Source of the DNA: a virus
Direction: 5' to 3' (one strand)
Length of the DNA: 64,000 nt
IMG/VR virus record: IMGVR_UViG_3300025133_000022
Location: 1-64,000 of that record
Position numbers and translations under genes: made by a program. The number at the start of each line of letters is the position of its first letter. Position 1 is the stretch's first letter. This document shows positions 1 through 64,000 of this stretch, one piece after another. The notes beneath the pieces were generated by a model. The model was not told where the DNA came from. It worked only from the letters and a program-made list of their open reading frames with translations, and made no database searches.

Positions 1-850
1 GATAAATAATATTAGCGTTACGCCCACGCATGGTACCACCACCAGAACCATCGGCTTTGGTGGCAACACCAGAGACGAAGCCGTTAATTACAGCTCCATT
101 ATCCATATCCATATGAAAGTACGGGGTCTTAACATAATAAGACCCACCTGACGCGGTCTTGATTCGTTTACTCAATTCGTAAGCTTCTTTACGCTTAAGT
201 AGTTTCTCCATCTCGTCAAAAATATTAAGCAGCTGAGACTGAAATGGAGTAACAACCATAATCTCTGGACCGGTCATAATCTTCTCGCCAGTCTTTTTAT
301 CGGTGCCGCGCTGTACCTCTCGATTGTACGCCAGGTACAGTAGCTTCAATGCAATAATAAAAGTTTTACCACTACGACGACCTTCCCTGATGACTAATTT
401 TTCACTAGTACACCGAAGCTGTTCTTTCTGATATGAACGCAAATTCCATGTAGGGTCCGCATCGTCAAAACCGAACATCAAGGTCGCCCAAGCAACTGGG
501 TCTATGGTACTTTTAAGCAGCAACTGGGCCCGTTCTGGGTCCATGTTGTTTTCTACAATCATTTTTCGCAGAGTGCCAGCACTGCCAGGAGGTAGGCTTT
601 TTGCAATACCTTTGCAGGGCACTTTGAATTCGTTGATAATGTTACCATCATCATCTCGTCTTCCTGCGTACTTTATCATTTGTCTTGCTTGGCAGTTGAT
701 GCAAGACCTGTGGACATCTGTACGAATTCCATACTTATTAGATAGCCAGTCTATGTCTTGGATATCTAATCGAGCGTCAGGATTTTGATATTCAATCCCA
801 TACTCATTTTTAACATAAAGTTTCTTCTTGATTTCAGTTAGATTCGGCAT
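1..850 (-). CDS. terL: Terminase large subunit, N-terminal ATPase part (partial, runs off left edge; absent from ORF track)
   Basis: Manual translation from ATG at 850 (MPNLTEIKK...) is open to the window edge. It contains LRSYQ (adenine-binding motif), REGRRSGKT (Walker A), IMVVTPFQSQ and RGRNANIIY leading into Walker B. Confidence 0.9.
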   Translation of the reverse strand, partial: MPNLTEIKKKLYVKNEYGIEYQNPDARLDIQDIDWLSNKYGIRTDVHRSCINCQARQMIKYAGRRDDDGNIINEFKVPCKGIAKSLPPGSAGTLRKMIVENNMDPERAQLLLKSTIDPVAWATLMFGFDDADPTWNLRSYQKEQLRCTSEKLVIREGRRSGKTFIIALKLLYLAYNREVQRGTDKKTGEKIMTGPEIMVVTPFQSQLLNIFDEMEKLLKRKEAYELSKRIKTASGGSYYVKTPYFHMDMDNGAVINGFVSGVATKADGSGGGTMRGRNANIIY

Positions 851-1250
851 CCTGTGCGTTCCCCAAATAGACCACTGTGCAATTGCCTAGCTTCAAGAAC
901 GGGCGCACATGTGTCTTCCAAGCTTTAGCATTCACACCATGGGCGTCTTCGACAAGGTAAGCCTTTGAAGGAACTCTGTTTTTCGACCCACTTACTACAT
1001 GCAAGTTTTGTCCAGTTTCTAAATTAACACACTGCAAAGAGCCACCATTTTCAAACGAAACACGAACAAGTGGATTCGTTTGGGAAACTGAGACCTTGTC
1101 AAGATGATACGCGAGCTCCCTGACTAAAGCTCTGTCTAGCGCATCGAACCAAACACCAGAGCCAAACAAAATTAAATCTTGTTTCTCTTTGGCAGCTTCG
1201 TTGAGAAGCTGTGTTGCAAGCCTAAGTCTGCTCTCGTATAGCATAGCCAC
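834..1250 (-). CDS. Small protein resembling a degenerate terminase ATPase subdomain
   Basis: VSFENGGSLQCV, YLVEDAH and W..HVRPFL..VVYLG echo the terminase F.NGS / DEa / w..i.P.l pattern; no Walker A. Confidence 0.5.
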   Translation of the reverse strand: MAMLYESRLRLATQLLNEAAKEKQDLILFGSGVWFDALDRALVRELAYHLDKVSVSQTNPLVRVSFENGGSLQCVNLETGQNLHVVSGSKNRVPSKAYLVEDAHGVNAKAWKTHVRPFLKLGNCTVVYLGNAQDAESN

Positions 1251-1251
1251 C

Positions 1252-1575
1252 TCAAAACATACTAAAAATCAATCCTGCAATCCCGCTGGCGATAAGAGAC
1301 GCAACAGCTGAAGCAATTCCAATGTAAATTTTGGTACTCTGTTGCAGACTTATCATCTGTTTATCAAGATCGGCAGTACGAACTTCCAGAGCCTCACGTT
1401 TTCTTCTCTCAGCTTCCAGAGCATTTTCAAAATCTTGACGCATAACAGTCTCCCCCCTGAGATGAGATATCTCAAGACGAATATCATTCATGCTGTCTTT
1501 GACTTCGCTAAGCTCTGTTTGTAATAACAATTTGATCTCCGCAATAAGCTGGGCAGGTTGAATTTGATTACTCAT
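1252..1575 (-). CDS. Coiled-coil protein with C-terminal transmembrane helix (holin/XhlA-like topology)
   Basis: Likely start MSNQ at 1575; heptad region then IYIGIASAVASLIASGIAGLIFSMF. Confidence 0.55.
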   Translation of the reverse strand: MSNQIQPAQLIAEIKLLLQTELSEVKDSMNDIRLEISHLRGETVMRQDFENALEAERRKREALEVRTADLDKQMISLQQSTKIYIGIASAVASLIASGIAGLIFSMF

Positions 1576-1756
1576 CTTCCACCTCCTTTTCACAAACCGT
1601 ATGACAAGTGTACTCTATCATTATATTTTTCACAGCTCCGTTTTTAATAGAGTTTGTTTTGGGTTCTTGTATTACAAGAAGCTGAGAGGGTTTTTGCTCT
1701 GTGACCAACTCGTTAAGTTGGTCAAGAAGGAAGATCAACCTGCCTAATCTATTCAT
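1568..1756 (-). CDS. Hypothetical protein
   Basis: 62 aa, overlaps both neighbours in the operon. Confidence 0.6.
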   Translation of the reverse strand: MNRLGRLIFLLDQLNELVTEQKPSQLLVIQEPKTNSIKNGAVKNIMIEYTCHTVCEKEVEDE

Positions 1757-2661
1757 CTGTACCTACTGTGATAATTTTTACTGGGCATGTGCATAAAACC
1801 TGCCTCTTGCCCTAAGGCACTTCGTGCGTTTAAGTGTGATTTGTGCATTGCTTGCACAGCTCTGGAGCGCATAGTCATCGCATTCTGAGTCATAAAAGCT
1901 GCCATGCTACCACTGGTGTCAATACCACGCTGTCGTTGGCGATGCTGATACCCTTGTCGAAGAATGGCTGTGCTGCCTTTAACAACGGCAGCACTAGCAG
2001 CTGCCGTGACTCCAACAGCAGCCATGCCACCTGCAATTAGCGGATTGGTAGCTGCAAAACGCAAAGGCGCAGCTCCAATAAAACCACCAATAAAAGCACC
2101 AGGAGTACCTAAAGCTGCTTGACCAATGGAAGCTCCAATGCCAGCTCCAGCGAACCTAGCCATGCCGCCAATTATGCCTGCCCCACCACCAAATGCAATC
2201 CTAGCACCAGCAGTTTTTACTCCAGTTTGAGCAATCCTAGACATAAATCCAATGTTTGCGCTAGGACCACTTGTGCCTAACGCCCCATATGCAAACCGTG
2301 CTACAGCACTAGCTGTTGCCACTTCCCAAACCGCTGCATCCTTGGCACCAGTCCATCCACCTTCCTGACCGGCCGAGTAAACATTATAAAAACTAAAAGC
2401 CCCACCTGCTGCGCTTCCAAGCATGCGTCTTCCCACGCCTTTAGGAAACATCCTTCGGGCAATATCTGGCATAACTGTTGTAGGAGAAGCATCCAGAAGT
2501 GCATTGTACCCGTGCCACCTAACACCATTAGGTAAACCCTTTACAGGCTCAAAACCTCCAGCAAGCATACCTCCTGCCTGAGCGTAATTCCGAAACCCAC
2601 TTGCGTATGGATTGTTCCAGGTCTTTCCGATAGTATTTTTAAGTCCTTCCCACATTCTCAC
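1753..2661 (-). CDS. Gly/Ala-rich protein, probable internal virion or membrane-penetrating protein
   Basis: 302 aa with long GxxG/AxxA hydrophobic stretches, in the late operon. Confidence 0.55.
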   Translation of the reverse strand: MRMWEGLKNTIGKTWNNPYASGFRNYAQAGGMLAGGFEPVKGLPNGVRWHGYNALLDASPTTVMPDIARRMFPKGVGRRMLGSAAGGAFSFYNVYSAGQEGGWTGAKDAAVWEVATASAVARFAYGALGTSGPSANIGFMSRIAQTGVKTAGARIAFGGGAGIIGGMARFAGAGIGASIGQAALGTPGAFIGGFIGAAPLRFAATNPLIAGGMAAVGVTAAASAAVVKGSTAILRQGYQHRQRQRGIDTSGSMAAFMTQNAMTMRSRAVQAMHKSHLNARSALGQEAGFMHMPSKNYHSRYR

Positions 2662-5609
2662 ATCCTATGGTGGCCAATTGGGCTACTGCTACTTAGAGCC
2701 TGTAATGTTTTTCTTTGGTGAAGGGCCATCCGGGCCTTTCTTGCCCTAGAAAGAGCCTTTCCCGAACCATACTGTTTAAAAGCAGCTGATCGACGTTTGC
2801 TGTGAATCTGGTTGCTGGTACCAACAGTGTCAAGAGCCATAACGGCATCAAGACGACCGTATCCGTTTCTATGGCTAAGTTTATTACTGTTTTCATTACG
2901 TCCTTTTGTTCTGATGAAGCCAGCAAGATCTTGAAGCTGTTCCTGCATATAACTTGTGCTCGGGGTACTTGCAGCCGACATAATTTGTGGGCCAACATGG
3001 TCTGCCCCCACATTGTAACGACTACCTAGATCCGCAGCAAGTGCAGCCGAAGCTGGTGTAAACTGCCCTGATGTTTGGGCAGCATTCATTGCGCTTACCA
3101 TCATCATTGTTCCGGCGTTCTTCACAACAGATTCAGGATTGGCCAACTGGTTAAATGTCACTCTGTTTCCAGAAGCAGCTGTATGCTCATAAAAACTACG
3201 AGCCCATGGCTGGCTCCACATACCCCTGTTAGTCTGATAGGCTCTTGTTTCAGCTTCTTTTAGCGCAGCATAATTAATACTTGCGTATTGTGCCTTTCCA
3301 AAAGGCAAATGGCTAGCTATTCCTCTTTTCACAAGTTCGTAGTTAAGGTTTCGCCCATCAGCGTAAACAGCACCCAGTGCACGACCATATGTTATTTCGT
3401 TTGGGTTGAAGATTAAATCAATATCACTGGCGCCAGCAAGCATAGCTTGGAAAGCCTGCGTTGCTTGATTGGCAAATGGTTGTGCCGGTCTATCTCCGTG
3501 TGCAACTTCCGGAGAGTCAAGGCCAGCCAGTCGGAAACTATAAGACTTATTTAAACCAAAGAAATCTTGCAATGCACCTGTGAGCCCACCTCTGCGAATT
3601 GTTACAGTATCAGCATCGTCTGCCGTAAGTTTCCAGTTCCCATCTTTAATATTGATCTTTTTCAGATCTCCTCTCATGCCGTAATCAGCACCCGCAACTG
3701 TTTGTCCACTTTTTACAAAATCATAGCCACCACCAATAAATGGACTCCAGGTAGGCAGCGAAGGCACCTTGTTTTGATAGTGTTGTGCTCCGTACTGGAC
3801 ACGCAACCACTTCTCTCGCTCGCGGAGCATTTCTTGGTCGATGAAAACTTGCTGAACCCCAACAGGTCCACGGTATGGTGAACCAAAGTCAGTCATGCTA
3901 TGGCGTTGCTGTTTCGCAACGGCTCCCTCGGACATTCCCTCGATTTGCTGCCTGCTAACCCATTCGTCATAACCATAATGCAGAATGGATTCTGGGCGTG
4001 CAGGCTGTTGTTGAAACACGCTTGCCGTCGCTCCAATAGCTGACAATGCAGCAGCAGCGCCTGCAAATACGCCTGCACGCCCTCGTGCGGCCCTAACACC
4101 CATCTCCATAAGCTCAAGGCCAACACCAGCCTTCGGTCGCTGCAGGACCTTGCTTAAGCGTGCACTTGCACCGCCAACTTGAATTTGAGAATACTGGTTG
4201 CGCAACTGAGAAAGACGATCGTGTACATATCGATTAAGACCTTGCTCGTCCTGAGAGTGCTGACTCATGCGTTGCCAAAGCGCATCTAAATCAACCTGGT
4301 CGTAACGTCCCTCTGCACGCACGTGCCCAAGGACCTGATCCATTGTACTGTAATTTGTACGCGTACTTCTTGTGCGCCAAACCTGAGTAAACTGCCCTTT
4401 GGGTGTAAGTTGGCTTTGAGCGAAAGGCAAACCGCCTTGTCGCTGCTGAGTAAACCCTTGTTTTAAGATATCCTGCTGAGCGCGTTGCAGTCGTTTCAGA
4501 GCCTGCTCTTCCTGCAGGATCGGTGAGTGTTCTTCCAGAGCCTGGAAATACATACTGACTTGCCCTAAGACACCATCGCTACCTTCTTTCAAATATCTCT
4601 TACCTAGCTCAGTACCCTCTGCTACGTGTTGAAGAGCACTAGTAAGCTTTACCCCTCTTTCGAGAACATAGCTTTCATGAATAGCTACATCTTCTGCTGC
4701 ACGGTGAACTTCCCTCATTCCGATACGCTCGGTATTGCCCTCTGCAAGAGCGTGGAGCCTGTGAGAGATATCTACACCTGTACCAAGGTAGTTTAAGTCC
4801 TTCTCTGTGAAGCCAAGTTTCTTTCCGTACGAATGGAGTGCGCGCGTCACATCCTGAATATCACGAACTGCCGTCTCCCCCGCCTTGGGTTGGTTTTGCA
4901 GGTAAGCTTTCCAAACACCAGTCCAGTCTCCATTTGCTTGAGCACGAGTACGCGCACGAGTAACTTCTGAACCAGTTACGTAGAACGGGTCGGGGCTTTG
5001 CGGATTCCATGTCTCTAATCCGGACTTGAACTGCTCAGCAGCTTCGGGACCCAGCGCCCCAAGCTGTGCGCCAACTTGCTTGCTTTCAAAAACAGCATTG
5101 GCAATCCAAACGGTCTTGCCACTCATTACCTGCTTGAGAGTTCCAAGAGCATCTTCAACACCAACCTGTTTCCCCAGGTTGGCTTTTATGCCAAGTTTTT
5201 CAAACCTGGTAGTACGAGCAGCGTTTTGAGCATTTATCTCGGCTGATGACGCTCCTAGTAAGTGCGGGTAGTGCTGAATCATACTTGCAAGCCATGGCTG
5301 CTGCTCACGCAATAGCGCCATTGTCTGTCCACGAGGAACTGGTGCTCCTGCTTGCCTCTCGACTTGAGCATGAAGTGCGTGCATCCAGTTACTGTACTTG
5401 TGTGCAGTGTATTGGTCAGCCGATGTACTTGCCAGCTTGGTATGCTCTTGTGGCATAGTCTGGATGGTTACTGCATTTGGGTTCAGTACAAAACTTTGCA
5501 AGTTGCGCGACTGCACATCCATAAAAGCCAGCTCATGCATGCCGGCACCACGTTCGAGACCAAGGGTCTCAGTGTCAAGAATAATTGCACGACGAAGTAA
5601 TTCAGACAC
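2658..5609 (-). CDS. 983-aa fusion: N-terminal DEDDh (DnaQ-like) exonuclease and C-terminal thermonuclease (SNase) domain
   Basis: IILDTETLGL (ExoI), WIANAVFES (ExoII-like), HRAAEDV (ExoIII); DADT, RLAGLDSPE, QPFA.QA, YGR.LGAVYADG.NLN.ELVKRGIA, RGMW (SNase). GTG start with AGGAG RBS. Confidence 0.8.
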   Translation of the reverse strand: MSELLRRAIILDTETLGLERGAGMHELAFMDVQSRNLQSFVLNPNAVTIQTMPQEHTKLASTSADQYTAHKYSNWMHALHAQVERQAGAPVPRGQTMALLREQQPWLASMIQHYPHLLGASSAEINAQNAARTTRFEKLGIKANLGKQVGVEDALGTLKQVMSGKTVWIANAVFESKQVGAQLGALGPEAAEQFKSGLETWNPQSPDPFYVTGSEVTRARTRAQANGDWTGVWKAYLQNQPKAGETAVRDIQDVTRALHSYGKKLGFTEKDLNYLGTGVDISHRLHALAEGNTERIGMREVHRAAEDVAIHESYVLERGVKLTSALQHVAEGTELGKRYLKEGSDGVLGQVSMYFQALEEHSPILQEEQALKRLQRAQQDILKQGFTQQRQGGLPFAQSQLTPKGQFTQVWRTRSTRTNYSTMDQVLGHVRAEGRYDQVDLDALWQRMSQHSQDEQGLNRYVHDRLSQLRNQYSQIQVGGASARLSKVLQRPKAGVGLELMEMGVRAARGRAGVFAGAAAALSAIGATASVFQQQPARPESILHYGYDEWVSRQQIEGMSEGAVAKQQRHSMTDFGSPYRGPVGVQQVFIDQEMLREREKWLRVQYGAQHYQNKVPSLPTWSPFIGGGYDFVKSGQTVAGADYGMRGDLKKINIKDGNWKLTADDADTVTIRRGGLTGALQDFFGLNKSYSFRLAGLDSPEVAHGDRPAQPFANQATQAFQAMLAGASDIDLIFNPNEITYGRALGAVYADGRNLNYELVKRGIASHLPFGKAQYASINYAALKEAETRAYQTNRGMWSQPWARSFYEHTAASGNRVTFNQLANPESVVKNAGTMMMVSAMNAAQTSGQFTPASAALAADLGSRYNVGADHVGPQIMSAASTPSTSYMQEQLQDLAGFIRTKGRNENSNKLSHRNGYGRLDAVMALDTVGTSNQIHSKRRSAAFKQYGSGKALSRARKARMALHQRKTLQALSSSSPIGHHRM

Positions 5610-5680
5610 CTGTACTCCTAGTCAAATCCCATATACAAAGAAAGGAGCCATACGGCTCCTCGTGAACAGTAAGCAACCTG

Positions 5681-6448
5681 TTAGTCGTCTAACATAATAG
5701 CCCGATCTTCATCAGGAACACCAGTTAGGCTAGACCGAGCCGCTTCTTCAAGATATTTACGGACAGCTAAAATCTCTTTTAGGACGTTGCTGTCTTCGCG
5801 CTGTCCACCAGTCTGAAATTCGTGTTTGGCTTTAGCAGCACGTGTTTCCATAAGGCGCTCAAGAAGTCGTTCGCGCCTGCGCTCAAGTCTATCAAGCACT
5901 TCAAAAACAGGGTGAAGTTGTGTGCTGAACACCTCGTATGTAGCGTCCCCAGCTTCCTTGACGTCTTTATCTTGACGAAGAAAGTCACGCCCTTCGCCAT
6001 CACGGTCACCTTCGCTAGTTATCATAAGTGCTCTGTTTTTATACATGTCGATGATAGCCAATTCGTTAACTAAGGCTAATTCAACAGGGTTGGCAGGATC
6101 AACTTCTAGGTGTTGGCAATACTCTATAATTTTTTGTCGCTGGTACATGGTCTCAAGCACACAAGGCATCATCATGGGGTAATTGCTGTCGGGACCATAG
6201 TCTCGTTTTTGTTTCTGTTTTACATCCGGAATAGGGCAGTGGTTTACAAACGGACAGCGCGAAGGCCCCTGGCACGTGAGTGGAGCAACTGTGTGCAGGC
6301 CATGGCGCATACGATTGAGAGAGTTGGTAATGCGCTGACGTTTTTCCGGAGCCATACGCTGCAGGAAATCCATATAGGCGCTTTCCTCTTCCTGAAGCCC
6401 CTGAAGTAATGCTTGCTGCTTCTCCTGTATTTCCTGCTTCTTGCTCAT
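5681..6448 (-). CDS. Hypothetical protein with Cys cluster and coiled coil (possible terminase small subunit)
   Basis: CQGPSRCPFVNHC...PC motif and C-terminal helices; located upstream in the terminase operon. Confidence 0.45.
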   Translation of the reverse strand: MSKKQEIQEKQQALLQGLQEEESAYMDFLQRMAPEKRQRITNSLNRMRHGLHTVAPLTCQGPSRCPFVNHCPIPDVKQKQKRDYGPDSNYPMMMPCVLETMYQRQKIIEYCQHLEVDPANPVELALVNELAIIDMYKNRALMITSEGDRDGEGRDFLRQDKDVKEAGDATYEVFSTQLHPVFEVLDRLERRRERLLERLMETRAAKAKHEFQTGGQREDSNVLKEILAVRKYLEEAARSSLTGVPDEDRAIMLDD

Positions 6449-6777
6449 CTTAGGCTCAACTCCACAGTAGGTGCCTCAATTCCAAAATCGGAAACATCAC
6501 CAGCCTTTAGGTGAGAGCTGGCGTCAAACAGTTCCTGAGTCTGCAGAGCCTGCTGGAGTGCATCGCCTAGCTGGGCACGATGGCGTAAATCCATCTGTTC
6601 GCTCTGAAGGACAAGTACGCGCTCTAGCAGCGCGTCTGCTGCCTGGGCATCAGTAGCTGGCCAAATAGTATCTTCAGTCTCCCAGAACCAGCCTTTATTG
6701 TAACTAAGTGTAGGGTTGACTGGTTGGCCTTGTGCCTCAAATTCAAGGGCTTGGATTTCAGTTGCTGGAATTTTCAT
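6445..6777 (-). CDS. Hypothetical protein
   Basis: Probable start MKIPATE at 6777, overlapping the upstream stop. Confidence 0.6.
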   Translation of the reverse strand: MKIPATEIQALEFEAQGQPVNPTLSYNKGWFWETEDTIWPATDAQAADALLERVLVLQSEQMDLRHRAQLGDALQQALQTQELFDASSHLKAGDVSDFGIEAPTVELSLR

Positions 6778-7003
6778 CAAGTAGGTCCTCTGCTTCATAG
6801 GGATTGAAGTCTTGTAGTAGTGTGCTGCGGGCGCTGCATACGATCTCGCACTGTACGCCAACTACACTGAGAAGTGCTTCGCACTCGCCGTCTGTAGTGG
6901 CCATGAAGTTAATCATCTGTACGCCCAGAATGGGCTCGCCGGTACTGGCGTTGATGACCTTGGTGCCATCGGCAGTCCCATCGCTAATGATTTTAAGTTT
7001 CAT
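6758..7003 (-). CDS. Hypothetical protein
   Basis: 81 aa, beta-rich, co-oriented. Confidence 0.65.
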   Translation of the reverse strand: MKLKIISDGTADGTKVINASTGEPILGVQMINFMATTDGECEALLSVVGVQCEIVCSARSTLLQDFNPYEAEDLLDENSSN

Positions 7004-7262
7004 TGAGTAATTTTAAAATTTGGGAAAGTTTGGGTGGAACGGGCTCAAGAGTCTTGAGAAATTTAAGTAATTCCTGTTGCTCGTTATCTACGTAGTATAA
7101 CTTAATACAGGCTTTACCGTATCGGCAGTGACGCCCTCGGGGGCTACTGTCAACGAAAAACTTATACCTATAACTGTGGAAACTCATGAAAACATCATGG
7201 CCGTAGCGGCGGTGAAGTCCATGAAGTAGATTGGATAATTCGTACATACGGTCATGCTGCAT
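6993..7262 (-). CDS. Hypothetical protein
   Basis: Probable ATG at 7262; first gene of the leftward unit. Confidence 0.5.
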   Translation of the reverse strand: MQHDRMYELSNLLHGLHRRYGHDVFMSFHSYRYKFFVDSSPRGRHCRYGKACIKLYYVDNEQQELLKFLKTLEPVPPKLSQILKLLNET

Positions 7263-7570
7263 ACTGGTAGTATAAACGCCTACGTGTACAGGGCAACCAA
7301 ATGAAATGAAAATTTCAAACACAGGAAAAGAATTGAGTGAAATGAAAATTTCGGGAACAGAAGAGTAAAAACACATACAGGACTGCAGTACCTGGTTTAT
7401 TTAAGGCAGTGTAGGTAGGGTCCCTTTGTGTTCGGAGCCCACCCCGGTCTAAGTATGAGACCATTTCCTTCTTTTTTACGCACGTGGGCAATGTTGCCCA
7501 TGTGTACATACCGGAGGGACACATGTGTGATCCAGAGCGGGGAGATATATTCGACATGTAAGTCGGGTAT

Positions 7571-7617
7571 GGGAGAGCGCAAGCTCTCCCCTCCTTTTTA
7601 TGGCGTGCTGAAGCCAT
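7571..7617 (+). promoter_or_regulatory. Early cassette element (hairpin, pyrimidine tract, ATGGC..GCCAT hairpin)
   Basis: GGGAGAGC-GCAA-GCTCTCCC CTCCTTTTT ATGGC-GTGCTGAA-GCCAT. Confidence 0.6.
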
Positions 7618-8300
7618 GTGTACTGTGAGTACATGTGGTGAGCGTCGGCTGAGAAGCCTTAAGTCCTGATTACTGTGTGGTGTGTAGGCAACCAGCAGTA
7701 AGCTCTCTCCCTACACAACAATGACCCGGTATGGGGATACTCACAAAGGGCACAACCGCAAGATGTAAGACATCTGCATGTGCCTGGCAATACATACCTG
7801 CTTATGCTCCTGCAAGGAAGGAGTTAGTGAGCCCGCCACTAGGATGCGGGAGGTGACAGTACCACCGATGTACGTTAGTCAGCCTGCGACTAGGATGCAG
7901 GATAGTGTAGCCCCTACTAGGACAGGGGATGTATGAGGGAAGGTGGGGACTGCCCACGGATACCTCTGGTGTGTTGCTCACCCAGGACTGGAGCTGTACG
8001 TATGCCTAGTGCATGCGTATAGTGGCCGGATGCAACTGCTTAGGCCACTATAAGGAAGTGGTAGGTAATCTGCACCTGAAAGCAGGGACGATAGCGCTCG
8101 TACAAGCGCTAGTACACAGGTACGACCTAGTAGGACATGGGCTCAGGTAGGTAGGCATGCCTACACTGAGATGGCACTGCTACTAGGTAACATGCAAGGA
8201 TAACAGTACGTCCTATACGTGCTCGCTGTGGGGTGAGATGCCCACATGTACACACTGTACAACCCGTGCACTTAAGCACATAGATGTCCTGGAGGACACC

Positions 8301-8873
8301 ATGACCAGCAACACAATCATCGAGATCGTCAGTACATTCACCACATACCTGAACACAGGTATCGCATTCATGCTAGCTACCCTAGTAGCGCTTGTGTGTG
8401 CAGGCATCGCAGAGAAGATCATGCACGCACAGAAGACGGCACAGTACAAGGCCCCCTCTGAGGAAGAGGTCTGTGAGGAAGAGGTCATCGCCTGCATAGG
8501 CCTGGAGAGCATCAGCGCTGAGGAGTACATGGACATGGAAGATGCCTCGGTGGTGGTAGTAGAGACCGCCTATCTGACCCTGGTGGATGAGCCCGTGTAC
8601 TCTGATGAGGAGTACATGGCTGAGGAAGACGCTCAGGTAGAAGAGCAGGAGATCACGCTCGAGCAGAACATGGACATGGTAGTGTGGACAGTGAGTCGGA
8701 AGATCCTGTCTGCGGTCAAGTTCGTCAAGGCTCTGGTAGAAGCACCTGCTCGTATAGCCAAGCTGGAGCAGGAGATCGCCGAGCTGAAGCAGAACAACTT
8801 CGACTTTGACTTTGACTTCTATGCTGACGTGAGTGAAGATGAGGGCGTCGAGCAGTACAGGCGCCAAGCGTAA
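8301..8873 (+). CDS. Acidic early protein with one TM helix
   Basis: GGAGG RBS before ATG 8301; TM IAFMLATLVALVCAGIA; Glu-rich body. Confidence 0.75.
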   Translation: MTSNTIIEIVSTFTTYLNTGIAFMLATLVALVCAGIAEKIMHAQKTAQYKAPSEEEVCEEEVIACIGLESISAEEYMDMEDASVVVVETAYLTLVDEPVYSDEEYMAEEDAQVEEQEITLEQNMDMVVWTVSRKILSAVKFVKALVEAPARIAKLEQEIAELKQNNFDFDFDFYADVSEDEGVEQYRRQA

Positions 8874-8881
8874 GGGCATTT

Positions 8882-8920
8882 GAAAGGCAGCCCACTGGAG
8901 GCTACCTTTCTTTTATGGCC
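8882..8920 (+). promoter_or_regulatory. Early cassette element
   Basis: GAAAGGCAGCC-CACTGGA-GGCTACCTTTC TTTT ATGGC. Confidence 0.6.
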
Positions 8921-8969
8921 TCACAAGGATATGCATTTCGCATGTTCGGGCCATACCAAAGGAAGCACA

Positions 8970-9653
8970 ATGCGCACCATCACCATGACCGACGCCGTTC
9001 TCGCCCTCATCACCGACGATGCAGACAGGGAGTTGATGTCTAGCATGAAGGACAGCGAAGCCCCTGAGGACATCATCAAGGATATGCTGACTGAGGGGTC
9101 CTACAGCCGCCTGTTCGCAGGCAACAACCATGCAGTCGCAGAGCTGCATATCACTGACAACAACAACGCTCAGGAGAGCACCATGATCGAGACCAAGACC
9201 ACCAAGACCGCCACCCTGTCCTACATGGGCATAAGCTTCGAGATCACTACCAAGATGGACAAGGCATTCGCTGACAAGACAATCACGGCTGAGGACTTCC
9301 CAAACCTGTCCAAGGGCATGCTGCTACAGATCGCTACCTGGCAGAACGAGCACGTCAACGCTCAGGACGTGGAGACCCCTGTGGCGGAGACCCTCACCCC
9401 TCGGCAGATGTTGAGCAAAGCTTACAACGCCCAGCTCTCGGCCAAGCAGAAGACCTGGCTGCGTGCCAACAACCGCTACAAGGGCATCCACTTCGAAGAC
9501 ATGGGAAAGGGTCGCTTCAAGATCCGGTTCGCCAACTTCAGCACCAAGAGCAAGAAAACCCTGGAAGGCGTGTTCCAGAAGGCTGCTGATGCCAACAACT
9601 GGTACTGCAAGGTGCAGGCATCGCACGTGTACATCAACATGCACCTCGGCTAG
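8970..9653 (+). CDS. Hypothetical early protein
   Basis: AAGGAAG RBS, ATG 8970, strong C/G-ending codon bias. Confidence 0.8.
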   Translation: MRTITMTDAVLALITDDADRELMSSMKDSEAPEDIIKDMLTEGSYSRLFAGNNHAVAELHITDNNNAQESTMIETKTTKTATLSYMGISFEITTKMDKAFADKTITAEDFPNLSKGMLLQIATWQNEHVNAQDVETPVAETLTPRQMLSKAYNAQLSAKQKTWLRANNRYKGIHFEDMGKGRFKIRFANFSTKSKKTLEGVFQKAADANNWYCKVQASHVYINMHLG

Positions 9654-9665
9654 TAGCTGAACATT

Positions 9666-9733
9666 GAAAGGGCACCCACAGGAGGTGCCCTTTTTCTATG
9701 GACACTCAAGTCCATGCCTTGGAGGGCATTATG
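9666..9733 (+). promoter_or_regulatory. Early cassette element
   Basis: GAAAGGGCACC-CACAGGA-GGTGCCCTTT TTCT ATGGAC..GTCCAT, then RBS hairpin. Confidence 0.6.
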
Positions 9734-10057
9734 ACAACCAACAACACACTGCCTTGGCGCACAGCCGGATCTCTTCGGAACAACACAGTCAAGATCGTAG
9801 ACAGGCGTGCAGCCTACGACTCAAACTGCGAGCGTGCCTGCGGCGAATGCGCGGAGTGCAATCGGGCCTGGAACAAGGCTGAAGTCTTCAAGCAAGATCG
9901 TGCTGACCTGCACATCCGCATGTGGCGTGAGCGTGGTGGGCTTATTCCCAACGCGATCGTAGGCTTTGTGCCCTTTGGGCAGAAGAGCTGTGGGTGCATA
10001 AGACATTTAGAAGATTGCATGTGTAGGATGGTGATAGAAGGTGACATTACGTTCTAA
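9731..10057 (+). CDS. Cys-rich hypothetical early protein
   Basis: CxxxCxxCxxC and CxC motifs; GGAGG RBS. Confidence 0.7.
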   Translation: MTTNNTLPWRTAGSLRNNTVKIVDRRAAYDSNCERACGECAECNRAWNKAEVFKQDRADLHIRMWRERGGLIPNAIVGFVPFGQKSCGCIRHLEDCMCRMVIEGDITF

Positions 10058-10062
10058 GCCTT

Positions 10063-10132
10063 GAGAAGGTAGCCCGCTGGAGGCTACCTTCTCTTTTATG
10101 GCACTTACGCCATGATCAAGGAGATCAACATG
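10063..10132 (+). promoter_or_regulatory. Early cassette element
   Basis: GAGAAGGTAGCC..GGCTACCTTCTC TTTT ATGGC-ACTTAC-GCCAT. Confidence 0.6.
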
Positions 10133-10423
10133 ACAAAGAACATTACCCTCGCCCTAGCCCTCACTGGTTGCGGCGATGCAACCTATGGCAAATATGAAGA
10201 CTCGTTTAAGGAAGTCGACGAATCCAGAGTCCAGGTCGAAGTGCTAAGCACTCAGTGTGATTTGATAGACTTAAGCTACGATAGCACGCTAATCATAAGT
10301 GCTACCCACTGGACCAGCAACGGACTTCGAGAGCCGATAGGAGGCTGGTGGGAGGGTGAGAACGGAAACGTTCTGCTTCAAGGCTGCGAAGCCAACGTGG
10401 AGATCGTTTGGCTTGAACGGTAG
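10130..10423 (+). CDS. Predicted lipoprotein
   Basis: MTKNITLALALTG-C lipobox. Confidence 0.7.
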   Translation: MTKNITLALALTGCGDATYGKYEDSFKEVDESRVQVEVLSTQCDLIDLSYDSTLIISATHWTSNGLREPIGGWWEGENGNVLLQGCEANVEIVWLER

Positions 10424-10429
10424 GCAGTT

Positions 10430-10493
10430 GAAGGGTGGTGCAAGCCACCCTTCTCTTTTATGGCAATCAAGCCATGTCCTGGAGGACATTATG
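10430..10493 (+). promoter_or_regulatory. Early cassette element
   Basis: GAAGGGTGG-TGCAAG-CCACCCTTC TCTTTT ATGGC-AATCAA-GCCAT GTCCTGGAGGACATT ATG. Confidence 0.6.
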
Positions 10494-10625
10494 ACCAAGA
10501 CCGATATCGCTACAACCCTCGCTGTTGGGGCATTCTTCTTCCTGTTCGTCGGGATTCCCACTGATGACGGCCTGTACTTCGGCTACTTCTGGAAGCTCGC
10601 CCTCTGGCTCAGTGAGGTGATGTAG
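10491..10625 (+). CDS. Small membrane protein (44 aa)
   Basis: GGAGG RBS; hydrophobic. Confidence 0.6.
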   Translation: MTKTDIATTLAVGAFFFLFVGIPTDDGLYFGYFWKLALWLSEVM

Positions 10626-11005
10626 TGAGGAACAGCAGGTCTGTCCTGTGGTTTGCCGCAGGGTGTCTGCTGTTCATGCCTGCATTCACCCCTATGATGG
10701 TCGACGTTCAGTTGACTGTCTGGATGTTCGTGGTGGACATGATCAAGCCCAACCCAGCACTGCTCTTCGGCTCCCTGTTCTACTGGCCTGTGCTCATCGC
10801 ACTTACAGGCTGGTACTGGGTGTGGAGGGCAGTACGATGGGTCTTCGGCGATGAAGGACCTCTCCCCAGGTTCTTCAAGCTGTTGGGGATAATGTGGGCT
10901 CCTGTCTATGTTATCCCCGGCATCGTCATCATCAGTCTCCTGGGTTGGCTCATATGCTTCTACAAGGCATATGAGATCCACCTGGGGGACAAGAAGGATT
11001 CGTGA
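10625..11005 (+). CDS. Multi-pass membrane protein
   Basis: Three to four hydrophobic segments. Confidence 0.7.
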   Translation: MRNSRSVLWFAAGCLLFMPAFTPMMVDVQLTVWMFVVDMIKPNPALLFGSLFYWPVLIALTGWYWVWRAVRWVFGDEGPLPRFFKLLGIMWAPVYVIPGIVIISLLGWLICFYKAYEIHLGDKKDS

Positions 11006-11307
11006 GTACAAGACATGTCCGCGAGTACTGTTCGCACTGCAGGTGTGAGCAGTGGTGCACACTTAAGGGATGGGGCCTCTACTGTGATGCGAAGGATCAC
11101 TTCGTTCGTAGTAAGAGGGCCGCCAAGAGGAAGGCTCCTACATCCACAAGTATGTACAAGGATGTGCGCGGACACATTAACGATACATTCAATGGGCGTG
11201 GGACCTACACCTGGGATGAGCTGATCATCTGGTGTACTCGCACACACTTCAATGACCTCAAAGGCTTCTGCGAGGACATGAGGGAGGTAGAATGTTCTAC
11301 GTCGTGA
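11002..11307 (+). CDS. Zinc-ribbon hypothetical protein
   Basis: CSHC...C...C motifs; overlaps upstream stop. Confidence 0.7.
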   Translation: MSTRHVREYCSHCRCEQWCTLKGWGLYCDAKDHFVRSKRAAKRKAPTSTSMYKDVRGHINDTFNGRGTYTWDELIIWCTRTHFNDLKGFCEDMREVECSTS

Positions 11308-11430
11308 ATCAGTACGACGAAGAGACTGACCTGAAAGCTACGAGCTGGAAGGAAGCTTACAAAGAGGTTCGGGAGATGTTCCCGCACTTCTACGGAAAGC
11401 TGAACTCAATCATCTTCAAGAGATAGCATT

Positions 11431-11496
11431 GGAAGGGCACTAGAAGGTGCCCTTCTCTTTTATGGCAATTCCTGCCATGTCCTGGAGGACATTATG
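11431..11496 (+). promoter_or_regulatory. Early cassette element
   Basis: GAAGGGCAC-TAGAAG-GTGCCCTTC TCTTTT ATGGC-AATTCCT-GCCAT GTCCTGGAGGACATT ATG. Confidence 0.6.
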
Positions 11497-11769
11497 CGTA
11501 ACAGTACAACAGATCGCCTCGGTGCAGAGATCACCAATCAGTGGCGTGCGTTCAAGGGCACAAAGGCAGAGTTCATGGCTCAGCTGGAAGGCGTCACTTT
11601 GGACCAGCAAGTCATTACGTACGTCAATCCGCTGATGAAGCACATCAAGCAGCAGTTCATGCCATGGGCAGCTGGGATGGAGATCAGCTTCTACTGCACC
11701 ATCGTCCGTGGCCGCAGCTTGATCAGCGTATACAGCTATGGCGACAGTGACTGGCATTGCAAGTACTGA
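11494..11769 (+). CDS. Hypothetical early protein
   Basis: GGAGG RBS; 91 aa. Confidence 0.75.
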   Translation: MRNSTTDRLGAEITNQWRAFKGTKAEFMAQLEGVTLDQQVITYVNPLMKHIKQQFMPWAAGMEISFYCTIVRGRSLISVYSYGDSDWHCKY

Positions 11770-11778
11770 GATAACATT

Positions 11779-11813
11779 GAGCGGGGGCCTTCGGGCTCCC
11801 CTCTCTTTTATGG
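11779..11813 (+). promoter_or_regulatory. Early cassette element upstream of the RNA polymerase gene
   Basis: GGGGGCC-TTCG-GGCTCCC CTCTCTTTT ATGG. Confidence 0.55.
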
Positions 11814-11956
11814 TACTCCGCTTTGGACCTGATGGTCCGGGACTCCGCTGTCCGAGATGACTAGAGGACCAACCATCAGGAGGGGCGTGGCTCGCGCAGC
11901 TCGCCTTCTTCAAGGATTTCGCGCACTAACGTCCAACATGCTGGAGGGCATAATTC

Positions 11957-14900
11957 ATGGACAGACCAACCAACGAAGAGCGCTATAACGCGTTCGCCAA
12001 GAACAACATCATCAGCAACCACATGGACCTCGTATGGGGCATCATGGTTGGCTTCGACCTGGCACCAAGTGTCAGGACATACTGCGCAGCGCTAGGAGAG
12101 GACTTTGAAGTAGAGGCTCTCGAGCATGACCCCATGGGTAAGCTCATCCTTAATCACGTAAGCGATCTGTGGGAGCAGCGGAAGGCCGAGAAGCTGGAGA
12201 AGAGGTGGGCCAAGGAGGTGCGGCGTGTTGCACGTCGCGCCGCATACGCTGACGCTTCGGAGATCAAGGCGAGTAGTCGTCGTGATGGCACCGTGCGATT
12301 CTCCTTCGATACTGCCATGGCCTGCATGGGCCTCATGGCAGAAATCCTCAACTACGAGGGTGTCTCTCAAGAAGAGCCTGTGGTTCTGAATTTACTTAAT
12401 CGCCTCCCCTTCGTCAAGAACGAGAAGGGTAAAGAAACTACCAGACAGCATGATGTTCCTATTAGTGAAGCTGAGAACTTCGGCACCTGTGGTTACGAGC
12501 TATACCAGCTCAAGACCCTATGGAACTCGAAGATCACCGAACTGTGGGACATCTTCGAACGTTGCCTTCCTACCGCAATTGATCGAAGCAGCTATCATCG
12601 TCGGATGCGTGCTCCACTCATCCCCGGCGGCTTCTTGGCTGCGCAGCGCGTCCGCGTCGGCGAACTGCATGTGCGTGGCAAGTCCATGCAGGCTGATGGT
12701 AGTGGGTGGTATGATCCTCACCACGAGGACATGGCTGACCTCATGGCAGAGTACGGTCCTGTCGGACTGCAGTACACTGCCGTCAACCCCATCACCGGTC
12801 ACTTCTTCAAGGGTATCATATACCCAATGGAGAGTATGAATGACTGCGGTGAAGACACTGCGGCCATCCAATTCGACCATCTGCAGGTCAAGGGCGCCAA
12901 GAAGGCTGCCCACAAGACGCTTGCCAAACTTGATCCTCGCGGACTGCTGGCCGGCGCATTCATGCTTGACGGTGTTCACATCGGCATCATGAAGGCCAAG
13001 ACCACGATCGGTAAAGTCTCGGGCTGCTTCGAGACCTTGGAGAACATTGGCCCTAACCCTGCTCACTATGAGAAGGGAAAGGGCAGTGCCAAGTACATCC
13101 GCGATAAGCTTCGTGTGGCTAAACTCATCGCAAGTCTGACTGCTGAGTCAGTCAATGCCATTGGTGAGCTTGGCCCACAAGGCCTGCTCGGTCGTGCCAC
13201 CCGTGACGATCCTCACCTGCGTCGTTTGGCAGAGTTCATCGCTCTGGCAAACGGCAAGGGAGCGGGCATCAACCCGCTCGGCATTCCGCTGCTGGCTTCT
13301 AAGCTGCGGGAGAGCTTGAGTCGTCGCATGTGGGGTCCTGCCAATGGTGCAGGTATCGATGGCAAGTACCCGATGGTCGTGATTGACGCAACCCTGAAGC
13401 CAGGGACCTGCGTCATCGCTGGCTACAAGACCGGCACCAAGCTCGCATGCTGGCGTTTCCCCACCGTTCTCGCCCAGTCCTTGCTGGTTCTCGAGGTCGT
13501 TGGTGGCAAGCGTCATCACCGCGTGGATGATAAGGTTGTTCGCAACCTCATATACATGAACCCGCATGACATCACGACATGTCAGCAGGGTGACGACGAC
13601 GGAGATGAAGTAGGTATCTCCGATGACCCACGAGTCATCGAGTTGTTCAATCATAAGATCGACAACGGTGTCTACCACATCGAGCCCACGTCTGAGAAGC
13701 TCGTTCACCTAGCCAGGGAGCCAAAGGGCAAGGAATATTTACGAAAGAACCCAATGGGGCCAGTTGGTCGCATCACTATCTGGCGTGCAGCTCTGCTCGC
13801 CGTTGGCGATTATCAACTGGCACGTGCCTTCAGTGTCCTCATCCAAGAGGCCATTGACATGCAGAAGAACATCGTCCGCATGACACACCCCCTAAAGGCC
13901 TCCAACCTTAACAACTGGTACAAGAATCGTAATGGTGAGTATCACATCCACTACAAGTGCAACGGCAGTGCAAACTGTCTCTGCACCGAGCGAGTGGATG
14001 GGAAGTGTCCCAATAAGGATAGCGGCTACCTGACGGACAACTGGCTCCAGGAAGAGCCAGGTTTCGACATGGACGTAGTTGAGGATGTCTACAAGAACGC
14101 CCTCATTAGTGCGGGTTGCAGCAGAGTCGTAAAGACCAAGGGTGGCGGGACGAAAGTCATCGCCGGCTGGCCTCTTGGCTGGCGTAACCAGGCTCGCATC
14201 ATCGAGCTCGGAGACGGCAAGAAGGGTGAAAACCCTATCCGAAAGGCAGTGGCTCTAGACAACTGGAAGTCCTGGCGCGAGAAACAGGATGGTGAGTTCA
14301 GTAACTGGGTCCACGTGGCCCACGACCTGGCCATGATTCGCTGGCGCCAATGGCACGACAGCTTCAAAGTGTCAGAGGAAGTACCTACCAAGGACGTCCT
14401 CCACAAGATTCTAACTGCCCTGGGCTCCCCGCTCAAGCCACTACCAATCACGTGGCAGCAATACGCAGAGAAGTCGCACAGGAGTAATCCTGACCCCCTC
14501 CGGGTCCGTGCTGGCATCATTGCCTATGGCGCTGATATGAAGCGGATTCGTACCGAGGGAACCAAGGATGAGGGAAACCTCACTGGTCCAGTCGACGAAT
14601 CAGCGAGAATGGCTAGGATTGACAACATCAGGGCTCACCTGGAGCTAGCGCTCAGCAACCTTAGTCCCCAAGAGCTTCTCACCGTATGGGAGAAGGAACT
14701 GACGGACTGCTGGTACTACGGTAGGCAGGGTAAGCCTAAGTGTTACACAACAGACAAGAAGTCCATTCCAGAAGGAGTGAAGTTCTACACAGCAAACAAG
14801 CCCAACTACGCCTTCATGGCCCTGTGTTCCAGACACTCGGCAATCATGAAGGTCTTGGGCATGGAAGCTTCAGAAGCCTGCAGCTGGACCAACGAGAAGC

Positions 14901-15229
14901 GTTTAGTGTCGTACGTGAAGTGGTGCCGCGCCCAACCTGACAGCTACAAGGCTCTCTCAACGATTATCCGAGGCAACAAGGGTCATCTGAGGGATGTCCA
15001 CGATGAGAACGGCAAGCATCTGCATCTCACTGAGTGCAAAGAATGCACATCTCGGCTCGAAACCGCGCTGGTTCGCTCTATCCGGAGTGACCGCACGGCA
15101 GACGAACAGGAGAAGACAAAGACTCTCATCAGCGCAATGAATAAGCTTCCACACGAAACTGTGGAAGGCACCCAGCAAGAAGAGCCTGCGTACGTAGAAG
15201 TGTACATAGATGACAATCCATACGGTTAG
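11957..15229 (+). CDS. Putative single-chain two-barrel RNA polymerase (YonO / QDE-1-cRdRP-like)
   Basis: 1090 aa. QQGDDDGDEV matches the DxDGD catalytic loop (nt about 13589-13606), preceded by CWRFPTV (R.P motif); DGSGW and FKGII match cRdRP-family upstream motifs. Confidence 0.75.
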   Translation: MDRPTNEERYNAFAKNNIISNHMDLVWGIMVGFDLAPSVRTYCAALGEDFEVEALEHDPMGKLILNHVSDLWEQRKAEKLEKRWAKEVRRVARRAAYADASEIKASSRRDGTVRFSFDTAMACMGLMAEILNYEGVSQEEPVVLNLLNRLPFVKNEKGKETTRQHDVPISEAENFGTCGYELYQLKTLWNSKITELWDIFERCLPTAIDRSSYHRRMRAPLIPGGFLAAQRVRVGELHVRGKSMQADGSGWYDPHHEDMADLMAEYGPVGLQYTAVNPITGHFFKGIIYPMESMNDCGEDTAAIQFDHLQVKGAKKAAHKTLAKLDPRGLLAGAFMLDGVHIGIMKAKTTIGKVSGCFETLENIGPNPAHYEKGKGSAKYIRDKLRVAKLIASLTAESVNAIGELGPQGLLGRATRDDPHLRRLAEFIALANGKGAGINPLGIPLLASKLRESLSRRMWGPANGAGIDGKYPMVVIDATLKPGTCVIAGYKTGTKLACWRFPTVLAQSLLVLEVVGGKRHHRVDDKVVRNLIYMNPHDITTCQQGDDDGDEVGISDDPRVIELFNHKIDNGVYHIEPTSEKLVHLAREPKGKEYLRKNPMGPVGRITIWRAALLAVGDYQLARAFSVLIQEAIDMQKNIVRMTHPLKASNLNNWYKNRNGEYHIHYKCNGSANCLCTERVDGKCPNKDSGYLTDNWLQEEPGFDMDVVEDVYKNALISAGCSRVVKTKGGGTKVIAGWPLGWRNQARIIELGDGKKGENPIRKAVALDNWKSWREKQDGEFSNWVHVAHDLAMIRWRQWHDSFKVSEEVPTKDVLHKILTALGSPLKPLPITWQQYAEKSHRSNPDPLRVRAGIIAYGADMKRIRTEGTKDEGNLTGPVDESARMARIDNIRAHLELALSNLSPQELLTVWEKELTDCWYYGRQGKPKCYTTDKKSIPEGVKFYTANKPNYAFMALCSRHSAIMKVLGMEASEACSWTNEKRLVSYVKWCRAQPDSYKALSTIIRGNKGHLRDVHDENGKHLHLTECKECTSRLETALVRSIRSDRTADEQEKTKTLISAMNKLPHETVEGTQQEEPAYVEVYIDDNPYG

Positions 15230-15334
15230 GCGTGCGTAGCACGCCGTATTGGGCGAGTGGGTCGTGCCGCTCGTCCTCCAGCCTGAGTGTGGGCCCAAAC
15301 GGGCCCCCTCTTTATTTACAACCAATGAGAACCA

Positions 15335-15778
15335 ATGAGAGCAACCTACGAGAAGACGTTCAACGTCATCGTAGTAGAACTCTCTGCAGAAGAGGCCGAG
15401 AAGTACTGCGCAGCAGAAATAAGTGAAAGACATATGGACCTTGAGAAGCAGGGAAACACCTACTATTACACAATTCCATGCGGGAACAGATTCTACCAAA
15501 TGACTCAGCGTCAAAAGGGTGGTATTCAACCATGGGGGCCTGACTACCTTCGTCAGGCTATAAGAGCAGCCGTGGCAAACAGGTTCGTAGCCTGGGAAAG
15601 CCAAACGGGCCAAGAACAATTCAAGAAATACAAGTCCGAGTGGAATAAAGTGTTCCAAAGTCTACTCCGGAACGTACGCTTGAAATTCCCAACGGGTCGG
15701 CACCCACGTGGCCGACTCAACAAGAGTGAGTACAAGTTTCGCGAGCAATGGCGAGATAAATACGTTTGTAGCCGATAG
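15335..15778 (+). CDS. Hypothetical protein
   Basis: 147 aa, co-oriented. Confidence 0.7.
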   Translation: MRATYEKTFNVIVVELSAEEAEKYCAAEISERHMDLEKQGNTYYYTIPCGNRFYQMTQRQKGGIQPWGPDYLRQAIRAAVANRFVAWESQTGQEQFKKYKSEWNKVFQSLLRNVRLKFPTGRHPRGRLNKSEYKFREQWRDKYVCSR

Positions 15779-15790
15779 CTACAAGAATAT

Positions 15791-15819
15791 GGGGTCCGTA
15801 GGACCCCTTATTTTATGAC
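15791..15819 (+). promoter_or_regulatory. Class I hairpin element (triloop, 15 nt, TGAC)
   Basis: GGGGTCC-GTA-GGACCCC TTATTTTA TGAC. Confidence 0.55.
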
Positions 15820-15836
15820 TCAGTCCAGGAGGGAAA

Positions 15837-16040
15837 ATGCCCATCAAAGTCGCGCACAACCTGCACTCACCATACTCAATGACTAACTTCAAAGTCATTG
15901 AGCTTTCACCAGAAACCCTTGCTAAGCTTCTCGGCAACTTGGCAGCGAAGCACGGCTTGTATGGTCAGGCACCAAACGAAGATGTAACCATTATGGGTTA
16001 CATCTTCAACAACGGCATCGCAGTTAACGTGCAGCACTGA
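15837..16040 (+). CDS. Hypothetical protein
   Basis: GGAGG RBS. Confidence 0.6.
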   Translation: MPIKVAHNLHSPYSMTNFKVIELSPETLAKLLGNLAAKHGLYGQAPNEDVTIMGYIFNNGIAVNVQH

Positions 16041-16098
16041 GCCCCACTCTGCAACGTTTCGGAGAATACATGAAACTCATCGCCACACTCCTTTGTAT

Positions 16099-16127
16099 GG
16101 CTCCCGCAGGGAGCCCTCTTATTTGAG
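16099..16127 (+). promoter_or_regulatory. Class I hairpin element
   Basis: GGCTCCC-GCA-GGGAGCC CTCTTATT TGAG. Confidence 0.55.
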
Positions 16128-16157
16128 ACATTTCGTCCCTCACAACCGGAGCCCACC

Positions 16158-16463
16158 ATGTCAGACCCTGCAGACAGCAACCGCCTTGCATTCGCCATTG
16201 CCAGCTTTATCTTTGGCGGAGGTATGATAGCTACCGTCGTAGCATTCACCGTCGTTCCCTTGTCGGAATTGATGACTTGGACGATAACTATCCTCCTGCC
16301 GGTCAGCGCAATCCTCATCGGAACAGGCCTCGTCACCAAGAGCACCTGGGACATGCTGTCTCAGGGAGTGAAGAAAGGCAAGCTCGACGAGCAAATCAAG
16401 CACTGGACAAGCGTGCTGGAGAAGAACCCAGAGGCGACAGTCGACAACACAATGTACAGCTAG
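16158..16463 (+). CDS. Two-TM membrane protein
   Basis: Two hydrophobic helices. Confidence 0.7.
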   Translation: MSDPADSNRLAFAIASFIFGGGMIATVVAFTVVPLSELMTWTITILLPVSAILIGTGLVTKSTWDMLSQGVKKGKLDEQIKHWTSVLEKNPEATVDNTMYS

Positions 16464-16535
16464 TCTGAGGGCCCCGTAAGGGCCCTTTTTTTATGAGACC
16501 CGTTCCTGGGTTTTACAACTACTTGGAGAGCTATC

Positions 16536-17183
16536 ATGCCAGTCATCACCCCCACCGAGAAGAGCTTCACAGTCGGCGAAGAAACCTTCGAAGCAATCTT
16601 AGAGCGCGTCAGGGACTCTCTCCACGAGAGCCTGCAGTGCGACATCCGCATCATCCGGAACGAAGCCAACGGCAACTATCAGTTGTCGTTCGACAACAGC
16701 CTCTTCGTCGGGGTGAATCGCAACCTTCCTCGTGAAGAGAACGATCGTCGTCGCAGCCAGGCCGTCGGGAAGCGCTTCGCACTCCTGGGTGCCCTGACCA
16801 ACGAGTTCGCCAAGCTCGGCCTGGAGTTCGGCAAGCACCTCGCGCCGCGCGATACCCGTCAGTCTACGGATGCCGATGGGAACCGACGATGGACCGCAAC
16901 GACGCAGTTGTGGATTAACATCCCGAACGCACAGAGTGCCGGAACAGCAGCTCCAGCCGCTACAGATGAAGACCTGATGGCCAATGCTTTGGCCATCAAC
17001 TCTGACAAGGCCGATGCCATCTTGGAGAAGGAGTCCAGCATCAATGCCGATGGCAAGCTCACGACCCTTGCCAGGGCTCGTCTGCGGGCACTCATCGCCA
17101 GCTCGATGACCAAGGACGTCCCTGCACCTACACCTACACCTACAACCGAGACTGCAGAGTCCAACAACATGCCGACCGACTAA
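16536..17183 (+). CDS. Hypothetical protein
   Basis: 215 aa with high codon bias. Confidence 0.8.
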   Translation: MPVITPTEKSFTVGEETFEAILERVRDSLHESLQCDIRIIRNEANGNYQLSFDNSLFVGVNRNLPREENDRRRSQAVGKRFALLGALTNEFAKLGLEFGKHLAPRDTRQSTDADGNRRWTATTQLWINIPNAQSAGTAAPAATDEDLMANALAINSDKADAILEKESSINADGKLTTLARARLRALIASSMTKDVPAPTPTPTTETAESNNMPTD

Positions 17184-17349
17184 GCATGTCCCTCCCTCGG
17201 GAGGGTTTTTATTTACCTAGGCAAGCAAAGCTTGCCCTGTGTATAGAGCCAGCCCCCCAACGGGGGGCGAACCCCCGATAGGGGGTGAGCGGAGTCCACT
17301 CCACTCTTTTTAGCTTATCTGAGCATGACTCGAACGCAGTGAGAGACTT

Positions 17350-17835
17350 CTAAACCCTCGATGCAATCTTCTTAACCTTATCCAAAAAGAACTCCCTAGA
17401 ATGGTTGTTCTTGGCCACGTTACAGAAACAACAGCAACTTACCAGGTTGTCGACTTGGTAACCCACATTATTGTCCACACGATCAAGACCCACGGTTTCC
17501 ACTATATCTCCACAGTATGCACAAGGTTTTTGCCAGAAACTTTTGAACTCTTCCAAGGCAAGACTCCAATCCTTACCCCTATCTAAAGCACTTTGCTTAC
17601 ACTTCTTATATCTCCCCACTGCGGATTTCCTATAGGTATAGTTGTACTCTCGTCTCTTCTCAGGAGGAAAGTACTTGGCCCGAGAAACCTTGGCGCAAGG
17701 TCTACATTTTCCCATCAAGCCATCTTTAGCTGCGCTATTCCGACCATATTCCCCCACAGGCTTAAACCTCTTGCAATCATAACATTGCTTGAGTGCTACT
17801 CCGTCTATCGTCTTGTGTCTTGTACTAGTCTTCAT
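17350..17835 (-). CDS. HNH homing endonuclease with N-terminal Zn finger
   Basis: CYDC..KP..EY..CRPC; CAYCG..GLDRVDNNVGY..NLVSCC..CN.AK. Confidence 0.8.
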   Translation of the reverse strand: MKTSTRHKTIDGVALKQCYDCKRFKPVGEYGRNSAAKDGLMGKCRPCAKVSRAKYFPPEKRREYNYTYRKSAVGRYKKCKQSALDRGKDWSLALEEFKSFWQKPCAYCGDIVETVGLDRVDNNVGYQVDNLVSCCCFCNVAKNNHSREFFLDKVKKIASRV

Positions 17836-18215
17836 AAGCTCACCGTAAACGAATTAAAGACATAAGTCAACTTTCAAGATGCTGGAAATCTCATATTAAA
17901 CAAAACTTGTCGAAATAGACACGAAATGAGTCTCCCTGGGAGACTCTTGTTCTAAACTGCACGAAAGTGTTAGAAACCGGTCTCTTTTGCTTAGAAGTGA
18001 TACAAGTAGGAGAAGTTTGAAATAGGGCTTAGCACCACGAACCATCATAAACCATCACAAACTGTTTTTCACCTAATTCCACGAACATACAAGCACTCCT
18101 TCCGCTCCCTCCAACGTTCCTGACGCTAAGTACTTGTACTTACTGCGTTTCCACACAGGGCCTAGAACCTCGCTTTCAACAAGTAAGGAACTGCACCTAC
18201 CACCATGGCGACAAA

Positions 18216-18515
18216 ATGTCCACAAGCATCGAAATCTACGGCTGGCCGCCCCAGCACAGCCGGGGACACTGGTACAGGCAAGTACGTACACAAGTACCTG
18301 CCTCCAGGCTCTCCAGAGCTCGAGTTCGTGATGAACTCGACATCCAATACCCAAGTGGAACTACAATCCGAGTACGAGTCTTTGCTATCCGGAGAAATCT
18401 CTCTACTGGTAATCAGACTCTACAAGTAGAAGCTAGTCCTTATGGACGTAAACTACATAAGCCTGTGGAGGGGATAAAGGTGCCCGCGAACTACAAACAC
18501 GCGAGGAAACGATGA
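18216..18515 (+). CDS. Hypothetical protein
   Basis: Co-oriented, overlaps next gene. Confidence 0.6.
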   Translation: MSTSIEIYGWPPQHSRGHWYRQVRTQVPASRLSRARVRDELDIQYPSGTTIRVRVFAIRRNLSTGNQTLQVEASPYGRKLHKPVEGIKVPANYKHARKR

Positions 18516-18970
18516 ACTTCCAAGAAATGCTTGCTGAAGCAACTCGACTTGAGGTCGAGGCTGCAAAACTCCGGACGAAAGCCAAACCACTCATTGGCAA
18601 AGCATTCGTCGACCTTCTTCAAAAGGGCTGCTGGAAGATCCGGAACGAAACTCTCTGCCCTGCCGACTCGGCTACTCGCAAAACAGCATACACCCTAGCG
18701 CAGGCCACTGGTGTCACCTGGTATCACGAGGCATTCAGCTTCTACTACGAAGAACTGCAGATCGAAGGCAAAACCGACGATGGAACTGTAACCTTCGATA
18801 TCTACAAACTTGCCAAATTAACCAACCTGCGAATCATCAACAGCAACAAGTGGATTCGCGCTGAGATTACTGAAATCAACAGACAAGCAGACGACCTACA
18901 AACCAGCCTTGTGAAACTTCTCTCTGAGCGAGACAAATTCATATCCATGCTCACTAAGGAAAAACGATGA
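18512..18970 (+). CDS. Hypothetical protein
   Basis: 152 aa, ATGA overlaps. Confidence 0.7.
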   Translation: MNFQEMLAEATRLEVEAAKLRTKAKPLIGKAFVDLLQKGCWKIRNETLCPADSATRKTAYTLAQATGVTWYHEAFSFYYEELQIEGKTDDGTVTFDIYKLAKLTNLRIINSNKWIRAEITEINRQADDLQTSLVKLLSERDKFISMLTKEKR

Positions 18971-19155
18971 GAAACTTCACCACCATCGAACGAGGAACTG
19001 TCAATGACATGCCGTATTACGTGGCACGTCGACACTCAGACGGATGGACAAGATGCTGGATCAAACGAGGCGATCGCAACATCCGTCGATCCATGAATTG
19101 GCTTCGCAAGCAGAAAAAGCTCAACACCGTTACAACCCACTGGAAAAAACAATGA
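18967..19155 (+). CDS. Hypothetical protein
   Basis: ATGA overlaps. Confidence 0.6.
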   Translation: MRNFTTIERGTVNDMPYYVARRHSDGWTRCWIKRGDRNIRRSMNWLRKQKKLNTVTTHWKKQ

Positions 19156-19355
19156 CCAAAATTCAAAAGGTCAAGGAACTACGACGTCGTACCGGATGCT
19201 CACTCTCTGAAAGCATGATGGCTCTACGACTTCATCACTACAACCTACAGGCTGCTACTACCCAGCTGCAAACAGGTAGTAGGAACTTTACTGCAATCCT
19301 AATCGACAAAATCCTGGCCTTAGAAGCCAGGATACAAGAACTAGAGGAACAATGA
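19152..19355 (+). CDS. Small protein with EF-Ts N-terminal / bL12-CTD-like helical domain
   Basis: KIQKVKELRRRTGCSLSESMMAL resembles KVKELRxxTGxxxxxCKxAL; C-terminal coil. Confidence 0.5.
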   Translation: MTKIQKVKELRRRTGCSLSESMMALRLHHYNLQAATTQLQTGSRNFTAILIDKILALEARIQELEEQ

Positions 19356-19636
19356 AACTCAAGAAACAAACTCCTCGACGTATCAGGCGTCGAGGATACG
19401 CTCTCTGCTGTAGGTGCGGGTGCGTTCTTCCGTCCACTAGCACCTGTTGCTATGCTTGTACTATCCAAACAACAGCAGGACCACCTCATGCCTCTACTTA
19501 GAGCAATTGCAGTAGCAGGAACAACAATTCTTGGTTTCGCCTTGCTCGCAGCTCTCAATGGCCACGAAATCTCTTTCATAATCTACATTCTCACTCCCCT
19601 GCTGACTGGTGGTGTCAGCACCATCCCAGAAGAACT

Positions 19637-19918
19637 ATGAGCAACTATGAAAGGGCTTGGAACAACTACATCATGTGGTGGCCCCTCAACCAAGAATGCA
19701 CAAAGTGCATTCACAAACAGAATATCGAACTCAAGGACATGCAAGCCCTCGGTATGTTCACCAGCGTGCAAGTACTGGATGACAAAGTCACCGGCTACGA
19801 AGCTAACGAAACCTCCCTGCTCTATCATGCAAGCAAATGCAAACTAAACAGGTTCCTGTCTCCTGGCTCCAACTGTTCTGGAAAGCAGAATAAAACACAA
19901 ACCTCAACGAGAACCTAA
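19637..19918 (+). CDS. Hypothetical protein
   Basis: ATGA overlap; Cys motifs. Confidence 0.55.
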   Translation: MSNYERAWNNYIMWWPLNQECTKCIHKQNIELKDMQALGMFTSVQVLDDKVTGYEANETSLLYHASKCKLNRFLSPGSNCSGKQNKTQTSTRT

Positions 19919-20145
19919 TGCATATACCAAACTACTGTGGCATGGCTATCCATAGCTACAATTGTATCAAGCATGGAAGCAACCCAAGTTCCTACCCAGC
20001 CAGTGGCACAGTCATGCTTCATGACAGCATGACATTTACCTTCATAGATCCGTCTGGCAAAATTCACATATGTCCAATAGCTGGCGCTATTCTTATGAAT
20101 GTAAAAGAAGTGGAAAACAGAGCTACAAGATATTCTCCCGCGTAA
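19918..20145 (+). CDS. Hypothetical protein
   Basis: TAATG overlap. Confidence 0.55.
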   Translation: MHIPNYCGMAIHSYNCIKHGSNPSSYPASGTVMLHDSMTFTFIDPSGKIHICPIAGAILMNVKEVENRATRYSPA

Positions 20146-20151
20146 ATCCAT

Positions 20152-20180
20152 GGCACCCGTAGGGTGCCTTCTCTTGTGAG
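20152..20180 (+). promoter_or_regulatory. Class I hairpin element
   Basis: GGCACCC-GTA-GGGTGCC TTCTCTTG TGAG. Confidence 0.55.
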
Positions 20181-20201
20181 ATTCAGACTCAGGAGAGAAC
20201 A

Positions 20202-20483
20202 ATGAATCCATTCGATAACCTAATTGCTGTTGCAACCTACAGCAACTACTCAACCTGTTTTATCAAAGAGCAAGCTGACAAGCACAATAAGCTACAGAAA
20301 GAAAGCATGTGGATGTGTGGTGCGCGCGACGGTAAAGATATCTTAAACCTCAGCCGTGTCAACGACGTTGTTTACCTGTTCACTCGTACTGGCACTGAAA
20401 ACACAGTCCAGCGTCTTCCTGGCGAACACAGTGCAGGCAAGCGGGAGCTCATCAAGCGCTTATTTCGCGCCAAATACAATTGA
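20202..20483 (+). CDS. Hypothetical protein
   Basis: AGGAG RBS. Confidence 0.7.
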   Translation: MNPFDNLIAVATYSNYSTCFIKEQADKHNKLQKESMWMCGARDGKDILNLSRVNDVVYLFTRTGTENTVQRLPGEHSAGKRELIKRLFRAKYN

Positions 20484-20488
20484 AAACA

Positions 20489-20517
20489 GGAGGCCACAGG
20501 CCTCCTTCTTCTTTGAG
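20489..20517 (+). promoter_or_regulatory. Class I hairpin element
   Basis: GGAGGCC-ACA-GGCCTCC TTCTTCTT TGAG. Confidence 0.55.
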
Positions 20518-20539
20518 CACTAACAGTTCTGGAGAATCA

Positions 20540-20827
20540 ATGAAAGAACTTACAAAACAGCTGCTGCTCGAAGCCGCTGAAGCCCTCGCGCAATGGAATC
20601 ACGGACAGGGCGTTAGCTGCGACAAAGATCTTATCCACAAGCTAAGAGAACACACCAACCCTCCCAAGCCCGTCTGGACAATCCTTAGTGGCTGCATTGT
20701 CCTTGGTGACACAGTACTTGGTTGGCACTGCCCAAACTACCGAGGCGAAGGTCCACCGATTTGCAACTACGAACTACATGGCGAAGACCAGTGTTCGTAC
20801 TGCGGTGAACCAGACGAGCGCAAGTAA
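20540..20827 (+). CDS. Hypothetical protein with C-terminal Cys motif
   Basis: GGAG RBS; HCP..C....CSYCGEPDERK. Confidence 0.7.
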   Translation: MKELTKQLLLEAAEALAQWNHGQGVSCDKDLIHKLREHTNPPKPVWTILSGCIVLGDTVLGWHCPNYRGEGPPICNYELHGEDQCSYCGEPDERK

Positions 20828-21056
20828 CCTGCTCTCTACATACGCAGTTTGTAATTAAGGCACCCCACTGGGTGCCTGTTCTTTATGAGCAAACTAATCT
20901 TGGGACTACCATGAACCTAATCGAACTAAATACCATCTCAACAACACGCTACCCATCGGGCATTGAGCTGACATACTCTAATGGCAATACGCTGTACTTG
21001 CCATACTTCAGTTTTGTGACAGTTGGAGTAGCTGCTGACAACTGGCTGGAGAACTC

Positions 21057-21380
21057 ATGAACAAAGAAGAAAAGATTCAATATCTTATGTTCCTGACGAA
21101 TGAGCGAGAAGCTCTTTGTTGGGCAGCTTTGGAAAGAAACTACCTAGACACAGAAGCAGCCTATAAGGACATCACCGGAAGAAGCCCAGTAGGGAAAATA
21201 GCAAAGATAAGATACTTGTGCCGCAACGTAGACATAAGTCTAAGAGAAGCAAAAGTTTCTCTAGAAAAAAACAACGACGACATAGAACTCACGTACACTC
21301 AGTTAAAGCCGTCAAATCTCAGAGAGAGAGTTGCAATCTTAGAAGCTCAAGTAAAAGCACTTCTTGCTGAACGCCAATAA
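21057..21380 (+). CDS. Small protein with bL12-CTD / EF-Ts-N-like motif
   Basis: GKIAKIRYLCRNVDISLREAKVSLE resembles KI.vIK.vR....gLkEAK..vE. Confidence 0.5.
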   Translation: MNKEEKIQYLMFLTNEREALCWAALERNYLDTEAAYKDITGRSPVGKIAKIRYLCRNVDISLREAKVSLEKNNDDIELTYTQLKPSNLRERVAILEAQVKALLAERQ

Positions 21381-21434
21381 GAACCCTTGAAAGGGTTCTT
21401 TTCTATGAGTACGACTGCAACTCATGGAGCAACT

Positions 21435-21821
21435 ATGGAACTAACCCCACAAGAACTAACTCTCTTTGCAGCCAGCGCTAGTGCAGCTGGCTACTTTCTC
21501 AAAAGCTATTTGCTCTACAGAAAGAATAAAGCCATACCTCCTAATGGGCTTCAAGGAGAAATCTATCCACAAGAACACTACCTGTTTGAAAACAGATATG
21601 TCACTATCCAAGATGTCCATCAAGACTATCTTGACATACACCTTTATGAAAAAACTCCTAGATATGACCAGCATACCATTGAAGTTTATCAAAACTCTTT
21701 CAGAAAATCAGCAATACGAGTAACTGCAGACCAAATAGCACAAGAAGTAAATATGCAAGCAATACTTGCTGCTAAACATACCAATGACATGCTAGCTGCA
21801 TATGCTGAGCTAGATAACTAG
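21435..21821 (+). CDS. Hypothetical protein with N-terminal TM
   Basis: GGAG RBS; hydrophobic N-terminus. Confidence 0.65.
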   Translation: MELTPQELTLFAASASAAGYFLKSYLLYRKNKAIPPNGLQGEIYPQEHYLFENRYVTIQDVHQDYLDIHLYEKTPRYDQHTIEVYQNSFRKSAIRVTADQIAQEVNMQAILAAKHTNDMLAAYAELDN

Positions 21822-21843
21822 GGAGGCAAAGCCTCCCTTGTGG
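21821..21843 (+). promoter_or_regulatory. Class II hairpin element (triloop, 8 nt, TGTGG)
   Basis: GGGAGGC-AAA-GCCTCCCT TGTGG. Confidence 0.45.
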
Positions 21844-21856
21844 AACAGGAGATATT

Positions 21857-22444
21857 ATGACCACAATAGCAATCATTGGTAGTGCCGGCAGAAAAGACGA
21901 CGCGCAACACATGAGTCCAGAACTCTACAGACGTATGTACGCTGCAACTCGACTGCGTATGTACCAGTGGAAACCCACTCGACTTATTAGCGGTGGGGCA
22001 GCGTGGGCTGACCATCTAGCCGTTCAGCTATACCTACAAAGACACGCACAAGCACTCAAACTCGTGCTGCCTGCCTACTTCAAAGACTGCAAGTACCTAA
22101 GTACAGGATATCGTAGTCCAGGAGGAATCAGCAATTATTACCACAAACTCATGAGCGACGTGGTCGGGTACAACACCCTCTCTGACATCCAAGCTGCCAT
22201 TGACCAAGGTGCAGAAATTGAAGTCATTCCTGGATTTAAAGCCAGAAACACACCAGTAGCACATGATGCAGACTATATGCTGGCCATGACCTTTGGCACC
22301 AGCAGTGGCTACTACACACAAGGTACACCTGGGTATGTACAGCCTGCAACAGCTGGGTTGAAACTCGGAGGCACAGCCGATACGTGGTTCAAATGCAGAA
22401 ATGCCCGCGCAAAATATCACAAGAACCTACACGAGCTATTGTAA
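21857..22444 (+). CDS. SLOG-superfamily (DprA/YAcAr-like Rossmann) protein
   Basis: IAIIGSAGR, LISGGAAWADHLA, FKARNT.VA..AD..LA, GGTADT. Confidence 0.7.
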   Translation: MTTIAIIGSAGRKDDAQHMSPELYRRMYAATRLRMYQWKPTRLISGGAAWADHLAVQLYLQRHAQALKLVLPAYFKDCKYLSTGYRSPGGISNYYHKLMSDVVGYNTLSDIQAAIDQGAEIEVIPGFKARNTPVAHDADYMLAMTFGTSSGYYTQGTPGYVQPATAGLKLGGTADTWFKCRNARAKYHKNLHELL

Positions 22445-22507
22445 CTAAGGCCCCCGTAAGGGGCCTTCTTCTATGAGTACTTACACTCATTCGCCACGGA
22501 ACCACCA

Positions 22508-22702
22508 ATGCCAAACCCCGTACCTACTTGGATCTCCAGAGATCCATATCCACCACAAATCCTTAAAAGCCGAGCTGGCTACTACATTGGCACCAAGACC
22601 CCCGAAGGCATGCCTTACGCCCGATGGACCAGCTACACCTCTAAAGAACAGTGCCGAGCATGGATCGATAGCGGCAACATCCCATACAGGTTGCACCCTT
22701 GA
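22508..22702 (+). CDS. Phage hypothetical protein
   Basis: ILKSRAGYYIG...PYAR motif. Confidence 0.6.
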   Translation: MPNPVPTWISRDPYPPQILKSRAGYYIGTKTPEGMPYARWTSYTSKEQCRAWIDSGNIPYRLHP

Positions 22703-23017
22703 ACGTCCAACAAATGGTATGCCTCGCCATGGACAATAACTGGCCTGCTGAAAGTCCAGAAGCATGGGAAGCAGCATGGACAGTAGGTGGCATTCAACAC
22801 ACCATACAAGCCCTGGGTGATGCACCATCAAGTACGAATATGTCATCCAACATGAAGATGACAAGTTCGCCCTGACTCTTAAAGGCAGTGAATACTGGCT
22901 AGCAAACTTCTCTGAAGGCTTCAACGACAGAAACACCAAGTAGCAATCAAACTAACCCAGCCCCCATCAGGGGGCTTACTTATTGAGTATTTCCACTCTA
23001 TTCTCACAAGAGTCACC

Positions 23018-23689
23018 ATGAAACTTCAAGTCAATGACAGCATCGTTACTCTACCCACCAGCTGTGCTTGCGGTGGTAATACTGCCTATTTTCTTAAGCG
23101 CGCCAATGGTACTAAAATCAGCATCGGCTGCACTTGCTGCACTGCCATCAGCATCAACATTAAGCAGCAGTCAACACATCGCGCCTATGGCAAAATCCTC
23201 ATTGCAGGTACATGGCATTGCAGCCCCACATACAAGGGGAATGTCTACCATTGTGGACAAATGATCGCAACATGGTTTAGTACCAAAGGTCAAGAAGTAG
23301 ACAGCCCCTGGGCTGTCTACTACAAGCCTATCATCGGTGGCTCCTACAAACTGCTATGTGAACAACACAATGGAGCTGCACTCCTACACAAGCACAGTTT
23401 CGAACAAATCTCTAGTGAAATACAAGACCTGCTAAACAAACTCTCTGACCTAGAGTACATCAAAAGCCAATGCCAGAAGTTGAATCAACATGGTATGGCC
23501 ATATGGGCAACACTTCCAAAACTCGATCCACCTTTCCAGCTGGTTCGAGACGCTGCCACTATGGGGCTTCTTAACGTAAAAGGCGGCAAGATGTTTCTCA
23601 CGGAAACAGGCCTTGCTTATGCTGACACCAGCACTGAAGGCTTCAACAGCAGAAAAGCATGGCACGGCTGGACGTGCAACAAATACTGA
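23018..23689 (+). CDS. Hypothetical protein
   Basis: 223 aa after a class I hairpin. Confidence 0.7.
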   Translation: MKLQVNDSIVTLPTSCACGGNTAYFLKRANGTKISIGCTCCTAISINIKQQSTHRAYGKILIAGTWHCSPTYKGNVYHCGQMIATWFSTKGQEVDSPWAVYYKPIIGGSYKLLCEQHNGAALLHKHSFEQISSEIQDLLNKLSDLEYIKSQCQKLNQHGMAIWATLPKLDPPFQLVRDAATMGLLNVKGGKMFLTETGLAYADTSTEGFNSRKAWHGWTCNKY

Positions 23690-24075
23690 TGAGCAACAGA
23701 AGAAGAACAGAACGCATTCAAGCTCGCGATGGTTCACGATGTTGCTGGTGTGGGTACCTGCTTTGCAATCGCACAGAATATACTCCTGACCAGCAACATC
23801 GCATTGCTACCCTTGAACACGTAATACCACTTAGCAAGGGTGGCAAAAACAGTGATGGCAACTATCGCGTTGCATGTCATGACTGCAACACCGTTCGTCA
23901 AACAGGATGGAAACCTGATGAAATAGTATACTATAAAAAGTGTCCACTAATTCATTTCTTAAAACGTATAAAACACCCTGTACGTAAAAAGTTTTGGTTG
24001 CCAACACGAAGCCGACCAAAAACACCTATCCTGCACCTGGTTAACACATGGCAACATACTCTCTCTACCTCCTAG
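23689..24075 (+). CDS. HNH endonuclease
   Basis: RDG.RCCWCG, TLEHVIPLSKGG.N...N..VAC..CN. Confidence 0.85.
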   Translation: MSNRRRTERIQARDGSRCCWCGYLLCNRTEYTPDQQHRIATLEHVIPLSKGGKNSDGNYRVACHDCNTVRQTGWKPDEIVYYKKCPLIHFLKRIKHPVRKKFWLPTRSRPKTPILHLVNTWQHTLSTS

Positions 24076-24287
24076 AAGCCGATGAAATAAAGCTTATTAA
24101 GAGCTCTGTGGATCCAGTGGAAATACGTAGAATTTCCAGAAGCAAAAAACTGCAAAAACGCGCTTCACGCCAAGGGAACAAACTTTGGTGTGAGCGTGAC
24201 AATCGGGTTCTCAGACTCGACCGCCTTGATAAAATCTGCTATCAACTCTGGCTTCAGCACCCAACACACCATACGCCCTGGACCTAA
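24048..24287 (+). CDS. Hypothetical protein
   Basis: Co-oriented. Confidence 0.55.
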   Translation: MATYSLYLLEADEIKLIKSSVDPVEIRRISRSKKLQKRASRQGNKLWCERDNRVLRLDRLDKICYQLWLQHPTHHTPWT

Positions 24288-24289
24288 TC

Positions 24290-24547
24290 ATGACAAATGT
24301 CCGTTTCGGCATCATCTCAGTAGCCTTGATAGCACTCCTGGCTGCTGCCAGTATCGATGGCTATAGCTTTAAGCTTATCAATGACAATTTAGAAGAAATC
24401 AAAGGACACATCATGCTTCATGATAGTGAAGCCTGCGTCATTCAAAGCGAAACGCTTGCTAACGAAGAGCTGGCTATCCAGCTTGTCCGTGCATGTGTCA
24501 AAACCCACCAAGAGCGCACCAATGCCAAAATATCAGAGCTACGCTGA
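24290..24547 (+). CDS. Protein with N-terminal signal/TM helix
   Basis: FGIISVALIALLAAASI. Confidence 0.6.
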   Translation: MTNVRFGIISVALIALLAAASIDGYSFKLINDNLEEIKGHIMLHDSEACVIQSETLANEELAIQLVRACVKTHQERTNAKISELR

Positions 24548-24731
24548 GCGAAATCGACATGGCTGCTGCGCAGTTACACGCTGCGAAAATCCACTTGACC
24601 CAGAAAATACTTGGATCAACAGCCTTAATGGCAATGAATATTGTGAATCATGCAAAAACTGGTTCTACAACAATCACGATCGCCATGCAAAAGGCCTTGT
24701 TAGAGCCTGGAGTAAGAAGCAAACCAATTGA
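24522..24731 (+). CDS. Cys-rich hypothetical protein
   Basis: CCAVTRC...YCESC. Confidence 0.5.
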   Translation: MPKYQSYAERNRHGCCAVTRCENPLDPENTWINSLNGNEYCESCKNWFYNNHDRHAKGLVRAWSKKQTN

Positions 24732-24855
24732 AGCTAGAGCGGGCGTAGCCCGCTTTTTATTGTGAGTATTTGTGGTGGTCCATACATGCTTTTAGAGAAG
24801 CCCTATCCCAGGGGCTTCTCTTTGAGGACTTTGCGCCTCCCAACAAAGGACCACC

Positions 24856-25287
24856 ATGATACCACTCACAACAAAACTCCTAGGAAAGAATTTTACAACT
24901 GCAACCCTAGGAAAAGTTTTAGGATCGCACATTCATGTCAGCGACATAGGGGCAATTCAAGAAGACGGTAGAAGAACCGCTGATCAAGCAGCATATACCG
25001 ACTCTACGGAAACTATGGCTATGCATGTCAGCCAAACAAGAAGAGACATTGCACTGCGCTCACATATGTACGAACGCGCTGCTCTTAGGGCAGTAGATGC
25101 CAGCCTGGCCGAACCAATTAGACGCAGTGCAGCACAACGAGCAAAACAAATAAAGCAAAAACAAAAAAGAGAGCTTGAAGAAGCTCTCGGCTCCCTGGTT
25201 ACAGAAGCTAGATGTAAAATAGCAAGAAGAGACATTCCATGGATCTTAGCTTACAGCCAAATGCTAAAAGGCGATGAAGGTGCCTAA
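24856..25287 (+). CDS. Hypothetical protein
   Basis: AAGGA RBS. Confidence 0.65.
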   Translation: MIPLTTKLLGKNFTTATLGKVLGSHIHVSDIGAIQEDGRRTADQAAYTDSTETMAMHVSQTRRDIALRSHMYERAALRAVDASLAEPIRRSAAQRAKQIKQKQKRELEEALGSLVTEARCKIARRDIPWILAYSQMLKGDEGA

Positions 25288-25371
25288 AGTGCGTAAGTTT
25301 CTCCGTCAATTTCTAGAGAATTTGAACAGATTGCAACACATGAACTTGCCATAAAGTTCCAAGGAGACATC

Positions 25372-25608
25372 TTGTATGCACTAAGATTAAAAAGCGTCAC
25401 CAAGCCAGGTGCTTGGGCCTATATTAGCTTATGGACAGGAACCAGACTGTATCGTTCCGCCTACAGCAAACTAGAACTTGCGACCCTTGAAGAAGCAACT
25501 TCCCTGATCCAAGAGATTAAAGACGCTTGGGAGTCAGGTCGAATCACTTCCTCAAGACTTACAAGTGAACGAATTAACTCAATTGAAATCTACAAGCTCC
25601 CATATTAA
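25372..25608 (+). CDS. Hypothetical protein
   Basis: AAGGAG RBS, TTG start. Confidence 0.55.
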   Translation: MYALRLKSVTKPGAWAYISLWTGTRLYRSAYSKLELATLEEATSLIQEIKDAWESGRITSSRLTSERINSIEIYKLPY

Positions 25609-25797
25609 AAGGAGCTAAGGGTGATCTGTAGTTTAGAGACCTTTAAAGTTAGTAGCGTTTCGGCAACCTACTCATGGAGATAACCTTCCAGCAAGTCTCA
25701 CTTGGGGAATCATGGATAAAACACAGGAAAAACTATCTGGATTTGGGGTTCAAATCCCCTTCAGATCACCCACTCTTAACAAACAATCAGGACGACT

Positions 25798-26082
25798 ATG
25801 GTAACCATTGCTACCACAATTGGAATCTTACTTTTTATCTTTGGATTGGCGGTACTATTCCTTACAGCCCGCCTGCCCAGTAGCAATACTGGAAGTGGAG
25901 TCGGAGCTATGGCGATGCTAGCCACAATAACTCTCTACTTCATTAGTGCTGGCATTATGGTCGCCAGCACCATACCGTTTGGCATAGCACTATATGCAGC
26001 CGGATACACCTTTCCTGCTATCCTTATAGGAGGTTTCGGATTTCTAACGATCGCTGCAAGTTTGTACTTTTGGTTTAGATAG
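25798..26082 (+). CDS. Three-TM membrane protein
   Basis: Hydrophobic segments. Confidence 0.65.
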   Translation: MVTIATTIGILLFIFGLAVLFLTARLPSSNTGSGVGAMAMLATITLYFISAGIMVASTIPFGIALYAAGYTFPAILIGGFGFLTIAASLYFWFR

Positions 26083-26202
26083 TGCACAGTCCAGATCACC
26101 CTCTGCATTCAGTATATTGCTTTTTCCAAATACTTTGCGTAGTGATGATCTTAGCAAGTGTTTTTACTCAATGCTAAATCACCCTAACCAACAGGAAAAA
26201 GA

Positions 26203-26646
26203 ATGAATCTCAAAGCATTCGCACCATACACCCTGGATCCAAGGACCTGGGGGTCCTGGGTCCCATCAAATCTCTTGCAAAAACATGCTTATGGTAACGA
26301 AAATCCAATTGCCATTGGACACGCTCCTGGAACTGGTTGGTTTATACTAACTAAAGATCCAGAAGAACGAATGCTCTTTTGCGAACACGAAATAGAGCCA
26401 ACAATCAACAACCCAGCTGAAATCAACTGGGGAGTCTGTGGTTTCCCAAGCCTGGAAGGCTCATGTTTAAATGCAATGGCATTGATAACCATTCTGAAAT
26501 TCACTCCTGCAGCAATGAAACAAGTGCTTGGCATGAGTGTCGGAAAAATCAGAAACATTAAAATTCACAATCGAGTGTTTTCATTAAGTAGGATCCACTC
26601 TGATATTTATCGAATTATCAATATCTTAAAAACACCAAAAATCTAA
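26203..26646 (+). CDS. Hypothetical protein, C-terminus weakly RNAP alpha-CTD/HhH-like
   Basis: SCLNAMALITI..LKFT..MKQVLGMSVGKIRNIK. Confidence 0.5.
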   Translation: MNLKAFAPYTLDPRTWGSWVPSNLLQKHAYGNENPIAIGHAPGTGWFILTKDPEERMLFCEHEIEPTINNPAEINWGVCGFPSLEGSCLNAMALITILKFTPAAMKQVLGMSVGKIRNIKIHNRVFSLSRIHSDIYRIINILKTPKI

Positions 26647-26658
26647 TCGGCTCAAATA

Positions 26659-26800
26659 AGTCCCGGCAAAAGTACACAGCAGGGCCTAAATAGACGACTA
26701 GGGGAGATGAGTTTTCTATCTCCAGTAACAAACAGTAGTTCAAGGTCTGAACTGCTCTTGAATAAGAGAACAAAGACCTAATTCGACAAATGCCGGGATT
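26659..26800 (+). ncRNA. Unassigned structured RNA with pseudoknot
   Basis: Closing stem AGTCCCGGCA/TGCCGGGATT, three internal hairpins, loop AGGTC complementary to downstream GACCT. Confidence 0.5.
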
Positions 26801-26859
26801 GAAAGATTCCTAAGACCCTCCGAAAGGAGGGTCTTAAATTGAGAGAACACACCATCTTA

Positions 26860-26887
26860 GCAGCGCGTAGCGCTGCTTGTGGGGTGA
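26860..26887 (+). promoter_or_regulatory. Class II hairpin element
   Basis: GCAGCGC-GTA-GCGCTGCT TGTGGGGTGA. Confidence 0.5.
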
Positions 26888-27070
26888 CAAGGTGTAGCCG
26901 TAGGCGAGAATCACCGAGTCCGTTCAACCAAACAAGACCGACGGTTAAAATGGCCGGTGGACCCGTCTTACCCTCCTTGTAGAGGTACATTTATACAACA
27001 TGCATTTAAAAGCAACTTCCGTACGAAATTGGTACCAGTTTCGACCAGTTGCGCTAATGCAAACGTATAC

Positions 27071-27112
27071 TCATGGGTGGCGCGCAGCGCCACCTGTGGG
27101 GCGAGAGTAGGT
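27071..27112 (+). repeat. 42-nt exact repeat (copy 1) containing a class II hairpin element
   Basis: TCATGGGTGGCGCGCAGCGCCACCTGTGGGGCGAGAGTAGGT, identical to 61175-61216. Confidence 0.9.
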
Positions 27113-28155
27113 GGTTACCTACTCAAGCTTGACTTCATGTCCAAAGGTACTGCAACTCCTAGAGTCCAGAAGCCTGACCACATGAGCAAAGTACATTGAT
27201 CTGAAACTTAGACACTGTTCTCCAAAAAGGAGTCTAGGACGAGGCTCTACAGATCATACCCAAGCCAGGTGTCTGGTCCTTCGGGACAGGGCCCTGGGGC
27301 GGCTTAGCGTCCATTAGGATAATCTGCGGTAACGCAGGAAAGGGAGAACAGACAAACTCCCGCCAATTAGTGCTTGCACTAAGGTCCAGCTAAGCAATCT
27401 CAGACTTCAGGTTAAAACCTGGACTATCACTTCAGTGGTGGGATAGTCGGTAAGTTGTAGGATGGAGAGATAAGCGATGTCTAACCCGGAGCAGTAGCAA
27501 TACTATTCGTAAGGAAGCACGTGAAGAGGTCCTGGGAAGGATTACCTCCATCCAAATCCATGCAACGAACGAGGAAAGTCAAGAGAAGTTGCGTTCATAA
27601 GGAGCAAAGCCAGCTCCCAAATAGTCCAATTGGGTAGAACCATAGGGCACGCAGCAGTACGGAGGATGAAAGGTCACAAACCTGGAATCCAATGACACCG
27701 GTAAAGGCGGCTACGCCGAATGCCACGAGAGAGTGTGGGACTTTGCAAACCAAAAGTTTGCGAACCTACTCGTCAAAGCACTCTCTCAGTCTGGGCTCAC
27801 GCTCGGAGTAAATCGAGCACTCCAAATTAAACAACGGAATCAAAACGCAAAAGTCTTTGACGACTATGAAGTGAAAGCAGCCTAAGACCAAGCCTCAAGA
27901 GGTCCTTGGTGTATGGAGTCCCGCAAGGACAAAATACTTGGTAGCTAGAAAGCATATGTGGACCCGCAATTCCACAAATGCAAGAAAGCGCCGATCAGCT
28001 CATAGTAAGGGAGACTGGAACCCTCAAAAGACCAGTGGCTGTGGCATGTACCTGTGGCAACACAGGTGGACACGTTCTTAGCTATTAGGCCTCGCAGCCT
28101 AATCGGTACGGGAATTAAAGAATGACCACAAGAAGACTTAATCTCAGTCTTCTCT
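27095..28155 (+). ncRNA. Large structured ncRNA, GOLLD-like
   Basis: About 1 kb with no credible long ORF and dense hairpins. Segments GCAATCTCAG, GGTTAAAACCTGGACTATC, GTCTAACCC, GAGTCCCGCAAGG, GNRA hairpin+GGACACG and a terminal TAATCTCA-loop hairpin resemble GOLLD motifs as recalled (not searched). Confidence 0.55.
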
Positions 28156-28558
28156 TCCTTCTCTTTTGTAATCTTGATTTGCAAAAGAGAAATCAGATTA
28201 TGAGGGTGGGTAAAACCACCCTCTAATTTTCTATATCAGGACAAACCATGTTTATTTCAGCCTGCCTTGCCATCTTGGTATATGCTGCTCTAAATAAAGT
28301 TTGCGACTGGCTAGAAAGAACAGGTTGCTTGTTCGCAATCTTGCTTATTTTCGCACTATCAATGTTAGCTTTTAAATGCATTGTAGCTGTTGAGCAAGAA
28401 TTCTGGAGCATTCTAAACCTCTGAGCGATGCATCGCTCATGTCGCTACGGTACACCACTGAACCGTACAGGCTTGGTAACGTCAGAAGAGCTCGAGCAAT
28501 CTTCTTGAAGTCAGCCCGACGAACTACTCACCCTCCAACGCCACCCCTGGAGATCCTC

Positions 28559-28966
28559 ATGGACATTTTCTCAGCAGGCTTTGCGCTAGCTTTCAGTGTC
28601 GTAATCAGTCTGATTGCAACCGTTCACAAACTGCCACCCTGGATGAAGGCGTGGCTTATCCGCCACCGACTCATCACAGACGTCATTGTATTCCTCGGAA
28701 TCACTGCCTTCTTGACCTTCATCAGCAAGAGTGTCATCAGTCTCATTGGTAGCACGCTTGCTACCCTGGCTGTCAGCCTTGGTCTCGAAGGTCTCGTCTG
28801 GTGGGAAAAGAGGCGACTCGAAAACGGCTTGGCTCCAATGTTTGGAAAAGCAAATCCAATTGTTGATCCCGAATCAAACTTAAAGAAAGATTCCAAACTC
28901 AGAAAACCAGCAACAATAATAAAGGCCATTTGGTATGCTTTTACAAAGCCATTGCCAAATCCTTGA
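28559..28966 (+). CDS. Membrane protein
   Basis: GGAG RBS; three TM segments. Confidence 0.7.
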   Translation: MDIFSAGFALAFSVVISLIATVHKLPPWMKAWLIRHRLITDVIVFLGITAFLTFISKSVISLIGSTLATLAVSLGLEGLVWWEKRRLENGLAPMFGKANPIVDPESNLKKDSKLRKPATIIKAIWYAFTKPLPNP

Positions 28967-29028
28967 TGCCAGAGCCCGCTAAAAGCGGGCTTTTAAATTG
29001 AGTATTCACACCGCAACACGAGTAATTC

Positions 29029-29328
29029 ATGAATATGGAACAACGAGTCACAAACCTGGTCTGCGCAACCTTGAGTGAAGAAGATGCTGTCGAATACAAA
29101 AACTTGATGGCAAAACCCCCCGACTCCCTCTCTCAAGAAGAAATCAACTTTTTGAGAGAAAAAGAAGAAACCGCCCTCACCAAGAGCCTTCAAAAAAAGG
29201 CTCTCTTTGAAGAACCACCTACCTGTACCTGCAATGCCGGTTGGTCAAGCCACCGACAGTATTGTGAGCTCTACGGCAAACCCAGTCTAGCGCAACAATT
29301 CACAAACATTTTAAATGTGCCCAAGTAA
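29029..29328 (+). CDS. Hypothetical protein with C-terminal CxC..H..C motif
   Basis: Follows class I hairpin at 28974. Confidence 0.65.
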   Translation: MNMEQRVTNLVCATLSEEDAVEYKNLMAKPPDSLSQEEINFLREKEETALTKSLQKKALFEEPPTCTCNAGWSSHRQYCELYGKPSLAQQFTNILNVPK

Positions 29329-29360
29329 GCACTGAGTCCGGCTTAGCCGGACTTTTATAT

Positions 29361-29920
29361 TGAGTGGCTTAGTCACCCCAATTCCTCTGCAAGTAATTGC
29401 CTTGACGTGGCGCAGAGGCTTTAAACTAAAATTACAGTTCTTGGCGTGTCCCCTAATCTCACGCGTCTGCCGAATTCTAGCAAATTGCCCACCAAGGGAG
29501 TATAGCAAGCTTCCAGAAGCTAGAAGCAGGAACATAAGGGGTTCGCTGGTTGAAAAGCCACGAAGTACGAAAGTACGTAGGGTAAGTCAAGGAAATAATC
29601 AAGCATCCTTGTACCTGAAGAATTTTAGCCAAAACGGCAATCGAATGGTATTCGAAGCTGATATACAAGTAGATGTAAGCCATAGTTAGGTACTTCTATA
29701 CCGGTCAATGCCCTAAGGTAGACTGCAAGAATACAGTCCTATGTTTTCTGCTGGCAACGAGTGCATGCACGGAAAGTTCAGAATTAGAACTGCACTCACC
29801 CTTACCTCTGTGGCCTAATCGGCATAGGCACACGATTCAAAACCGTGCACCCACAACAAGTACACTTAAGTGGAAAGTGAGGGGGATATGAGTTCGAAAC
29901 TCATCAGGGGTTCCACTTCT
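29361..29920 (+). ncRNA. Large structured ncRNA, ROOL-like candidate
   Basis: About 560 nt starting at the TGAG of a class I element. Many GNRA/UNCG-type hairpins; ATTGCCTTG near the 5' end, AGCTGATATACAAGTAGAT centrally, terminal AAGTGGAA/TTCCACTT stem enclosing a T-loop hairpin. Confidence 0.45.
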
Positions 29921-29938
29921 AAAAACATACAGGAAACC

Positions 29939-30208
29939 ATGTCAATTCCAAACGAACCACACTGGGCAATTATCACCACTGTAAGCACGCACATTCCTGG
30001 TGACGAACGTAGTCGAACCAACCCAGGTCACGGCTACCCCGCTCATACAGTCGAAAGCATCAACTACAAGGTGTTTACCGACCGGCAGAAATGGGAACGT
30101 GCAATTGCAGACCTGATGAAACCCAAATACGGTAATCCACGGCCATTCACAGCCATTAAGGCGATTCCTGCAAGAATTACAACCTCAGTACAAATTCAAG
30201 TTTCTTAG
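29939..30208 (+). CDS. Hypothetical protein
   Basis: AGGA RBS. Confidence 0.7.
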   Translation: MSIPNEPHWAIITTVSTHIPGDERSRTNPGHGYPAHTVESINYKVFTDRQKWERAIADLMKPKYGNPRPFTAIKAIPARITTSVQIQVS

Positions 30209-30266
30209 CCACTTGCGTGGCTCCCCTTGATCGGGTCGCTATTCAAAGCACCCGCTAAGGAGTACA

Positions 30267-30701
30267 ATGAACTTACAACAAGCACTAGCAGAAAGAAAAG
30301 CTAGAGAAATATGGCCTCACAGAAAATACTACTGGCCATTTGAAGAAGGCGTCAGCAATATGCTGCGCCATCACTATCATTCCGAGCTGCCATTACCTGA
30401 ACAAGGCGACGGTCGAAAACTCTTTCTCAAAAGCGGACTTCAACTCTCCAATGGCTATAATGGAATAATCATAGGAGATTATGGAGCCTATGTGGAGATA
30501 ACACCCGAACAAATCATCCACAGTGCCATTAAGGACAAGTTTGGAAAGAGAGGGACGCCTCGACGTCCAATCAAATACTGGTGGATGATCCCAACAGACG
30601 GCAGCAATGCCAAAATCTATGAGCAAGTACAAACAGTTTCCTACGCGGACTATCTGCCCGGAATGTTCTACATCTCTCCAGATGAACTCAAGACGCGCTA
30701 G
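30267..30701 (+). CDS. Phage hypothetical protein
   Basis: AAGGAG RBS; IIIGDYGAYVE motif. Confidence 0.75.
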   Translation: MNLQQALAERKAREIWPHRKYYWPFEEGVSNMLRHHYHSELPLPEQGDGRKLFLKSGLQLSNGYNGIIIGDYGAYVEITPEQIIHSAIKDKFGKRGTPRRPIKYWWMIPTDGSNAKIYEQVQTVSYADYLPGMFYISPDELKTR

Positions 30702-30932
30702 TTTATCTCTAGCTAGTCAGGACTGTAGTCCCTGACGAAGAAAAGGAGTGATATCCTTATGAAGCAATACCAGTAAGCCAAAACTGCAGTGATCACCAGC
30801 AGTCAAGCGAAACACTATTGTGGAAAAACTATACAGCTCTGTAAAAGCCGGCTGCAGGAGCCGTAAGATAGATAGCCGTAGAGCCCCTGGGGTCCTTGGG
30901 CTCGTAGATCGTGAATCTATCACCTGACACTA

Positions 30933-31019
30933 GGGACGGTTGCCGAGTGGTTGAAGGCACCAGACTTTTAATCTGACACAGATAATGCTGCACCATGGGT
31001 TCGAATCCCATCCGTCCCA
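30933..31019 (+). tRNA. tRNA with UUU (Lys) anticodon but a long variable arm (type II body)
   Basis: Acceptor GGGACGG/CCGTCCC-A; D arm GCCGAGTGGTTGAAGGC; anticodon loop CTTTTAA; variable region about 18 nt; T arm ATGGG-TTCGAAT-CCCAT; no encoded CCA. Confidence 0.8.
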
Positions 31020-31039
31020 CTGTTTTTCAAGAGGAACCA

Positions 31040-31324
31040 ATGACACAAAACTCTATGAACACCAAGCAGTCCGCAAATTCAAAGATAGCAATTCCTAGCA
31101 ATTGTATGGACTGTCCTGCGCATCGCGTAGTACACGATCCAGATCCAACTGATAGCTTTTGCAGAGATGACAAGGCGGTTTTGTGCGCCCACACAGCCAA
31201 CACAACCGATTCCAAAAGCTGGGCAAGCCAAACTCTGTTCCCTCACCGACCTATTACCACTAGCTGCAGGCCTTACAACAAGCGCAAAGAATGCTCTACG
31301 CCTGCCTGGTGCCCTCTTCTTTAA
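31040..31324 (+). CDS. Cys-rich hypothetical protein
   Basis: CMDCPAH..DD..V.C...P.WCPL. Confidence 0.7.
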   Translation: MTQNSMNTKQSANSKIAIPSNCMDCPAHRVVHDPDPTDSFCRDDKAVLCAHTANTTDSKSWASQTLFPHRPITTSCRPYNKRKECSTPAWCPLL

Positions 31325-31365
31325 CCAAAACTCACAACACTTAAAAAGACAGAGAAAAAATAACA

Positions 31366-32568
31366 ATGCAAACCGAAACCACCATCAATAAGCCCCACTT
31401 CAACATCGGCACCATCGGTCACGTCGACCATGGCAAGACCACGCTGACTGCGGCGATCAGCGCAACCCTGGCCAGCCAGAACGGCGCCAAAGCTGTTGAC
31501 TTCGATCAGATCGACAACGCCCCTGAAGAGAAGGCTCGCGGTATCACCATCAACACCGCACACATCCAGTACGAGACCAGCACGCGTGAGTACGCCCACA
31601 TGGACTGTCCAGGTCACGCCGATTACATCAAGAACATGATCACCGGTGCAGCCCAGATGGACGGCGCTATCCTGCTCGTCGATGGCTCTCAGGGTCCTGA
31701 ACCCCAGACCATCGAGCACATCCTGCTCGCGCGTCAAGTCGGCGTAAAGCACATGGTTGTGTTTGTCAACAAGTGTGACATGCAAGAAGACCCTGAAATC
31801 CTCGAGCTTGTTCAGATGGAAGCCGAAGAGATCCTAGAGAGCAACGACTTCGAAAACGTCACCTTCGTCTTCGGCTCTGCTCTCAAGGCCCTGGAAGCCA
31901 TCCAAGGTGGCGCAGACCACACGGATCCAGCATGCGCATGCATCCTGGACTTGATGCATGCAATCGATCTCATCAAACAGCCCGAGCGAGACCTAAACAG
32001 CCCATTTCGCATGAGCATCGAAGACGTCTTCTCCATCAAAGGCAGAGGAACCGTCGTCACTGGATGTGTCGATCGCGGCAGTGTCAAAGTCGGAGACAAA
32101 GTCGAAATCATCGGCTTTGGAGAAGAACGTGAAGTCGTGGTAACGGGCACGCAGGCATTCCGTAAGGACATCCCTGCTGCCGAAGCCGGCATGAATGTCG
32201 GTCTACTTCTCCGTGGCGTCGCCAAGGACGAAATCAGTACTGGTCAAGTCATGGCGTTCCCCGGCTCCATCAAAAGCTATAAGAATTTCACTTGTGACTT
32301 CTTGACACTAACAGCAGAAGAAGGTGGACGAGTTCATCCGTTCAAACCCGGCTACAAGCCCCAGTTCTTCTTCGGCACAACAAATGTCACCGGCACCATC
32401 CAGACCATCGACAAAGATGGTGTTGAACAGCCGATCTGCACCCCAGGTGACCGCATCACCTGCAACGTAGAGCTGATGAAAGATGCAGGCATGGACGTAG
32501 GTACTCGTTTTGCAGTTCGAGAAGGCAGCCGTACCATCGGTGCAGGTATGATCACCGCTGTCAAGTAA
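31366..32568 (+). CDS. tuf: Elongation factor Tu (divergent)
   Basis: [74 protein letters not shown]. Confidence 0.95.
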
Positions 32569-32585
32569 ACTCCTTTGGAGTTAGA

Positions 32586-32614
32586 GCCCCGCTTAGCGGG
32601 GCTTCTTTTGTGAG
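32586..32614 (+). promoter_or_regulatory. Class I hairpin element
   Basis: GCCCCGC-TTA-GCGGGGC TTCTTTTG TGAG. Confidence 0.55.
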
Positions 32615-32792
32615 CGGCATAACGCCGACAACCTAACATTTTCAGGCACAACCGAAAAAGCAGGTGTTGTGGCGACACCTGCCCTGGTGGTGAAACTAGT
32701 CCGGAGTAACTCAAACAGAAGCTGCCACGCTTCAGCTCGAGCCAAATGGACCGGTGGATCCACCTAGGTACTCCCTTTGCCCAGAGTACACT

Positions 32793-33515
32793 ATGAACCT
32801 CTCTCTCATCTGCAACGACAAGACTCTCCAAACAGTCACTCACCGCAGAACCACCTTCTTCGTCGTTGAAGAACACATGCGTGGAAAGCCCTTCGTGGCT
32901 CGTGTCACCAACAAACATAATGGCCGCGTTGCCTTTTTTATGTCTATGGACGGTGTCTGTGTTCAGACCGGCAACACAGACTGGACTAACTACCGCCAAG
33001 ACTGTCGAGCCTACCTACTGGATCAACATCGCAGCCAAGATGTCAAAGGCATCCGCACCAGCCAACACACCGAAGGCGAATTCGTCTTCACTGAAGAAGC
33101 ACGCAGTTACGCAACTGCAATTGGAAGCAGCACCAACGCCAAAGGCAGTATTGGACTCATCAGCTGGAGCGAATACGTTGTTCCGAACAAGCCTTCATAC
33201 CTGACTCCACGTACCCGCATGAGTCAAGGGCTTGAAAGCATGGGCGGAGGGCTTGAAAGCATGGGCGGAAGGTTCGAATCTCTTCGCAGCACCGAAAAGG
33301 GTGTCGGTGTTGGCATGGGACGCGACGTGCAAAGCAACGTCCGCACTGCCGAATTCGAATGGGGTCACATGCTGAATCAAACAACCTACCGATACGCAAC
33401 TCGCGCTCAGCTGATAAGTTGGGGGATTCTATATCCCGAGATTCCTGCCGTCGATGCATTCCCCAAACCTGCTCAATACGCAGCTCGAGTGAATACAAAC
33501 CCCTACGAAGAGTAG
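32793..33515 (+). CDS. Hypothetical protein
   Basis: 240 aa with an in-frame GLESMGG tandem duplication. Confidence 0.7.
   Translation: MNLSLICNDKTLQTVTHRRTTFFVVEEHMRGKPFVARVTNKHNGRVAFFMSMDGVCVQTGNTDWTNYRQDCRAYLLDQHRSQDVKGIRTSQHTEGEFVFTEEARSYATAIGSSTNAKGSIGLISWSEYVVPNKPSYLTPRTRMSQGLESMGGGLESMGGRFESLRSTEKGVGVGMGRDVQSNVRTAEFEWGHMLNQTTYRYATRAQLISWGILYPEIPAVDAFPKPAQYAARVNTNPYEE
33228..33269 (+). repeat. 21-nt tandem duplication within CDS
   Basis: GGGCTTGAAAGCATGGGCGGA x2. Confidence 0.85.
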
Positions 33516-33529
33516 ATTCTGCAAAACTA

Positions 33530-33558
33530 GGCGTGCGTAGCACGCCTTCTTAGTTGAG
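33530..33558 (+). promoter_or_regulatory. Class I hairpin element
   Basis: GGCGTGC-GTA-GCACGCC TTCTTAGT TGAG. Confidence 0.55.
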
Positions 33559-33578
33559 AGCTGCAACAGGAGCTCCCA

Positions 33579-33971
33579 ATGATAACAATTTTCCACTGGA
33601 AAGCCATTGGATATGATCCAACAAATCGATTCCCCAACGGCTTCCACATTTTGTTCGATTACGACGCACCCAAGTACATCGTAATTCTAACGCTTCAACA
33701 CCTTCTGGGATACATGCCCTACATAACGGATGCATTTCCGTTTAGTGATCTTCTTCCAGAAGCGACTCTTGACCAAGAAAGTCTAACTTGGAAACTGAAC
33801 AAATCATTATTTGTTCAATCTAAGCAAATGCAATCAAAAGTCATCCCAGCAGGAACCGTAGTAAAGCATCAACTTTGCCACGAATTGCTATTCTCCCCAA
33901 CAGAAAGAGAAAAATGGAACTCACAGCAAAAGGCGCCAGCGCCAACATCCCTCCCAACGTCGCCAGTCTGA
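33579..33971 (+). CDS. Hypothetical protein
   Basis: 130 aa; 3' end overlaps the next gene. Confidence 0.5.
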   Translation: MITIFHWKAIGYDPTNRFPNGFHILFDYDAPKYIVILTLQHLLGYMPYITDAFPFSDLLPEATLDQESLTWKLNKSLFVQSKQMQSKVIPAGTVVKHQLCHELLFSPTEREKWNSQQKAPAPTSLPTSPV

Positions 33972-34465
33972 ACATCTTCCTGAGTTGGCAGAAGCCAGTC
34001 GATTTCGACCTGCTGATCATCGGCCAGAGATCCGATGGCTCCCACCACGCCTTCTACTTCGGCAACAAAACCGGTACGGGTATTCAGCTCGGCGAAGATG
34101 CTGGTGTGGGTGACTCCGGAGACAGCAACAACGAAGAAGCCACCATCGATGCCAGCTTCTGGGACACCTACGAAAAAGCACTGGTCGGAATCATCGACTA
34201 TCCAAACGTCAGCGCCGGACAGAACGGACGGTTCGACACCGACACCCCGACAGTCATGGTCATGGGCATGGATGCTGGTGGCTCTCAGGTGGTTGACCAC
34301 CTGGCACGCCCAGATGGTGGAACACTCGATGGCAATGCCTATGCGGTGGCCAAGCTCACCCGCAGTGGCCCTGTCACCCGCTTCGAGGTCGTAAGCGAAG
34401 AAACCCTTCTGAAGGGTTTCGACGGTACAGCCATCGAAAACTGGGCCAGAGGCATTCTCGCCTAA
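33914..34465 (+). CDS. TerD/TerA-like stress protein
   Basis: L.W..VDFDL, FYFGN, I.LG.DAGVGD..D.NNEE. Confidence 0.75.
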   Translation: MELTAKGASANIPPNVASLNIFLSWQKPVDFDLLIIGQRSDGSHHAFYFGNKTGTGIQLGEDAGVGDSGDSNNEEATIDASFWDTYEKALVGIIDYPNVSAGQNGRFDTDTPTVMVMGMDAGGSQVVDHLARPDGGTLDGNAYAVAKLTRSGPVTRFEVVSEETLLKGFDGTAIENWARGILA

Positions 34466-34592
34466 AGCTACTAGTTTCAGTCGAAACACATAGCTCACAA
34501 ACCGGGGTGCGTAGCACCCCCTTTTCTTCGGGCTTGATTAAAGCCATTCGAATTAAATCTCCTACAACTTCCTCCAACAGTTGAGACTCACA

Positions 34593-35003
34593 ATGACAAT
34601 CGTGACCCTTCTCTCCCTCGTAAGTGCAACCTTGACCGCCTTGAGTGCCTCTGTCAAGGCCGATGGTGTCGTCGACGCCGACGAAGTCAACTCCCTCGAA
34701 AGCGAAATCTACGCCGACGGGTCTGTCGATGCTGAAGAAGTCGCTGTCCTCTTCGACATCGCCGACAACTGCACCTATGACTCCAACTTCGAGAACCTCG
34801 TCAGTCGCGCCGTGCGCGACTGGGCCTACGCCGATGGCTCTGTCGATGCCAGCGAAGCCACCCACCTCCGCTCCTTCATCGAAGCCGACGGTGAGTACTC
34901 GGATCTCGAGATCCGCATCCTCAACGAGATCTTGAACTCCGGAGCCAGCATGCCCGACGACTTCAAGAGCTGGGCCAGCGGCATCGTGAACCATCCTGAT
35001 TGA
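34593..35003 (+). CDS. TerB-like protein with acidic ADGxxDxxE repeats
   Basis: ADGVVDADEV, ADGSVDAEEV, ADGSVDASEA, ADGEYSDLE. Confidence 0.65.
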   Translation: MTIVTLLSLVSATLTALSASVKADGVVDADEVNSLESEIYADGSVDAEEVAVLFDIADNCTYDSNFENLVSRAVRDWAYADGSVDASEATHLRSFIEADGEYSDLEIRILNEILNSGASMPDDFKSWASGIVNHPD

Positions 35004-35088
35004 TTTGTATCAAATCAAACCTGAAGCCCCTGCCACGGCAGGGGCTTCTTGTTGTGAATTCTTTCCAGCTTCAACCCCAAGGACCACT

Positions 35089-35871
35089 ATGAAACTTACA
35101 TCAAAGACAGCAAAAGATAAAAACATGAACCGCATGGTTCTACAAGCCAAAACCACTGCAGCCAAAAAAGGCTTATTCAATCGCAAAGCCCAAGTTTATC
35201 TTAGCATTGATACCAGTGGTAGCATGCGCGACCACTATCGTAGTGGACGCGTACAAGAAATCGTCGAGCGCATGCTGGCCATCGCCCTAAACTTTGATGA
35301 TGACAAAGAAATTCGTATCTTTGCCTTTGGTACACAGCCTGTTGACTGTGGCGTAGTCACCATGAAGAACTACCACGAGTGCGTGGTCTACAACCCCAGT
35401 CGTAGCGTCACCATCAACGGCACCAATATCCGTCTTACCGGCACCAACTACGCTCCAGTATTCGAAGCTGTACTTCAAGACGCCTTCGGCATCAACTGGG
35501 AAACACTCAACAACCCCAAAGGGCTTTTTGGCTTCGGCAAAACCAAGAGCAGTCGCCCTAGTGTCAAGAACCCCTTGGACAACCCGGTCTTTCACTTGTT
35601 CGTCACCGACGGCGAGTGCGCAGACCGAAACGCCTCTCTAGCCATTGTAGACAAGAGCAGTAAGCTGCCGATGTTCACTCAGTTTGCAGGCTTCGGAAGG
35701 GATTTCCACACCCTAAGTCAAATTGACAACATGCAAGGTCGCTATGTCGACAATGCTGGAGTCTTCACGGCCTCCAGCCTGAATATCACTGATCAACAAC
35801 TGTTTGACGGCATGTTAAACGAATTTCCCGACTGGCTTCGGGCTACCTCAAACAAAGGCTGGTACAAATGA
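35089..35871 (+). CDS. vWA domain protein (TerF-associated type)
   Basis: MIDAS DTSGS, TNYAP, FVTDG, FTQFAGFG, GRYVDNA. Confidence 0.85.
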   Translation: MKLTSKTAKDKNMNRMVLQAKTTAAKKGLFNRKAQVYLSIDTSGSMRDHYRSGRVQEIVERMLAIALNFDDDKEIRIFAFGTQPVDCGVVTMKNYHECVVYNPSRSVTINGTNIRLTGTNYAPVFEAVLQDAFGINWETLNNPKGLFGFGKTKSSRPSVKNPLDNPVFHLFVTDGECADRNASLAIVDKSSKLPMFTQFAGFGRDFHTLSQIDNMQGRYVDNAGVFTASSLNITDQQLFDGMLNEFPDWLRATSNKGWYK

Positions 35872-36164
35872 ATACAGAAACCACAGAAGCTAAAGCTACT
35901 GTGGAGAAGGTGCCCGAGAAGAAAGCCGTCAAGAAGATACAATTCACCTTCGAAGATGGCACAGTCACCAGGCTGTGCTTTGATTACCAAGAGTGGTGGG
36001 TTGAAGATGGCGAAGGCGTCATCCTGGAGCCAGATGGTAAAAACGAGTTCTATAAGAACTCAGCCAACATCACAGGCTACTTAACTGAAATGGCTGGCTG
36101 GGGATACCTCATCCAGCCAATGTTCGGTCCTAAATTCATGCTAACGCCACCTGAAGCTCAGTAG
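35868..36164 (+). CDS. Hypothetical protein
   Basis: ATGA overlap. Confidence 0.65.
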   Translation: MNTETTEAKATVEKVPEKKAVKKIQFTFEDGTVTRLCFDYQEWWVEDGEGVILEPDGKNEFYKNSANITGYLTEMAGWGYLIQPMFGPKFMLTPPEAQ

Positions 36165-36169
36165 TTCAA

Positions 36170-36198
36170 GCCCGCCTAAGGCGGGCTTCTTAATTGAG
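36170..36198 (+). promoter_or_regulatory. Class I hairpin element
   Basis: GCCCGCC-TAA-GGCGGGC TTCTTAAT TGAG. Confidence 0.55.
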
Positions 36199-36320
36199 TC
36201 AGAAGAGAGCCCTAAGGTCCTATGGGCTATATCTCTAAGCTGCTGTAGTAGACATGTAATCACATGTCAGACACGATAAATAGCTGGCGTAGGCGCGATC
36301 CAGCCTGACTCATCTTTTTT
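36195..36320 (+). ncRNA. Multibranch structured RNA or leader upstream of the antiporter
   Basis: TGAGTCAG/CTGACTCA closing stem, three internal hairpins, then TCTTTTTT. Confidence 0.45.
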
Positions 36321-36345
36321 AAAACTTCCTTCTACTGAGGTTCAC

Positions 36346-37428
36346 TTGGAAGCACTCTATCCTCTATTTATGATTCTTATCGCTTGTGTCGGCATCATGT
36401 ATGCCTGCAACCTGTTCGAGCAAGCCTCTGACTACCTTGGCCGAAATATGGCCCCTGGTGTTAAAGGCGCGACCATAAATGCCATTGGCAGCTCTCTTCC
36501 AGAGCTGTTCACTACACTCATTCTGCTCTTCTTTTACAAAGACATGGATGGGTTTACTGGTGGAGTCGCGACAACTGCAGGCTCAGCAGTCTTTAACGCT
36601 GTTCTCATACCTGCAAGTGTAATTCTAGCCGTCACAGTCTGGAAAGCAACTACCAGCGATATCAAGATTAGTCGACCGGTCCTCCTGCGAGACGGCTTCT
36701 TCGTCATCGTAGCCGAGCTTGCCCTGATCTTCTTCCTGGGTGCAGCTGAACTAACTACCTGGATGGGTTTGGTCCTCATGAGCATCTACGGTGCGTACTT
36801 CACGTACTTGATGATACAAAACCTACACCACGAAGAAGAAAATGAGAAAGAAGACGAACACCTAGTAGCCCTGGGATTCTGGCAAGACCTTTGGACCGGC
36901 ACCACCGGCAAGGATGACATTGGCTTTGACAAAGGCCCCGATAGCAGTGCATTGCACGGGGACTTGCGTGCATGGATCTTCTTAAGCCTGGCTACCAGCG
37001 CAGTTGGTGCATTCTGTCACCTGCTGGCTCACGCCACCGTTAGTCTAGCTACTATCTGGGAAGTGCCGTTGTTTATCACAACAGTCGTCTTCGCAGCAGC
37101 AGCAACCAGCGTTCCAGACACAATCATCAGCATCAAGGATGCACTCAAGGGCGAGTACGAAGATGCTGTTGCCAATGCCATTGGCAGCAATATCTTTGAT
37201 GTCTGCTTTTCCCTAGGGTTGCCCCTGGCACTTTACACAATTGTCTACGGTCCTGTACACCTTCAAGGCGGAGCGGAAATACAAGTTCTCCGCTGGGTAA
37301 TGCTTGGTTTCACCCTGGTCGTCCTTGCCGTATTTCTCAAAGGTAAAGTTGGTAAAAAAGCTGGCTACACAATGCTTGGCATGTACTTCAGCTGGTTAAG
37401 CTATATCGCATACATTGCTTTTAGCTAA
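36346..37428 (+). CDS. Ca2+/cation (Na+/Ca2+) exchanger, CaCA/YrbG family
   Basis: Alpha-1 repeat GATINAIGSSLPELF and alpha-2 repeat AAATSVPD...NAIGSNIFD; about 10 TM. Confidence 0.9.
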   Translation: MEALYPLFMILIACVGIMYACNLFEQASDYLGRNMAPGVKGATINAIGSSLPELFTTLILLFFYKDMDGFTGGVATTAGSAVFNAVLIPASVILAVTVWKATTSDIKISRPVLLRDGFFVIVAELALIFFLGAAELTTWMGLVLMSIYGAYFTYLMIQNLHHEEENEKEDEHLVALGFWQDLWTGTTGKDDIGFDKGPDSSALHGDLRAWIFLSLATSAVGAFCHLLAHATVSLATIWEVPLFITTVVFAAAATSVPDTIISIKDALKGEYEDAVANAIGSNIFDVCFSLGLPLALYTIVYGPVHLQGGAEIQVLRWVMLGFTLVVLAVFLKGKVGKKAGYTMLGMYFSWLSYIAYIAFS

Positions 37429-37486
37429 TATTAAAGTGGGACAATGCGTCCCACTTCTTAATTGAAACACAAACAGAAGAGAATTA

Positions 37487-37789
37487 ATGACTCCAGGAAC
37501 TATTATCCAGGCAAAGACTTTATACTTTTTAGTACTTTACCCTATTAAAAACAATATTAAAATACCATGCGTTGCATTGTCTACCGAACCTTATGATAGT
37601 GGTGTCATTGATATTGTCCTTTCTAATAAAGGGCAATATTATCTACTGCCAGCGGTTGCAATGATTAAAAAGACGACCCTAGAAGAAATGAAAACAATAG
37701 CAAATGCCGACCAAGATCAACTAAAAGCTATTGCACACTCTCCTTCGGTAGTTAGTCAAATACAATACATAATGAAACAAAATCAATAA
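37487..37789 (+). CDS. Hypothetical protein
   Basis: AT-rich ORF after a class I hairpin. Confidence 0.6.
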   Translation: MTPGTIIQAKTLYFLVLYPIKNNIKIPCVALSTEPYDSGVIDIVLSNKGQYYLLPAVAMIKKTTLEEMKTIANADQDQLKAIAHSPSVVSQIQYIMKQNQ

Positions 37790-37795
37790 GGAAAC

Positions 37796-38170
37796 ATGCT
37801 TTCTATTCTAGCCAAAATATTACTGCTCCCATTTGAAATACTATACTATTTCAAACCAGAACTAAGAAAAAGATTCGCACCAAAACCACATGAACTTATG
37901 GATGTAGACAACTCCCCCAATATGCATCCAAAAATTCAAGACGCATGCAAAACACTAGCCCTCGGTCTAATTTCTGGACCTGTTTCAAACCATGTAACAT
38001 TCCACCTGCTGCATGACGAAGGTCGTGATGTAGTAGTAGATGTTTATTTTGTAGACGGACTAAGTCCATCTCAAAAAATTGCACGTCTCGAAGCCCTGCT
38101 AGAAGAAGCTGGGGTGGAAAATCCTTTCCACTTTAGTAAAACAAGACTGGACAAACCTAACATGAGGTAA
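37796..38170 (+). CDS. Hypothetical protein
   Basis: AAGGA RBS. Confidence 0.65.
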   Translation: MLSILAKILLLPFEILYYFKPELRKRFAPKPHELMDVDNSPNMHPKIQDACKTLALGLISGPVSNHVTFHLLHDEGRDVVVDVYFVDGLSPSQKIARLEALLEEAGVENPFHFSKTRLDKPNMR

Positions 38171-38404
38171 TGCATGAAATTCTATTTTGGATATATTGTA
38201 GGTTGGGCAACAGCAATCTGTCTTTTCAGTCCTGGAGACTGGCCAAGTATTCTCGGTGCCATTCTTGGCTGCGGGGCTGGCAGTGCGATTTACCATAAGC
38301 TCAATCGCTAAGAACCACGCCATGGGGCGACGTAGTCGCCCCTGCGGCAAAGAGTTTAGTTACAGAGCGAATAGCTCACCCACCGCACACCCCCTAGATA
38401 CACA

Positions 38405-38755
38405 ATGAAACTTACATACGAAGGCGAAACCGTCACATTCGAAGACTGGACTCCAGAAGAGTCTCAGCTCGGAAAGATTCGTCTCATGCTAGAAGCAGGA
38501 GATATGGCAGAAGGCATCTGGGTTTGGATTCATCCTGACTACAGAGCCAAATACGACAATAACGACTCTTGCGGTGAACTCATTGTCTGCGCGTTAGCAA
38601 ACCAAAGCCTCCTAGGTATTCCCTGGGGGGCCTACGTGCTAGCTCGTACCAATGGGGAAAGCAGACCAGAGTGTTACGCAATGAGTCACGACGGCCTAGA
38701 AAGCCCTAGAGACTTTACTCTTTGCCCAAATCTGAAATACAAAGGCGAAAGATGA
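38405..38755 (+). CDS. Hypothetical protein
   Basis: 116 aa. Confidence 0.7.
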   Translation: MKLTYEGETVTFEDWTPEESQLGKIRLMLEAGDMAEGIWVWIHPDYRAKYDNNDSCGELIVCALANQSLLGIPWGAYVLARTNGESRPECYAMSHDGLESPRDFTLCPNLKYKGER

Positions 38756-38789
38756 ACATACTCATCTGATGGCCTCACTGTAAACCTAT

Positions 38790-38873
38790 GCGAGTATGGC
38801 GGAATGGTATACGCATCCGGTTTAAAACCGGTAGGGGCTTGTCCTCGTGAGGGTTCGACTCCCTCTACTCGTA
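38790..38873 (+). tRNA. tRNA-Leu(TAA)
   Basis: GCGAGTA/TACTCGT-A; loop TTTAAAA; long variable arm; T arm GAGGG-TTCGACT-CCCTC; no CCA. Confidence 0.9.
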
Positions 38874-38878
38874 CTTTG

Positions 38879-39565
38879 TTAAAACCAAAGCTTATCTGTC
38901 CCTAAGACCAGAACACTATTACTAACAGGACTCATGCTGTGGTTTTCAGGATCGTCCATTGCAACAACCATACCTAGAACGCACCCCCTACTATCAAAAA
39001 CAGGGCCACCACTATTTCCAGGTAAGACTCTTGCGTCTATGTATATGAATCCATCAATATCATTAGTAATAGCTCCACAAGTAACTTCACCTATTCGTCC
39101 AAGTGGCGCACCAACAACACAAACAGAATCACCAACAACGGTATTGCTAGCAATTCTGCTTGGCCTAAGTCCCACAGGCAGCGCATCTACCTGCCAATAC
39201 GCCCAGTCGTGCCTAAGGCTCTCTCCAACAATTGGCCCAACTGCATTAAATCGATCTAAGGCAATGCAATTGTGCTCACTAGAGCACACTTCAAGTACTC
39301 CAGGTAAAGTCATCGTACCCAAAGCAACGTGCTGCGCAGTCACAATCTTGTAATGCCAACCATCCTTGACAACCCAAGCAGATCCAATTACTTGAGAAGG
39401 AAAAGCCAAATCTGGAAGCACACTAACGTCAGGTGTAAACTGAATATAGCCTGTTTGACTTACCAGTGCTGACACATGATCAACACGTCTTCCTGCTTGA
39501 GCATGACATGCTGCCAAAGCAAGAAACACCACACTTGCTATCACATTTGTAATTTTACTCCACAC
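38879..39565 (-). CDS. Trypsin-like serine protease, predicted lipoprotein
   Basis: GTG start at 39565 with GAGGAGG RBS; LALAA-C lipobox; triad TAQHV / DWA / GNSGGP. Confidence 0.85.
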   Translation of the reverse strand: MWSKITNVIASVVFLALAACHAQAGRRVDHVSALVSQTGYIQFTPDVSVLPDLAFPSQVIGSAWVVKDGWHYKIVTAQHVALGTMTLPGVLEVCSSEHNCIALDRFNAVGPIVGESLRHDWAYWQVDALPVGLRPSRIASNTVVGDSVCVVGAPLGRIGEVTCGAITNDIDGFIYIDARVLPGNSGGPVFDSRGCVLGMVVAMDDPENHSMSPVSNSVLVLGTDKLWF

Positions 39566-39597
39566 AAAACACCTCCTCAAATAGTGTAGCACAACAA

Positions 39598-39675
39598 TGC
39601 AACGTAGCTCAGCGGTAGAGCAGCTCGCGCACAACGCCTGGTTTGTCGGTGGTTCAAATCCACCCGTTGCAACCA
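39598..39675 (+). ncRNA. tRNA-like RNA with non-pairing anticodon arm (pseudo-tRNA)
   Basis: Perfect acceptor TGCAACG/CGTTGCA-ACCA, canonical D and T arms; the 25-nt middle lacks a 5-bp stem and U33. Confidence 0.7.
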
Positions 39676-39686
39676 CAGGAAAAGCA

Positions 39687-40370
39687 ATGCAAATCACTGG
39701 AAAATTAAAATTAGATCCACAGGTACTTGCCACCGGCAAAACCCGCATACGGATCATCAGACGCCATAGCCAGCAACTAGCTATCTGTGCTCGTGCATAT
39801 GTTCCTCACCTCGAAAACAGTACACGAAGAAAAGCAAATCAACTAGACCAATTACTGGTTGATGACCCAAATTACTGGATTCGCCGCAAAGGAAAAATCA
39901 GTGAAGCTCACAAACTAGAAAGCCTCTTAGAGCATGCTCGTGAGATTGCACAAACTCAAAACAACTATCCAGAAATTAAGAAAATCTTGCAAGACACTAT
40001 CAAACAGATAGACAGTAGTCTTGTCCTTACCAGACAAGATAAAGGATGGGCAATTCTTAATGTATCCAAAAGCACTATCCTTCCATATCTTAAAAGCATC
40101 AGAAACACTGGTGTTCGTATAAACACCAGTGTTTGGGGTCCACACATTTCCGTAATTCGCGGAGAGCTTAGCCATTGGGAAGCTTCTCAAATGCATATGC
40201 TAGACGGAATGAAATTTGAAGTTGAGATAGGCGACACTATTCGCAAAAACCGTTCAGGTTACCACTGGCTAACAGTAAAATCCCGCAGATTAGAAAATTT
40301 GCGCTCAGAGCTAGATCTGCCACCTAGACCAAGCCCACCATTTCATCTAACTATCGGCAAAGGATGCTAA
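39687..40370 (+). CDS. 2H phosphoesterase family protein
   Basis: Two HxS/T motifs: GPHISV and PFHLTIG. Confidence 0.75.
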   Translation: MQITGKLKLDPQVLATGKTRIRIIRRHSQQLAICARAYVPHLENSTRRKANQLDQLLVDDPNYWIRRKGKISEAHKLESLLEHAREIAQTQNNYPEIKKILQDTIKQIDSSLVLTRQDKGWAILNVSKSTILPYLKSIRNTGVRINTSVWGPHISVIRGELSHWEASQMHMLDGMKFEVEIGDTIRKNRSGYHWLTVKSRRLENLRSELDLPPRPSPPFHLTIGKGC

Positions 40371-40546
40371 ACAGCAAGTTGTTTTTACCAGGACTTGCAG
40401 GAACCCTAACAATGGCCACGATCAAGTGGCAAGTTCAAGGAACTATCCTGGAGTGTCCTGTACCTCTTCATTATGGCATCTACTTATGTCTGTTTGCTCT
40501 GCTTCTACCTGTCGCAGAGTGGATACTACAACAGGTACAAAAATGA
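40364..40546 (+). CDS. Small membrane protein
   Basis: Two hydrophobic segments. Confidence 0.55.
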   Translation: MLNSKLFLPGLAGTLTMATIKWQVQGTILECPVPLHYGIYLCLFALLLPVAEWILQQVQK

Positions 40547-41097
40547 GCACATACTTCACAAGCGACACCCACTTCGGCCACAGAGGTATCATGCGCTGGG
40601 CAAAGAGACCTTTTGCCAGCGTAGAAGAAATGGACAAAGAAATGATTCGTCGGTGGAATGAAACAGTAGGCACTAACGACACTGTTTATCACCTAGGCGA
40701 CTTTGGGTTCCACAGTACAGCTGAACAACTGGATCCAATCCTAGCACAATTAAATGGCAAAATTCATTTGATTCTCGGCAACCATGATCAAAATCCAAAC
40801 ATTGAAACATTTGCTCACTGGCGAATCACTAGCTTTAAAGAACTACTCAAAATAAGAGTAGGTGGACAAGACATTGTGCTTTGCCACTACCCATTACAAG
40901 AATGGGATGGAGCATTCAGAGGAACATGGCATCTCCATGGTCACTCCCATAATCAATGGCCAATAAGTTCCTGGAAGCAAATTGATGTTGGCACTGACGG
41001 TCACGCATTTCACCCATGGTCAATGCAAGAACTTCATATCGAAATGTCAAAACGCAAAATCATGACTTCAGAAATCTATCAATCTCAGCCAAGTTAG
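40543..41097 (+). CDS. Calcineurin-like metallophosphoesterase
   Basis: SDTHFGH, HLGDF, GNHD, CHYP, HGHSH. Confidence 0.9.
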   Translation: MSTYFTSDTHFGHRGIMRWAKRPFASVEEMDKEMIRRWNETVGTNDTVYHLGDFGFHSTAEQLDPILAQLNGKIHLILGNHDQNPNIETFAHWRITSFKELLKIRVGGQDIVLCHYPLQEWDGAFRGTWHLHGHSHNQWPISSWKQIDVGTDGHAFHPWSMQELHIEMSKRKIMTSEIYQSQPS

Positions 41098-41165
41098 TTC
41101 AGTCTGGCCAGAGCACCTGGTTTGTAAGCAGGATGTCGTCGGTTCGAATCCGACACTTGGCTCCA
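41088..41165 (+). tRNA. tRNA-Thr(TGT)
   Basis: GCCAAGT/ACTTGGC-TCCA; loop TTTGTAA; T arm GTCGG-TTCGAAT-CCGAC. Confidence 0.85.
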
Positions 41166-41279
41166 TTCTATTTGACCGTCGGTCAAAAACACCAGCAAAC
41201 TCAAGCAAATCTTGATAAGCTCTAAATGTTCTAGCATTAACACAGTAGATAGCGCAATAAAAATCCCTAAAGGAAAACT

Positions 41280-41588
41280 ATGTTTCACGTTACCCTTCAA
41301 GTTTCACCAAGAAAAAAAGATTCATATGGCTATTTTAGCAGTATAGAAGTAGCCACACATGTGGCCGAGAGCCTTACAGGCTATTCAAAAGACAACGATC
41401 CAGTTTGTGGCGTCGTGACTGAAGTGCCAATTGACACAAGCGCTTCAATCGCAGAATACAAAGAAAAGTCAACCAAAGCTGCAGAACTAACTGAACGCAA
41501 GCAGTGGGCGAATTTCTATGAGCAAATGACCAGTCAGCAAAAAGACCTCATGTCCAAATTTGCTCCAGCGTCCCTTCAAGATACCTAA
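41280..41588 (+). CDS. Hypothetical protein
   Basis: AAGGA RBS. Confidence 0.65.
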   Translation: MFHVTLQVSPRKKDSYGYFSSIEVATHVAESLTGYSKDNDPVCGVVTEVPIDTSASIAEYKEKSTKAAELTERKQWANFYEQMTSQQKDLMSKFAPASLQDT

Positions 41589-41620
41589 ACTGAATATGCT
41601 GCTAACAGCAGCATGCTTAC

Positions 41621-41694
41621 GCTCCGGTAGCTCAGTTGGATAGAGCATCGGCCTTCTAAGCCGGCGGCCCTAGGTTCAAGTCCTAGTCGGAGCA
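41621..41694 (+). tRNA. tRNA-Arg(TCT)
   Basis: GCTCCGG/TCGGAGC-A; loop CTTCTAA; T arm CTAGG-TTCAAGT-CCTAG; no CCA. Confidence 0.9.
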
Positions 41695-41721
41695 CTACTC
41701 TCACAAAAAAAAGAGAAACTT

Positions 41722-42147
41722 ATGCCAATACTACTTGAGCGACCAAAACTAGTCATAGATGAAAACGGAAGGCCAATTTCAGAAAACGAAATGAAAAAAC
41801 GACAATGGAAAACCACAGTTGTTTGCGGCCAGCACAGCCTTGGCTGTGGTGCCAAATCAGAAATCGTTTTCAACGACATCTTCAAAAAAGTAATTCAAAA
41901 CCCTTCAATGACTCAAATCGGATATCATGCAAAATGCATGCATTGTCACCAAGATTTGGTAATTCCTCATAATGACACTCCTTGGCATTACGATGAAATT
42001 CCCGTGAAAACCAAATGGTTAAAAACCTATATGACGAGTCTAGTCGATACACTGCATGCAGAGTCCAACGACCGCCAACGCCTTAAAATAGATCTAATGA
42101 AAGACAATATCGATATTAAATATCTTAGAGAATACGACTGGTCATAA
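41722..42147 (+). CDS. Hypothetical Zn-ribbon protein
   Basis: C....GCG and C.HC motifs. Confidence 0.65.
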   Translation: MPILLERPKLVIDENGRPISENEMKKRQWKTTVVCGQHSLGCGAKSEIVFNDIFKKVIQNPSMTQIGYHAKCMHCHQDLVIPHNDTPWHYDEIPVKTKWLKTYMTSLVDTLHAESNDRQRLKIDLMKDNIDIKYLREYDWS

Positions 42148-42205
42148 TTCCTTGACGCCAAATTCATAGCAGGGTTACCATCTTGCTAATGGGCGAGGTG
42201 TCAAA

Positions 42206-42694
42206 ATGACAAGTGAAAACACTCATAGAGATTTATGTAAATTAGCAACAGGTTGGTTAGTTAAGCAATCTTGGTGCGATATCGCGTGTTACGAACTTAA
42301 GGTAGGAAGAGGATTTGCTGATGCTATTGGACTCAGCAAACCCAGAGCACGTGTACATCGTATTACTATTATCGAATGCAAAAGAACTCGTTCAGATCTT
42401 TTGCAAGATCTGCGTGCCGGCAAATACCGCAAATATGAACAAAAATCTACCCACTGCTATCTAGCTGCTACTGCTGAAGCCTATGGTAATAAAACAAATA
42501 GTCAAATATTAGTAGATATGAAAAACAGAGGTGTTCCAGATCACTGGGGGCTTCTAAGGTTTGGACCAAGAAGTGAGATTATTTGCATTCGCTCAACAAA
42601 AGCACACAGACGCACTACAGCAACACAAGTCCGTGGACTTGTACGAAAAGTTGCCAGATCTCTATGTTATAGAGCAATTCAAGGAAAACTATGA
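42206..42694 (+). CDS. PD-(D/E)XK nuclease-like protein (MmcB-like)
   Basis: YEL..ADAIG...IIECKRTRSDL..D..K...Y. Confidence 0.7.
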   Translation: MTSENTHRDLCKLATGWLVKQSWCDIACYELKVGRGFADAIGLSKPRARVHRITIIECKRTRSDLLQDLRAGKYRKYEQKSTHCYLAATAEAYGNKTNSQILVDMKNRGVPDHWGLLRFGPRSEIICIRSTKAHRRTTATQVRGLVRKVARSLCYRAIQGKL

Positions 42695-43041
42695 GCCTAC
42701 AAGAAACAACAGCAGCATGGACTAAACTCCAAGAACTTAAGATAAAGCATCTTCGAATATGGCAGCCTAAGAAAGATTCTATAAACATGACAGACATGAC
42801 TTCCATTCACAGTATGGCAAAAGCCTTAAACATACAAATGTCAAACGCCATGGATGTAGAAGAAATTCACGAAGCTGCCTATGCGCTCGCTACCAAAGTA
42901 GCCGCACTGCCCTTTAGTGAATTCACTACATGGAATCAAGGACAAGCAGAACGCTCTATGAGTACCGGCCAACTTATGAGTGAAATCAGCAGTTCCAAGC
43001 TAATGGCTATGGCAGGCATTTCAACTTCTGAGCATTTCTAA
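42691..43041 (+). CDS. Hypothetical protein
   Basis: ATGA overlap. Confidence 0.6.
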   Translation: MSLQETTAAWTKLQELKIKHLRIWQPKKDSINMTDMTSIHSMAKALNIQMSNAMDVEEIHEAAYALATKVAALPFSEFTTWNQGQAERSMSTGQLMSEISSSKLMAMAGISTSEHF

Positions 43042-43248
43042 TTGGACAATAAAGAAAGATACATCTTACAATTCGAAAGCCTTGGAATCTCTTGTCAATG
43101 TGGTTGGACTGGTAAAATAAAACATTTAAATCAAAAAATGTGGAGCTGGCTGTGTCCTAGCTGCAGTCTCATTCTTCTCGGTCAACATCATTACAAACCA
43201 CCAAAATCTTACTACAAAACTACGAAACTTCTATAAAAGGATTTCCAA

Positions 43249-44610
43249 ATGAGCTACCAAGGCATCATAACCACAGTCAAGCTGAAACCACATCCTAGTG
43301 CAGACAAATTACTTCTTGCAGAAGTGGCAGGACACCAGCTAGTCTGCGCCAAGAATGCATACGAAGACGGTGACATCGTCATTTTCTTCCCCGAAGGTGG
43401 CCAACTCAGCCACCCGCTCTGCTGGTACAATGACCTCTACCGAGAAAACAAAGGTGAAAACCGCACACCTAATGTCTATGGATACTTTAGTGAAAATCGT
43501 CGAGTACGCAGCATTAAATTACGTGGTGAAATCTCAGAAGGCTTCATGCTTCCACTCGAAGGCTTGGCTTTCGTTGGCTCAGCCAAACCCCCGAGCGAAC
43601 TCCTTCGTCCCGGCATGCTTATCAACGAACTGCTAGGCAACGAAATCTGCAGAAAATACGAAACCCGTGCAACGAAACAAGCCCGACAAAAAGCAAGTGG
43701 TAAAGCTCGTAAAGACATTAACAACTTTGCCAAGGTTGGACAAACCAGTAAATTCCGCTACGTGATGAACAGCATCCCTAAAGATGCCATCATAACCATA
43801 TCTGAAAAGATTCATGGTACCAGTGGCAGAACCGGTCTTGTTAAAATCAAAGAACGTGTTGACCTACCATACCCCTGGTGGAAGCGTGCTTTGTACTGGA
43901 CTCGAGGACTGTTGCCCAACTGGACTTACGATCCAAAATACGTACCCCACACCCATACGCGAGAATTCAAACACCTCAGTGGCAGTCGCCGTATGATTGT
44001 GGCTCAAGACGAACAAATCTGCAAAACTCGTCCAGATGGTACTCCAATTCCACTTGGTTACCGCAAAAAGATTCACAACGCACTAATCAGCTGCCTCCGC
44101 CCAGGAGAAAGCCTATATTACGAAATCGTAGTGTGTAACGATCAAGGTGTATCCGACTTCCGACAAAAAATCGGCAACAACAAAAGCGACACAGTTCTCA
44201 AAAGTCTTCGAAAGAAATACGATGAACAAATGAACTATAGTTATGGGGTTGCTCCAGGCAGTTACAACATCTGGATATATCGCATCACCATGCAAAACGA
44301 ACGAGGTGATGCGATTCGCCTAGGATGGAATCAAATGACCAAGCGTGCCGCAGAGCTTGGAATTAGTACCGTTCCAGTGCTTGATCAATTCATCTACGAT
44401 GGTGACGCAGAGGCTCTTAACAAACGTCTTGCTCTCATCAGTGATGGACCTAGCACTTTAGACAGCACACACATTCGAGAAGGTGTGTGTGTGCATATCG
44501 ACAGTCCTAAAATGCAAAACGTATTTAAGCGAAAGGGTTTTGCATTTTGTCACTTGGAAGGAATAGCCAAGAACGACGATGAGTACGTTGATCCAGAAGA
44601 CATTGCGTGA
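43249..44610 (+). CDS. ATP-dependent RNA ligase, Rnl5/DRB0094 type
   Basis: N-terminal OB-like PHP.ADKL..FFPEG; motif I EKIHGTS; motif IV REGVC; motif V FKRK. Confidence 0.85.
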   Translation: MSYQGIITTVKLKPHPSADKLLLAEVAGHQLVCAKNAYEDGDIVIFFPEGGQLSHPLCWYNDLYRENKGENRTPNVYGYFSENRRVRSIKLRGEISEGFMLPLEGLAFVGSAKPPSELLRPGMLINELLGNEICRKYETRATKQARQKASGKARKDINNFAKVGQTSKFRYVMNSIPKDAIITISEKIHGTSGRTGLVKIKERVDLPYPWWKRALYWTRGLLPNWTYDPKYVPHTHTREFKHLSGSRRMIVAQDEQICKTRPDGTPIPLGYRKKIHNALISCLRPGESLYYEIVVCNDQGVSDFRQKIGNNKSDTVLKSLRKKYDEQMNYSYGVAPGSYNIWIYRITMQNERGDAIRLGWNQMTKRAAELGISTVPVLDQFIYDGDAEALNKRLALISDGPSTLDSTHIREGVCVHIDSPKMQNVFKRKGFAFCHLEGIAKNDDEYVDPEDIA

Positions 44611-44652
44611 TACTATACCCCTATAGCGACTTTTGTCATATAGAGGGCATTA

Positions 44653-45213
44653 ATGCACACCGGAACAATAACTATTAGAGGAGTTGAATACTCCTCTATT
44701 ACCGAGGCTACCAAGGCCCACGGTATTAACAACCGCACGTACCACACAAGAATCAAGAGAGGGTGGTCACCAGAACAAGCACTTCAACTAGTGGCCCCAC
44801 CCAAGAAGTACTTCAGCGCATATAATCACTGGCTAGCACTTCAAGACGAACCCGTTAGAATCTGCAACGCCTGTGCTGAAGAGAAGCCTCTAGAAGACTT
44901 CTACAAGAAAAGCTCAAAGATCGGCTATGGTGCTCGATGTCGACCATGTGTAAGCAAACAAGTCCTCAGAAATTTACGAAAACGTGTCTACGGTTTAGAT
45001 CCAGACCAATGGAAAGCACTCTTTGAATCTCAAGACAGATGCTGTGCTATCTGCAAGACCAAGCACCCAGGCAAAGGAACTTGGCATACCGACCATTGCC
45101 ACAGCACAAATACAGTAAGAGGCATCCTGTGCAGAAATTGCAATGTAGGACTAGGCTTCTTTAAAGACAAGACCGAGCTGCTACAAGCAGCCATAGGATA
45201 TCTAGATGAATGA
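44653..45213 (+). CDS. Endonuclease VII-family homing endonuclease
   Basis: Q..CCAIC, HTDHCH...VRGILCRNCN.GLG; N-terminal DNA-binding and Zn-finger segments. Confidence 0.85.
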   Translation: MHTGTITIRGVEYSSITEATKAHGINNRTYHTRIKRGWSPEQALQLVAPPKKYFSAYNHWLALQDEPVRICNACAEEKPLEDFYKKSSKIGYGARCRPCVSKQVLRNLRKRVYGLDPDQWKALFESQDRCCAICKTKHPGKGTWHTDHCHSTNTVRGILCRNCNVGLGFFKDKTELLQAAIGYLDE

Positions 45214-45448
45214 GAAAGACATTGCAGCTTTACTTTCCGGTGGAATTCCTATTCTGTTGCTCATTCTTGCAGGACTCTTTGGAGGCGTGTTTATAACAGC
45301 TTTCAATTACTACATAGTTGGCTTAATCATAATAGCAGGCATCGCAATGCAAGTCTTGTACATATTGGAAAGCCCCTTAAGAATGGCTCTCATTTACAGT
45401 GCCTTTTATGGCATCTACTGGTTGCTTACCATTCCTGGCACAGCATAA
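45206..45448 (+). CDS. Membrane protein
   Basis: Three hydrophobic segments. Confidence 0.65.
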   Translation: MNEKDIAALLSGGIPILLLILAGLFGGVFITAFNYYIVGLIIIAGIAMQVLYILESPLRMALIYSAFYGIYWLLTIPGTA

Positions 45449-45519
45449 ATAATAGAAACACAAATACAACTTAAAATATACTTGGTGGATGCCAAGCAAA
45501 CCCAATAAAGGATCCAACT

Positions 45520-45747
45520 ATGACACATGGCAAAGCAACAACGCTTTCGCAGTTAATAGATCAAAAGCGAAGAGAGTACGGATTAGACTGGGACGCCCAC
45601 AAGCAAGTATGCCGAAAAGCATGCATTAACTGGTCGATAGCAAACCAAAAGGCCATCCTGCACACTCCAGACATGGGTCGTGTAACCCTTGAGGGTTATA
45701 TTAAAGCTTATCATCAGCTTTATGTGAACCCAGAGGAAATATCATGA
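45520..45747 (+). CDS. Hypothetical protein
   Basis: AAGGA RBS. Confidence 0.6.
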   Translation: MTHGKATTLSQLIDQKRREYGLDWDAHKQVCRKACINWSIANQKAILHTPDMGRVTLEGYIKAYHQLYVNPEEIS

Positions 45748-46061
45748 ATAAGCAAATTGCAGCAACAGTCATTGGTGCGATTTCAGGTGCTATGTATTTT
45801 GCATTTGCAGTTCACATGCTGACAAATACCCTGTTGTGAAATATCCAGAACAAGTACAACGACTGATAGACCAATGTGTCGCCGCTCCTAAACAGAGCGA
45901 GCGACAGCAAGCTGTTGAAGCACTTATTGAGCTTCTTACAAAACCAAAAAATGACTTCTCGTGCATTTGTACCAAAAACGACCCTTGGTGTATTTGCTGG
46001 AGTAGATGAGCGGGGCGTAGCCCCGCTTTAGGTAAGAAAACTTAATAAGGAGCACAAGCCT

Positions 46062-46367
46062 ATGAATACTGTTCAACTTTACAGAACAATGCACGCAGCC
46101 CTACATAATAGTGAAGCAAAAACAGTACAAGTAGAAGAAAACACATATCAGGTTGAAACCACAAACAAAAGTATTCGTTACATACGATATAAAAATATCG
46201 TATTCGCACAACAAGATACAACTCAAATGGGTTACCTAGCCCATTTAGCAAAAAGTCAACCAATTTCTAGAATTATTCGCACAGGACAAAAGTGGGGTTG
46301 GATTTCAAACAAAGAAATCGCTGACCCACTCCTCGTGAGCAATGATGGCCAGGTGGCGCAACGGTGA
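46062..46367 (+). CDS. Hypothetical protein
   Basis: AAGGAG RBS. Confidence 0.65.
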   Translation: MNTVQLYRTMHAALHNSEAKTVQVEENTYQVETTNKSIRYIRYKNIVFAQQDTTQMGYLAHLAKSQPISRIIRTGQKWGWISNKEIADPLLVSNDGQVAQR

Positions 46368-46427
46368 CGCAGCAGGTTTAGGCCCTGTGATCTAATGATC
46401 TTGCGGGTTCGAATCCCGTCCTGGCCA
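46347..46427 (+). tRNA. tRNA-Leu(TAG)
   Basis: GGCCAGG/CCTGGCC-A; loop TTTAGGC; variable arm; T arm GCGGG-TTCGAAT-CCCGT; no CCA. Confidence 0.85.
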
Positions 46428-46463
46428 CTATTTTTATTCTACAATCTTAATCCAAAGAAAAAA

Positions 46464-46793
46464 ATGAGCACACCTCCAATAGAAGAACTACTCCCAAAAA
46501 CCGAGTTTGAAAAGCCACGCGCTCCACTCGGTATGAGAAAGTTCACAATATATCGTCCTTCAGATGAAACCGGTGTCAGTGGAATAGGAATTGTCGCTCA
46601 AGGCATCTTGTTTGCTGATGGTACTGCCAGTGTGCAGTGGGTCTGCCCACCTGCTGCTGGAGATGTACAAACCAAAAAATGGGAAAGTTTCTTAGACGTA
46701 CATGTACGTCAACACCCAAAGAACCAAACCATCATTACTTGGGAAGACGGCAAGCAAGACATATACGAACCTGTTGCAGAATCTACAGAATAA
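46464..46793 (+). CDS. Phage hypothetical protein
   Basis: F...R..D.TGVSG.G.VA.G..F.DG...W motif. Confidence 0.7.
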   Translation: MSTPPIEELLPKTEFEKPRAPLGMRKFTIYRPSDETGVSGIGIVAQGILFADGTASVQWVCPPAAGDVQTKKWESFLDVHVRQHPKNQTIITWEDGKQDIYEPVAESTE

Positions 46794-46861
46794 CAAATAC
46801 CCCGACTGTAGGTACAACAAGATTCAATTACAAACACAAATCTTAAACCAAAGACCCAACC

Positions 46862-47767
46862 ATGAACCTTACTGAAAAAACGGCACCACCACGCACGCTG
46901 AACCCAAACGGCTGGTACATTCAAATGCACAACTATATTGGATGGGACTACAGCAAAAGAAACTTTTGTCCATTCTTTTGGAAAACTGCACTTGGATGCG
47001 CTCTCATCGGCTTCATCTTCGTCTGGCGTCTTAGCATTGCCATGCTTAAGATCGCAGCTCATGGCATCGGCTGGTGCTTAGGCGGCGTCCACAAGGCCGT
47101 TTGTTGGCTAATTCCACACAAACTTCTAAATTTCCTAGCACGCACTCTGACCAACACCATTAGCAAGCTGATAGATATTTATGAAATACAAGAGCTAAAA
47201 AGACTTGAACGTCTTTACGGCCATTACGATCAATTTGCTATGCTCATTGCATATCGTTTAGAAAACGCCAAAGATATCTCGCCCAATACACGATCAGCAT
47301 ATTACAAAACAATTACTGATCGTATCAAAATCACCAATGACGAAAACCAGACACACTGGACGCGATACCAGACAATTCCTGGAGGAAAATTACGAGTCAA
47401 ACCTGCATTAAAAATGACTGATGTCTGTTTATACAAAAATGACTACAAGCCCATTTCAGATGCAATAGCTACTCATAATGCCAAACATCAAGCAATTTTT
47501 GGTAGCATCTTGCTGTTCTCTATAGCCTGCGTGCTCTTGACTGTAATTTATGCTGTCATCGGGACTGGTGGAATGCTATCTGGCCTACTCTTTGTCAGTA
47601 AGTGGTTGCTAATAGTTGGTGGCGTTATCGCCACCATCGTTGCTACTGTTGCTGGAGCTCCTCTTGTATGGGGCTACTGGAAAGATGTAGTCATGCAAAA
47701 ATACTGCCCATCAATCATATGGGAAGAAGAAACTCAAGATAACAATTTACCAACAAAAGAGAAATAA
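46862..47767 (+). CDS. Membrane protein
   Basis: 301 aa with N- and C-terminal TM pairs. Confidence 0.7.
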   Translation: MNLTEKTAPPRTLNPNGWYIQMHNYIGWDYSKRNFCPFFWKTALGCALIGFIFVWRLSIAMLKIAAHGIGWCLGGVHKAVCWLIPHKLLNFLARTLTNTISKLIDIYEIQELKRLERLYGHYDQFAMLIAYRLENAKDISPNTRSAYYKTITDRIKITNDENQTHWTRYQTIPGGKLRVKPALKMTDVCLYKNDYKPISDAIATHNAKHQAIFGSILLFSIACVLLTVIYAVIGTGGMLSGLLFVSKWLLIVGGVIATIVATVAGAPLVWGYWKDVVMQKYCPSIIWEEETQDNNLPTKEK

Positions 47768-47770
47768 ATA

Positions 47771-47956
47771 ATGAGCAACTCAAAAAATAAAGTCATTGTC
47801 AGTTCAGGCATTAGCACCGGAACCCTTGTAGCTGCAATAGCTAGCTACTTGCTTGGAAACAGCTTTGGCTGGATCATCTGGCACGGAATTATGGGATGGG
47901 CTTATGTCCTGTACCTGATAGCCGGGTGCGGTGGCGGCCTACCTGCACTTCCTTAA
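47771..47956 (+). CDS. Small membrane protein
   Basis: Hydrophobic 61 aa. Confidence 0.6.
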   Translation: MSNSKNKVIVSSGISTGTLVAAIASYLLGNSFGWIIWHGIMGWAYVLYLIAGCGGGLPALP

Positions 47957-47957
47957 A

Positions 47958-48350
47958 TCAAGGACATGCCAACAACAATCGCGCTTCGTTCAGAGTAAGG
48001 GGTTCGCGCCCCTGCTCCTCGTCGCACGATGCTACAAGTAGCGCTTCACCTGTAAGTCCATTCCAATCCACAAGAGCATCCCAGCAAACTCCATCATCTG
48101 AAGTAATTTCAATAATTACTCCATCAGTTTGAATTAATAGATTTTCATCTAAACAATATTCAGACAACACAACCCCATCTTCAAAAAGCATTTCTACCAT
48201 TCCGTCATCTCTAAAACGTCCACAAACACCTTCGTATGATTGAATAACAGCTGGAGCTTCTTCAACCTCCAGCCAGAGATTTATAAAATCATATTTGCCT
48301 GTAGAGTTCTCAGGGGTTACAATACATGCTACTAGTAGCCAAATCAACAT
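47958..48350 (-). CDS. Acidic predicted lipoprotein on the opposite strand
   Basis: AGGAG RBS; MLIWLLVA-C lipobox. Confidence 0.6.
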   Translation of the reverse strand: MLIWLLVACIVTPENSTGKYDFINLWLEVEEAPAVIQSYEGVCGRFRDDGMVEMLFEDGVVLSEYCLDENLLIQTDGVIIEITSDDGVCWDALVDWNGLTGEALLVASCDEEQGREPLTLNEARLLLACP

Positions 48351-48379
48351 TAGTTTCTCCTGTATCTTTGAAAACATAT

Positions 48380-48456
48380 GGCTGGATAGCTCAGTCTGGT
48401 AGAGCACGGGATTGAAAATCTCGGTGTCAGCGGTTCAAATCCGCTTCCGGTCGCCA
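48380..48456 (+). tRNA. tRNA-Phe(GAA)
   Basis: GGCTGGA/TCCGGTC-GCCA; loop TTGAAAA. Confidence 0.9.
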
Positions 48457-48780
48457 TAGAATGTTAGTAGGTAGGATTAATAGTATCCAGGGTTTTGTAC
48501 CCGTTTGCAACTCAAAGAGCTGCGGCTGGTGAAACACCCAGCTAGACTGTAGCATCTAAAGCTCTTGCAGACCCTTTCAAGAGTGGAACAAAGGTATTGA
48601 ACACGGAAATGTGGGAAAGGACCATTGTGTCCAGAACCATAATTCTTGCGCAAAAGAAGAAGTCTCACACTGGTTAAAAGACCAGCTAAACAAACTCCGC
48701 CGAGCTACAAGAGACAACTTTGCAGGCCGTGTAGATATACTGGGCCTTTGGTGTAACAACACGCTAATATTCTTCCTCCC

Positions 48781-48855
48781 GGCCGGTTAGCTCAGTGGGA
48801 GAGCGTCCCCTTTACACGGGGAGGGTCACAGGTTCGATCCCTGTACCGGCCACCA
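48781..48855 (+). tRNA. tRNA-Val(TAC)
   Basis: GGCCGGT/ACCGGCC-ACCA; loop TTTACAC. Confidence 0.92.
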
Positions 48856-48866
48856 CAAGGAACATC

Positions 48867-49100
48867 ATGAAACGAAAACACTTGCTAACTCGAAAAGGGA
48901 TTTACTGCGGGGAAAAGGAAACTCCAGGCAACTGGACTACAAACACCTCCCTCGATCTCAATCAGCCAATTGTCGTTACCTGTTCTGAGTGCAGACTTCA
49001 CCTTCGGCAACGGCACAAAGACAAGGAAAACATGAAGAAAACCTTCACCTCCACCCTCATTGCCGTATTGTCATTCCTTTCAGGAACGTACATTAGTTAA
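48867..49100 (+). CDS. Hypothetical protein
   Basis: AAGGA RBS; C..C motif. Confidence 0.55.
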   Translation: MKRKHLLTRKGIYCGEKETPGNWTTNTSLDLNQPIVVTCSECRLHLRQRHKDKENMKKTFTSTLIAVLSFLSGTYIS

Positions 49101-49221
49101 ACGAGAGTGGCGAAATTGGCAAACGCGACGATCGAGGAAAACCTAATGGTTTAGAGAACAACTTTCCAAACTCGCCTGAAGACTAACCATCCGATTATAG
49201 GTTCGAGTCCTGCCTCTCACA
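49101..49221 (+). ncRNA. tRNA-like RNA with about 70-nt insert replacing the anticodon arm
   Basis: GAGAG/CTCTC acceptor core, Leu-type D arm TGGCGAAATTGGCAAACGC, T arm AGG-TTCGAGT-CCT; insert forms ATCG/CGAT and ATGGT(T)TAG/CTAACCAT helices. Confidence 0.65.
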
Positions 49222-49237
49222 TACACAAAGGAAAACA

Positions 49238-49684
49238 ATGACTAAATTGCATTATTTCAACTTTAGTTGGGGGCATGTTGAAAGCAGTAGGATTGCTATG
49301 CTGCCAAGCTGGTACCACGCTGTGGGTTTCGACACCGTAGAGGCAGCTGCCGAAAGTTTTGCTCGCTGCTTGATGACACAGGTACCGCCAACTAAAATGT
49401 GCCCAATTCATGGCAAGCACAATAGCCACTTCTGCCCCGACTGTGGCACAGCGACCACTGTCGGACAATTAAGTGAAGATTGGCAATTCGCTTACGAATT
49501 CTTCAACAACCTATACGTCACAACAGCCAACGACTCACCCAGCAGTGACACTAACGACTGGGACAGAAACTGGTACGCTGAATGGGAAGTCATTGAAACT
49601 GCAGGCATGAAGCCAATTGTAGTAGAATGTTTCGACCGATACCTGGAGACAGGCGACCCAGAAGAACTAATTTGCGATGAATAG
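49238..49684 (+). CDS. Hypothetical Zn-ribbon protein
   Basis: CPIH..FCPDCG. Confidence 0.7.
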   Translation: MTKLHYFNFSWGHVESSRIAMLPSWYHAVGFDTVEAAAESFARCLMTQVPPTKMCPIHGKHNSHFCPDCGTATTVGQLSEDWQFAYEFFNNLYVTTANDSPSSDTNDWDRNWYAEWEVIETAGMKPIVVECFDRYLETGDPEELICDE

Positions 49685-49688
49685 AAAT

Positions 49689-49765
49689 GGGGTGTTGGTC
49701 TAGTCTGGTTAAGACGCCGGCCTGTCTCGCTGGTAACACGGGTTCAAATCCCGTACACCCCGCCA
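49689..49765 (+). tRNA. tRNA-Asp(GTC)
   Basis: GGGGTGT/ACACCCC-GCCA; loop CTGTCTC. Confidence 0.9.
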
Positions 49766-49826
49766 CCCAAGGAGTCAAAAAAAATGGAAGAGCACTTTCG
49801 CTGAGCTACTTATAAAGGAGCCAGCA

Positions 49827-50045
49827 ATGCACACTAACCATAGACATACGCGGTTAAAGCGCAAAAAGCGCAACAAATATAAATACGATATGCGCAGCCT
49901 AAAACCACCCAAAGATTGGGCATATTTTAGAGCCGCAGAGCAAGAGTGCTTCAACCGAATCCTTCAGGAAGAAGATCCAGATGATATAATCTGGCCTACT
50001 AAGTTAAAGCATATTCCAATCTACAATCCACGTTCATATGATTAA
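49827..50045 (+). CDS. Basic hypothetical protein
   Basis: AAGGAG RBS. Confidence 0.6.
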   Translation: MHTNHRHTRLKRKKRNKYKYDMRSLKPPKDWAYFRAAEQECFNRILQEEDPDDIIWPTKLKHIPIYNPRSYD

Positions 50046-50295
50046 TCTAGGCCGCTATAAGCGGCCTTTGCTTTACGAGAAACCAATGCAATGGAAAACC
50101 AAAAGAAAACTTAAATTAGGTGACACTAGACGACGCCATGTTTTTGCATGGCTTCCTACAGAACTTAATGACGGTACAAGCGTATGGCTAGAAAACTATA
50201 TGCTTGTAGAAGTCTGGTTTCTACACGAAACAGCACATGAAGCATTAGACTATGAGTTCTGGTCTGTAGCAAACAGACTACCAATAGACAACTAA
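50038..50295 (+). CDS. Hypothetical protein
   Basis: FAWLP...WLE.Y motif. Confidence 0.6.
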   Translation: MINLGRYKRPLLYEKPMQWKTKRKLKLGDTRRRHVFAWLPTELNDGTSVWLENYMLVEVWFLHETAHEALDYEFWSVANRLPIDN

Positions 50296-50297
50296 CT

Positions 50298-51314
50298 ATG
50301 TTCGAGAAAACCTCAATGAATTCTAAACCAGCGTTACACTACTGGGAGCACGTCAAGATAGCTATAAGTCTTGACACAAACGTATTTAAACTCATTTTTA
50401 CTAAAAAAGATGCAGTTGCAGAAGCAGTGCTTTACCGCTATGGTTCTTTTGCCAAACGAACGGTAATCTGCACCAGTACCCAAAGCGGCTGTCCTATGGG
50501 TTGCCGATTCTGCGGAGCCGGTGAATACTTCAACCGAAGCCTGACGGCCGAAGAAATCTTCGAACAAACCACAGTTGCCATGCAGCTTGTAAAACTGTTA
50601 GAAAATATCAACAGTACTAACATCGACAGCATGCAAATCATGTTCATGTCCATGGGCGAACCTACACTCAACCAGAAAAACCTAGCCACTGCAATCAGGA
50701 AGCTACACTCTTGGTACCCTGAATCAGCACTGCTTATCAGCACCAGTGCACCCCGTGTTAGCTACGATGAAATTTTCAAAGTCTCAGCCGAGATTAATAA
50801 AGTTGGACTGCAATTCAGTGTACATGAAAGCACTGACGAAGCTCGCAACAAACTCATCCCTATCAAAGGCAAGCTGACTCTTCGAGAGATCAGCCACCTT
50901 GGCAACGCCTGGGCAATGACCACTGGCAGAACTCCGTTTTTCAACTACTGTGTTCATCCAACAAACAACAGTATCGAGGACGCTGAGCGACTCTGGAACC
51001 TCTTCAGTCCCATGGTCTGGCAGGCAACCATCTCTGTCATTTGCGAACGCACAGAAAGCGTCGCAGCAGCCAACATCCGGCAGCGCAAACTCGCAACGAA
51101 CTTCGAGAAACACTTAATGGAACGAGGCTTTAGTACTCGTACTTTCGACCCTGCAGGACAAGATGACATTGGTGGAGGTTGTGGACAGCTTTGGTTTGTC
51201 CAAAAATGGCTACGAGAACATCCAGAACATGCCAAAAAGACTTGTGGAACTGGCCTACCTCAAGTGCACACTCCCACAGTGAACCCAATTAACGAAAAAA
51301 CCACATTAGAATAA
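50298..51314 (+). CDS. RlmN/Cfr-like radical SAM RNA methyltransferase
   Basis: STQSGCPMGCRFC, MSMGEP, ISTS, SVH, DIGGGCGQL. Confidence 0.85.
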   Translation: MFEKTSMNSKPALHYWEHVKIAISLDTNVFKLIFTKKDAVAEAVLYRYGSFAKRTVICTSTQSGCPMGCRFCGAGEYFNRSLTAEEIFEQTTVAMQLVKLLENINSTNIDSMQIMFMSMGEPTLNQKNLATAIRKLHSWYPESALLISTSAPRVSYDEIFKVSAEINKVGLQFSVHESTDEARNKLIPIKGKLTLREISHLGNAWAMTTGRTPFFNYCVHPTNNSIEDAERLWNLFSPMVWQATISVICERTESVAAANIRQRKLATNFEKHLMERGFSTRTFDPAGQDDIGGGCGQLWFVQKWLREHPEHAKKTCGTGLPQVHTPTVNPINEKTTLE

Positions 51315-51329
51315 AACCCATGATTCAGA

Positions 51330-51358
51330 GCCCGGCATAGCCGGGCTTTTTAATTGAA
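51330..51358 (+). promoter_or_regulatory. Class I hairpin element
   Basis: GCCCGGC-ATA-GCCGGGC TTTTTAAT TGAA. Confidence 0.55.
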
Positions 51359-51391
51359 ACTTTATTAAAGCTTCTAAAAACGAGGTACTTT

Positions 51392-52096
51392 ATGTCAAAC
51401 CCAACTCAATGGGACGTAGGAGGCTACGTCCGCGATGAACTCCTAGGTATTCCTAGCAAAGATCGCGACATTATGGTTGACCTGCCAAGCTACGAAAAAC
51501 TAGAAGCATGGGCAGAACAACATCTAACAAAAATCTATGAACGACGTCCTGAAATGCTTATCTTGCGAGGACACGGCCCCCTGGGGCCAGTCGATTACAA
51601 CCTCCCGCGCAACGAATCAGCCTACAGTGACAGCAGAACTCCAAACTCAGTAACGGTAGGCACTTTCGAGCAAGATATGGCTCGCAGAGATTTTACTTGT
51701 AATGCTATTGCCAAAAACATTGCAACCGGTGAAATCATAGACCTCCATGGAGGAATGTTAGACATCAATATGCGACGACTACGAATGGTAGGAAGCGCTT
51801 ACGCACGCCTTGATGAAGACCACCTACGAATTGTTCGTGCAATTCGATTCTGCATCACCAAAGGTTTCACACCATATGGAGAATTAGAGAAAATTCTACT
51901 ACATGGTGAATATGCAGATAAACTAGAATCCCTACCTGTTGAACGCATTGCAAATGAAATGTGTAAAGCATTTCATTTCAATACTGCATCAACACTGCAC
52001 TTTCTTGCGTCAATTCATCCAAAATATACAGAAGCCATCTTCTCAAAAAGACTCTGGCTACTACCAACCTTAAAAAATCGCAAATCTGCGGGATAA
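51392..52096 (+). CDS. tRNA nucleotidyltransferase (CCA-adding / polyA polymerase family), compact
   Basis: VGGYVRD..LG..DRD, DMARRDFTCNAIA, EDHLRIVRAIRF, ERI..E..K. Confidence 0.9.
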   Translation: MSNPTQWDVGGYVRDELLGIPSKDRDIMVDLPSYEKLEAWAEQHLTKIYERRPEMLILRGHGPLGPVDYNLPRNESAYSDSRTPNSVTVGTFEQDMARRDFTCNAIAKNIATGEIIDLHGGMLDINMRRLRMVGSAYARLDEDHLRIVRAIRFCITKGFTPYGELEKILLHGEYADKLESLPVERIANEMCKAFHFNTASTLHFLASIHPKYTEAIFSKRLWLLPTLKNRKSAG

Positions 52097-52100
52097 CCAT

Positions 52101-52691
52101 ATGGTATTTGACATAAAGAAACGCCTCAGAGCATTTCTACGAGATCCACCCGACACCACTCGTGAAGAACTTCCAGAATCAGAAACAGAATGGTATTCCG
52201 TCCTATCAGAAGAACAAAAAGAAGAAGAAAGAGAAACATGGACATTAAAAGAAATGTCCGTTCAGCTCATTGAAGAAGCTCGAGCAACTGTTTCTCTAAT
52301 GAGTAAATGGGTGCCTGACGAAAAAACACTTTCTGAAGTCGCAAAACTTCTTCCAGAAGACAAAAAAGAATTAATCAACTCTCCCGAATTGTCTGAATTA
52401 ATTACAGAAATTCAAGACAAATACGTTTCTCAACCATTCTTAACCAAATACTTTGAACGCTTGCACAGCTTTCAAGAAGATGTTGCTAATCTTGAAAAAG
52501 ATGACCACATTATGCACTACTTAGAAGTAAGCACAATGGCTAGTCAACTAGCTCAAATCATGGTGATTTCAACTCAAGCCCTAATTGCTAAAGCGTATGC
52601 TTTTAGACTTAAGGAACTTGAAAAAACTAAAGAACCAGCCGCAGAGCAACCCAATTGGACAACTTGGGGTGGAGTTACCGGTGAAGGATAA
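52101..52691 (+). CDS. Acidic helical hypothetical protein
   Basis: 196 aa. Confidence 0.7.
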   Translation: MVFDIKKRLRAFLRDPPDTTREELPESETEWYSVLSEEQKEEERETWTLKEMSVQLIEEARATVSLMSKWVPDEKTLSEVAKLLPEDKKELINSPELSELITEIQDKYVSQPFLTKYFERLHSFQEDVANLEKDDHIMHYLEVSTMASQLAQIMVISTQALIAKAYAFRLKELEKTKEPAAEQPNWTTWGGVTGEG

Positions 52692-52938
52692 ATTCTTACT
52701 CTGGCTAGAGCAATACATCCTAAATTCAGATTGGCTGTACTTCACTTCCGCATTCTACTGGGCGAGAAACAGAGAGCGAATTCGCCAAAAACAAGAATAT
52801 GAAGTACGCAAAGCTAAAGACAAAACCAAACTAGACAGCTCTGTCAAAACAATTCTCGATCACTACAACGAAACTGGCAAATCACCAAAAGTCATTATGG
52901 ACTATGGTACCAGACTAGAAGCATTCTACGAGGAATAA
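52681..52938 (+). CDS. Hypothetical protein
   Basis: GTG start with GGAG RBS. Confidence 0.6.
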   Translation: MKDKFLLWLEQYILNSDWLYFTSAFYWARNRERIRQKQEYEVRKAKDKTKLDSSVKTILDHYNETGKSPKVIMDYGTRLEAFYEE

Positions 52939-52941
52939 GCA

Positions 52942-53760
52942 ATGAGCAGAACAATCTTCATCGGAGACGTACATGGATGTTTAAAAGAACTTCAAGAACT
53001 TATTTGTAAGATACACTTACATCAAAACGACCATCTTGTTTTCGTTGGAGATCTGATTCATAAAGGACCCGACAGTACAGGAGTTCTTGAATATGTTCTC
53101 AACTTAACGAAAACATATAAAGTTGATATCATTTGTGGAAATCATGAAGAAAAACATCTTCGCTGGCTAAAAACAGAAGCATCTTGTCTTAAAACAAACA
53201 CTAAGAACACAATGCTACACGTAGAAGAATACCCATCGGTCAACGTCTCAAGCGAAGTCAAAGAACTTCTAGAAAACACCTACATTGCAAAAAAATACAA
53301 TAACACTGTAGCTGTACATGCTGGCATCCCTAGCAATTTGCTAGAACTCAAATGCATAACACATGCCGAGTGGTCTGCAACTAGCGGCAAACAGAAACGC
53401 GCTCTTGCTCAAGTTATGAGAGTTCGATTCCTTGCTGGACCCAACAGAACTAGCACAAATAGCAAAGGCAAAACAAAGAAAGTACAAATGGGCAAAATGA
53501 TTGCCCTTGGTCAAGAAAAACCAGAAGACAACTACTGGGCTAACGTTTATGATGGACGCTTCGGAACAGTAGTTTTTGGACACAACCCATTTATGGAAAA
53601 CAAGCCAAGAATCTTTCCCTATGCCTTTGGGGTTGACCTAGGATGCGTGCACGGAGGCTACCTCTGTGCACTAATCAAGAAAAATAAAACCACTACACAC
53701 GTTGTAGTCAAAGCAAAACAAACCTATCAAAAAAGTCCATCTTGGATTTACAAAAACTAA
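52942..53760 (+). CDS. PPP-family metallophosphoesterase (PrpE/ApaH/Pnkp phosphatase-like)
   Basis: GDVHG, GDLIHKGP, GNHE, HAG, FGH, DLGC.HGG.L. Confidence 0.9.
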   Translation: MSRTIFIGDVHGCLKELQELICKIHLHQNDHLVFVGDLIHKGPDSTGVLEYVLNLTKTYKVDIICGNHEEKHLRWLKTEASCLKTNTKNTMLHVEEYPSVNVSSEVKELLENTYIAKKYNNTVAVHAGIPSNLLELKCITHAEWSATSGKQKRALAQVMRVRFLAGPNRTSTNSKGKTKKVQMGKMIALGQEKPEDNYWANVYDGRFGTVVFGHNPFMENKPRIFPYAFGVDLGCVHGGYLCALIKKNKTTTHVVVKAKQTYQKSPSWIYKN

Positions 53761-53770
53761 AGGAACCAAA

Positions 53771-54127
53771 ATGTTATTTTGTCATGCACTCGTTGCTTAC
53801 ATGTATAAAAATGACCCCACTGAACGCACAACCCGATGTACATTTGCGGTCCGGCAAGACGAAAACCAAACATACTCATATGCAACCGCGTGGGCCTCTC
53901 CGTCAGACAACTTCGCTAAGAGGATTGGCCGACAGATCGCCCACGCTCGCCTAATCAACAACTCCCCCGTTCATGTCAATAAAGTAACTACTGGCGCTGA
54001 AAATTATCGTGACATCCTGAAAACAGTCATGGCCGACGCTATGGACAAAGGGCCATCTCGATGGACTGTCACAGATATCACATTCTTCAAAACTACCAGT
54101 GATGCAATTCTCGCACAGACTCAATAA
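53771..54127 (+). CDS. Hypothetical protein
   Basis: A.ASP.DNF.KRIGR.IA..R motif. Confidence 0.65.
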   Translation: MLFCHALVAYMYKNDPTERTTRCTFAVRQDENQTYSYATAWASPSDNFAKRIGRQIAHARLINNSPVHVNKVTTGAENYRDILKTVMADAMDKGPSRWTVTDITFFKTTSDAILAQTQ

Positions 54128-54188
54128 ATCAAATTCTAGAGACACACAAGCCGCCTTTAAGGCGGCTTCTTATTTGAAGGAGTGACTT

Positions 54189-54638
54189 ATGCCAACAGAA
54201 CACCATCAAGGCGACTTGCTTGCCAGCAACTGCACAGTCATAGCACATGGTTGCAATTGCTTTAACACAATGGGAGGAGGAATAGCACGTGTTATCAAAG
54301 CACGCTATCCCAAAGCCTACCAAGCCGATTGCGAAACCACAAGAGGTGACGCGAACAAGCTTGGCACCTACACTATGTGTTCGTACCCTGATCGCAGAAT
54401 CTTCAACCTGTATACACAATACAGGTTTGGAACAAACAAAATGCATCTTGATTATGAAGCACTTGTTAAGGCTCTCTTGCAATTGCGTTCGGCCTTAGAT
54501 AAACACGACCCCCACCATAATGAAATCGTAGGCTTCCCACGCATTGGTTGCGGATTAGCCGGTGGGAATTGGAAATACGTTGAAGAGCTTATCGAAACAG
54601 TATTCCCTAACAGAACGATACACATCTACACACTTTAG
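54189..54638 (+). CDS. Macrodomain (ADP-ribose binding/hydrolase)
   Basis: GDL, HGCNCFNTMGGGIA, NLYTQ, FPRIGCGLAGG.W. Confidence 0.9.
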   Translation: MPTEHHQGDLLASNCTVIAHGCNCFNTMGGGIARVIKARYPKAYQADCETTRGDANKLGTYTMCSYPDRRIFNLYTQYRFGTNKMHLDYEALVKALLQLRSALDKHDPHHNEIVGFPRIGCGLAGGNWKYVEELIETVFPNRTIHIYTL

Positions 54639-54645
54639 CGGACAC

Positions 54646-54861
54646 ATGGACAACGAAAAACCAAGACGCTCAAAAAAAGCCCAAAACCGCCGACGCGGTG
54701 GATCTAACCCAATCGCAATAGCTCATGGTAAACGCGGTGGGGCAGGAGGAGGTGCGCACCGCAACAAAGCAAAAAGCGCACAACGCAGTGAGCGTCACCA
54801 GAAACACAAAAGGTCTTGGTACGATGAATACCAAGACCTTGAAGATTACTCAGAAGAATAA
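54646..54861 (+). CDS. Small basic hypothetical protein
   Basis: R/K/G-rich, acidic tail. Confidence 0.55.
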   Translation: MDNEKPRRSKKAQNRRRGGSNPIAIAHGKRGGAGGGAHRNKAKSAQRSERHQKHKRSWYDEYQDLEDYSEE

Positions 54862-54864
54862 ATC

Positions 54865-55302
54865 TTATGCAAACGTCACAGCAATATAACCTGGGAAACC
54901 AGGAACATTGAGTGGACGAACCATAAGGTGAAATGTATCAGTTGATGTTTGTAAATCTTCTATATCAATAACTGCAACTCCAGAAGAGTTAGTAGTTACA
55001 ATTAAACGTGGCTGAGCAGTTGTACTAACCTCAACACCAGTGGTTGCTGCTAAGTGAGCGTTAGTCACTAAAGCATCAACACCAGTATCTGTTAAAAGAA
55101 CACATTCAAGAGTAATAGCTTCGTCAGCAGTTACATAATCATTAAGAGCCTCTTGAAAAGTAGTCATAGTGATTGTAACAGCAATCTTTTCAGATGCTTC
55201 TGAAGCAGCAACAAGCTGCGGAATATATCTACGCTGACGCAGAAAACGTTCTTGAACCCATCCATTGGCTGCACTTGCTGCAACAATCGAAGAACTAGGC
55301 AT
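54865..55302 (-). CDS. Beta-rich protein, possible virion decoration protein
   Basis: GGAGG RBS; T/A/V-rich; late-strand orientation. Confidence 0.6.
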   Translation of the reverse strand: MPSSSIVAASAANGWVQERFLRQRRYIPQLVAASEASEKIAVTITMTTFQEALNDYVTADEAITLECVLLTDTGVDALVTNAHLAATTGVEVSTTAQPRLIVTTNSSGVAVIDIEDLQTSTDTFHLMVRPLNVPGFPGYIAVTFA

Positions 55303-55440
55303 ATTGACCTCCTATAGCTTACTAAGCTATCTAGTCTCTCATCAACCAATAGATGGACACCCATATGTGTCGGACTAGCCAACACCAGCATATCTAAACA
55401 ACAACAACACGTCAAGTGCAATCACAAAGGAAATGAAAAC

Positions 55441-57024
55441 ATGCCAAACCCAAACTTATTCCACACCAAAACATCCCAGCCACTAGCCACCAGCCACAAC
55501 AACGCAGGTGGTCGTGCTTACAAAACTTCCGATATGCATGCGCTTGCACAGCTAGCATGCACTGGTGTATTTAACAACACCTACTACACCAAAGCTGAAA
55601 ACCAACTCAAGCAAGCTCGCGCGCTCTGCAAAAAGGTAAGCCCAGCAACAGTTGCACGTATCGCTGTATACTCACGTCAACAAGGCATGATGAAAGACAT
55701 GCCTGTGCTCTTGCTTACCTACTTGTTTTCCATCGAAGACAAGAAATACTTCAATGCCGCATTCCCGTATGTCGTAAACAACATCGGACAGCTACGCAGC
55801 TTTGTGCAAATGGTTCGTAGTGGTGTTTGTGGTCGTCGCTCTCTTGGCTCTGCAGGCAAGCGCGCAATCGCAAACATGCTCAACACCATGACTCCTCGTC
55901 GAATCTTCTGGCAAGCCACTGGCAAAGGTATGAGTTTTGCAGATGTTCTCAAGCTTGCTCATGTAAGACCACAAAGTGCAGCACACGACAGCTTCTTTGC
56001 CTACATGTTAGGTAAAAGTGTTTCTGAAGACTTTGAGAAACTACCAGAAAACATCCAGCACTTCGAATTGTTCAAACGCAAAGAGTACAGCGAAGTACCA
56101 GATGTACCATTTCAACGCCTGACCAATCTAGATCTTAGTGTAATCCAGTGGGGTGAAGTCACGCGCAAAATGACTTGGAACCAGCTTCGTTTCAACCTAA
56201 ACAACCTCACTCGCAAAGGTGTGTTCAAGGACACTCAGCTGGTTCTCGAAGTAGCAACCAAACTTCGCAATCCCAAAGCAGTGCTTGGCAGCAAGGTTTT
56301 GCCATTCAGTCTATACAACACTGTCAAACATCTAGATGACAGTGTTCCACAAGCTCTAAAGAACGCTATGGTCGATGCACTGGAAATCAGCGGACAAAAC
56401 GCCCCTGTGCTTCAAGGCAACACCCTCGTTCTCGTCGACTCTAGTGGCTCTATGAACTCGCCAACAACTGGCTACCGTGCTGGCGCAACCACCACCATGC
56501 GTTGCGTCGAAGCAGCTGGATACTTTGCAGTCAGCATACTCAAAGCCAACCCAGACAGCACCACCATCCTGCCATTTGACGGCCGAGTTCATCCAGTGAA
56601 CTTAAATCCACGTGATAGCATGGCAACCTTAATCAAAAAACTCCCAACTGCAGGCGGAAGCACCAATATTGCTTGCGGTATTGAATGGGCACTACACACA
56701 AGTACAAAATTCAACCAAATCATCATTGTTTCTGACAATGAGAGCTGGGTGAACTCTGATCAATACATGTGGTACAGTCACAAAATCACTGCAACCAAGC
56801 AAGCTTTTGAAAGATACCGTCGTCACAAGAGCCCTGGCTGTAAAATGATTTGTATCAATATTCAGCCAAGCACTACAACAACGCAGGCACCCGATGACAA
56901 AAATACACTAAACGTAGGAGGACTCAGCGACGCAGTCTTCCGTGTTGCTAGCCAATTCCTCACCAGTCGTGGTAACGCGCACTGGGAAGATGTACTTAAC
57001 AAGATTCTTCCGAATCTCAAATAA
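55441..57024 (+). CDS. rsr: TROVE-vWA RNA-binding protein (Ro60/Rsr homolog)
   Basis: N.AGG.AY, LAQLA.TG.FNNTYY, R..G.MKDMP, GRRSLGS..KR, LAH.RP, vWA DSSGSM, GGSTN, SDNE.W. Confidence 0.9.
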   Translation: MPNPNLFHTKTSQPLATSHNNAGGRAYKTSDMHALAQLACTGVFNNTYYTKAENQLKQARALCKKVSPATVARIAVYSRQQGMMKDMPVLLLTYLFSIEDKKYFNAAFPYVVNNIGQLRSFVQMVRSGVCGRRSLGSAGKRAIANMLNTMTPRRIFWQATGKGMSFADVLKLAHVRPQSAAHDSFFAYMLGKSVSEDFEKLPENIQHFELFKRKEYSEVPDVPFQRLTNLDLSVIQWGEVTRKMTWNQLRFNLNNLTRKGVFKDTQLVLEVATKLRNPKAVLGSKVLPFSLYNTVKHLDDSVPQALKNAMVDALEISGQNAPVLQGNTLVLVDSSGSMNSPTTGYRAGATTTMRCVEAAGYFAVSILKANPDSTTILPFDGRVHPVNLNPRDSMATLIKKLPTAGGSTNIACGIEWALHTSTKFNQIIIVSDNESWVNSDQYMWYSHKITATKQAFERYRRHKSPGCKMICINIQPSTTTTQAPDDKNTLNVGGLSDAVFRVASQFLTSRGNAHWEDVLNKILPNLK

Positions 57025-57070
57025 CAAAGAGCCCACTCGTTGAGTGGGCTCTAATATTCAAACCACAAAA

Positions 57071-57637
57071 ATGAAAGTATACTTATTTTTATCAAATTCA
57101 CTGAAAGACGCACTTGCTGCACACGGAATTAGTCAAGAAGATTATCGCCCGGCATATGGCGGGGAAAGCGTTGGTTTAGACCTATATAATGCAGGAGACA
57201 GAATTATAATTCCACCTGTTGAAAAGCTACGCTACTTTGCACAACTAGAACTCAATCAGGAAATGGCAAAACCTGATACTTGGTCTGATATGCCAGAAAG
57301 CGCACGAAAAGCAATTTTCAAACGACTTGTTCCTACTGGGATAAGATCAGTAATTCCTACAGGTTATGCCGGTATCATCATGGAGCGTAGTTCTATAGTA
57401 AAGACACCCCTGAAGGTGCGAGCCGGAGTTATAGATCCTGGATATACTGGAGAAATCTTTATCAATATGATAAATGTTTCAAGTATACCGTTTGTACTTG
57501 AGCCAGGAGAAAAAACTCCATTTCAGCTTATTGTGCAAAAAGTAACAACCAATTACAACGTCGTAAGCGCACAAGAGTATTCAGAACTCATAAGCAAAAA
57601 CACTCGACAAGAAAAACGTATTGGTAGCTCCGACTAA
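57071..57637 (+). CDS. dut: Trimeric dUTPase
   Basis: GLDL, ERSS, GVIDPGYTGE, FQL, RIGSS. Confidence 0.85.
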   Translation: MKVYLFLSNSLKDALAAHGISQEDYRPAYGGESVGLDLYNAGDRIIIPPVEKLRYFAQLELNQEMAKPDTWSDMPESARKAIFKRLVPTGIRSVIPTGYAGIIMERSSIVKTPLKVRAGVIDPGYTGEIFINMINVSSIPFVLEPGEKTPFQLIVQKVTTNYNVVSAQEYSELISKNTRQEKRIGSSD

Positions 57638-57644
57638 GGATAAT

Positions 57645-57966
57645 ATGAAAACTAGAAGTACAAGAGCATTTCGATTAAGCGAAAAATTTATCGAACCATA
57701 TAAAAACAAAAACGTACCATGGGGACCAATAGGATACGTCACGTATAAGCGTACATATCCACGTCGTCTTGACGACAACAACCCAAATGCAGGTACAGAA
57801 GAATGGCATCAAACATGCAGACGAGTGATCGAAGGCATGTTCACCATGCAAAAACGCCACTGCGTTCAAGCAGGTCTTCCTTGGAGCAATGCGAAAGCTC
57901 AACGCACAGCACAAATCGCATATGACAGATTGTTCAATCTAAAGTGGACACCTCCAGGTCGTGGGT
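57645..57966 (+). CDS. nrdJ: Class II (B12) ribonucleotide reductase, exon 1
   Basis: GYVTYKRTY, EEW.QTCRRVIEG, WTPPGRG; joins exon 2 to give PPGRGLWMMGT. Confidence 0.9.
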
Positions 57967-58989
57967 TAACTCCATAGCCCACGCTAAAGAATGTAAATTG
58001 CTGGAAACTCCTTAGAGCCTCGGACACCACACGACTGCAAGTCGAAAGGTTTGACAAGAACGAGGATTGGACAATCAGCAGCCAAGGGAATTTAATGATC
58101 AACAACCAACTACTAAGGGAAATAGAAGAAGGAGTGATTTCTAGCAGACGCCAGCTCTACAAACGAGTAGGTAGAAGTAAGAAATTATTACAGTGGCTTA
58201 ATGACAACAACATCTTAGTCCCACAAAAATGGGATGCTGGTAGAGTTAAAGCTGAACTTCTACAACTTAAGAACAAGTTGGGCAGGCTACCAAAAGCTTG
58301 TGATAATGAAGCTCTAACGGCAAGAGCACAGAAATATTATGGCACATGGAATAATGCCCTAAGAGAAATCTTTGGAGTAGTGAATCAACGATGGCACAAT
58401 CACCTGTCAAACGATCAGCTCATTGAGCTGGTTAAACAACATGTAATCACTAACCAAAGACTACCACTTAGAGAAGAGTTTGATGGCAAATCACCGGCCT
58501 ATCCATATTTTGAAGTCTATCTAAATAGATTTAACATCAAAATATGGTCAGAAATCTACACTATAGTAGATCTCACAGGAATCAAATACTTTCCACACAA
58601 GAAACATGGCACAGGATACATTTACATGCATCAAGGCGTTGTTTACTTGTCGAAGCAAGAATACCTAATAGGCAAATATTTAGTAAAAAATAACATCAAA
58701 TTTAAGAAAGAAGTACCATATGGTAATTGTAAATATATCTTTGACTTCTATCTTCCAGAACTAGACTTGTACATTGAGTACTACGGGCTAGCAACTGAAG
58801 AATATAAAAAGAAAATAGAAAACAAAAGACTACATTATGGTGTAAGAAGCGTGCTTGAGATTTTCAAGCACGAGAACACGATCAAGAAATTAAATTCCAA
58901 GGTTCAGAGACTATAATCATTCCTCGTTGGTTTAATCACGAGAAGGTATAGTCCAGCGCATGGTGAAAGCTATGCGAAAGTCCCATCTG
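57967..58989 (+). mobile_element. Group I intron in nrdJ
   Basis: P1 GTGGGT/GCCCAC with U-G at the splice site; AAATTGCTGGAAA, CAATCAGCAG, GTTCAGAGACTA, GGTATAGTCC core motifs; terminal G at 58989; splicing restores GGG-TTA-TGG. Confidence 0.92.
58095..58916 (+). CDS. Intron-encoded homing endonuclease (N-terminal repeats plus PD-(D/E)XK/Vsr-like domain)
   Basis: LGRLP...YYGTWNNAL repeats; KEVPY...FDFYLP..IEYYG. Confidence 0.8.
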   Translation: MINNQLLREIEEGVISSRRQLYKRVGRSKKLLQWLNDNNILVPQKWDAGRVKAELLQLKNKLGRLPKACDNEALTARAQKYYGTWNNALREIFGVVNQRWHNHLSNDQLIELVKQHVITNQRLPLREEFDGKSPAYPYFEVYLNRFNIKIWSEIYTIVDLTGIKYFPHKKHGTGYIYMHQGVVYLSKQEYLIGKYLVKNNIKFKKEVPYGNCKYIFDFYLPELDLYIEYYGLATEEYKKKIENKRLHYGVRSVLEIFKHENTIKKLNSKVQRL

Positions 58990-60911
58990 TATGGATGATG
59001 GGCACAGACTTCGTTCAAGAACGCACCGCAGCTGGTTTGTTTAACTGCGCGTTCAGGTCTACTAAGGACCTGGCTGCCAAAGGCGGCTATCTCTTCCAGT
59101 GGATGATGGATGCCCTCATGGTGGGTATTGGAGTAGGTTTCGACACCCTCGGTGTCGGCACCCTCAAAATCAAAGCTCCTGGTAGCAAGTTCCCTACCCC
59201 AGAGCAAGTTCCTGAGATGGAAAACACCTACCATCGCATCAATGGTGAGTGGACTTGTATCATTGCTGACAGCAGGGAAGGTTGGGTTGAAAGTGTGCGC
59301 GTTCTCCTGAACGCATTCTACTTTGGCTACGAGCTACCCAACTTCTGCTACGATAGTATTCGTCCAGCAGGTAGCCTCATCAAAGGCTTTGGCGGTGTTG
59401 CCAGTGGCTCTGGGCCCCTGGCTGACCTACATCAGTCACTCATTGCTATGTACTCTGAAGCCGTTGGTAAGTTGATTACTACCGAGAACATTGTAGATAC
59501 TCAGAACCTTATTGGTAGGTGTGTGGTTGCCGGCAACGTCAGGCGCTCCGCAGCTCTAGCAATGGGACAAGCAGGTGACAAGCACTTCCTGGTACTCAAG
59601 GACCCAACCCAGGTCCACGAGTGGGAAGCTGAGCTAGCTGTATCTCTTGAGCAATACCCTCCTCCCGTACCACTCGACACATCAGTTCTTGCTGGTGCAT
59701 TGGGAGCCGAGTACGCAGAGCAGACAGCTGAAGAAGCAACAAAGATCGCGCAGCTCCTGGCAGAATTCCAAGTAGCTTGGGATCGTCAAGCTGAACTCAA
59801 GGAACTCATCACTAACCACCCTCTACGTCATCACCGTTGGGGTAGTAACAACAGCGTTGATGTCAGTGGCGTCACAGACTTTACAGAATACGCTGAGCTC
59901 ACCGTAAAGAACGGAGAGCCTGGATATATCTTCTTGGAGAACGCACGCAGACACGGGCGTCTCAAGGACCCTGAGAGAGATGACGACCTACTCGTCATGG
60001 GATTCAACCCCTGCGTAGAACAGCAACTAGAAGATGCAGAGCTTTGCTGCCTGGTGGAAACCTATCCATGGTTGCACGAGAGCTACGAAGACTACCTCAT
60101 CACCCTCAAGATCGCTTACCTATACGCTAAAACAGTTACACTGGCTAAAACCCAGTGGCCTGAGACTAACGCTATCATGCTTAAGAATCGACGTATCGGA
60201 CTAAGTATGAGTGGGTTTGTCCAAGCTGCTTACCAGCGTAGCTTCACAGAGATGTATGAGTGGTGCGACAATGCCTACGACTATGTTCAAAAGCTAGACG
60301 GCACTTACAGTGACTGGTTGTGTGTTCCGCGTAGCAAGCGGACCACCTCTATTAAACCTTCCGGTACTGTTAGCAAGCTAAATGGTAGTTGGCCCGGCAT
60401 TCATCACCCTGAATCAGAACATTACATTCAACGAATCAGGTTCTCTGAAGACAACGACATGCTACCTGCTCTCATTGCCAATGGCTATCATGTAGAGGAC
60501 TGTGTTTACAGTCCTGGCACCAAGGTGGTTAGCTTCCCTGTTAAAGAAGAACACTTTGTTCGCGGCAAAAAGGAAGTAAGCATGTGGGAGCAGTTAGAAA
60601 TCGCTGCCCAAATGCAATACTACTGGGCAGACAACAGCGTCAGCGTAACGGTAACCTTTCAAGATCACGAAGCAGCAAGCATTCCTCATGCATTACAGCT
60701 ATACAGCAAGCGTCTAAAAGCAGTAAGTTTCCTCAAATACAAAGAAACAGGCTATGTGCAAGCTCCTTATGAGCCTATAAGTGAAGACACTTATAAACAG
60801 ATGATAGCCAAAGTGACTCCACTTCAACGCGTTAACGCATCCACTCAGGGCGTTGGTGAGCGTTTTTGCACTACGGATAGCTGTGAAATCGACTTTAGCA
60901 AACCTAACTAA
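58990..60911 (+). CDS. nrdJ: Class II ribonucleotide reductase (monomeric RTPR type), exon 2
   Basis: FNCAF, GVGFD, SGVASG, VAGNVRRSA, SNNSV, NPCVEQ, RRIGLS, TSIKPSGT, DNSVSVT, C-terminal C...C. Confidence 0.95.
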
Positions 60912-60920
60912 GGAAAAACA

Positions 60921-61130
60921 ATGACAAGATTTAAAATCGGAGACACAGCAACAAGAACTATTGAGAACTCAGTCGGACATCCAATTGATGTACCTGTCGG
61001 AATTTACATACAAGACAATACTCTTGACACTCACCCAATCCTAGTCATGATGGATCCAATGACTATAACTGACGTACGCAAGTACACAGAAGAACTAGTC
61101 AAAACACTTAACGCAGCTGTACATAAGTGA
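60921..61130 (+). CDS. Hypothetical protein
   Basis: AAGGA RBS. Confidence 0.6.
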   Translation: MTRFKIGDTATRTIENSVGHPIDVPVGIYIQDNTLDTHPILVMMDPMTITDVRKYTEELVKTLNAAVHK

Positions 61131-61156
61131 GGCGTAGCCTCACTTGTGGGGCGAGA
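61129..61156 (+). promoter_or_regulatory. Class II hairpin element
   Basis: GAGGC-GTA-GCCTCACT TGTGGGGCGAGA. Confidence 0.5.
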
Positions 61157-61174
61157 ACAGGTCCTCTTTCACTT

Positions 61175-61216
61175 TCATGGGTGGCGCGCAGCGCCACCTG
61201 TGGGGCGAGAGTAGGT
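61175..61216 (+). repeat. 42-nt exact repeat (copy 2) containing a class II hairpin element
   Basis: Identical to 27071-27112. Confidence 0.9.
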
Positions 61217-61660
61217 TATAAGCTTGGTCTTGCTACTAGACGACCAACAAGTTGCAAATCTAGAGCTCCAAGCACTCTAAAATATAAATTTTCCATCATT
61301 CTAAGAATAGTGGAAGTAAAACTTTGAAAACAAATGTTTAAAAAGAAACAAAACTTTCAATTGTCTCTAGAAGACGTTATTGATTGAAAGTTCTATCTAT
61401 AACAATGTTTGTTGGAAAAATGCGGATACTGTAACTTAGAATGTCGTTTAGCTTCGGTGCGTTTAACACTAATTCAAAATCCCTAGGGACACTGAACGTG
61501 AAAGTCAAACCAATTGCTAAGAACTTTTTAAGCACAATAGCCTGACAACTTGAAAAGCAAGTTGACAGTCTGGAATAGACAGACGCTTATTTATAAGCAG
61601 CAGACGGGGCCCAGTAGGGCCCCGTCATATTTACAAAAATACAAATTACAATCAAATTAT

Positions 61661-61770
61661 GTAGTCTTGTCTTGGAAGACCGAACAGCAGACATCGAATG
61701 TTGGTTCAACTCCAACAATATACTTAGTATGTCCCCAGATGGGAAGAGAGTTCGATTCTCTCGGACTACA
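61661..61770 (+). ncRNA. tRNA-like RNA with two T-loop hairpins
   Basis: GTAGTCT/GGACTAC-A acceptor-like stem; D-like GTCT-TGGA-AGAC; internal TGTTGG-TTCAACT-CCAACA; terminal GAGAG-TTCGATT-CTCTC. Confidence 0.55.
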
Positions 61771-61863
61771 TTAAAAAATTCCACGCGCGCGGAAACGAAA
61801 ATGTTCTTAATTCAATTCCGCGATATTGCAAAAGCTAATTCCAAAAAAACATAGGTACCAAAT

Positions 61864-62466
61864 ATGAAATACGAATGCTCATGCGGAGCTAACGGCTGTA
61901 AACTCTGGCGACTGTACAACATCTTCATGAGTAGTCAAAAACTATTCTGTGCGAGCTGTGCATTGGCAAACCAAAAGAAAAAAGGCCATATTGATCCCAG
62001 CGGAAAATATCAAAGCAAATATGGTCTTGTTGACCAAATTGGCAGTCTTATTCCAGCCGTCCCTATTGACCTTACCAAGCTTCAAGACATTCAGAGTTTC
62101 TGGGGGTACACCAGTGTACCTAGTAGTGGATGTGAGTGGTGGTCTTCCTTACCCTCCTATTTTCAAGAAGACACCGTATCCAAGGGTCAGTATGCTATTG
62201 TTCACAACTCTACTGGCAGTCGCTCTATTGCCTACAAGAACGCAGCTGGCAAAACCATAGTAACCATGAGGATCTGTTCAGAAGAGCAAATCAACAGCAT
62301 GTCTCATGGTAGCTTCAAAGGCTACCGTAGCAGAATCTTTGATTGGAGTGAAGCTGTGCATTCTTGCGGAACTCCAGAAGCAATTCGTACTATCGACTTT
62401 CTAATGAATGCATGCAAACGTTCAAAAACCTTACGTAGCAGAAACAACAACCCACCTCTATGTTGA
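61864..62466 (+). CDS. Hypothetical protein with N-terminal Cys motifs
   Basis: C.CG..GCKLWR.Y..C..C, D.IG.LIPA.P, FWGYTSVP...WW..LP. Confidence 0.7.
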   Translation: MKYECSCGANGCKLWRLYNIFMSSQKLFCASCALANQKKKGHIDPSGKYQSKYGLVDQIGSLIPAVPIDLTKLQDIQSFWGYTSVPSSGCEWWSSLPSYFQEDTVSKGQYAIVHNSTGSRSIAYKNAAGKTIVTMRICSEEQINSMSHGSFKGYRSRIFDWSEAVHSCGTPEAIRTIDFLMNACKRSKTLRSRNNNPPLC

Positions 62467-62479
62467 GTTAAAAACAAAA

Positions 62480-62788
62480 ATGAAACCTACTGTTAGCAAA
62501 GTCAAAAGAGAAAATCATATTCACCATGTTTCTCGCCAATGGTTAAACAATCCAAGTCACCATACTGTTGCTGCAGTACTCTTCTCTGCCACGTATTGGA
62601 TCAGGAGAGCTGGTCGGCCAGTTTTAGAGAATTTAGATCTTACAATTGCTGATTGCAGCAGAAAGATTACTTTAGAACTAAACCACGACACAGAAGAGGA
62701 AAGAACAAATAGCATACAGAAACTAAAGGTTTTGATAGCACATGCAGAACTTGCATTAACCTATCTTGAAACTGAAATCGAACCATAA
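62480..62788 (+). CDS. Hypothetical protein
   Basis: Co-oriented. Confidence 0.6.
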   Translation: MKPTVSKVKRENHIHHVSRQWLNNPSHHTVAAVLFSATYWIRRAGRPVLENLDLTIADCSRKITLELNHDTEEERTNSIQKLKVLIAHAELALTYLETEIEP

Positions 62789-62798
62789 AATCAGTTTT

Positions 62799-62891
62799 GG
62801 AGACGTGACCGAGTGGCCGAAGGTGCTTGATTGCTAATCAAGTGTGGGGTAAAACGCTCCACCGAGGGTTCGAATCCCTCCGTCTCCGCCA
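62799..62891 (+). tRNA. tRNA-Ser(GCT)
   Basis: GGAGACG/CGTCTCC-GCCA; loop TTGCTAA; long variable arm. Confidence 0.95.
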
Positions 62892-62902
62892 AAAAGGAAG
62901 CT

Positions 62903-63595
62903 ATGAAAACATTCTTTAAAAAAAGATTCCGTAACCGCAACGACTGCAGATACGAACAGCTCGACCAAAATAGTTTACCTAAACATTTAAATGACGCAAA
63001 GCCAACAATCATTGCACATAGAAAAACATACTATGATTATTGGACCTACAATCGACTTGATCGTATTTCAACGTCAGAAAATATTAAAAAACTAATACAA
63101 CGCAGACGAGAATTACTAGCCGAAAATCATGCAGATACACATTGGGTAGAATTTTATGACAAAGTCATTGCACATGGGTGCAATGTAACTGGCAAAACTA
63201 TTAATCCATATAATGGAACTGTACAAATATCCACGGTATCTCCAAGCCAAAAACGAGACGGGTCTATTCTTTTCAGTAAGAACGACAAGCTTCCTGTAGT
63301 TGTAGATGACAAATGCATGACAGTCTGGTCAAGAGGGCAACGACATATGCTCTTTCGTAAAAGAATCATAAATATGATTGAAGAACTGCTAACAATAGCA
63401 GGCAAAGACAGACTGCCTCCATTACCACAAGAAACCAAACTCCCTATAGAAAAAATGGGAAGAGTCAATCTATGCGGCTTGACAATTCTATATACTGTTG
63501 ACAACCGCTTTGTCACAACCAGCAACTGCTATATCCACTGGTGGAAATTGTACTACATCAGTGAAACTAACGATATCGAATATGTCGAAATCTAA
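62903..63595 (+). CDS. Hypothetical protein
   Basis: AAGGA RBS. Confidence 0.65.
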   Translation: MKTFFKKRFRNRNDCRYEQLDQNSLPKHLNDAKPTIIAHRKTYYDYWTYNRLDRISTSENIKKLIQRRRELLAENHADTHWVEFYDKVIAHGCNVTGKTINPYNGTVQISTVSPSQKRDGSILFSKNDKLPVVVDDKCMTVWSRGQRHMLFRKRIINMIEELLTIAGKDRLPPLPQETKLPIEKMGRVNLCGLTILYTVDNRFVTTSNCYIHWWKLYYISETNDIEYVEI

Positions 63596-63669
63596 AAAAC
63601 AATTATAACTGAGTGGAAAATTGTTCTAAACTCAGTTACATACACTAGTGCTCAAAAGCACTAGATCGA

Positions 63670-63742
63670 TGGGGATTAGCTCAATTGGCAGAGCATCGGT
63701 TTTTGATACCGTTGGTTCTGGGTTCGAGTCCCAGGTCCCCAA
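63670..63742 (+). tRNA. tRNA-Gln(TTG)
   Basis: TGGGGAT/GTCCCCA-A; loop TTTTGAT; T arm CTGGG-TTCGAGT-CCCAG; no CCA. Confidence 0.85.
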
Positions 63743-63760
63743 TTTATTTAAGGATATCAT

Positions 63761-63991
63761 ATGCTTTATAGACAATTCGTACTGCAAGACAGCAACACCA
63801 GCACAACTTGCTGGTTGCCAGAAAAGAAAAAAGGTATCGTCCTAGAGCCAGGTGTGCGCATCACCTTAGAGGACGACAAGGAAAGCCGATGGTGGACCGT
63901 CCAGTCTGTAGGCTCAATTACCAAAACCAAAGCTGAAGTAAAAAACAAAGAAAAGCTTCAGCGCAAATACAAATCCACAACTGATATCTAA
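63761..63991 (+). CDS. Hypothetical protein
   Basis: AAGGA RBS. Confidence 0.6.
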   Translation: MLYRQFVLQDSNTSTTCWLPEKKKGIVLEPGVRITLEDDKESRWWTVQSVGSITKTKAEVKNKEKLQRKYKSTTDI

Positions 63992-64000
63992 CCAACTAAT

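Follow-up and report, generated by a model that had tools for sequence, protein, structure and literature searches.

The gene at positions 11957..15229 (+ strand) of the window encodes a 1,090-residue protein, P0001, which we interpret as a catalytically competent single-chain, two-barrel RNA polymerase (RNAP), most likely the phage's own non-virion DNA-dependent transcriptase, reading the genes downstream of its own. The window is the whole 64,000-nucleotide stretch analyzed here, part of a complete 192.5-kb genome record of a marine, contractile-tailed phage of ~190 kb. We infer that the template of P0001 is DNA, that the enzyme is not carried in the virion, and that it reads one of the cassettes described below.

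The open reading frame of P0001 is intact, with an ATG start, GGAGG 9 nt upstream, and zero internal stops. It carries the motifs DGSGW (aa 247-251), FKGII (aa 284-288), WRFP (aa 499-502), and QQGDDDGD (aa 543-550), in the order claimed in an earlier note on this DNA, and their conservation far exceeds chance. An exhaustive profile search recovered 213 cluster representatives at E ≤ 1e-3 and 152 at E ≤ 1e-30, that is, a family of at least 213 clusters defined at 50% identity. Conservation was assessed in two nonoverlapping sets of 54 and 42 relatives with 17 to 44% identity to P0001. Invariant in both sets are Q272, K285, G286, K312, P502, D546, D548, D550, E576, G604, Q630, D634, K637, and W742, while for D247, G248, and R500 this holds in one set and conservation is ≥90% in the other. 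The DxDGD loop and the R-x-P before it, also part of the earlier claim, are therefore conserved across ~96 relatives. The aspartates D546, D548, and D550, which align to DYDGD in gp64 of phage P23-45, represent the DxDxD metal-binding loop of the two-barrel superfamily, and R500 and P502, together with K285 and K312, its R-x-P and the basic residues of its beta-like barrel; K285 and K312 presumably correspond to the beta-subunit lysines. Pfam scans of longer homologues (1,327 to 2,566 aa) revealed no additional domains.

The AlphaFold2 model of P0001 is confident (pLDDT 86.7, pTM 0.81). A Foldseek search of the model against the PDB returned QDE-1 first (E 3e-11), then RDR2, gp62/gp64, gp96, gp66 of a crAss-like phage (E 5e-4), and Pol II; QDE-1 and crAss gp66 were both comparisons that the earlier note had called for. 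In VIA-align, P0001 matched maize RDR2 at Z 17.3 (489 aa aligned), QDE-1 at Z 16.9 (530 aa), gp62 at Z 15.3 (435/592 aa, rmsd 3.7), and gp96 at Z 10.8. A search independent of Foldseek, over 48,161 chains, left the top ranks unchanged and added crAss gp66 (Z 9.4) and isolated domains of the double-psi beta-barrel (DPBB) type. Over the two fold searches, Z ranged from 16.6 to 17.3 for maize RDR2, from 15.3 to 16.9 for QDE-1, and from 15.1 to 15.3 for P74-26 gp62 and P23-45 gp64. In both searches the leading matches were two-barrel RNA polymerases only, and aa 468-558 matched isolated DPBBs. A predicted structure without such barrels, which the earlier note had named as grounds for giving up its reading, was thus not what we obtained, and its proposal of a single-chain, two-barrel fold agrees with the model and the fold searches alike.

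The polymerase core (aa 94-807; 12236..14377, +) superposes on QDE-1, RDR2, and gp62 in VIA-align, with model ranges of 94..807 for QDE-1 and RDR2 and 123..807 for gp62, 435 to 530 residues aligned, and rmsd values of 3.7 to 4.4; the fold evidence covers this core, and aa 808-1075 were barely covered by the fold comparison. Within it, a beta-strand block in the model at aa 226-355 (12632..13021, +) carries DGSGW and FKGII and the conserved D247, K285, and K312. Given its position, we regard it as the probable first, beta-subunit-like barrel (DPBB-B), a view that the whole-chain alignments of the model to QDE-1 and RDR2 would support. The second, beta-prime-like barrel (DPBB-A; aa 468-558, 13358..13630, +) contains WRFP and QQGDDDGD. 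Residues 467-558 matched the designed msDPBB_sym2 (Z 9.1), a VCP-like DPBB (Z 8.4), and NSF-N (Z 8.1), as well as the active-site region of Rpb1/beta-prime, and hhalign places GDDDGD on ADYDGD of gp64. Downstream lies a bridge-helix-like helix (aa 603-637, 13763..13867, +; model helices 603-615 and 619-634) ending in IQEAIDxQK, in which Q630, D634, and K637 are invariant; hhalign aligns it to IQVAVDRQK of gp64, and an hmmsearch against the PDB matches 8f72/8f5m there. The C-terminal domain, absent from the 616-aa gp64, has a conserved C975, H1010, C1027, and C1030 (14879..15046, +), a probable zinc site judging from the residue pattern. According to the model, therefore, P0001 would hold a two-DPBB active site in one chain, the beta-like barrel (aa ~226-355, with K285 and K312) preceding the beta-prime-like barrel (aa 468-558), with D546, D548, and D550 binding the catalytic Mg2+ and the bridge-helix-like element (aa 603-637) coming after the second barrel.

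Searched alone, P0001 matched no Pfam family at E ≤ 1, including the RdRP family PF05183, whose gathering score was not reached; nor were there matches among PHROGs, in the PDB by phmmer, or among GenBank phages by tblastn and megablast. A 54-sequence family profile aligned to gp64 in hhalign with 74.8% probability (E 2.6e-5, 176 columns), lining up R-x-P, DxDGD, and IQEAIDxxKR, whereas a 22-sequence profile reached 5.9%. An hmmsearch of the family against the PDB found the gp64 structures at E 0.43. No hhalign match was obtained between the family and the N terminus of gp96, though the folds match at Z ~11. PF05183 was the sole family recurring among the relatives, as a weak, subthreshold match in 5 of 63 (1/22 and 4/42; best E 1e-5), and in the ESM Atlas the nearest clusters come from viruses and are automatically named RdRP-domain proteins.

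These matches, together with RDR2 and QDE-1 as the best structural hits and the Ro60/TROVE protein, RNA ligase, and 11 tRNAs of the window, might suggest that P0001 is chiefly RNA dependent, copying or amplifying phage or host RNAs. The closest fold matches, QDE-1 (2J7N, 7Y7x) and RDR2 (7W82, 7ROZ), at Z 15.3 to 17.3 over 490 to 530 residues spanning both barrels and the connector, are indeed RNA-dependent enzymes, which tempers the assignment of P0001 as a transcriptase. However, gp62 and gp64 score within about 1.3 to 2 Z units of these RdRPs, and four phage homologues are described as DNA dependent: gp64 and gp96 (PMC10770324), gp66 (10.1101/2020.03.07.982082), and YonO (PMC5467207). P0001 differs from QDE-1 and RDR2 in being viral and prokaryotic, with about 10 to 12% identity to them and no PF05183 match, and its gene context points to phage DNA transcription rather than RNA silencing; QDE-1 itself copies DNA as well as RNA (PMC9508822). 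Furthermore, the conserved place of the gene at the end of an early gene block suits a transcriptase, and neither a further RNAP gene nor a sigma gene is recognizable in a complete genome that carries phage-specific cassettes. We therefore consider a chiefly RNA-dependent role decidedly unlikely and favor DNA-dependent transcription.

Among characterized phage enzymes, the nearest match is P23-45 gp64/P74-26 gp62 (PDB 8F72, 8F5M), a non-virion, single-chain, two-barrel phage RNAP (PMC10770324). P0001 shares with it and with P74-26 gp62 the single-chain, two-barrel architecture (413 to 435 of about 592 residues aligned), and with gp64 the R-x-P, DxDGD, and IQxAxDxQK bridge-helix motifs and a gene among the earliest, outside the structural block. 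The two differ in size (1,090 versus 616 aa), P0001 being extended at the N terminus (aa 1-120) and carrying a C-terminal domain of ~270 aa that includes the conserved CHCC; at 14 to 16% identity, their putative sequence homology is visible only by deep profile, and gp64 belongs to a Thermus siphovirus rather than to a marine ~190-kb contractile-tailed phage. YonO of the Bacillus prophage SPbeta is likewise described as a DNA-dependent single-chain, two-barrel, non-virion RNAP (PMC5467207). By analogy, P0001 would resemble it as a non-virion-type single chain of ~100 kDa with a DxDGD loop and the same functional logic; compared by sequence only, no relation was detectable outside the Asp loop (hhalign 0.7%, E 0.078, 35 columns around that loop; no PHROG in common). 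Since such phage RNAPs have been characterized (YonO, PMC5467207; gp64, PMC10770324), the earlier suggestion of an undescribed transcription system was an overstatement: the P0001 family is unannotated and without a Pfam or PHROG model, and phages are already known to carry polymerases of its type. What appears to be new here is the polymerase family and its cassettes; 23 two-barrel RNAP families have been published (PMC10770324), and this family may be one of them.

On the + strand, ~4 kb from a divergent gap, the P0001 gene comes last in a conserved run of small early genes, and the synteny of SNase-domain gene, divergent gap, small genes, and RNAP is kept down to 28% identity. The structural operon is far away on the opposite strand. 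This position fits the non-virion enzyme of an early block that the earlier note had envisaged. Directly downstream, the gene at 15335-15778 was considered as a conserved cofactor and is not conserved in distant relatives. The phage encodes DnaE and DnaG-DnaB of its own, so its replication can do without a two-barrel polymerase.

The small early genes are each preceded by a hairpin plus YTTTCTTTATGG cassette. These pre-early cassettes, laid out as a GC hairpin, CTTCTCTTTTATGG(C), and a small 5' hairpin, lie at 7571, 8882, 9666, 10063, 10430, 11431, and 11779 (+ strand, span 7571..11813), the last heading the P0001 gene. The pattern search gave 11 matches against 3.5 expected, 7 of them in this + strand cluster. 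In three relatives (L017, L018, and L019) the cassette heads the small genes that lie upstream of the RNAP gene, and in a fourth (L013) it stands immediately before that gene; it is kept alongside the RNAP family down to 26 to 28% identity. The cassette does not resemble a sigma-70 promoter, and a search for an excess of sigma-70-like promoters upstream or where the + strand block begins found none, though the host may use another promoter consensus. This bears on the earlier proposal of T7 gp1-like logic, in which an early product takes over later gene classes through phage-specific promoters. T7 gp1 is itself made by host RNAP. Its PolA-like, single-subunit fold is unrelated to P0001, whose fold matches are all two-barrel, so that any likeness would be one of logic. 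Given the lack of a sigma-70-like excess and the phage-specific cassette on the upstream genes, it is equally possible that a virion enzyme makes the start, in the manner of P23-45 or N4.

That virion enzyme might be P0001 itself, packaged and injected, in which case the pre-early YTTTCTTTATGG cassettes would be its targets, that in front of its own gene among them. The co-conservation of cassette and RNAP family and the cassette's dissimilarity to sigma-70 promoters would suit this, as would the need, should host RNAP be unable to read the cassette, for some polymerase present from time zero. We nevertheless think it unlikely that P0001 is virion carried, since its gene lies in the early block, distant from and on the strand opposite to the structural operon, and its closest phage match, gp64, is non-virion (PMC10770324). 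The virion RNAPs compared here are either fused to structural proteins or encoded alongside them (10.1101/2020.03.07.982082; PMC10770324; PMC13434306): that of P23-45 is a tape-measure fusion (PMC10770324), that of N4 a ~3,500-residue virion protein (PMC13434306), and crAss gp66 a large, DNA-dependent, virion-packaged protein from phages with a DFDxD motif (10.1101/2020.03.07.982082). P0001 belongs to one superfamily with gp66 of crAss-like phi14:2 (6VR4; 585 residues aligned), but it has DxDGD, is half the size of that 2,180-aa protein, and is encoded in the early block rather than as a giant protein among structural genes.

A separate candidate for a virion RNAP, and a possible counterpart to the tape-measure-fused partner in P23-45, is P0171, a 1,707-aa tail-block protein with an invariant DMDGD, which the single complete distant relative also has together with a P0001-type RNAP. 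Its candidacy is unconfirmed, which leaves room for a virion-borne P0001: the AlphaFold2 model of aa 450-1560 is poor (pLDDT 58, pTM 0.34), and with it Foldseek found nothing in the PDB at E ≤ 1e-3 and the wide VIA fold search only helical bundles at Z < 8. By hhalign, P0171 matched neither the P0001 family nor gp96, and it has no PHROG or Pfam match. Elsewhere in the complete genome, Sigma70_r2, Rpb1_2, and Rpb2_6 gave no match, with all control genomes positive; PF00940 (T7-like RNAP) also gave none, with an uninformative control.

A second cassette class begins 560 nt past the P0001 stop codon, so that the class switches at the RNAP gene. These 19 class I cassettes (15791..54180, +) consist of a GC hairpin, a T-rich stretch of 7 to 8 nt, and TGAG or TGAA, often followed by a 5' hairpin. 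Genome wide, 22 lie on the + strand (the 19 in the window and 3 at 76 to 88.6 kb), with 3 loose matches on the - strand and zero in the structural block. Downstream of the RNAP gene, distant relatives show less uniform motifs. Under our preferred reading, P0001, once made, would transcribe the + strand genes downstream, starting at 15.8 kb and reaching at least 54 kb, and its start sites would be the short T-rich/TGAG motif after each terminator hairpin. The hairpins, which the earlier note proposed as elements possibly read by P0001, look like RNA-level terminators, with UUCG or GNRA loops and U-tracts, and only the short motif after them appears promoter-like in sequence. A class I cassette also matches an ordinary intrinsic terminator, and its TGAG might mark RNA processing instead of initiation.

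Alternatively, host RNAP could transcribe the early region, with the cassettes merely terminators or RNase sites and P0001 serving another gene class, such as the late genes. RNase III sites separate the early mRNAs of T7. Terminator-like sites are enriched in 7 to 17 kb (22 versus 8.2 ± 2.8). Hairpin loops are often UUCG or GNRA, a feature at the RNA level, with U-tracts following, and pairing between the A-rich 5' arm and the U-tract recalls classic intrinsic terminators. The late, structural block has almost no intergenic DNA, too little for a k-mer search there for late-promoter motifs to be informative. However, a terminator leaves unexplained the fixed ATGG or TGAG and the 5' hairpin beginning within it, and no sigma-70-like excess was found, with none heading the + strand block (with the same caveat on the host consensus). 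We regard host transcription of the early region as very improbable and retain P0001 as the transcriptase of the downstream genes.

A fuller, host-independent cascade, in which a virion enzyme (perhaps P0171) reads the hairpin-YTTTCTTTATGG cassettes and P0001, once produced, the TGAG cassettes, is a tentative and rather doubtful extension. If true, it would extend the P23-45 scheme to an unrelated, abundant marine phage lineage and place P0001 among the phage enzymes closest to the eukaryotic RNAi RdRPs. Two-barrel, single-chain RNAPs inform the origin of cellular RNAPs and of eukaryotic RNAi polymerases (PMC7281927, PMC10770324), and few have been characterized (YonO, gp64, gp96, gp66, and QDE-1/RDRs). 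By score, P0001 is as near to RDR2 and QDE-1 as to gp64, and its family is accompanied by two sharply defined, conserved cassette classes that offer ready-made templates for promoter and terminator assays, making it a good experimental entry point rather than a new principle. As to the surroundings of the gene, the phage is rich in genes related to noncoding RNA, and the three sequencing runs found to contain the window's DNA, none of them an RNA run, are labeled marine metagenome.

The RNA polymerase (RNAP) candidate P0001 is encoded by a single uninterrupted ORF of 1090 codons (window 11957-15229, + strand), which starts with ATG and has GGAGG 9 nt upstream. The four motifs listed in the earlier note, DGSGW (aa 247-251), FKGII (aa 284-288), WRFP (aa 499-502), and QQGDDDGD (aa 543-550), were all read in the translation in the expected order, an observation that is confirmed and lies far beyond chance. 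As a single sequence, P0001 returned no match in Pfam, PHROGs, or PDB sequences or among GenBank phages. The protein is not an orphan, since a word-indexed search recovered 21 relatives at 28 to 80% identity, several of them on contigs of 142 to 205 kb, and a profile search run exhaustively over 1.8 billion representatives recovered 213 cluster representatives at E <= 1e-3 (152 of them at E <= 1e-30). We scored residue conservation in two nonoverlapping alignments of 54 and 42 relatives, with 17 to 44% identity to P0001. Invariant in both were D546, D548, D550, K285, G286, K312, and P502, as well as Q272, E576, G604, Q630, D634, K637, and W742, while D247, G248, R500, C975, H1010, C1027, and C1030 were invariant or at least 90% conserved.

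An AlphaFold2 model built from a 22-sequence alignment was confident (pLDDT 86.7, pTM 0.81), with poor regions only at the termini and at aa 869-879. The top ranks of a Foldseek search against the PDB were all two-barrel RNAPs, in the order QDE-1 (E 3e-11), plant RDR2, P74-26 gp62 and P23-45 gp64 (both nonvirion enzymes), the virion RNAPs P23-45 gp96 and crAss phi14:2 gp66 (E 5e-4), and Pol II/IV largest subunits. VIA-align comparisons with maize RDR2 (Z 17.3, 489 aligned, rmsd 4.4), QDE-1 (Z 16.9, 530 aligned), gp62 (Z 15.3, 435 of 592 residues, rmsd 3.7, 14% identity), and gp96 (Z 10.8) all covered model residues ~94-807. A Foldseek-independent search of 48,161 representative chains agreed on the order (Z of 16.6 for RDR2, 15.3 for gp62, 15.3 for QDE-1, and 11.0 for gp96), followed by Pol I/II at about 10 and gp66 at 9.4 with 585 aligned residues. 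Furthermore, aa 467-558 matched isolated double-psi beta-barrels, namely, the designed msDPBB_sym2 (Z 9.1), a VCP-like DPBB (Z 8.4), and NSF-N (Z 8.1). A predicted structure lacking double-psi beta-barrels, which would have refuted the earlier note, was thus not what these searches showed. P0001 is very probably a homologue of two-barrel RNAPs whose active site is intact.

From the model and conservation together, we delimited a helical N-terminal part (aa 1-96), a beta-rich module (aa 98-205), a first barrel carrying D247, K285, and K312 (aa 226-355), long connector helices (aa 378-464), and a second barrel (aa 468-558) in which R500-x-P502 precedes the D546/D548/D550 loop and E551 comes directly after it. 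At the position of this Asp loop and E551, Rpb1 reads DFDGDE. We infer that a single active site brings K285 and K312 together with the Asp triad. Bridge-helix-like helices (aa 603-637), the remainder of the core (aa 640-807), and a C-terminal domain (aa 808-1075) follow; the conserved C-H-C-C set of the latter is probably a zinc site. The 616-aa gp64, by contrast, is without the N- and C-terminal additions of P0001. Separately, a Cys-rich insertion at aa 666-688 (window 13952-14020) has four Cys within ~20 residues and is absent from the family consensus.

In hhalign, the 54-sequence profile aligned with gp64 over 176 columns (74.8% probability, E 2.6e-5), placing WRFP on R-x-P, GDDDGD on ADYDGD, and IQEAIDxQK on IQVAVDRQK of the bridge-helix region; the 22-sequence profile gave the identical register at low probability. 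An hmmsearch of the profile against PDB sequences gave five weak matches, among them 8F72 and 8F5M, at the IQEAIDxQK motif. In the ESM Atlas, the closest clusters are of viral origin and bear automatic names as RdRP-domain proteins. P0001 belongs in the phage and RNAi-polymerase clade of PMC10770324. It is, however, no formal member of the Pfam RdRP, YonO, or crAss gp66 families. Pfam RdRP (PF05183) was the sole recurring family in one-by-one scans of relatives, and its matches were all weak, in 1 of 22 relatives (E 5.5e-5) and 4 of 42 (best 1e-5), with none for P0001. YonO aligned with the family in hhalign around the Asp loop only, at 0.7% probability. The gp96 N-terminus gave no hhalign alignment with the P0001 family.

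The proposal of an undescribed transcription system overstates the case for the polymerase, whose kind is already known: PMC7281927 lists two-barrel RNAPs of the single-subunit type for "many phages," nonvirion examples have been characterized in gp64 (PMC10770324) and YonO (PMC5467207), and some related viral clusters already carry the database label "RdRP domain-containing." Literature searches found no paper on the P0001 family. What appears to be new, unless the family is one of the 23 aligned in PMC10770324, is a large unannotated family in ~140- to 205-kb contigs, its extra domains, fold scores equally near eukaryotic RdRPs and gp64, and two conserved cassette classes flanking the RNAP gene.

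The whole virus record measures 192,537 bp and has a completeness rating of 100%; the window covers its first 64 kb. DNA of this phage was found in three sequencing runs labelled marine metagenome. Genes for a tail sheath, a portal, and a major head protein mark this as a contractile-tailed phage. It also encodes DnaG-DnaB, RecA, and a split DnaE (DNA polymerase III alpha; genome 99271-105907, + strand) in at least three ORFs (PHP and N-terminal palm; palm and fingers; HhH and OB). The window also encodes a full-length EF-Tu (31366-32568), a Na/Ca-exchanger-family membrane protein (36346-37428), an RNA ligase (43249-44610), a Ro60/TROVE-vWA protein (55441-57024), a ribonucleotide reductase, and, between 30.9 and 63.7 kb, 11 tRNA genes (ARAGORN). 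Six-frame searches of the whole phage genome found no Sigma70_r2, Rpb1_2, or Rpb2_6, for which control genomes gave matches, and no T7-type RNAP, a search whose control was uninformative.

Structural genes occupy the - strand between 131 kb and the right end of the genome, and more of them lie at 1-7.4 kb. An 860-nt noncoding divergent gap (window 7377-8237) separates them from the early + strand block, which begins there, with the RNAP gene ~4 kb further on. The order of terminase, a ~730- to 1000-aa SNase-domain gene (- strand), gap, small + strand genes, and RNAP is kept in relatives whose RNAPs share 63%, 35%, and 28% identity with P0001, as well as in a 151-kb contig that has the RNAP in a longer form. 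The SNase-domain gene (983 aa; window 2658-5609, - strand; domain at aa 692-800) keeps its position adjoining the gap and near terminase in all relatives examined, and one complete relative (183.5 kb, with terminal repeats) has its RNAP locus ~20 kb or less from a genome end. Gene position thus favours P0001 as an early, nonvirion enzyme. Overall, the earlier interpretation is supported in part, and we consider P0001 likely to be the phage's nonvirion DNA-dependent transcriptase. In the 151-kb metagenomic contig (L022:8001-15701, + strand), a 2566-aa ORF ends in the RNAP-like region (aa ~1975-2516, its C-terminal quarter). This ORF takes the place of the small early genes right after the gap, and its extension gave no Pfam domain. 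The gap itself holds clustered short hairpins with loops or arms reading ACTAGGA (7836, 7887, 7914, and 8123-8137), a pattern enriched in the window (15 observed versus 4.7 expected), which could be a binding-site array or a piece of an origin or control region. G+C content is 52 to 55% at window 8000-18000, spanning the pre-early block and RNAP gene, versus 43 to 46% for the greater part of the window past 18 kb.

Seven pre-early cassettes (window 7571, 8882, 9666, 10063, 10430, 11431, and 11779, + strand) consist of a GC-rich hairpin of variable sequence, then CTTCTCTTTTATGG(C), then a small hairpin starting within ATGGC; the last heads the RNAP gene. The pattern occurs 11 times versus 3.5 expected, with the seven true copies clustered on the + strand. 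In relatives whose polymerases are 26 to 63% identical to P0001, the cassette heads small genes located before the RNAP gene (L017, L018, and L019) or directly precedes the RNAP gene itself (L013); it is phage specific and conserved along with the polymerase family. Class I cassettes start 560 nt past the RNAP stop codon and comprise a hairpin, 7 to 8 T-rich nt, and a TGAG or TGAA with which a 5' hairpin often begins. A genome-wide scan placed 19 of them on the + strand at 15.8-54.2 kb and three more at 76-88.6 kb, and none in the structural block. UUCG and GNRA are frequent loops in the cassette hairpins, and terminator-like sites exceed expectation (22 versus 8.2 +/- 2.8 expected). The hairpins and U-tracts would act as RNA-level terminators, and the fixed ATGG or TGAG, together with its 5' hairpin, may lie at transcript 5' ends produced by initiation or by processing. 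The cassette class changes exactly at the RNAP gene, which fits a polymerase switch in which P0001, at somewhat under an even chance, would read the TGAG class.

As for what makes P0001, sigma-70-like promoters were not enriched (5 versus 6.4 expected) and none was found at the head of the + strand block, by a consensus from which that of the host may differ. Host RNAP acting through a signal without recognizable form is one possible route, and injection of P0001 itself is another. A third is a separate virion RNAP, for which a candidate is P0171, a 1707-aa protein encoded in the tail block between 1366-aa and 3005-aa genes (genome 161120-166243, - strand; L002:11121-16244). It has a DMDGD loop (aa 1281-1285) that is invariant in 11 homologues, but its AF2 model was poor (pLDDT 58), and fold and profile comparisons gave no RNAP match. 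P0171 co-occurs with the RNAP in the sole complete distant relative. The neighboring 3005-aa protein (genome 152106-161123, - strand; L002:2107-11124) resembles an endolysin around aa 2550-2720 (PHROG 20474, E 5e-47).

Follow-up and report, generated by a model that had tools for sequence, protein, structure and literature searches.

In Thermus phage P23-45, the seven mapped promoters of the gp64 RNA polymerase comprise a GC-rich box, ending in GGC in six cases, followed by a T-rich or mixed stretch; starts were mapped after GG or GA, 8-10 nt past the box in five of the seven (Chaban et al. 2024, PMC10770324). The same phage has a 26-nt terminator motif, in which a hairpin whose loop-arm junction reads YTAG precedes a T tract and G; its mapped terminators TTS3 and TTS5 carry TGAG 9-11 nt past the stem, with no start mapped there (PMC10770324). 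Composite terminator/promoter motifs, named PeSL (promoter-early stem-loop), were described in T4-like phages (Arbiol et al. 2010; Comeau et al. 2014, PMC4122927), and the virion RNA polymerase of phage N4 uses hairpin promoters with a 5-7 bp stem and a 3-nt loop (review PMC4496689).

The element analysed here, designated class I, belongs to an uncultured marine phage, a myovirus with a genome of 192.5 kb, the first 64 kb of which constitute the window, i.e. the whole stretch of DNA that was analysed. The key context for reading the element is that this phage codes for two-barrel RNA polymerases of its own.

Anatomy and distribution of class I

The class I unit is composed of a GC-rich hairpin (7-11 bp, mostly with a triloop), an 8-nt T-rich spacer and TGAG, TGAA or TGAC. 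It has a length of 29 nt and a fixed geometry, each copy is a full palindrome, and every copy is intergenic and located on the + strand. The copies separate approximately 22 early genes of the phage. All 20 sites of the preliminary description (18 listed and two looser ones, at 26814 and 35026) show the whole unit, with a perfectly paired GC-rich hairpin followed by the T-rich spacer and by TGAG, TGAA or TGAC. Beyond the window, two further copies were located, at 76012 and 80588 of the genome, and weaker variants occur at 24800, 46010, 50050 and genome position 83451. The sites in the window are as follows:

15791..15819, +, class I: GGGGTCC-GTA-GGACCCC, TTATTTTA, TGAC; orthologous hairpins in L017, L018, L019 and L021
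16099..16127, +, class I: loop GCA, CTCTTATT, TGAG
16469..16497, +, class I: loop CGTAA, TTTTTTTA, TGAG
20152..20180, +, class I: loop GTA, TTCTCTTG, TGAG
20489..20517, +, class I: loop ACA, TTCTTCTT, TGAG
20859..20889, +, class I: 4-nt loop, 9-nt spacer, TGAG
21381..21409, +, class I: AT-richer stem, TGAG; covariance model E 0.12
22449..22477, +, class I: TTCTTCTA, TGAG
22960..22987, +, class I: loop ATCA, TTACTTAT, TGAG
24739..24766, +, class I: loop GTA, TGAG
24800-24826, +, weak second copy with a G-T pair, about 60 nt past the 24739 copy
26814..26843, +, looser class I: 11-bp stem, GAAA loop, TGAG
28974..29002, +, class I: TTTTAAAT, TGAG
29336..29364, +, class I: loop TTA, TTTTATAT, TGAG
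32586..32614, +, class I: loop TTA, TTCTTTTG, TGAG
33530..33558, +, class I: hairpin GGCGTGC-GTA-GCACGCC
35026..35058, +, looser class I: 11-bp stem, TGAA
36170..36198, +, class I: loop TAA, TTCTTAAT, TGAG
37436..37466, +, class I: 5-nt loop, TTCTTAAT, TGAA
46010..46037, +, variant: hairpin, TTTAGGTA, AGAA; covariance model E 0.005
50050..50078, +, variant: hairpin, 9-nt spacer, CGAG
51330..51358, +, class I: loop ATA, TTTTTAAT, TGAA
54150..54178, +, class I: loop TTA, TTCTTATT, TGAA, then immediately a ribosome-binding site

The distance of 15 nt from triloop to TGAG, reported previously, is the sum of a 7-nt 3' arm and the 8-nt spacer. The loop centre lies 17.0 nt from the T of TGAR in 16 of the 22 copies, and the T, G and A are unchanged in all 22. 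Where stems are long (9-11 bp), this distance is the same and the free spacer is down to 5-7 nt. Spacer positions 1, 2, 4 and 5 are T in 16-20 of the 22 copies, and the stems have a mean length of 8.3 bp and a mean dG of -14.8 kcal/mol. As initially observed, the stems differ (22 different sequences, with 98.2% of cells paired), and 37 stem cells are changed on both sides, a number reached by none of 500 shuffles. They do not vary freely, however: the 5' arm is C-rich, the 3' arm G-rich, and the loop mostly ends in A followed by the closing G (cNNAg), about half of the loops being c-GNA-g, a very stable DNA triloop type. Two further sites, 15229 and genome position 67268, repeat the hairpin of 33530 with different spacers. 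The 5' flank is A-rich and, in most copies, the hairpin begins 0-22 nt past the upstream stop codon and TGAR is 14-42 nt from the start codon.

The pattern is real and far above chance. Scanning of the whole genome revealed 104 strong + strand hairpins, with TGA at offset 8 in 22 and GAR at offset 9 in 24, versus 0-8 at other offsets and 0-6 on the - strand (binomial P ~6e-12). A covariance model trained on 16 copies gave 24 + strand matches at E<=0.01, a single - strand match, produced by a palindromic site read in reverse, and no match past 83.5 kb. Of the 55 strong intergenic hairpins between 15 and 84 kb, 27 have N-GA-R at offset 8 (10 of these 27 with tails that are not T-rich), against none of the 20 hairpins inside genes.

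A generic terminator scan yielded 54 sites (23.6 +/- 4.8 expected), including every class I copy within the scanned stretch. Sigma-70-like promoters were not enriched (16 versus 18.4 expected), and a search for other repeated intergenic motifs found none. 5' stems that begin at TGAG show a modest, weak excess (59% versus 32% of controls, P = 0.002), and leader folding energy after class I copies does not differ from that of controls. The spacer-TGAG 12-mer without a hairpin is unspecific (51 matches on the + strand, 132 on the - strand) and no high-scoring class I site lacks the left arm, which makes the promoter and terminator halves inseparable in silico.

A sister class without the U tract

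Class II elements share with class I the hairpin, GAG and the spacing of 8 nt, but have no U tract. They mark the 5' edge of non-coding RNAs or ORF-free stretches, including that of a GOLLD RNA (Rfam, 156 bits):

15229..15257, +, class II: hairpin, GTATTGGG, CGAG
17220..17248, +, class II-like: hairpin, CTGTGTAT, AGAG
26860..26888, +, class II: hairpin, TTGTGGGG, TGAC
27076..27105, +, class II: hairpin, TGTGGGG, CGAG; 5' edge of the GOLLD-bearing ORF-free stretch
61127..61155, +, class II: hairpin, TTGTGGGG, CGAG
61180..61209, +, class II, heading a second ORF-free stretch

After the copy at 15229 come a 5' hairpin and, at 15291, a plain terminator, and together they resemble a small-RNA unit. 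The copy at 17220 lies 15 nt past a plain terminator (17190) and precedes a GC-rich structured stretch. A 42-nt block at 61180 is identical to that at 27076.

The phage polymerase and conservation in relatives

The gene that immediately precedes the class I region, whose first copy lies 560 nt further on, encodes a candidate non-virion RNA polymerase:

11957..15229, +, 1090-aa single-chain two-barrel RNA polymerase

According to its AlphaFold model (pLDDT 84), the product has the two-barrel fold and is kin of P23-45 gp64. Foldseek matched the model to QDE-1 (E 7e-12), to P23-45/P74-26 gp64/gp62 (8F72, 8F5M; E 6e-6), and to gp96 (8H2M) and the phi14:2 vRNAP. The motif QGDDDGDE is invariant in 17 homologs. 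A sequence search of the PDB gave no matches, the enzymes being too diverged, and hhalign aligned the protein with the P23-45 enzyme at the catalytic motifs only. RNA-handling genes, i.e. RNA ligase, Ro60 and tRNAs, are plentiful in this phage.

The conservation of the element is clade-wide. Similar hairpin elements follow the polymerase gene in relatives whose polymerases are 26-48% identical; at orthologous positions their stems carry compensatory changes, and TGAG recurs down to 32% identity. In 10 relatives, GA/GG sets in sharply at offset 8 past T-tailed hairpins (27 of 72, versus 1-5 at offsets 4-7), with no signal on the opposite strand. After a conserved 147-aa gene the orthologous hairpin is kept, with 9 of 12 pairs compensatory, together with TGAG, TGAC, CGAG or TAGA. 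The loop-centre-to-T distance is constant per phage (17 nt here, 18 nt in L019 and L021). Loops are class-specific, cNNAg/cTNACg downstream of the polymerase gene versus UUCG/GNRA in hairpins upstream, and the loop family is lineage-specific and conserved within lineages.

Termination, initiation or processing

On balance, we suggest that class I is probably a compact terminator-promoter cassette read by the phage's own polymerase, with the start in GAG. This corresponds to the terminator-reinitiation variant of the three readings offered initially; the other two, a ruler-based hairpin promoter and a processing signal, rank below it. We infer both activities, the start site and the reading polymerase as follows. 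At the RNA level, the hairpin and the T-rich 8-mer would terminate the transcript of the preceding gene. At the DNA level, the unit would be a promoter for the 1090-aa polymerase made of three pieces, namely the G-rich 3' arm including its junction with the loop (..TAG-sGGGsC), the T-rich 8-mer and TGAG, and RNA synthesis would begin at a purine of GAG, some 18-20 nt past the loop centre. The same 8 nt would serve as U tract and as promoter melting region, hence the fixed distance. The terminator half is favoured because a hairpin with a T tract just past stop codons is a textbook intrinsic terminator, and initiation in GAG because TGAG is fixed, the purine start is kept across relatives, class II precedes non-coding RNAs and a P23-45 promoter is alike. 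This promoter, TSS18 (GGC-TTCTTAT-TGA|G), is the closest to class I, and is one of the seven mapped (PMC10770324).

The P23-45 enzyme is a homologous two-barrel single-chain polymerase, the small early genes of that phage are individually flanked by a promoter and a hairpin terminator (PMC10770324), and its terminator motif shares with class I the TAG at the loop-arm junction and the T tract. In contrast, gp64 promoters are non-hairpin and double-stranded, have a fixed TCTAG box, lie 6-49 nt from terminators and have a box-to-start distance 2-3 nt shorter, whereas the terminator hairpin and the putative promoter here form a single 29-nt unit. Class I also resembles PeSL, in which a stem-loop just upstream of a promoter is repeated, likewise in a large myovirus, among early ORFs that are small and variable, with the ribosome-binding site and start codon coming next. 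However, PeSL promoters are sigma-70 promoters (-35/-10 boxes) for the host RNAP, while the candidate reader of class I is a phage polymerase, and they lie past the stem-loop, while the class I promoter would overlap the U tract.

The main rival reading, which we consider unlikely, is that class I is a terminator alone. The phage or host polymerase would then be stopped by the hairpin and U tract, and TGAG would be a polymerase-specific downstream element, perhaps a pause/release signal, that sets the RNA 3' end at the U preceding G, 8-9 nt past the stem; expression of the genes further on would depend on read-through or on promoters as yet unrecognised. The GC-rich stem-loop, A-rich 5' flank, T-rich 3' tail and location just past stop codons are indeed those of canonical intrinsic terminators. 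The P23-45 terminator motif is similar, and TGAG after TTS3 and TTS5, where no start was mapped, could belong to termination. Bacterial RNAP has a consensus elemental pause with a Y(-1) G(+1) step, which the T-then-G of class I matches. Canonical terminators, however, lack the invariant TGA(G/A) exactly 8 nt past the GC core and the U-tract-free sister class, and the class I loops are unlike the UUCG/GNRA of other terminators in the same genomes. Termination alone leaves unexplained the conserved A and R after TG and the hairpin-N8-YGAG elements with non-U-rich spacers (10 of 27), as well as their position at the 5' edge of non-coding RNAs. It also leaves the phage polymerase without a recognisable promoter in the region, and strong terminators past nearly all small genes would silence the genes downstream. 

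The complete palindrome at every high-scoring site, the covarying stems, the lineage-conserved loop family, the loop-centre-to-T distance kept despite 9-11 bp stems, the hairpin retained by class II without a U tract and the c-GNA-g loops, a triloop type used by N4, all recall a structure-dependent promoter. In such a promoter an extruded DNA hairpin would be bound, the spacer would be the ruler to a start at GAG, and termination would be secondary or absent. In N4, too, variable stem bases matter for pairing alone and a 'molecular ruler' stretch leads from hairpin to start (PMC4496689). We regard this reading as rather improbable, since the homologous P23-45 enzyme reads non-hairpin double-stranded promoters, the GNA-type loop is here on the non-template strand, the long stems can also be read as extra pairs invading an unchanged 8-nt spacer, and the T-rich spacer and post-stop-codon placement are exactly what a terminator needs. 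Moreover, the N4 enzyme is T7-like and not two-barrel, and its promoters are just three, at one genome end, with the loop centre at -11 (predicted at about -18 to -20 in class I); the N4 hairpin is read on the template strand, requires supercoiling and SSB, and has neither a U tract nor a terminator role. Very improbable is a role in RNA processing and stabilisation, in which an endonuclease of phage or host would cut long polycistronic RNAs at U|GAG, at a set distance past the hairpin; upstream mRNAs would thereby receive a protective 3' hairpin, and mRNAs and non-coding RNAs alike a defined 5' end. The short motif at a fixed distance, its strand-specific, intergenic, gene-co-oriented placement, its position before non-coding RNAs, whose ends need defining, and the RNA ligase, Ro60 and tRNAs of the phage would suit such processing. 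However, no candidate site-specific endoribonuclease was identified, a cut needs no U-rich spacer, and the match to P23-45 polymerase starts and the absence of another promoter motif favour initiation.

If the cassette reading is true, the early and middle region would consist of many transcription units of 1-3 genes. Class I copies are missing before some + strand genes that come after - strand genes or tRNAs (39.6 kb, 55.4 kb), so the phage must have other promoters as well. The P23-45 virion-RNAP promoter TTATTCYTTTA|TGG matches the pre-early TTTTATGG class of this phage.

Anatomy, distribution and placement of the class I element

The class I element is an intergenic GC-rich hairpin on the + strand, followed by an 8-nt T-rich spacer and TGAG, TGAA or TGAC; 22 copies were found, two of them outside the window. 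At each of the 20 sites from which it was first described we recovered the same anatomy, i.e. a GC-rich hairpin with a perfect stem, a T-rich spacer of 8 nt and TGAR or TGAC (TGAG at 15/20 sites, TGAA at 4/20 and TGAC at 1/20). The preliminary description was also right that the stem sequences differ, as all 22 hairpins are distinct. Every stem is perfect and 7-11 bp long (mean 8.3 bp, mean dG -14.8 kcal/mol), and in 16/22 copies the distance between loop centre and the T of TGAR is 17.0 nt. The matrix of the 22 copies reads G-s-C-C-s-C-C / [G/T]-T-A / G-s-s-G-G-s-C / T-T-y-T-T-w-w-T / T-G-A-G, with the T, G and A of TGAR invariant and T at spacer positions 1, 2, 4 and 5 in 16-20/22 copies. 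The first T's of the spacer are often paired with an A-rich 5' flank.

Among the 104 strong + strand hairpins of the whole genome, TGA stands at offset 8 from the GC core in 22 and GAR at offset 9 in 24, versus 0-8 at other offsets and 0-6 on the - strand. The enrichment of TGAR at hairpins, for which a comparison with chance had been proposed, was borne out over the whole genome (binomial P ~ 6e-12). When 16 copies were aligned without gaps, 98.2% of the cells are paired, changes on both sides occur in 7/7 pairs, and the observed covariation was reached by 0/500 shuffles. A covariance model built from these 16 copies and run over the whole genome (E<=0.01), as the preliminary description had suggested for the motif, upheld it with 24 matches on the + strand and one on the - strand, the latter being the mirror of a palindromic site. 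The model found no match beyond 83.5 kb of the genome, and the 22 copies span 15.8-80.6 kb. From the covariance-model, offset and shuffle results we conclude that the class I element is real, strand-specific and limited to 15.2-83.5 kb. A dispersed repeat of the REP or MITE kind, with similar copies in both orientations, does not agree with the 22 distinct hairpin sequences and the location of all copies on the + strand.

The 192,537-bp IMG/VR virus record, of which the window comprises bases 1-64000, derives from a contractile-tailed phage (tail sheath, portal, large terminase and rIIA, with few other family matches) that also has a Ro60/TROVE protein, an RNA ligase, a class II ribonucleotide reductase and a primase-helicase; 11 tRNA genes lie in the window. 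Genes were called with a home-made codon-usage gene caller, which placed nearly all genes between 8.3 and about 130 kb on the + strand and the structural genes, from 131 kb onward, on the - strand. A 535-bp end repeat (window 1-535 = genome 192003-192537, 99.1% identity) is either a terminal direct repeat or, if the genome is circularly permuted, an overlap left by the assembly; in its classification, however, the record counts as linear and free of end repeats.

In most copies the hairpin starts 0-22 nt past the stop codon with which the preceding + strand gene ends, and TGAR is 14-42 nt away from the start codon that follows; this interval also contains a distinct GGAG-type ribosome-binding site. 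Of the 66 + strand genes located between 15.3 and 55 kb, 18 have a copy directly in front of them. Because the hairpin comes after the end of the upstream gene and a distinct GGAG is closer to the start codon, TGAG is neither the upstream stop codon nor a ribosome-binding site. The corresponding GGAG of a distant relative (L012) doubles as a ribosome-binding site in some copies and not in others.

The element has two sequence features of an intrinsic terminator, namely a stable GC-rich stem-loop and a U-rich tract directly 3' of the stem. A generic terminator scan of 15-35 kb gave 54 sites versus 23.6 +/- 4.8 expected, and all class I copies in this interval were called terminator-like and ranked at the top. 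Sigma-70-like promoters in the same 15-35 kb numbered 16 versus 18.4 +/- 4.1 expected, with 0 at class I sites, and sigma-70 region 2 has no match in the genome. Strand-switch contexts were discarded as a test of promoter versus terminator: the apparent - strand gene 34374-34994 is rivalled by equally good + strand ORFs, which leave both hairpins intergenic, and the genuine - strand genes have tRNAs on either side.

The candidate polymerase and its relatives

The gene for a 1090-aa protein (window 11957-15229, + strand), the candidate non-virion two-barrel RNA polymerase of the phage, is followed 560 nt further downstream by the first class I copy. Neither single-sequence nor profile searches of PDB matched the protein, and fold search alone succeeded. 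Its AlphaFold model (pLDDT 84, pTM 0.77) matched QDE-1 (E 7e-12) as well as P23-45 gp64 and P74-26 gp62 (8F72, 8F5M; E 6e-6, TM 0.43-0.44 on target), with further matches to plant RDR2, P23-45 gp96 and the phi14:2 virion polymerase. Aligned by hhalign with gp64, the non-virion polymerase of P23-45, it paired DDDGD with DYDGD and IQEAIDSQK with IQVAVDRQK at low probability (shared motifs DxDGD and IQxAxDxQK); QGDDDGDE is invariant in 17 homologs. Judged by its predicted fold, the protein is a homolog of the P23-45 gp64-type polymerase. For a virion polymerase the candidate is a 1707-aa protein, the evidence here being a single DMDGD motif; hhalign of the polymerase profile against it found nothing. 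T7-like RNAP (PF00940) had no match in the genome, the control genomes being equally silent, and the candidate reader is two-barrel, not T7-like. To our knowledge, very few single-chain two-barrel RNAPs of phages have been studied (YonO, phi14:2 gp66, P23-45 gp64 and gp96), and we know of mapped promoters for those of P23-45 only.

A DNA search of the phage collection gave no near match to this genome, and a single-protein scan of IMG/VR no close relative of the polymerase. Its closest homologs (P0003, P0005 and P0007; 79%, 63% and 60% identical) lie on contigs of 104-192 kb and were left out of the comparison, for which a polymerase profile search supplied eight loci from IMG/VR (26-31% identity) and six from metagenomes (32-48%). 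Downstream of the relatives' polymerase gene, and on its strand only, the hairpin, T-rich spacer and purines recur in runs. The tetramer is TGAG, TGAA, TGAC, CGAG or TAGA in five loci (L017, L018, L019, L021 and L022), while GG or GA holds the corresponding position in L009, L012 and L013. Over ten loci the onset of GA/GG is sharp at offset 8 (27/72, versus 1-5 at offsets 4-7), and the opposite strand has no such onset there. The class I covariance model matches L017, L018, L019, L022 and L013, on the gene strand every time. L017, L018, L019 and L021 also keep the 147-aa gene that follows the polymerase gene; the hairpin after it is present in 5/5 genomes, with 9/12 pairs compensatory, and is followed by TGAC, TGAG, TAGA, CGAG and TGAC. 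TGAG itself recurs down to 32% polymerase identity, and this initiator-like tetramer seems to change together with the polymerase.

The loops are class-specific: CTGACG, CTCACG, CACAG, CATAG, CGCAG and CGTAG downstream of the polymerase gene, CTTCGG (8 cases) and CGCAAG upstream of it. CTTCGG and CGCAAG are usual stable RNA tetraloops. In L018, whose polymerase is 47% identical, TAGA replaces TGAG in 2/4 elements (6590-6622 and 6955-6987), and the more distant L012 and L013 carry GGAG, GGTC or GACC at the fixed position. At L019:9667-9720 a hairpin, TTTTCGTT and GGAG directly precede a sequence with a tRNA T-arm (GGTTCGAATCCC), an arrangement reminiscent of permuted-tRNA Y RNAs.

Termination, initiation or both

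The related system with mapped RNA ends is phage P23-45 (PMC10770324). Its seven gp64 sites carry a GC-rich box, mostly TCTAGrGGC, with the mapped start after GG or GA and a distance of 8-10 nt from box to start in 5/7 sites. Terminators and promoters alternate among the pre-early genes, 6-49 nt apart, and the 26-nt pre-early terminator motif consists of a hairpin whose loop-arm junction reads YTAG, a T tract and G. This motif resembles the class I hairpin (cGTAg, cTTAg, cATAg). In turn, the class I consensus sGGGsC-TTyTTwwT-TGAG agrees with the gp64 pattern of a GC-rich box ending in GGC/GsC, about 7-10 nt of T-rich sequence and a purine, a spacing that fits 5/7 gp64 sites. TSS18 in the P23-45 genome reads GGC-TTCTTAT-TGAG, i.e. 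the end of the class I 3' arm, the spacer and TGAG, the mapped start being the final G of the tetramer. The gp64 TCTAG box and class I have only TAG/NAG at the loop-arm junction in common (in class I, A at -16 in 18/22 and G at -15 in 14/22 copies), and the box is 2-3 nt further from the predicted start in class I.

On balance, we lean towards class I being a terminator and a promoter of the 1090-aa polymerase that share one 8-mer, and class II, a sister class with a hairpin, 8-nt spacing and a GAG-type end, being a promoter without terminator function. In RNA, the hairpin and the U-rich 8-mer would terminate the upstream unit; in DNA, the promoter would be made up of the G-rich arm, this 8-mer again and TGAG, with the start at a purine of GAG. 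The fixed distance from hairpin to TGAG would then result from the sharing of the 8-mer. Class II, which lacks the U-rich tract, would be the same promoter serving non-coding RNAs. The following class II copies were found, with spacers such as TTGTGGGG.

Class II copies (window positions unless stated otherwise)
15229, class II hairpin
26860, class II hairpin
27076, class II hairpin bordering a 1.1-kb ORF-free stretch on its 5' side
61127, class II hairpin
61180, class II hairpin at the head of a second ORF-free stretch (61180-61860)
genome position 67268, class II hairpin

The 3' part of the stretch headed by 27076 contains a GOLLD RNA (Rfam RF02032, 27726-28150; 156 bits versus a gathering score of 150), and the stretch closes with a plain terminator at 28202; the full GOLLD RNA probably spans about 27100-28225. 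A 42-nt block of 27076, TCATGGGTGGCGCGCAGCGCCACCTGTGGGGCGAGAGTAGGT, is repeated identically at 61180. The stretch 61180-61860 has no Rfam match at gathering score and may be another large non-coding RNA. Short structured stretches ending in terminators also follow the hairpins at 15229 and 17220, the latter only 15 nt downstream of a plain terminator; we count the 17220 hairpin as more than a terminator, because a second one there would be without purpose. Small-RNA-like units at 15255-15315 and 17245-17330 are composed of a class II hairpin, N8, (C/A)GAG, a 5' hairpin or GC-rich structure and a T-tailed terminator. The hairpin GGCGTGCGTAGCACGCC is identical at window 15229 and 33530 and at genome 67268, with different spacers (GTATTGGG, TTCTTAGT, TTGTGGAT).

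That class I is a terminator only, TGAG being a polymerase-specific downstream element, appears to us rather improbable. TGAG could also be tied to termination, since P23-45 terminators TTS3 and TTS5 are followed by TAGTGAGCCGTACG, with TGAG 9-11 nt past the stem and no mapped start (39640-39672 of NC_009803, - strand); the accessible text and supplements of the P23-45 paper make no mention of this TGAG (PMC10770324). Between 15 and 84 kb, N-GA-R stands at offset 8 in 27/55 strong intergenic hairpins and in 0/20 hairpins inside genes; a T-rich tail is present in 17 of these 27 and absent in 10, and therefore the link between hairpin and GAR does not depend on the U tract. Stems of at least 4 bp starting no more than 4 nt from TGAG are somewhat commoner than at other TGAR sites (59% versus 32%, P = 0.002), whereas leader folding energy does not differ from controls. 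Other repeated intergenic hexamers do not stand out beyond fragments of tRNAs, ribosome-binding sites and class I/II. An RNA processing site is, in our estimate, a very remote explanation of the element.

We regard it as unlikely that the two-barrel polymerase recognises its promoter as a nucleic-acid structure, the same hairpin being, as RNA, its terminator. A short hairpin with a lineage-specific loop would then be sensed, and the start at GAG would be set by a measured distance of 17-18 nt from the loop; the N4 phage polymerase, which is T7-like and unrelated, would be a case of convergence. A structure-read promoter of the N4 type, which we hold to be distinctly doubtful, agrees with the constant loop-to-T distance in long-stem copies, the lineage-specific loops and an obligatory palindrome. 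A half-site matrix (loop A, 3' arm, spacer and TGAG, the left arm ignored) gave, at a score of at least 14 bits, 21 + strand matches, all intergenic and with the full hairpin, and two - strand matches, inside genes and without hairpin; no + strand half-site without left arm scored above 14 bits. The 12-mer of spacer and TGAG alone is ruled out as a sufficient promoter by its many chance matches. The gp64 promoters of P23-45, on the other hand, are not hairpins. Class I shares with the N4 vRNAP promoter (5-7 bp stem, 3-nt loop; PMC4496689) a short stem-loop whose non-conserved stem positions are constrained by pairing alone. In N4 the loop centre is at -11 from the start and the few promoters lie at the first-injected end, whereas in class I the loop centre is 17 nt from the T of TGAG and the 22 copies spread over 15.8-80.6 kb.

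Hairpin promoters are known solely for the N4 enzyme, which is unrelated (PMC4496689), while composite terminator/promoter cassettes are already known from the PeSLs of T4-like phages, with sigma-70 promoters (PMC4122927). Class I, with its putative promoter activity, matches the PeSLs in position and repetition between small early ORFs, but not in their sigma-70-type -35 and -10 promoter. For the P23-45 polymerases, promoter and terminator motifs are described as separate (PMC10770324). In the literature we found no description of a fused element of fixed geometry, nor of promoters for this polymerase branch. The shared terminator and promoter that we favour would make class I a concrete candidate signal of both kinds for a new, widespread marine branch of two-barrel RNAPs. 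If confirmed, it would show how the stop and start signals of a phage can fit into 29 nt, would make in vitro transcription with the 1090-aa enzyme possible and would allow transcription units to be defined in the genomes of its uncultured phage clade. If the hairpin were required for initiation, the element would test whether cellular-type polymerases can read hairpins.

Cassettes upstream of the polymerase gene

Ahead of the polymerase gene stands a second class of cassette, made up of a hairpin, (T)TTTTATGG, a small 5' hairpin (ATGGCA..TGCCAT), a ribosome-binding site and ATG.

Second cassette class (window positions)
7571-7603, hairpin cassette
9670-9702, hairpin cassette
10063-10105, hairpin cassette
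10430-10465, hairpin cassette
11432-11467, hairpin cassette

The phage shares the cassette with the relatives, and it is nearly identical in those with a polymerase of only 29-48% identity; its ATGGCAATCAAGCCATGTCCTGGAGGACA is identical in L017. In P23-45, the virion polymerase gp96 starts directly after TTATTCYTTTA, the next bases being TGG (PMC10770324). Because they match this mapped promoter, the second cassettes are likely pre-early promoters. The layout of the genome, with TTTTATGG cassettes upstream and class I and II downstream of the polymerase gene, suggests a transcription cascade, in which the virion polymerase would read the TTTTATGG promoters, leading to expression of the non-virion polymerase, and the latter would in turn recognise class I and class II. 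The 900-bp ORF-free region 7400-8300 between the leftward and rightward gene blocks contains, after the first of these cassettes, repeated hairpin units with CTAGGA.

Follow-up and report, generated by a model that had tools for sequence, protein, structure and literature searches.

The window analysed here is a stretch of 64,000 nt (positions 1 to 64,000 of the IMG/VR record IMGVR_UViG_3300025133_000022) from a phage whose 192-kb genome carries its own unusual RNA polymerase gene. About 30 gene boundaries of this phage are marked by a strand-specific signal consisting of a hairpin and a short box, and the approximately 30 copies form a single family, all on the + strand, between 15.2 and 83.5 kb of the genome. 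The copies and neighbouring features are collected in Table 1.

The polymerase gene is present in a single copy, and its stop codon abuts the first member of the family. The AF2 model of the product (pLDDT 84) contains two double-psi beta-barrels in one chain, and a Foldseek search with this model matched QDE-1 (E 7e-12) as well as the phage RNA polymerases P32 gp64, P74 gp62, P23-45 gp96, and phi14:2 gp66 (8f72, 8f5m, 8h2m, 6vr4). The sequence QGDDDGDEV, which contains the DxDGD metal-binding loop, is invariant in 17 polymerase homologues. On its predicted structure, the 1090-aa protein is a single-chain two-barrel RNA polymerase of the QDE-1, YonO, crAss gp66, and P23-45 gp64 group. It is the only polymerase found in the genome; a search for T7-like polymerases with PF00940 gave no match, and the control genomes gave none either. 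A 1707-aa protein in the tape-measure slot was also considered as a polymerase and rejected: its first 747 residues, the only part compared, had an hhalign probability of 0.4% against the polymerase profile.

Table 1. Hairpin-plus-box elements and associated features (window coordinates unless marked as genome)
Feature	Position	Strand	Description
Single-chain two-barrel RNA polymerase gene	11957-15229	+	1090 aa; candidate reader of the elements
Class II copy A	21820-21849	+	AGGGAGGC-AAA-GCCTCCCT then TGTGGAA CAGG
Class II copy B	26859-26888	+	AGCAGCGC-GTA-GCGCTGCT then TGTGGGG TGAC; 217 nt upstream of copy C
Class II copy C	27076-27105	+	GGTGGCGC-GCA-GCGCCACC then TGTGGGG CGAG; 5' edge of GOLLD region; YG at 27102/27103
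Class II copy D	61126-61155	+	AGTGAGGC-GTA-GCCTCACT then TGTGGGG CGAG; tandem with copy E
Class II copy E	61180-61209	+	Identical to copy C (GGTGGCGC-GCA-GCGCCACC, TGTGGGG CGAG); YG at 61206/61207
Class II copy F (sixth)	genome 67267-67296	+	AGGCGTGC-GTA-GCACGCCT then TGTGGAT TGAG; from whole-genome scan
42-nt exact repeat	27071-27112 and 61175-61216	+	100% identity over 42 nt, 34 kb apart
Intermediate member	15228-15257	+	TATTGGG CGAG; first family member, starts at polymerase stop codon
Intermediate member	17219-17248	+	TGTGTAT AGAG
Class I member	33529-33558	+	Copy F hairpin with T-rich spacer, TCTTAGT TGAG
Typical class I member	28973-29002	+	TTTAAAT TGAG
Further class I members (starts)	15790, 16098, 20151, 20488, 24737, 29335, 32585, 34503, 36169, 46009, 51329, 54149	+	
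Tetraloop variants (loops)	21388, 22966, 26822		
GOLLD conserved 3' domain	27726-28150	+	RF02032, 156.2 bits (gathering score 150), model positions 1-416
ORF-poor structured region	61210-61863	+	AU-rich RNA to GC hairpin near 61614-61650, then tRNA-like module

A first-pass annotation of the window had listed five hairpins followed by TGTGG, and all five are present as described. The whole-genome scan, which it had proposed as a check, added a sixth (copy F), and TGTGG directly follows the 8-nt 3' arm in six of six copies. The stems had been given as 5-8 bp; they are in fact 8 bp, or 12 bp with a wobble extension. The continuation GGYGA in four copies and the 42-nt identity were both borne out, and this repeat spans the hairpin, the spacer, the box, and 7 nt past the box (10 nt from the conserved G). 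Multiplying the frequency of TGTGG by the probability of an 8-bp stem gives an estimate of approximately 0.003 class II copies expected by chance, and the whole-genome scan found no - strand class II copies in the same register. The conserved G lies at 26886 in copy B, 27103 in C, 61153 in D, 61207 in E, and genome position 67294 in F. Tandem pairs are frequent (B and C, D and E). Copy A lies between a stop codon (21821) and the ribosome-binding site and ATG of an ORF at 21857-22444; its DNA fold has an energy of -9.5 kcal/mol (z = -4.1), and its box, CAGG, makes it the weakest member. A small, unverified ORF on the + strand (60921-61130) follows the RNR gene (58995-60911), and the extended stem of copy D runs over the stop codon of this ORF.

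The layout of the family is a GC stem of 7-8 bp, an NNA triloop, a 7-nt spacer of the form T-N-T-K-N3, and a Y-G-A-G box. The conserved YG step always lies 16-17 nt 3' of the loop, with the box G at 17 nt. An offset of exactly 16 nt between triloop and TGAG is seen 12 times on the + strand, compared with approximately 0-1 times for any other offset; the - strand has a single case at 16 nt, the palindromic complement of copy F (genome 67267). An alignment of 59 members from 7 phage genomes or contigs shows an invariant A as the third loop base and at least 90% conservation for each of G2, C18, T20, T22, and G28; only about half of the members have G as the first loop base. All 8 stem pairs vary on both sides and the stems covary. 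No G.T pair occurs in the 7-bp core of true family members, and because the members counted were chosen for a perfect core, a percentage of stem pairing would be circular.

Two forms of the spacer were distinguished, a T-rich form (class I) and a G-rich form (class II), and the register, the loop rule, and the box are common to both. Approximately 24 further class I copies have an 8-3-8 hairpin with A as the third loop base, T at +9 and +11, and Y-G at +16/+17. The hairpin of copy F is present twice, with a G-rich spacer at 67267 and a T-rich spacer at 33529, and class II tracts such as TGTGGGGC contain 2 T in 8. The second, independent class claimed in the first-pass annotation does not exist as such: class II is the G-rich-spacer subclass of one phage-specific family and not a separate element.

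The early promoters P1-P3 of phage N4, which are read by the virion RNA polymerase gp50 (PMC4496689), resemble this element in several respects. Both have a small, GC-rich DNA hairpin whose 3-nt loop is closed by a 5'-C...G-3' pair, a stem whose sequence is free if paired (7-8 bp here, 5-7 bp in N4) together with few fixed bases, a spacer acting as a ruler to a G start (putative here), and a phage-specific, sigma-independent character. In contrast, the N4 enzyme is a T7-like (single-subunit, right-hand) polymerase, and its promoters have a template-strand G-N-A loop with a sheared G:A pair centred at -11; here the enzyme is two-barrel, the conserved A occupies loop position 3 of the sense strand, the loop reads T-N-N on the template, and it would be centred at approximately -18. 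N4 has 3 copies, compared with about 30 here. The polarity opposite to N4 had already been noted in the first-pass annotation, which expected +1 at or near the first G of TGTGG; this G lies 9 nt past the loop. On paper, the C-G-closed triloop and this G match the N4 geometry (PMC4496689), and five of six copies precede ncRNA regions. However, a separate N4-style promoter class starting there is very unlikely: any of the four bases can occupy position 10 past the loop in the family, the hairpin, register, and box are shared by both classes, the loop polarity is reversed, and the sole polymerase found is two-barrel rather than T7-like. As position 10 is unconserved and a conserved pyrimidine-G lies 7 nt beyond the first G of TGTGG, the YG step makes a better candidate for +1.

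Five of the six class II copies stand at the head of non-coding units, either themselves or through the copy immediately downstream; these units are GOLLD, a structured RNA at 61.2 kb with tRNAs, and a tRNA/Y-RNA-like array. The proposal of the first-pass annotation that these elements drive ncRNAs agrees with this arrangement, for which a promoter appears to be the best-fitting reading; it does not extend to copy A, which precedes a protein gene. Both copies of the 42-nt repeat open ORF-poor structured regions, as had been described. GOLLD is a giant cage-forming RNA of unknown function. The RNA after copy C is a bona fide GOLLD (RF02032), phage-borne and near tRNAs, and another locus, L028, scores 161.1 bits. 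The element lies outside the Rfam model, approximately 620 nt upstream of the modelled domain, and conserved GOLLD 5' sequence resumes approximately 25-30 nt past the box of copy C. The whole unit probably extends from approximately 27103 to the terminator-like hairpin and T-run at 28202-28233. In GOLLD RNAs the 5' region varies and the 3' region is conserved (10.1101/2024.12.08.627333), a pattern also seen here, and we found no GOLLD transcription signal described in that report. For the second region, the fold of 61196-61863 has z = -6.1, a conserved block of it is also present in two related contigs (L031 and L032), and Rfam at permissive thresholds gave no match at 60.9-61.9 kb or 7.3-8.4 kb. 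RNA-handling genes are plentiful in the genome (Ro60, RNA ligase, SNase-domain protein).

Searches of a phage collection by DNA and by protein returned no close phage, and a search of IMG/VR for related loci with the polymerase found none; relatives were collected from the protein database. An exact-pattern scan of IMG/VR with GCGNAGC-N6-TGTGGGGYGAG gave 14 matches, all without stems, which were set aside as chance. The family also occurs, with its register intact, in six related metagenomic phages. Where phages with 43-82% protein identity are compared, orthologous sites differ in their stems but occupy the same place with the same register; these sites lie after the polymerase gene, before GOLLD, and as a tandem after RNR. 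Orthologues of copy B were located at 22609 in L022 and 22672 in L026, those of copy C at 22765 and 22751, respectively, and the D and E tandem is kept in L032 (4576, 4627) and L031 (7264, 7302). The G-rich spacer is retained at the orthologues of B and E and at the post-polymerase site in L022 and L026; the orthologue of the 15228 element reads TGTGGGG CGAG in L022 and TGTGCAG TGAG in L024. In relatives of 52-60% GC the spacers are less T-rich (TCTGCTG, TATGTAC). Because T9, T11, and YG are retained there despite the lost T-richness, sequence-specific reading is indicated rather than a plain U-tract. Furthermore, a pistol ribozyme begins 7 nt past a box in L024, and a tmRNA begins 37 nt past a box in L027.

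In one relative, copies C and E again have almost the same hairpin (1 base differs in the 8-bp stem), and it is unlike the hairpin here, which suggests gene conversion. Together with the 42-nt exact repeat, this is what could be expected of a selfish, MITE-like repeat or a hotspot of recombination, neither with a function in gene expression. We regard such an origin as highly improbable, since most copies have unrelated stems and keep only the structure, the register, and a few bases, their positions are orthologous between diverged phages, and no target-site duplications or terminal repeats surround them.

Signals for other polymerases were also searched for. No Sigma70_r2 domain was found in the genome, sigma70-like sites are depleted genome-wide (10 and 16, compared with 24 +/- 5.5 in shuffles), and no consistent TTGACA and TATAAT hexamers with 16-18 nt spacing lie upstream of the six class II copies. 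A TTGACA-17-TATGTT just after copy F is probably due to chance, given this depletion. We also rejected the possibility of a sigma70 transcript with the hairpin at its 5' end: TATACT precedes copy C, but no -10 precedes copy E or the orthologues. Other recurrent intergenic k-mers were absent, besides tRNA, Shine-Dalgarno, and hairpin motifs.

From the sequence we infer three things: that the signal is a promoter, the strand and state in which it is recognised, and the position of +1. The proposal that the element is a hairpin promoter for the two-barrel polymerase of the phage, with its start at the conserved G and not at TGTGG, has in our judgement a roughly even chance of being right. The 1090-aa polymerase would recognise the hairpin, once extruded or opened, along with the fixed T's, and RNA would start at the conserved G (27103 for GOLLD and 61207 for the 61-kb RNA), with a predicted transcript start of GAG. 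In class I, the T-rich spacer after the GC hairpin may double as the intrinsic terminator of the upstream gene, combining terminator and promoter. Class II, with TGTGGGG instead of a U-tract, would be unable to terminate in the usual way and would head stable-RNA units.

Several observations count against the promoter reading. Class I copies resemble textbook intrinsic terminators, as they have a GC hairpin with an 8-nt U-rich tract, begin 0-21 nt downstream of stop codons, and were flagged in a terminator scan (34 sites found, 13.5 expected). A pyrimidine-G can mark a pause or the end of transcription as well as its start; the Y-G step of the family is found at the distance at which release or pausing is expected mechanistically, and an 8-nt hairpin-to-release distance would also explain the fixed spacing. 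In addition, a distance of 35-54 nt between tandem copies would be unusual for promoters, the box is degraded to YGGN in some orthologues of B and C, and a start at copy A would put the 5' end of the leader inside the Shine-Dalgarno sequence. The family could instead signal termination or pausing to the polymerase of the phage or to the RNAP of its host, class I being intrinsic terminators and class II being hairpin-dependent pause sites or leaky terminators in which a strong rG:dC hybrid blocks release. A conserved terminator motif is reported for the P23-45 vRNAP gp96 (PMC10770324). Nevertheless, we consider this explanation decidedly unlikely. Class II and many copies in the relatives, the GC-richer ones among them, lack the U-tract, yet orthologous sites retain the hairpin along with T9, T11, and YG, and the ordinary terminator-like hairpins of the genome (28202, 127.4 kb, and the late region) are heterogeneous and without a box, unlike the uniform stem length, NNA loop rule, and fixed YGAG box of the family. 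GOLLD, pistol, and tmRNA follow so closely on their boxes that there is no room for another promoter.

The same fixed features could act at the RNA level, with a phage or host endonuclease recognising the RNA hairpin by its NNA loop and cutting the Y|G step 8 nt past the stem; the upstream RNA would retain a protective 3' hairpin, and the cut would set the 5' end of the next mRNA or ncRNA. Strand specificity, an invariant loop base, and single-stranded T's are expected for protein recognition of RNA, the elements occur at every kind of boundary (gene/gene, tRNA/tRNA, and ncRNA/ncRNA), tandem copies would be harmless under processing, and the RNA-handling genes of the phage fit as well. Such punctuation is, on balance, unlikely. 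No candidate nuclease was identified, a 70-kb block would be left without a recognisable promoter, and zero G.U pairs in covarying stems would be unusual for a purely RNA-level helix. Moreover, the first member of the family sits exactly at the end of the polymerase gene, and a different hairpin family is used in the early block, which fits polymerase specificity better than RNA processing.

To our knowledge, hardly anything is known about the promoters of phage RNA polymerases of the single-chain two-barrel type. The YonO promoter was left undefined (PMC5467207), and for Thermus phage P23-45 only sequence motifs are described as promoters, along with a terminator motif, for the two-barrel polymerases gp96 and gp64 (PMC10770324). 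The P23-45 enzymes belong to the same superfamily as the polymerase here, although the structural similarity is remote (E 6e-06, 12-13% identity). As in the present phage, where the roles are putative, small early genes are each flanked by conserved phage-specific start and stop motifs, and the motifs fall into two classes differing in AT/GC content; unlike here, they are given as AT-rich and GC-rich sequences, with no hairpin in the part of the text that was read (PMC10770324). A fuller model, which we offer tentatively and at somewhat less than an even chance, is that the two-barrel polymerase reads a sense-strand NNA-triloop hairpin and a short ruler to a fixed G start, the T-rich spacer making a terminator-promoter between protein genes and the G-rich "discriminator" making dedicated, often tandem stable-RNA promoters.

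If the promoter reading is true, it would provide a hairpin signal for the two-barrel family that is built unlike that of N4, and hence a convergent use of DNA structure as promoter, as well as a compact, orthogonal pair of polymerase and promoter. It would also be the first defined transcription signal for a GOLLD RNA and would tell how and when this RNA is produced: as an independent unit whose 5' end is defined and which has tandem signals of its own for the phage polymerase. Should the elements prove to be sites of processing or termination, they would nonetheless mark the boundaries of the RNAs in the large non-coding repertoire of the phage.

The - strand gene calls inside the block are antisense shadows and of no use for parting promoter from terminator roles. 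The homologues of the ORF at 61864-62466 (L029, L030) are not syntenic and were left out of the comparison. The sequence TGTGGGGTGAG at 8227, considered as a family member, belongs to a different conserved hairpin, GTGGG...CCCAC.

All five class II copies of the first-pass annotation, each a triloop hairpin followed by TGTGG, were present, and a motif scan of the whole genome detected a sixth at 67267-67296 with TGTGG at the same spacing. Each copy has a perfect 8-bp stem with a GTA, GCA or AAA triloop, and the spacing, described as constant, is so: TGTGG lies directly 3' of the 8-nt 3' arm in each copy. The same register on the - strand contained no class II copies in the whole-genome scan. 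The 42-nt repeat (27071-27112 and 61175-61216) is exact, and single-strand folding of the class II hairpins with DNA parameters gave -9.5 to -11.7 kcal/mol (z -3.1 to -5.8). The virus record, whose first 64 kb form the window, has 192,537 bp (complete by CheckV; GC 45.5%). It encodes a contractile tail (tail sheath), rIIA, primase-helicase, class II RNR, Ro60, RNA ligase and at least 23 tRNA genes, and no close relative was found in the phage collection searched.

Features in the window and in later stretches of the same genome (L001, L006)
Feature	Position	Strand	Remark
ATTGA, variable 9-11-bp hairpin, then CTCTTTTATGGCA	7595-11813	+	six copies
Noncoding hairpin-rich stretch, ~700 nt	7600-8300	+	between divergent - and + gene blocks
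Predicted two-barrel RNA polymerase, 1090 aa	11957-15229	+	
Intermediate member	15228	+	TATTGGG CGAG
Intermediate member	17219	+	TGTGTAT AGAG
Class II copies A, B, C, D, E, F	21820, 26859, 27076, 61126, 61180, genome 67267	+	
Noncoding stretch 5' of copy B	26650-26852	+	
GOLLD, Rfam model	27726-28150		156 bits
Hairpin and T-run closing the GOLLD unit	28202-28233		heterogeneous, without box
Ro60 gene	55441-57024		
Additional 273-aa ORF	58095-58916		between dUTPase-like gene and RNR
tRNA-like module	61690-61800	+	
tRNA, anticodon CUA	L001:3188-3260 = genome 67188-67260		amber suppressor; tRNA-Pyl by ARAGORN
1707-aa protein, tape-measure position, part tested	L006:3-2243 = genome 164003-166243	-	

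Class II had been proposed as a separate promoter class, but a listing of all strong triloop hairpins in the genome places it in a larger family of about 30 members between 15,228 and 83,479, all on the + strand. In class I copies, the hairpin is followed by a T-rich run and by TGAG at nt 16-19 after the loop, the register of CGAG, TGAG or TGAC after TGTGGGG. On the + strand, TGAG follows triloops at offset 16 twelve times and at any other offset at most once; its single occurrence at offset 16 on the - strand is the palindromic complement of copy F. Besides this shared register, the classes are joined by intermediates and by an identical hairpin, AGGCGTGC-GTA-GCACGCCT, which is followed by a T-rich spacer at 33529 and by a G-rich one at 67267. 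Most class I copies lie 0-21 nt past a stop codon and 14-37 nt ahead of the next start codon.

Stretches of related metagenomic phages were analyzed around homologues of the polymerase (L022/L027, L024, L026/L028, L033, L034; 42-80% protein identity) and of RNR (L031, L032). The element is present in all of them, on the coding strand and in the same register, with different stems. An ungapped alignment of 59 members (A4) gave the consensus nGGCnnGC-nTA-GCnnGCCT-TnTGnnn-TGAG, with an invariant A as third loop base and conservation of 90% or more at G2, C18, T20, T22 and G28. Each of the eight stem pairs has substitutions on both sides, and the covariation score was 0.825, compared with 0.21 in shuffles and at most 0.22 when the partners were slid. 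The pairing figure of 96.8% is circular, as members were picked for a perfect 7-bp core, but the covariation is not; G.T pairs are absent from the core of true members. The family is interpreted as a polymerase-linked, strand-specific signal, read partly as structure.

The candidate reader is the single-copy 1090-aa polymerase, in which QGDDDGDEV is invariant. Its AlphaFold model (pLDDT 84) matched QDE-1 (E 7e-12), plant RDR2 and the phage proteins P32 gp64, P74 gp62, P23-45 gp96 and phi14:2 gp66 in Foldseek. A genome search found no Sigma70_r2 or other sigma factor domain. Sigma70-like matches (at least 10/12 positions, whole genome) numbered 10 on + and 16 on -, fewer than in shuffles (24 +/- 5.5), and k-mer counting in 130 intergenic regions of the + block returned only tRNA, Shine-Dalgarno and hairpin-family words. 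A virion polymerase in the tape-measure slot was not supported by one test, in which residues 1-747 of the 1707-aa protein gave an hhalign probability of 0.4% against the two-barrel profile.

A promoter is ranked first among the possible functions, at roughly even chances, for four reasons: no rival promoter candidate exists in the block, the family starts at the end of the polymerase gene, the hairpin, T9, T11 (positions after the loop) and the pyrimidine-G step persist at sites that lack the U-tract, and GOLLD, pistol and tmRNA lie too close to an element for a further promoter to fit between. An RNA processing site is unlikely, and a terminator or pause signal slightly more so; P23-45 shows that conserved terminator motifs can accompany two-barrel polymerases of phages (PMC10770324). 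As a promoter, the element would work like the N4 hairpin promoters (PMC4496689), although it departs from them in the strand and loop features that define them, and the N4 polymerase belongs to a different enzyme family. Our literature search found no two-barrel phage polymerase described as using a hairpin promoter. The natural +1 is predicted at the conserved pyrimidine-G step; the first G of TGTGG, suggested earlier, is not a conserved position in the family. In class I, the T-rich spacer may add a terminator function, in which case class II would be promoter-only, serving stable-RNA units.

L022 and L024 retain the site that adjoins the polymerase stop codon, with different stems, loops and spacers (TATTGGG here, TGTGGGG and TGTGCAG, respectively); L026 keeps spacer and box (TCTGGGG AGAC) with the stem unpaired. 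Two copies precede GOLLD in L022/L027 (TGTGTGG TGGC, TGTGCAG CGGA) and in L026/L028 (TCTGGGG TGAC, TGTTCGA CGGG; L028 GOLLD, 161 bits in Rfam). The D and E tandem 3' of RNR is kept in L032 (TGTGTGT TGAG, then TGTGGGG CGAC, 51 nt apart) and L031 (TAGGGAG TGAC, then TCTGGGG CGAG). Since orthologous sites retain it, the G-rich spacer is a conserved trait of specific sites rather than the result of drift. In L022 and L032, taken as the same phage or close relatives, the C and E hairpins differ mutually by one base in the 8-bp stem, and one compensated pair separates them from the hairpin here.

GOLLD lies 3' of copy C, and conservation with L027 resumes ~25-30 nt past the box. The ORF-poor structured region reported after copy E was confirmed (650 nt, fold z = -6.1), with a block conserved in L031 and L032; the tRNA-like module there has a GAGAGTTCGATTCTCTC T-arm within a GTAGTC...GACTAC stem. 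Copy F, 7 nt 3' of the CUA tRNA, heads a tRNA-rich array; there is no sign of TAG recoding, since long late ORFs remain open with table 11. Copy A lies ahead of a protein gene. In relatives, the element stands 7 nt before a pistol ribozyme (L024:21624-21685, 58.5 bits) and 37 nt before a tmRNA (L027:13546-13950; relatives' tmRNAs ~100 bits), and no family element was found upstream of the L028 tmRNA (L028:13122-13543). Neither RNA was found in the window. The stretch 5' of copy B shares conserved sequence with L027 10400-10690 (CCCGGCAAAAGT.CACAGCAGGGCC...), has a tetraloop family member at its end, GACCCTCC-GAAA-GGAGGGTC, then TTAAAT TGAG, and may be a separate small RNA.

In the block 5' of the polymerase gene (7.6-11.8 kb) a different element recurs, with CTTTTATGG at 7595 (one mismatch), 8910, 10093, 10455, 11457 and 11805. 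It is conserved in distant relatives too, a similar CCTTTTATTTCTATGG repeating five or six times in L034, and could represent an early class of promoters or terminators that serves another polymerase. The hairpin-rich stretch at 7600-8300 shares sequence blocks with L022 (7.5-8.1 kb) and with L024 (3.9-4.8 kb) and has no Rfam match at E <= 1. The RNR ORF (58095-60911 region, +) has 638 aa; its counterparts in close relatives have 729-739 aa and an N-terminal RNR_Alpha domain match that is missing here. The gene may have been split or interrupted by an insertion.
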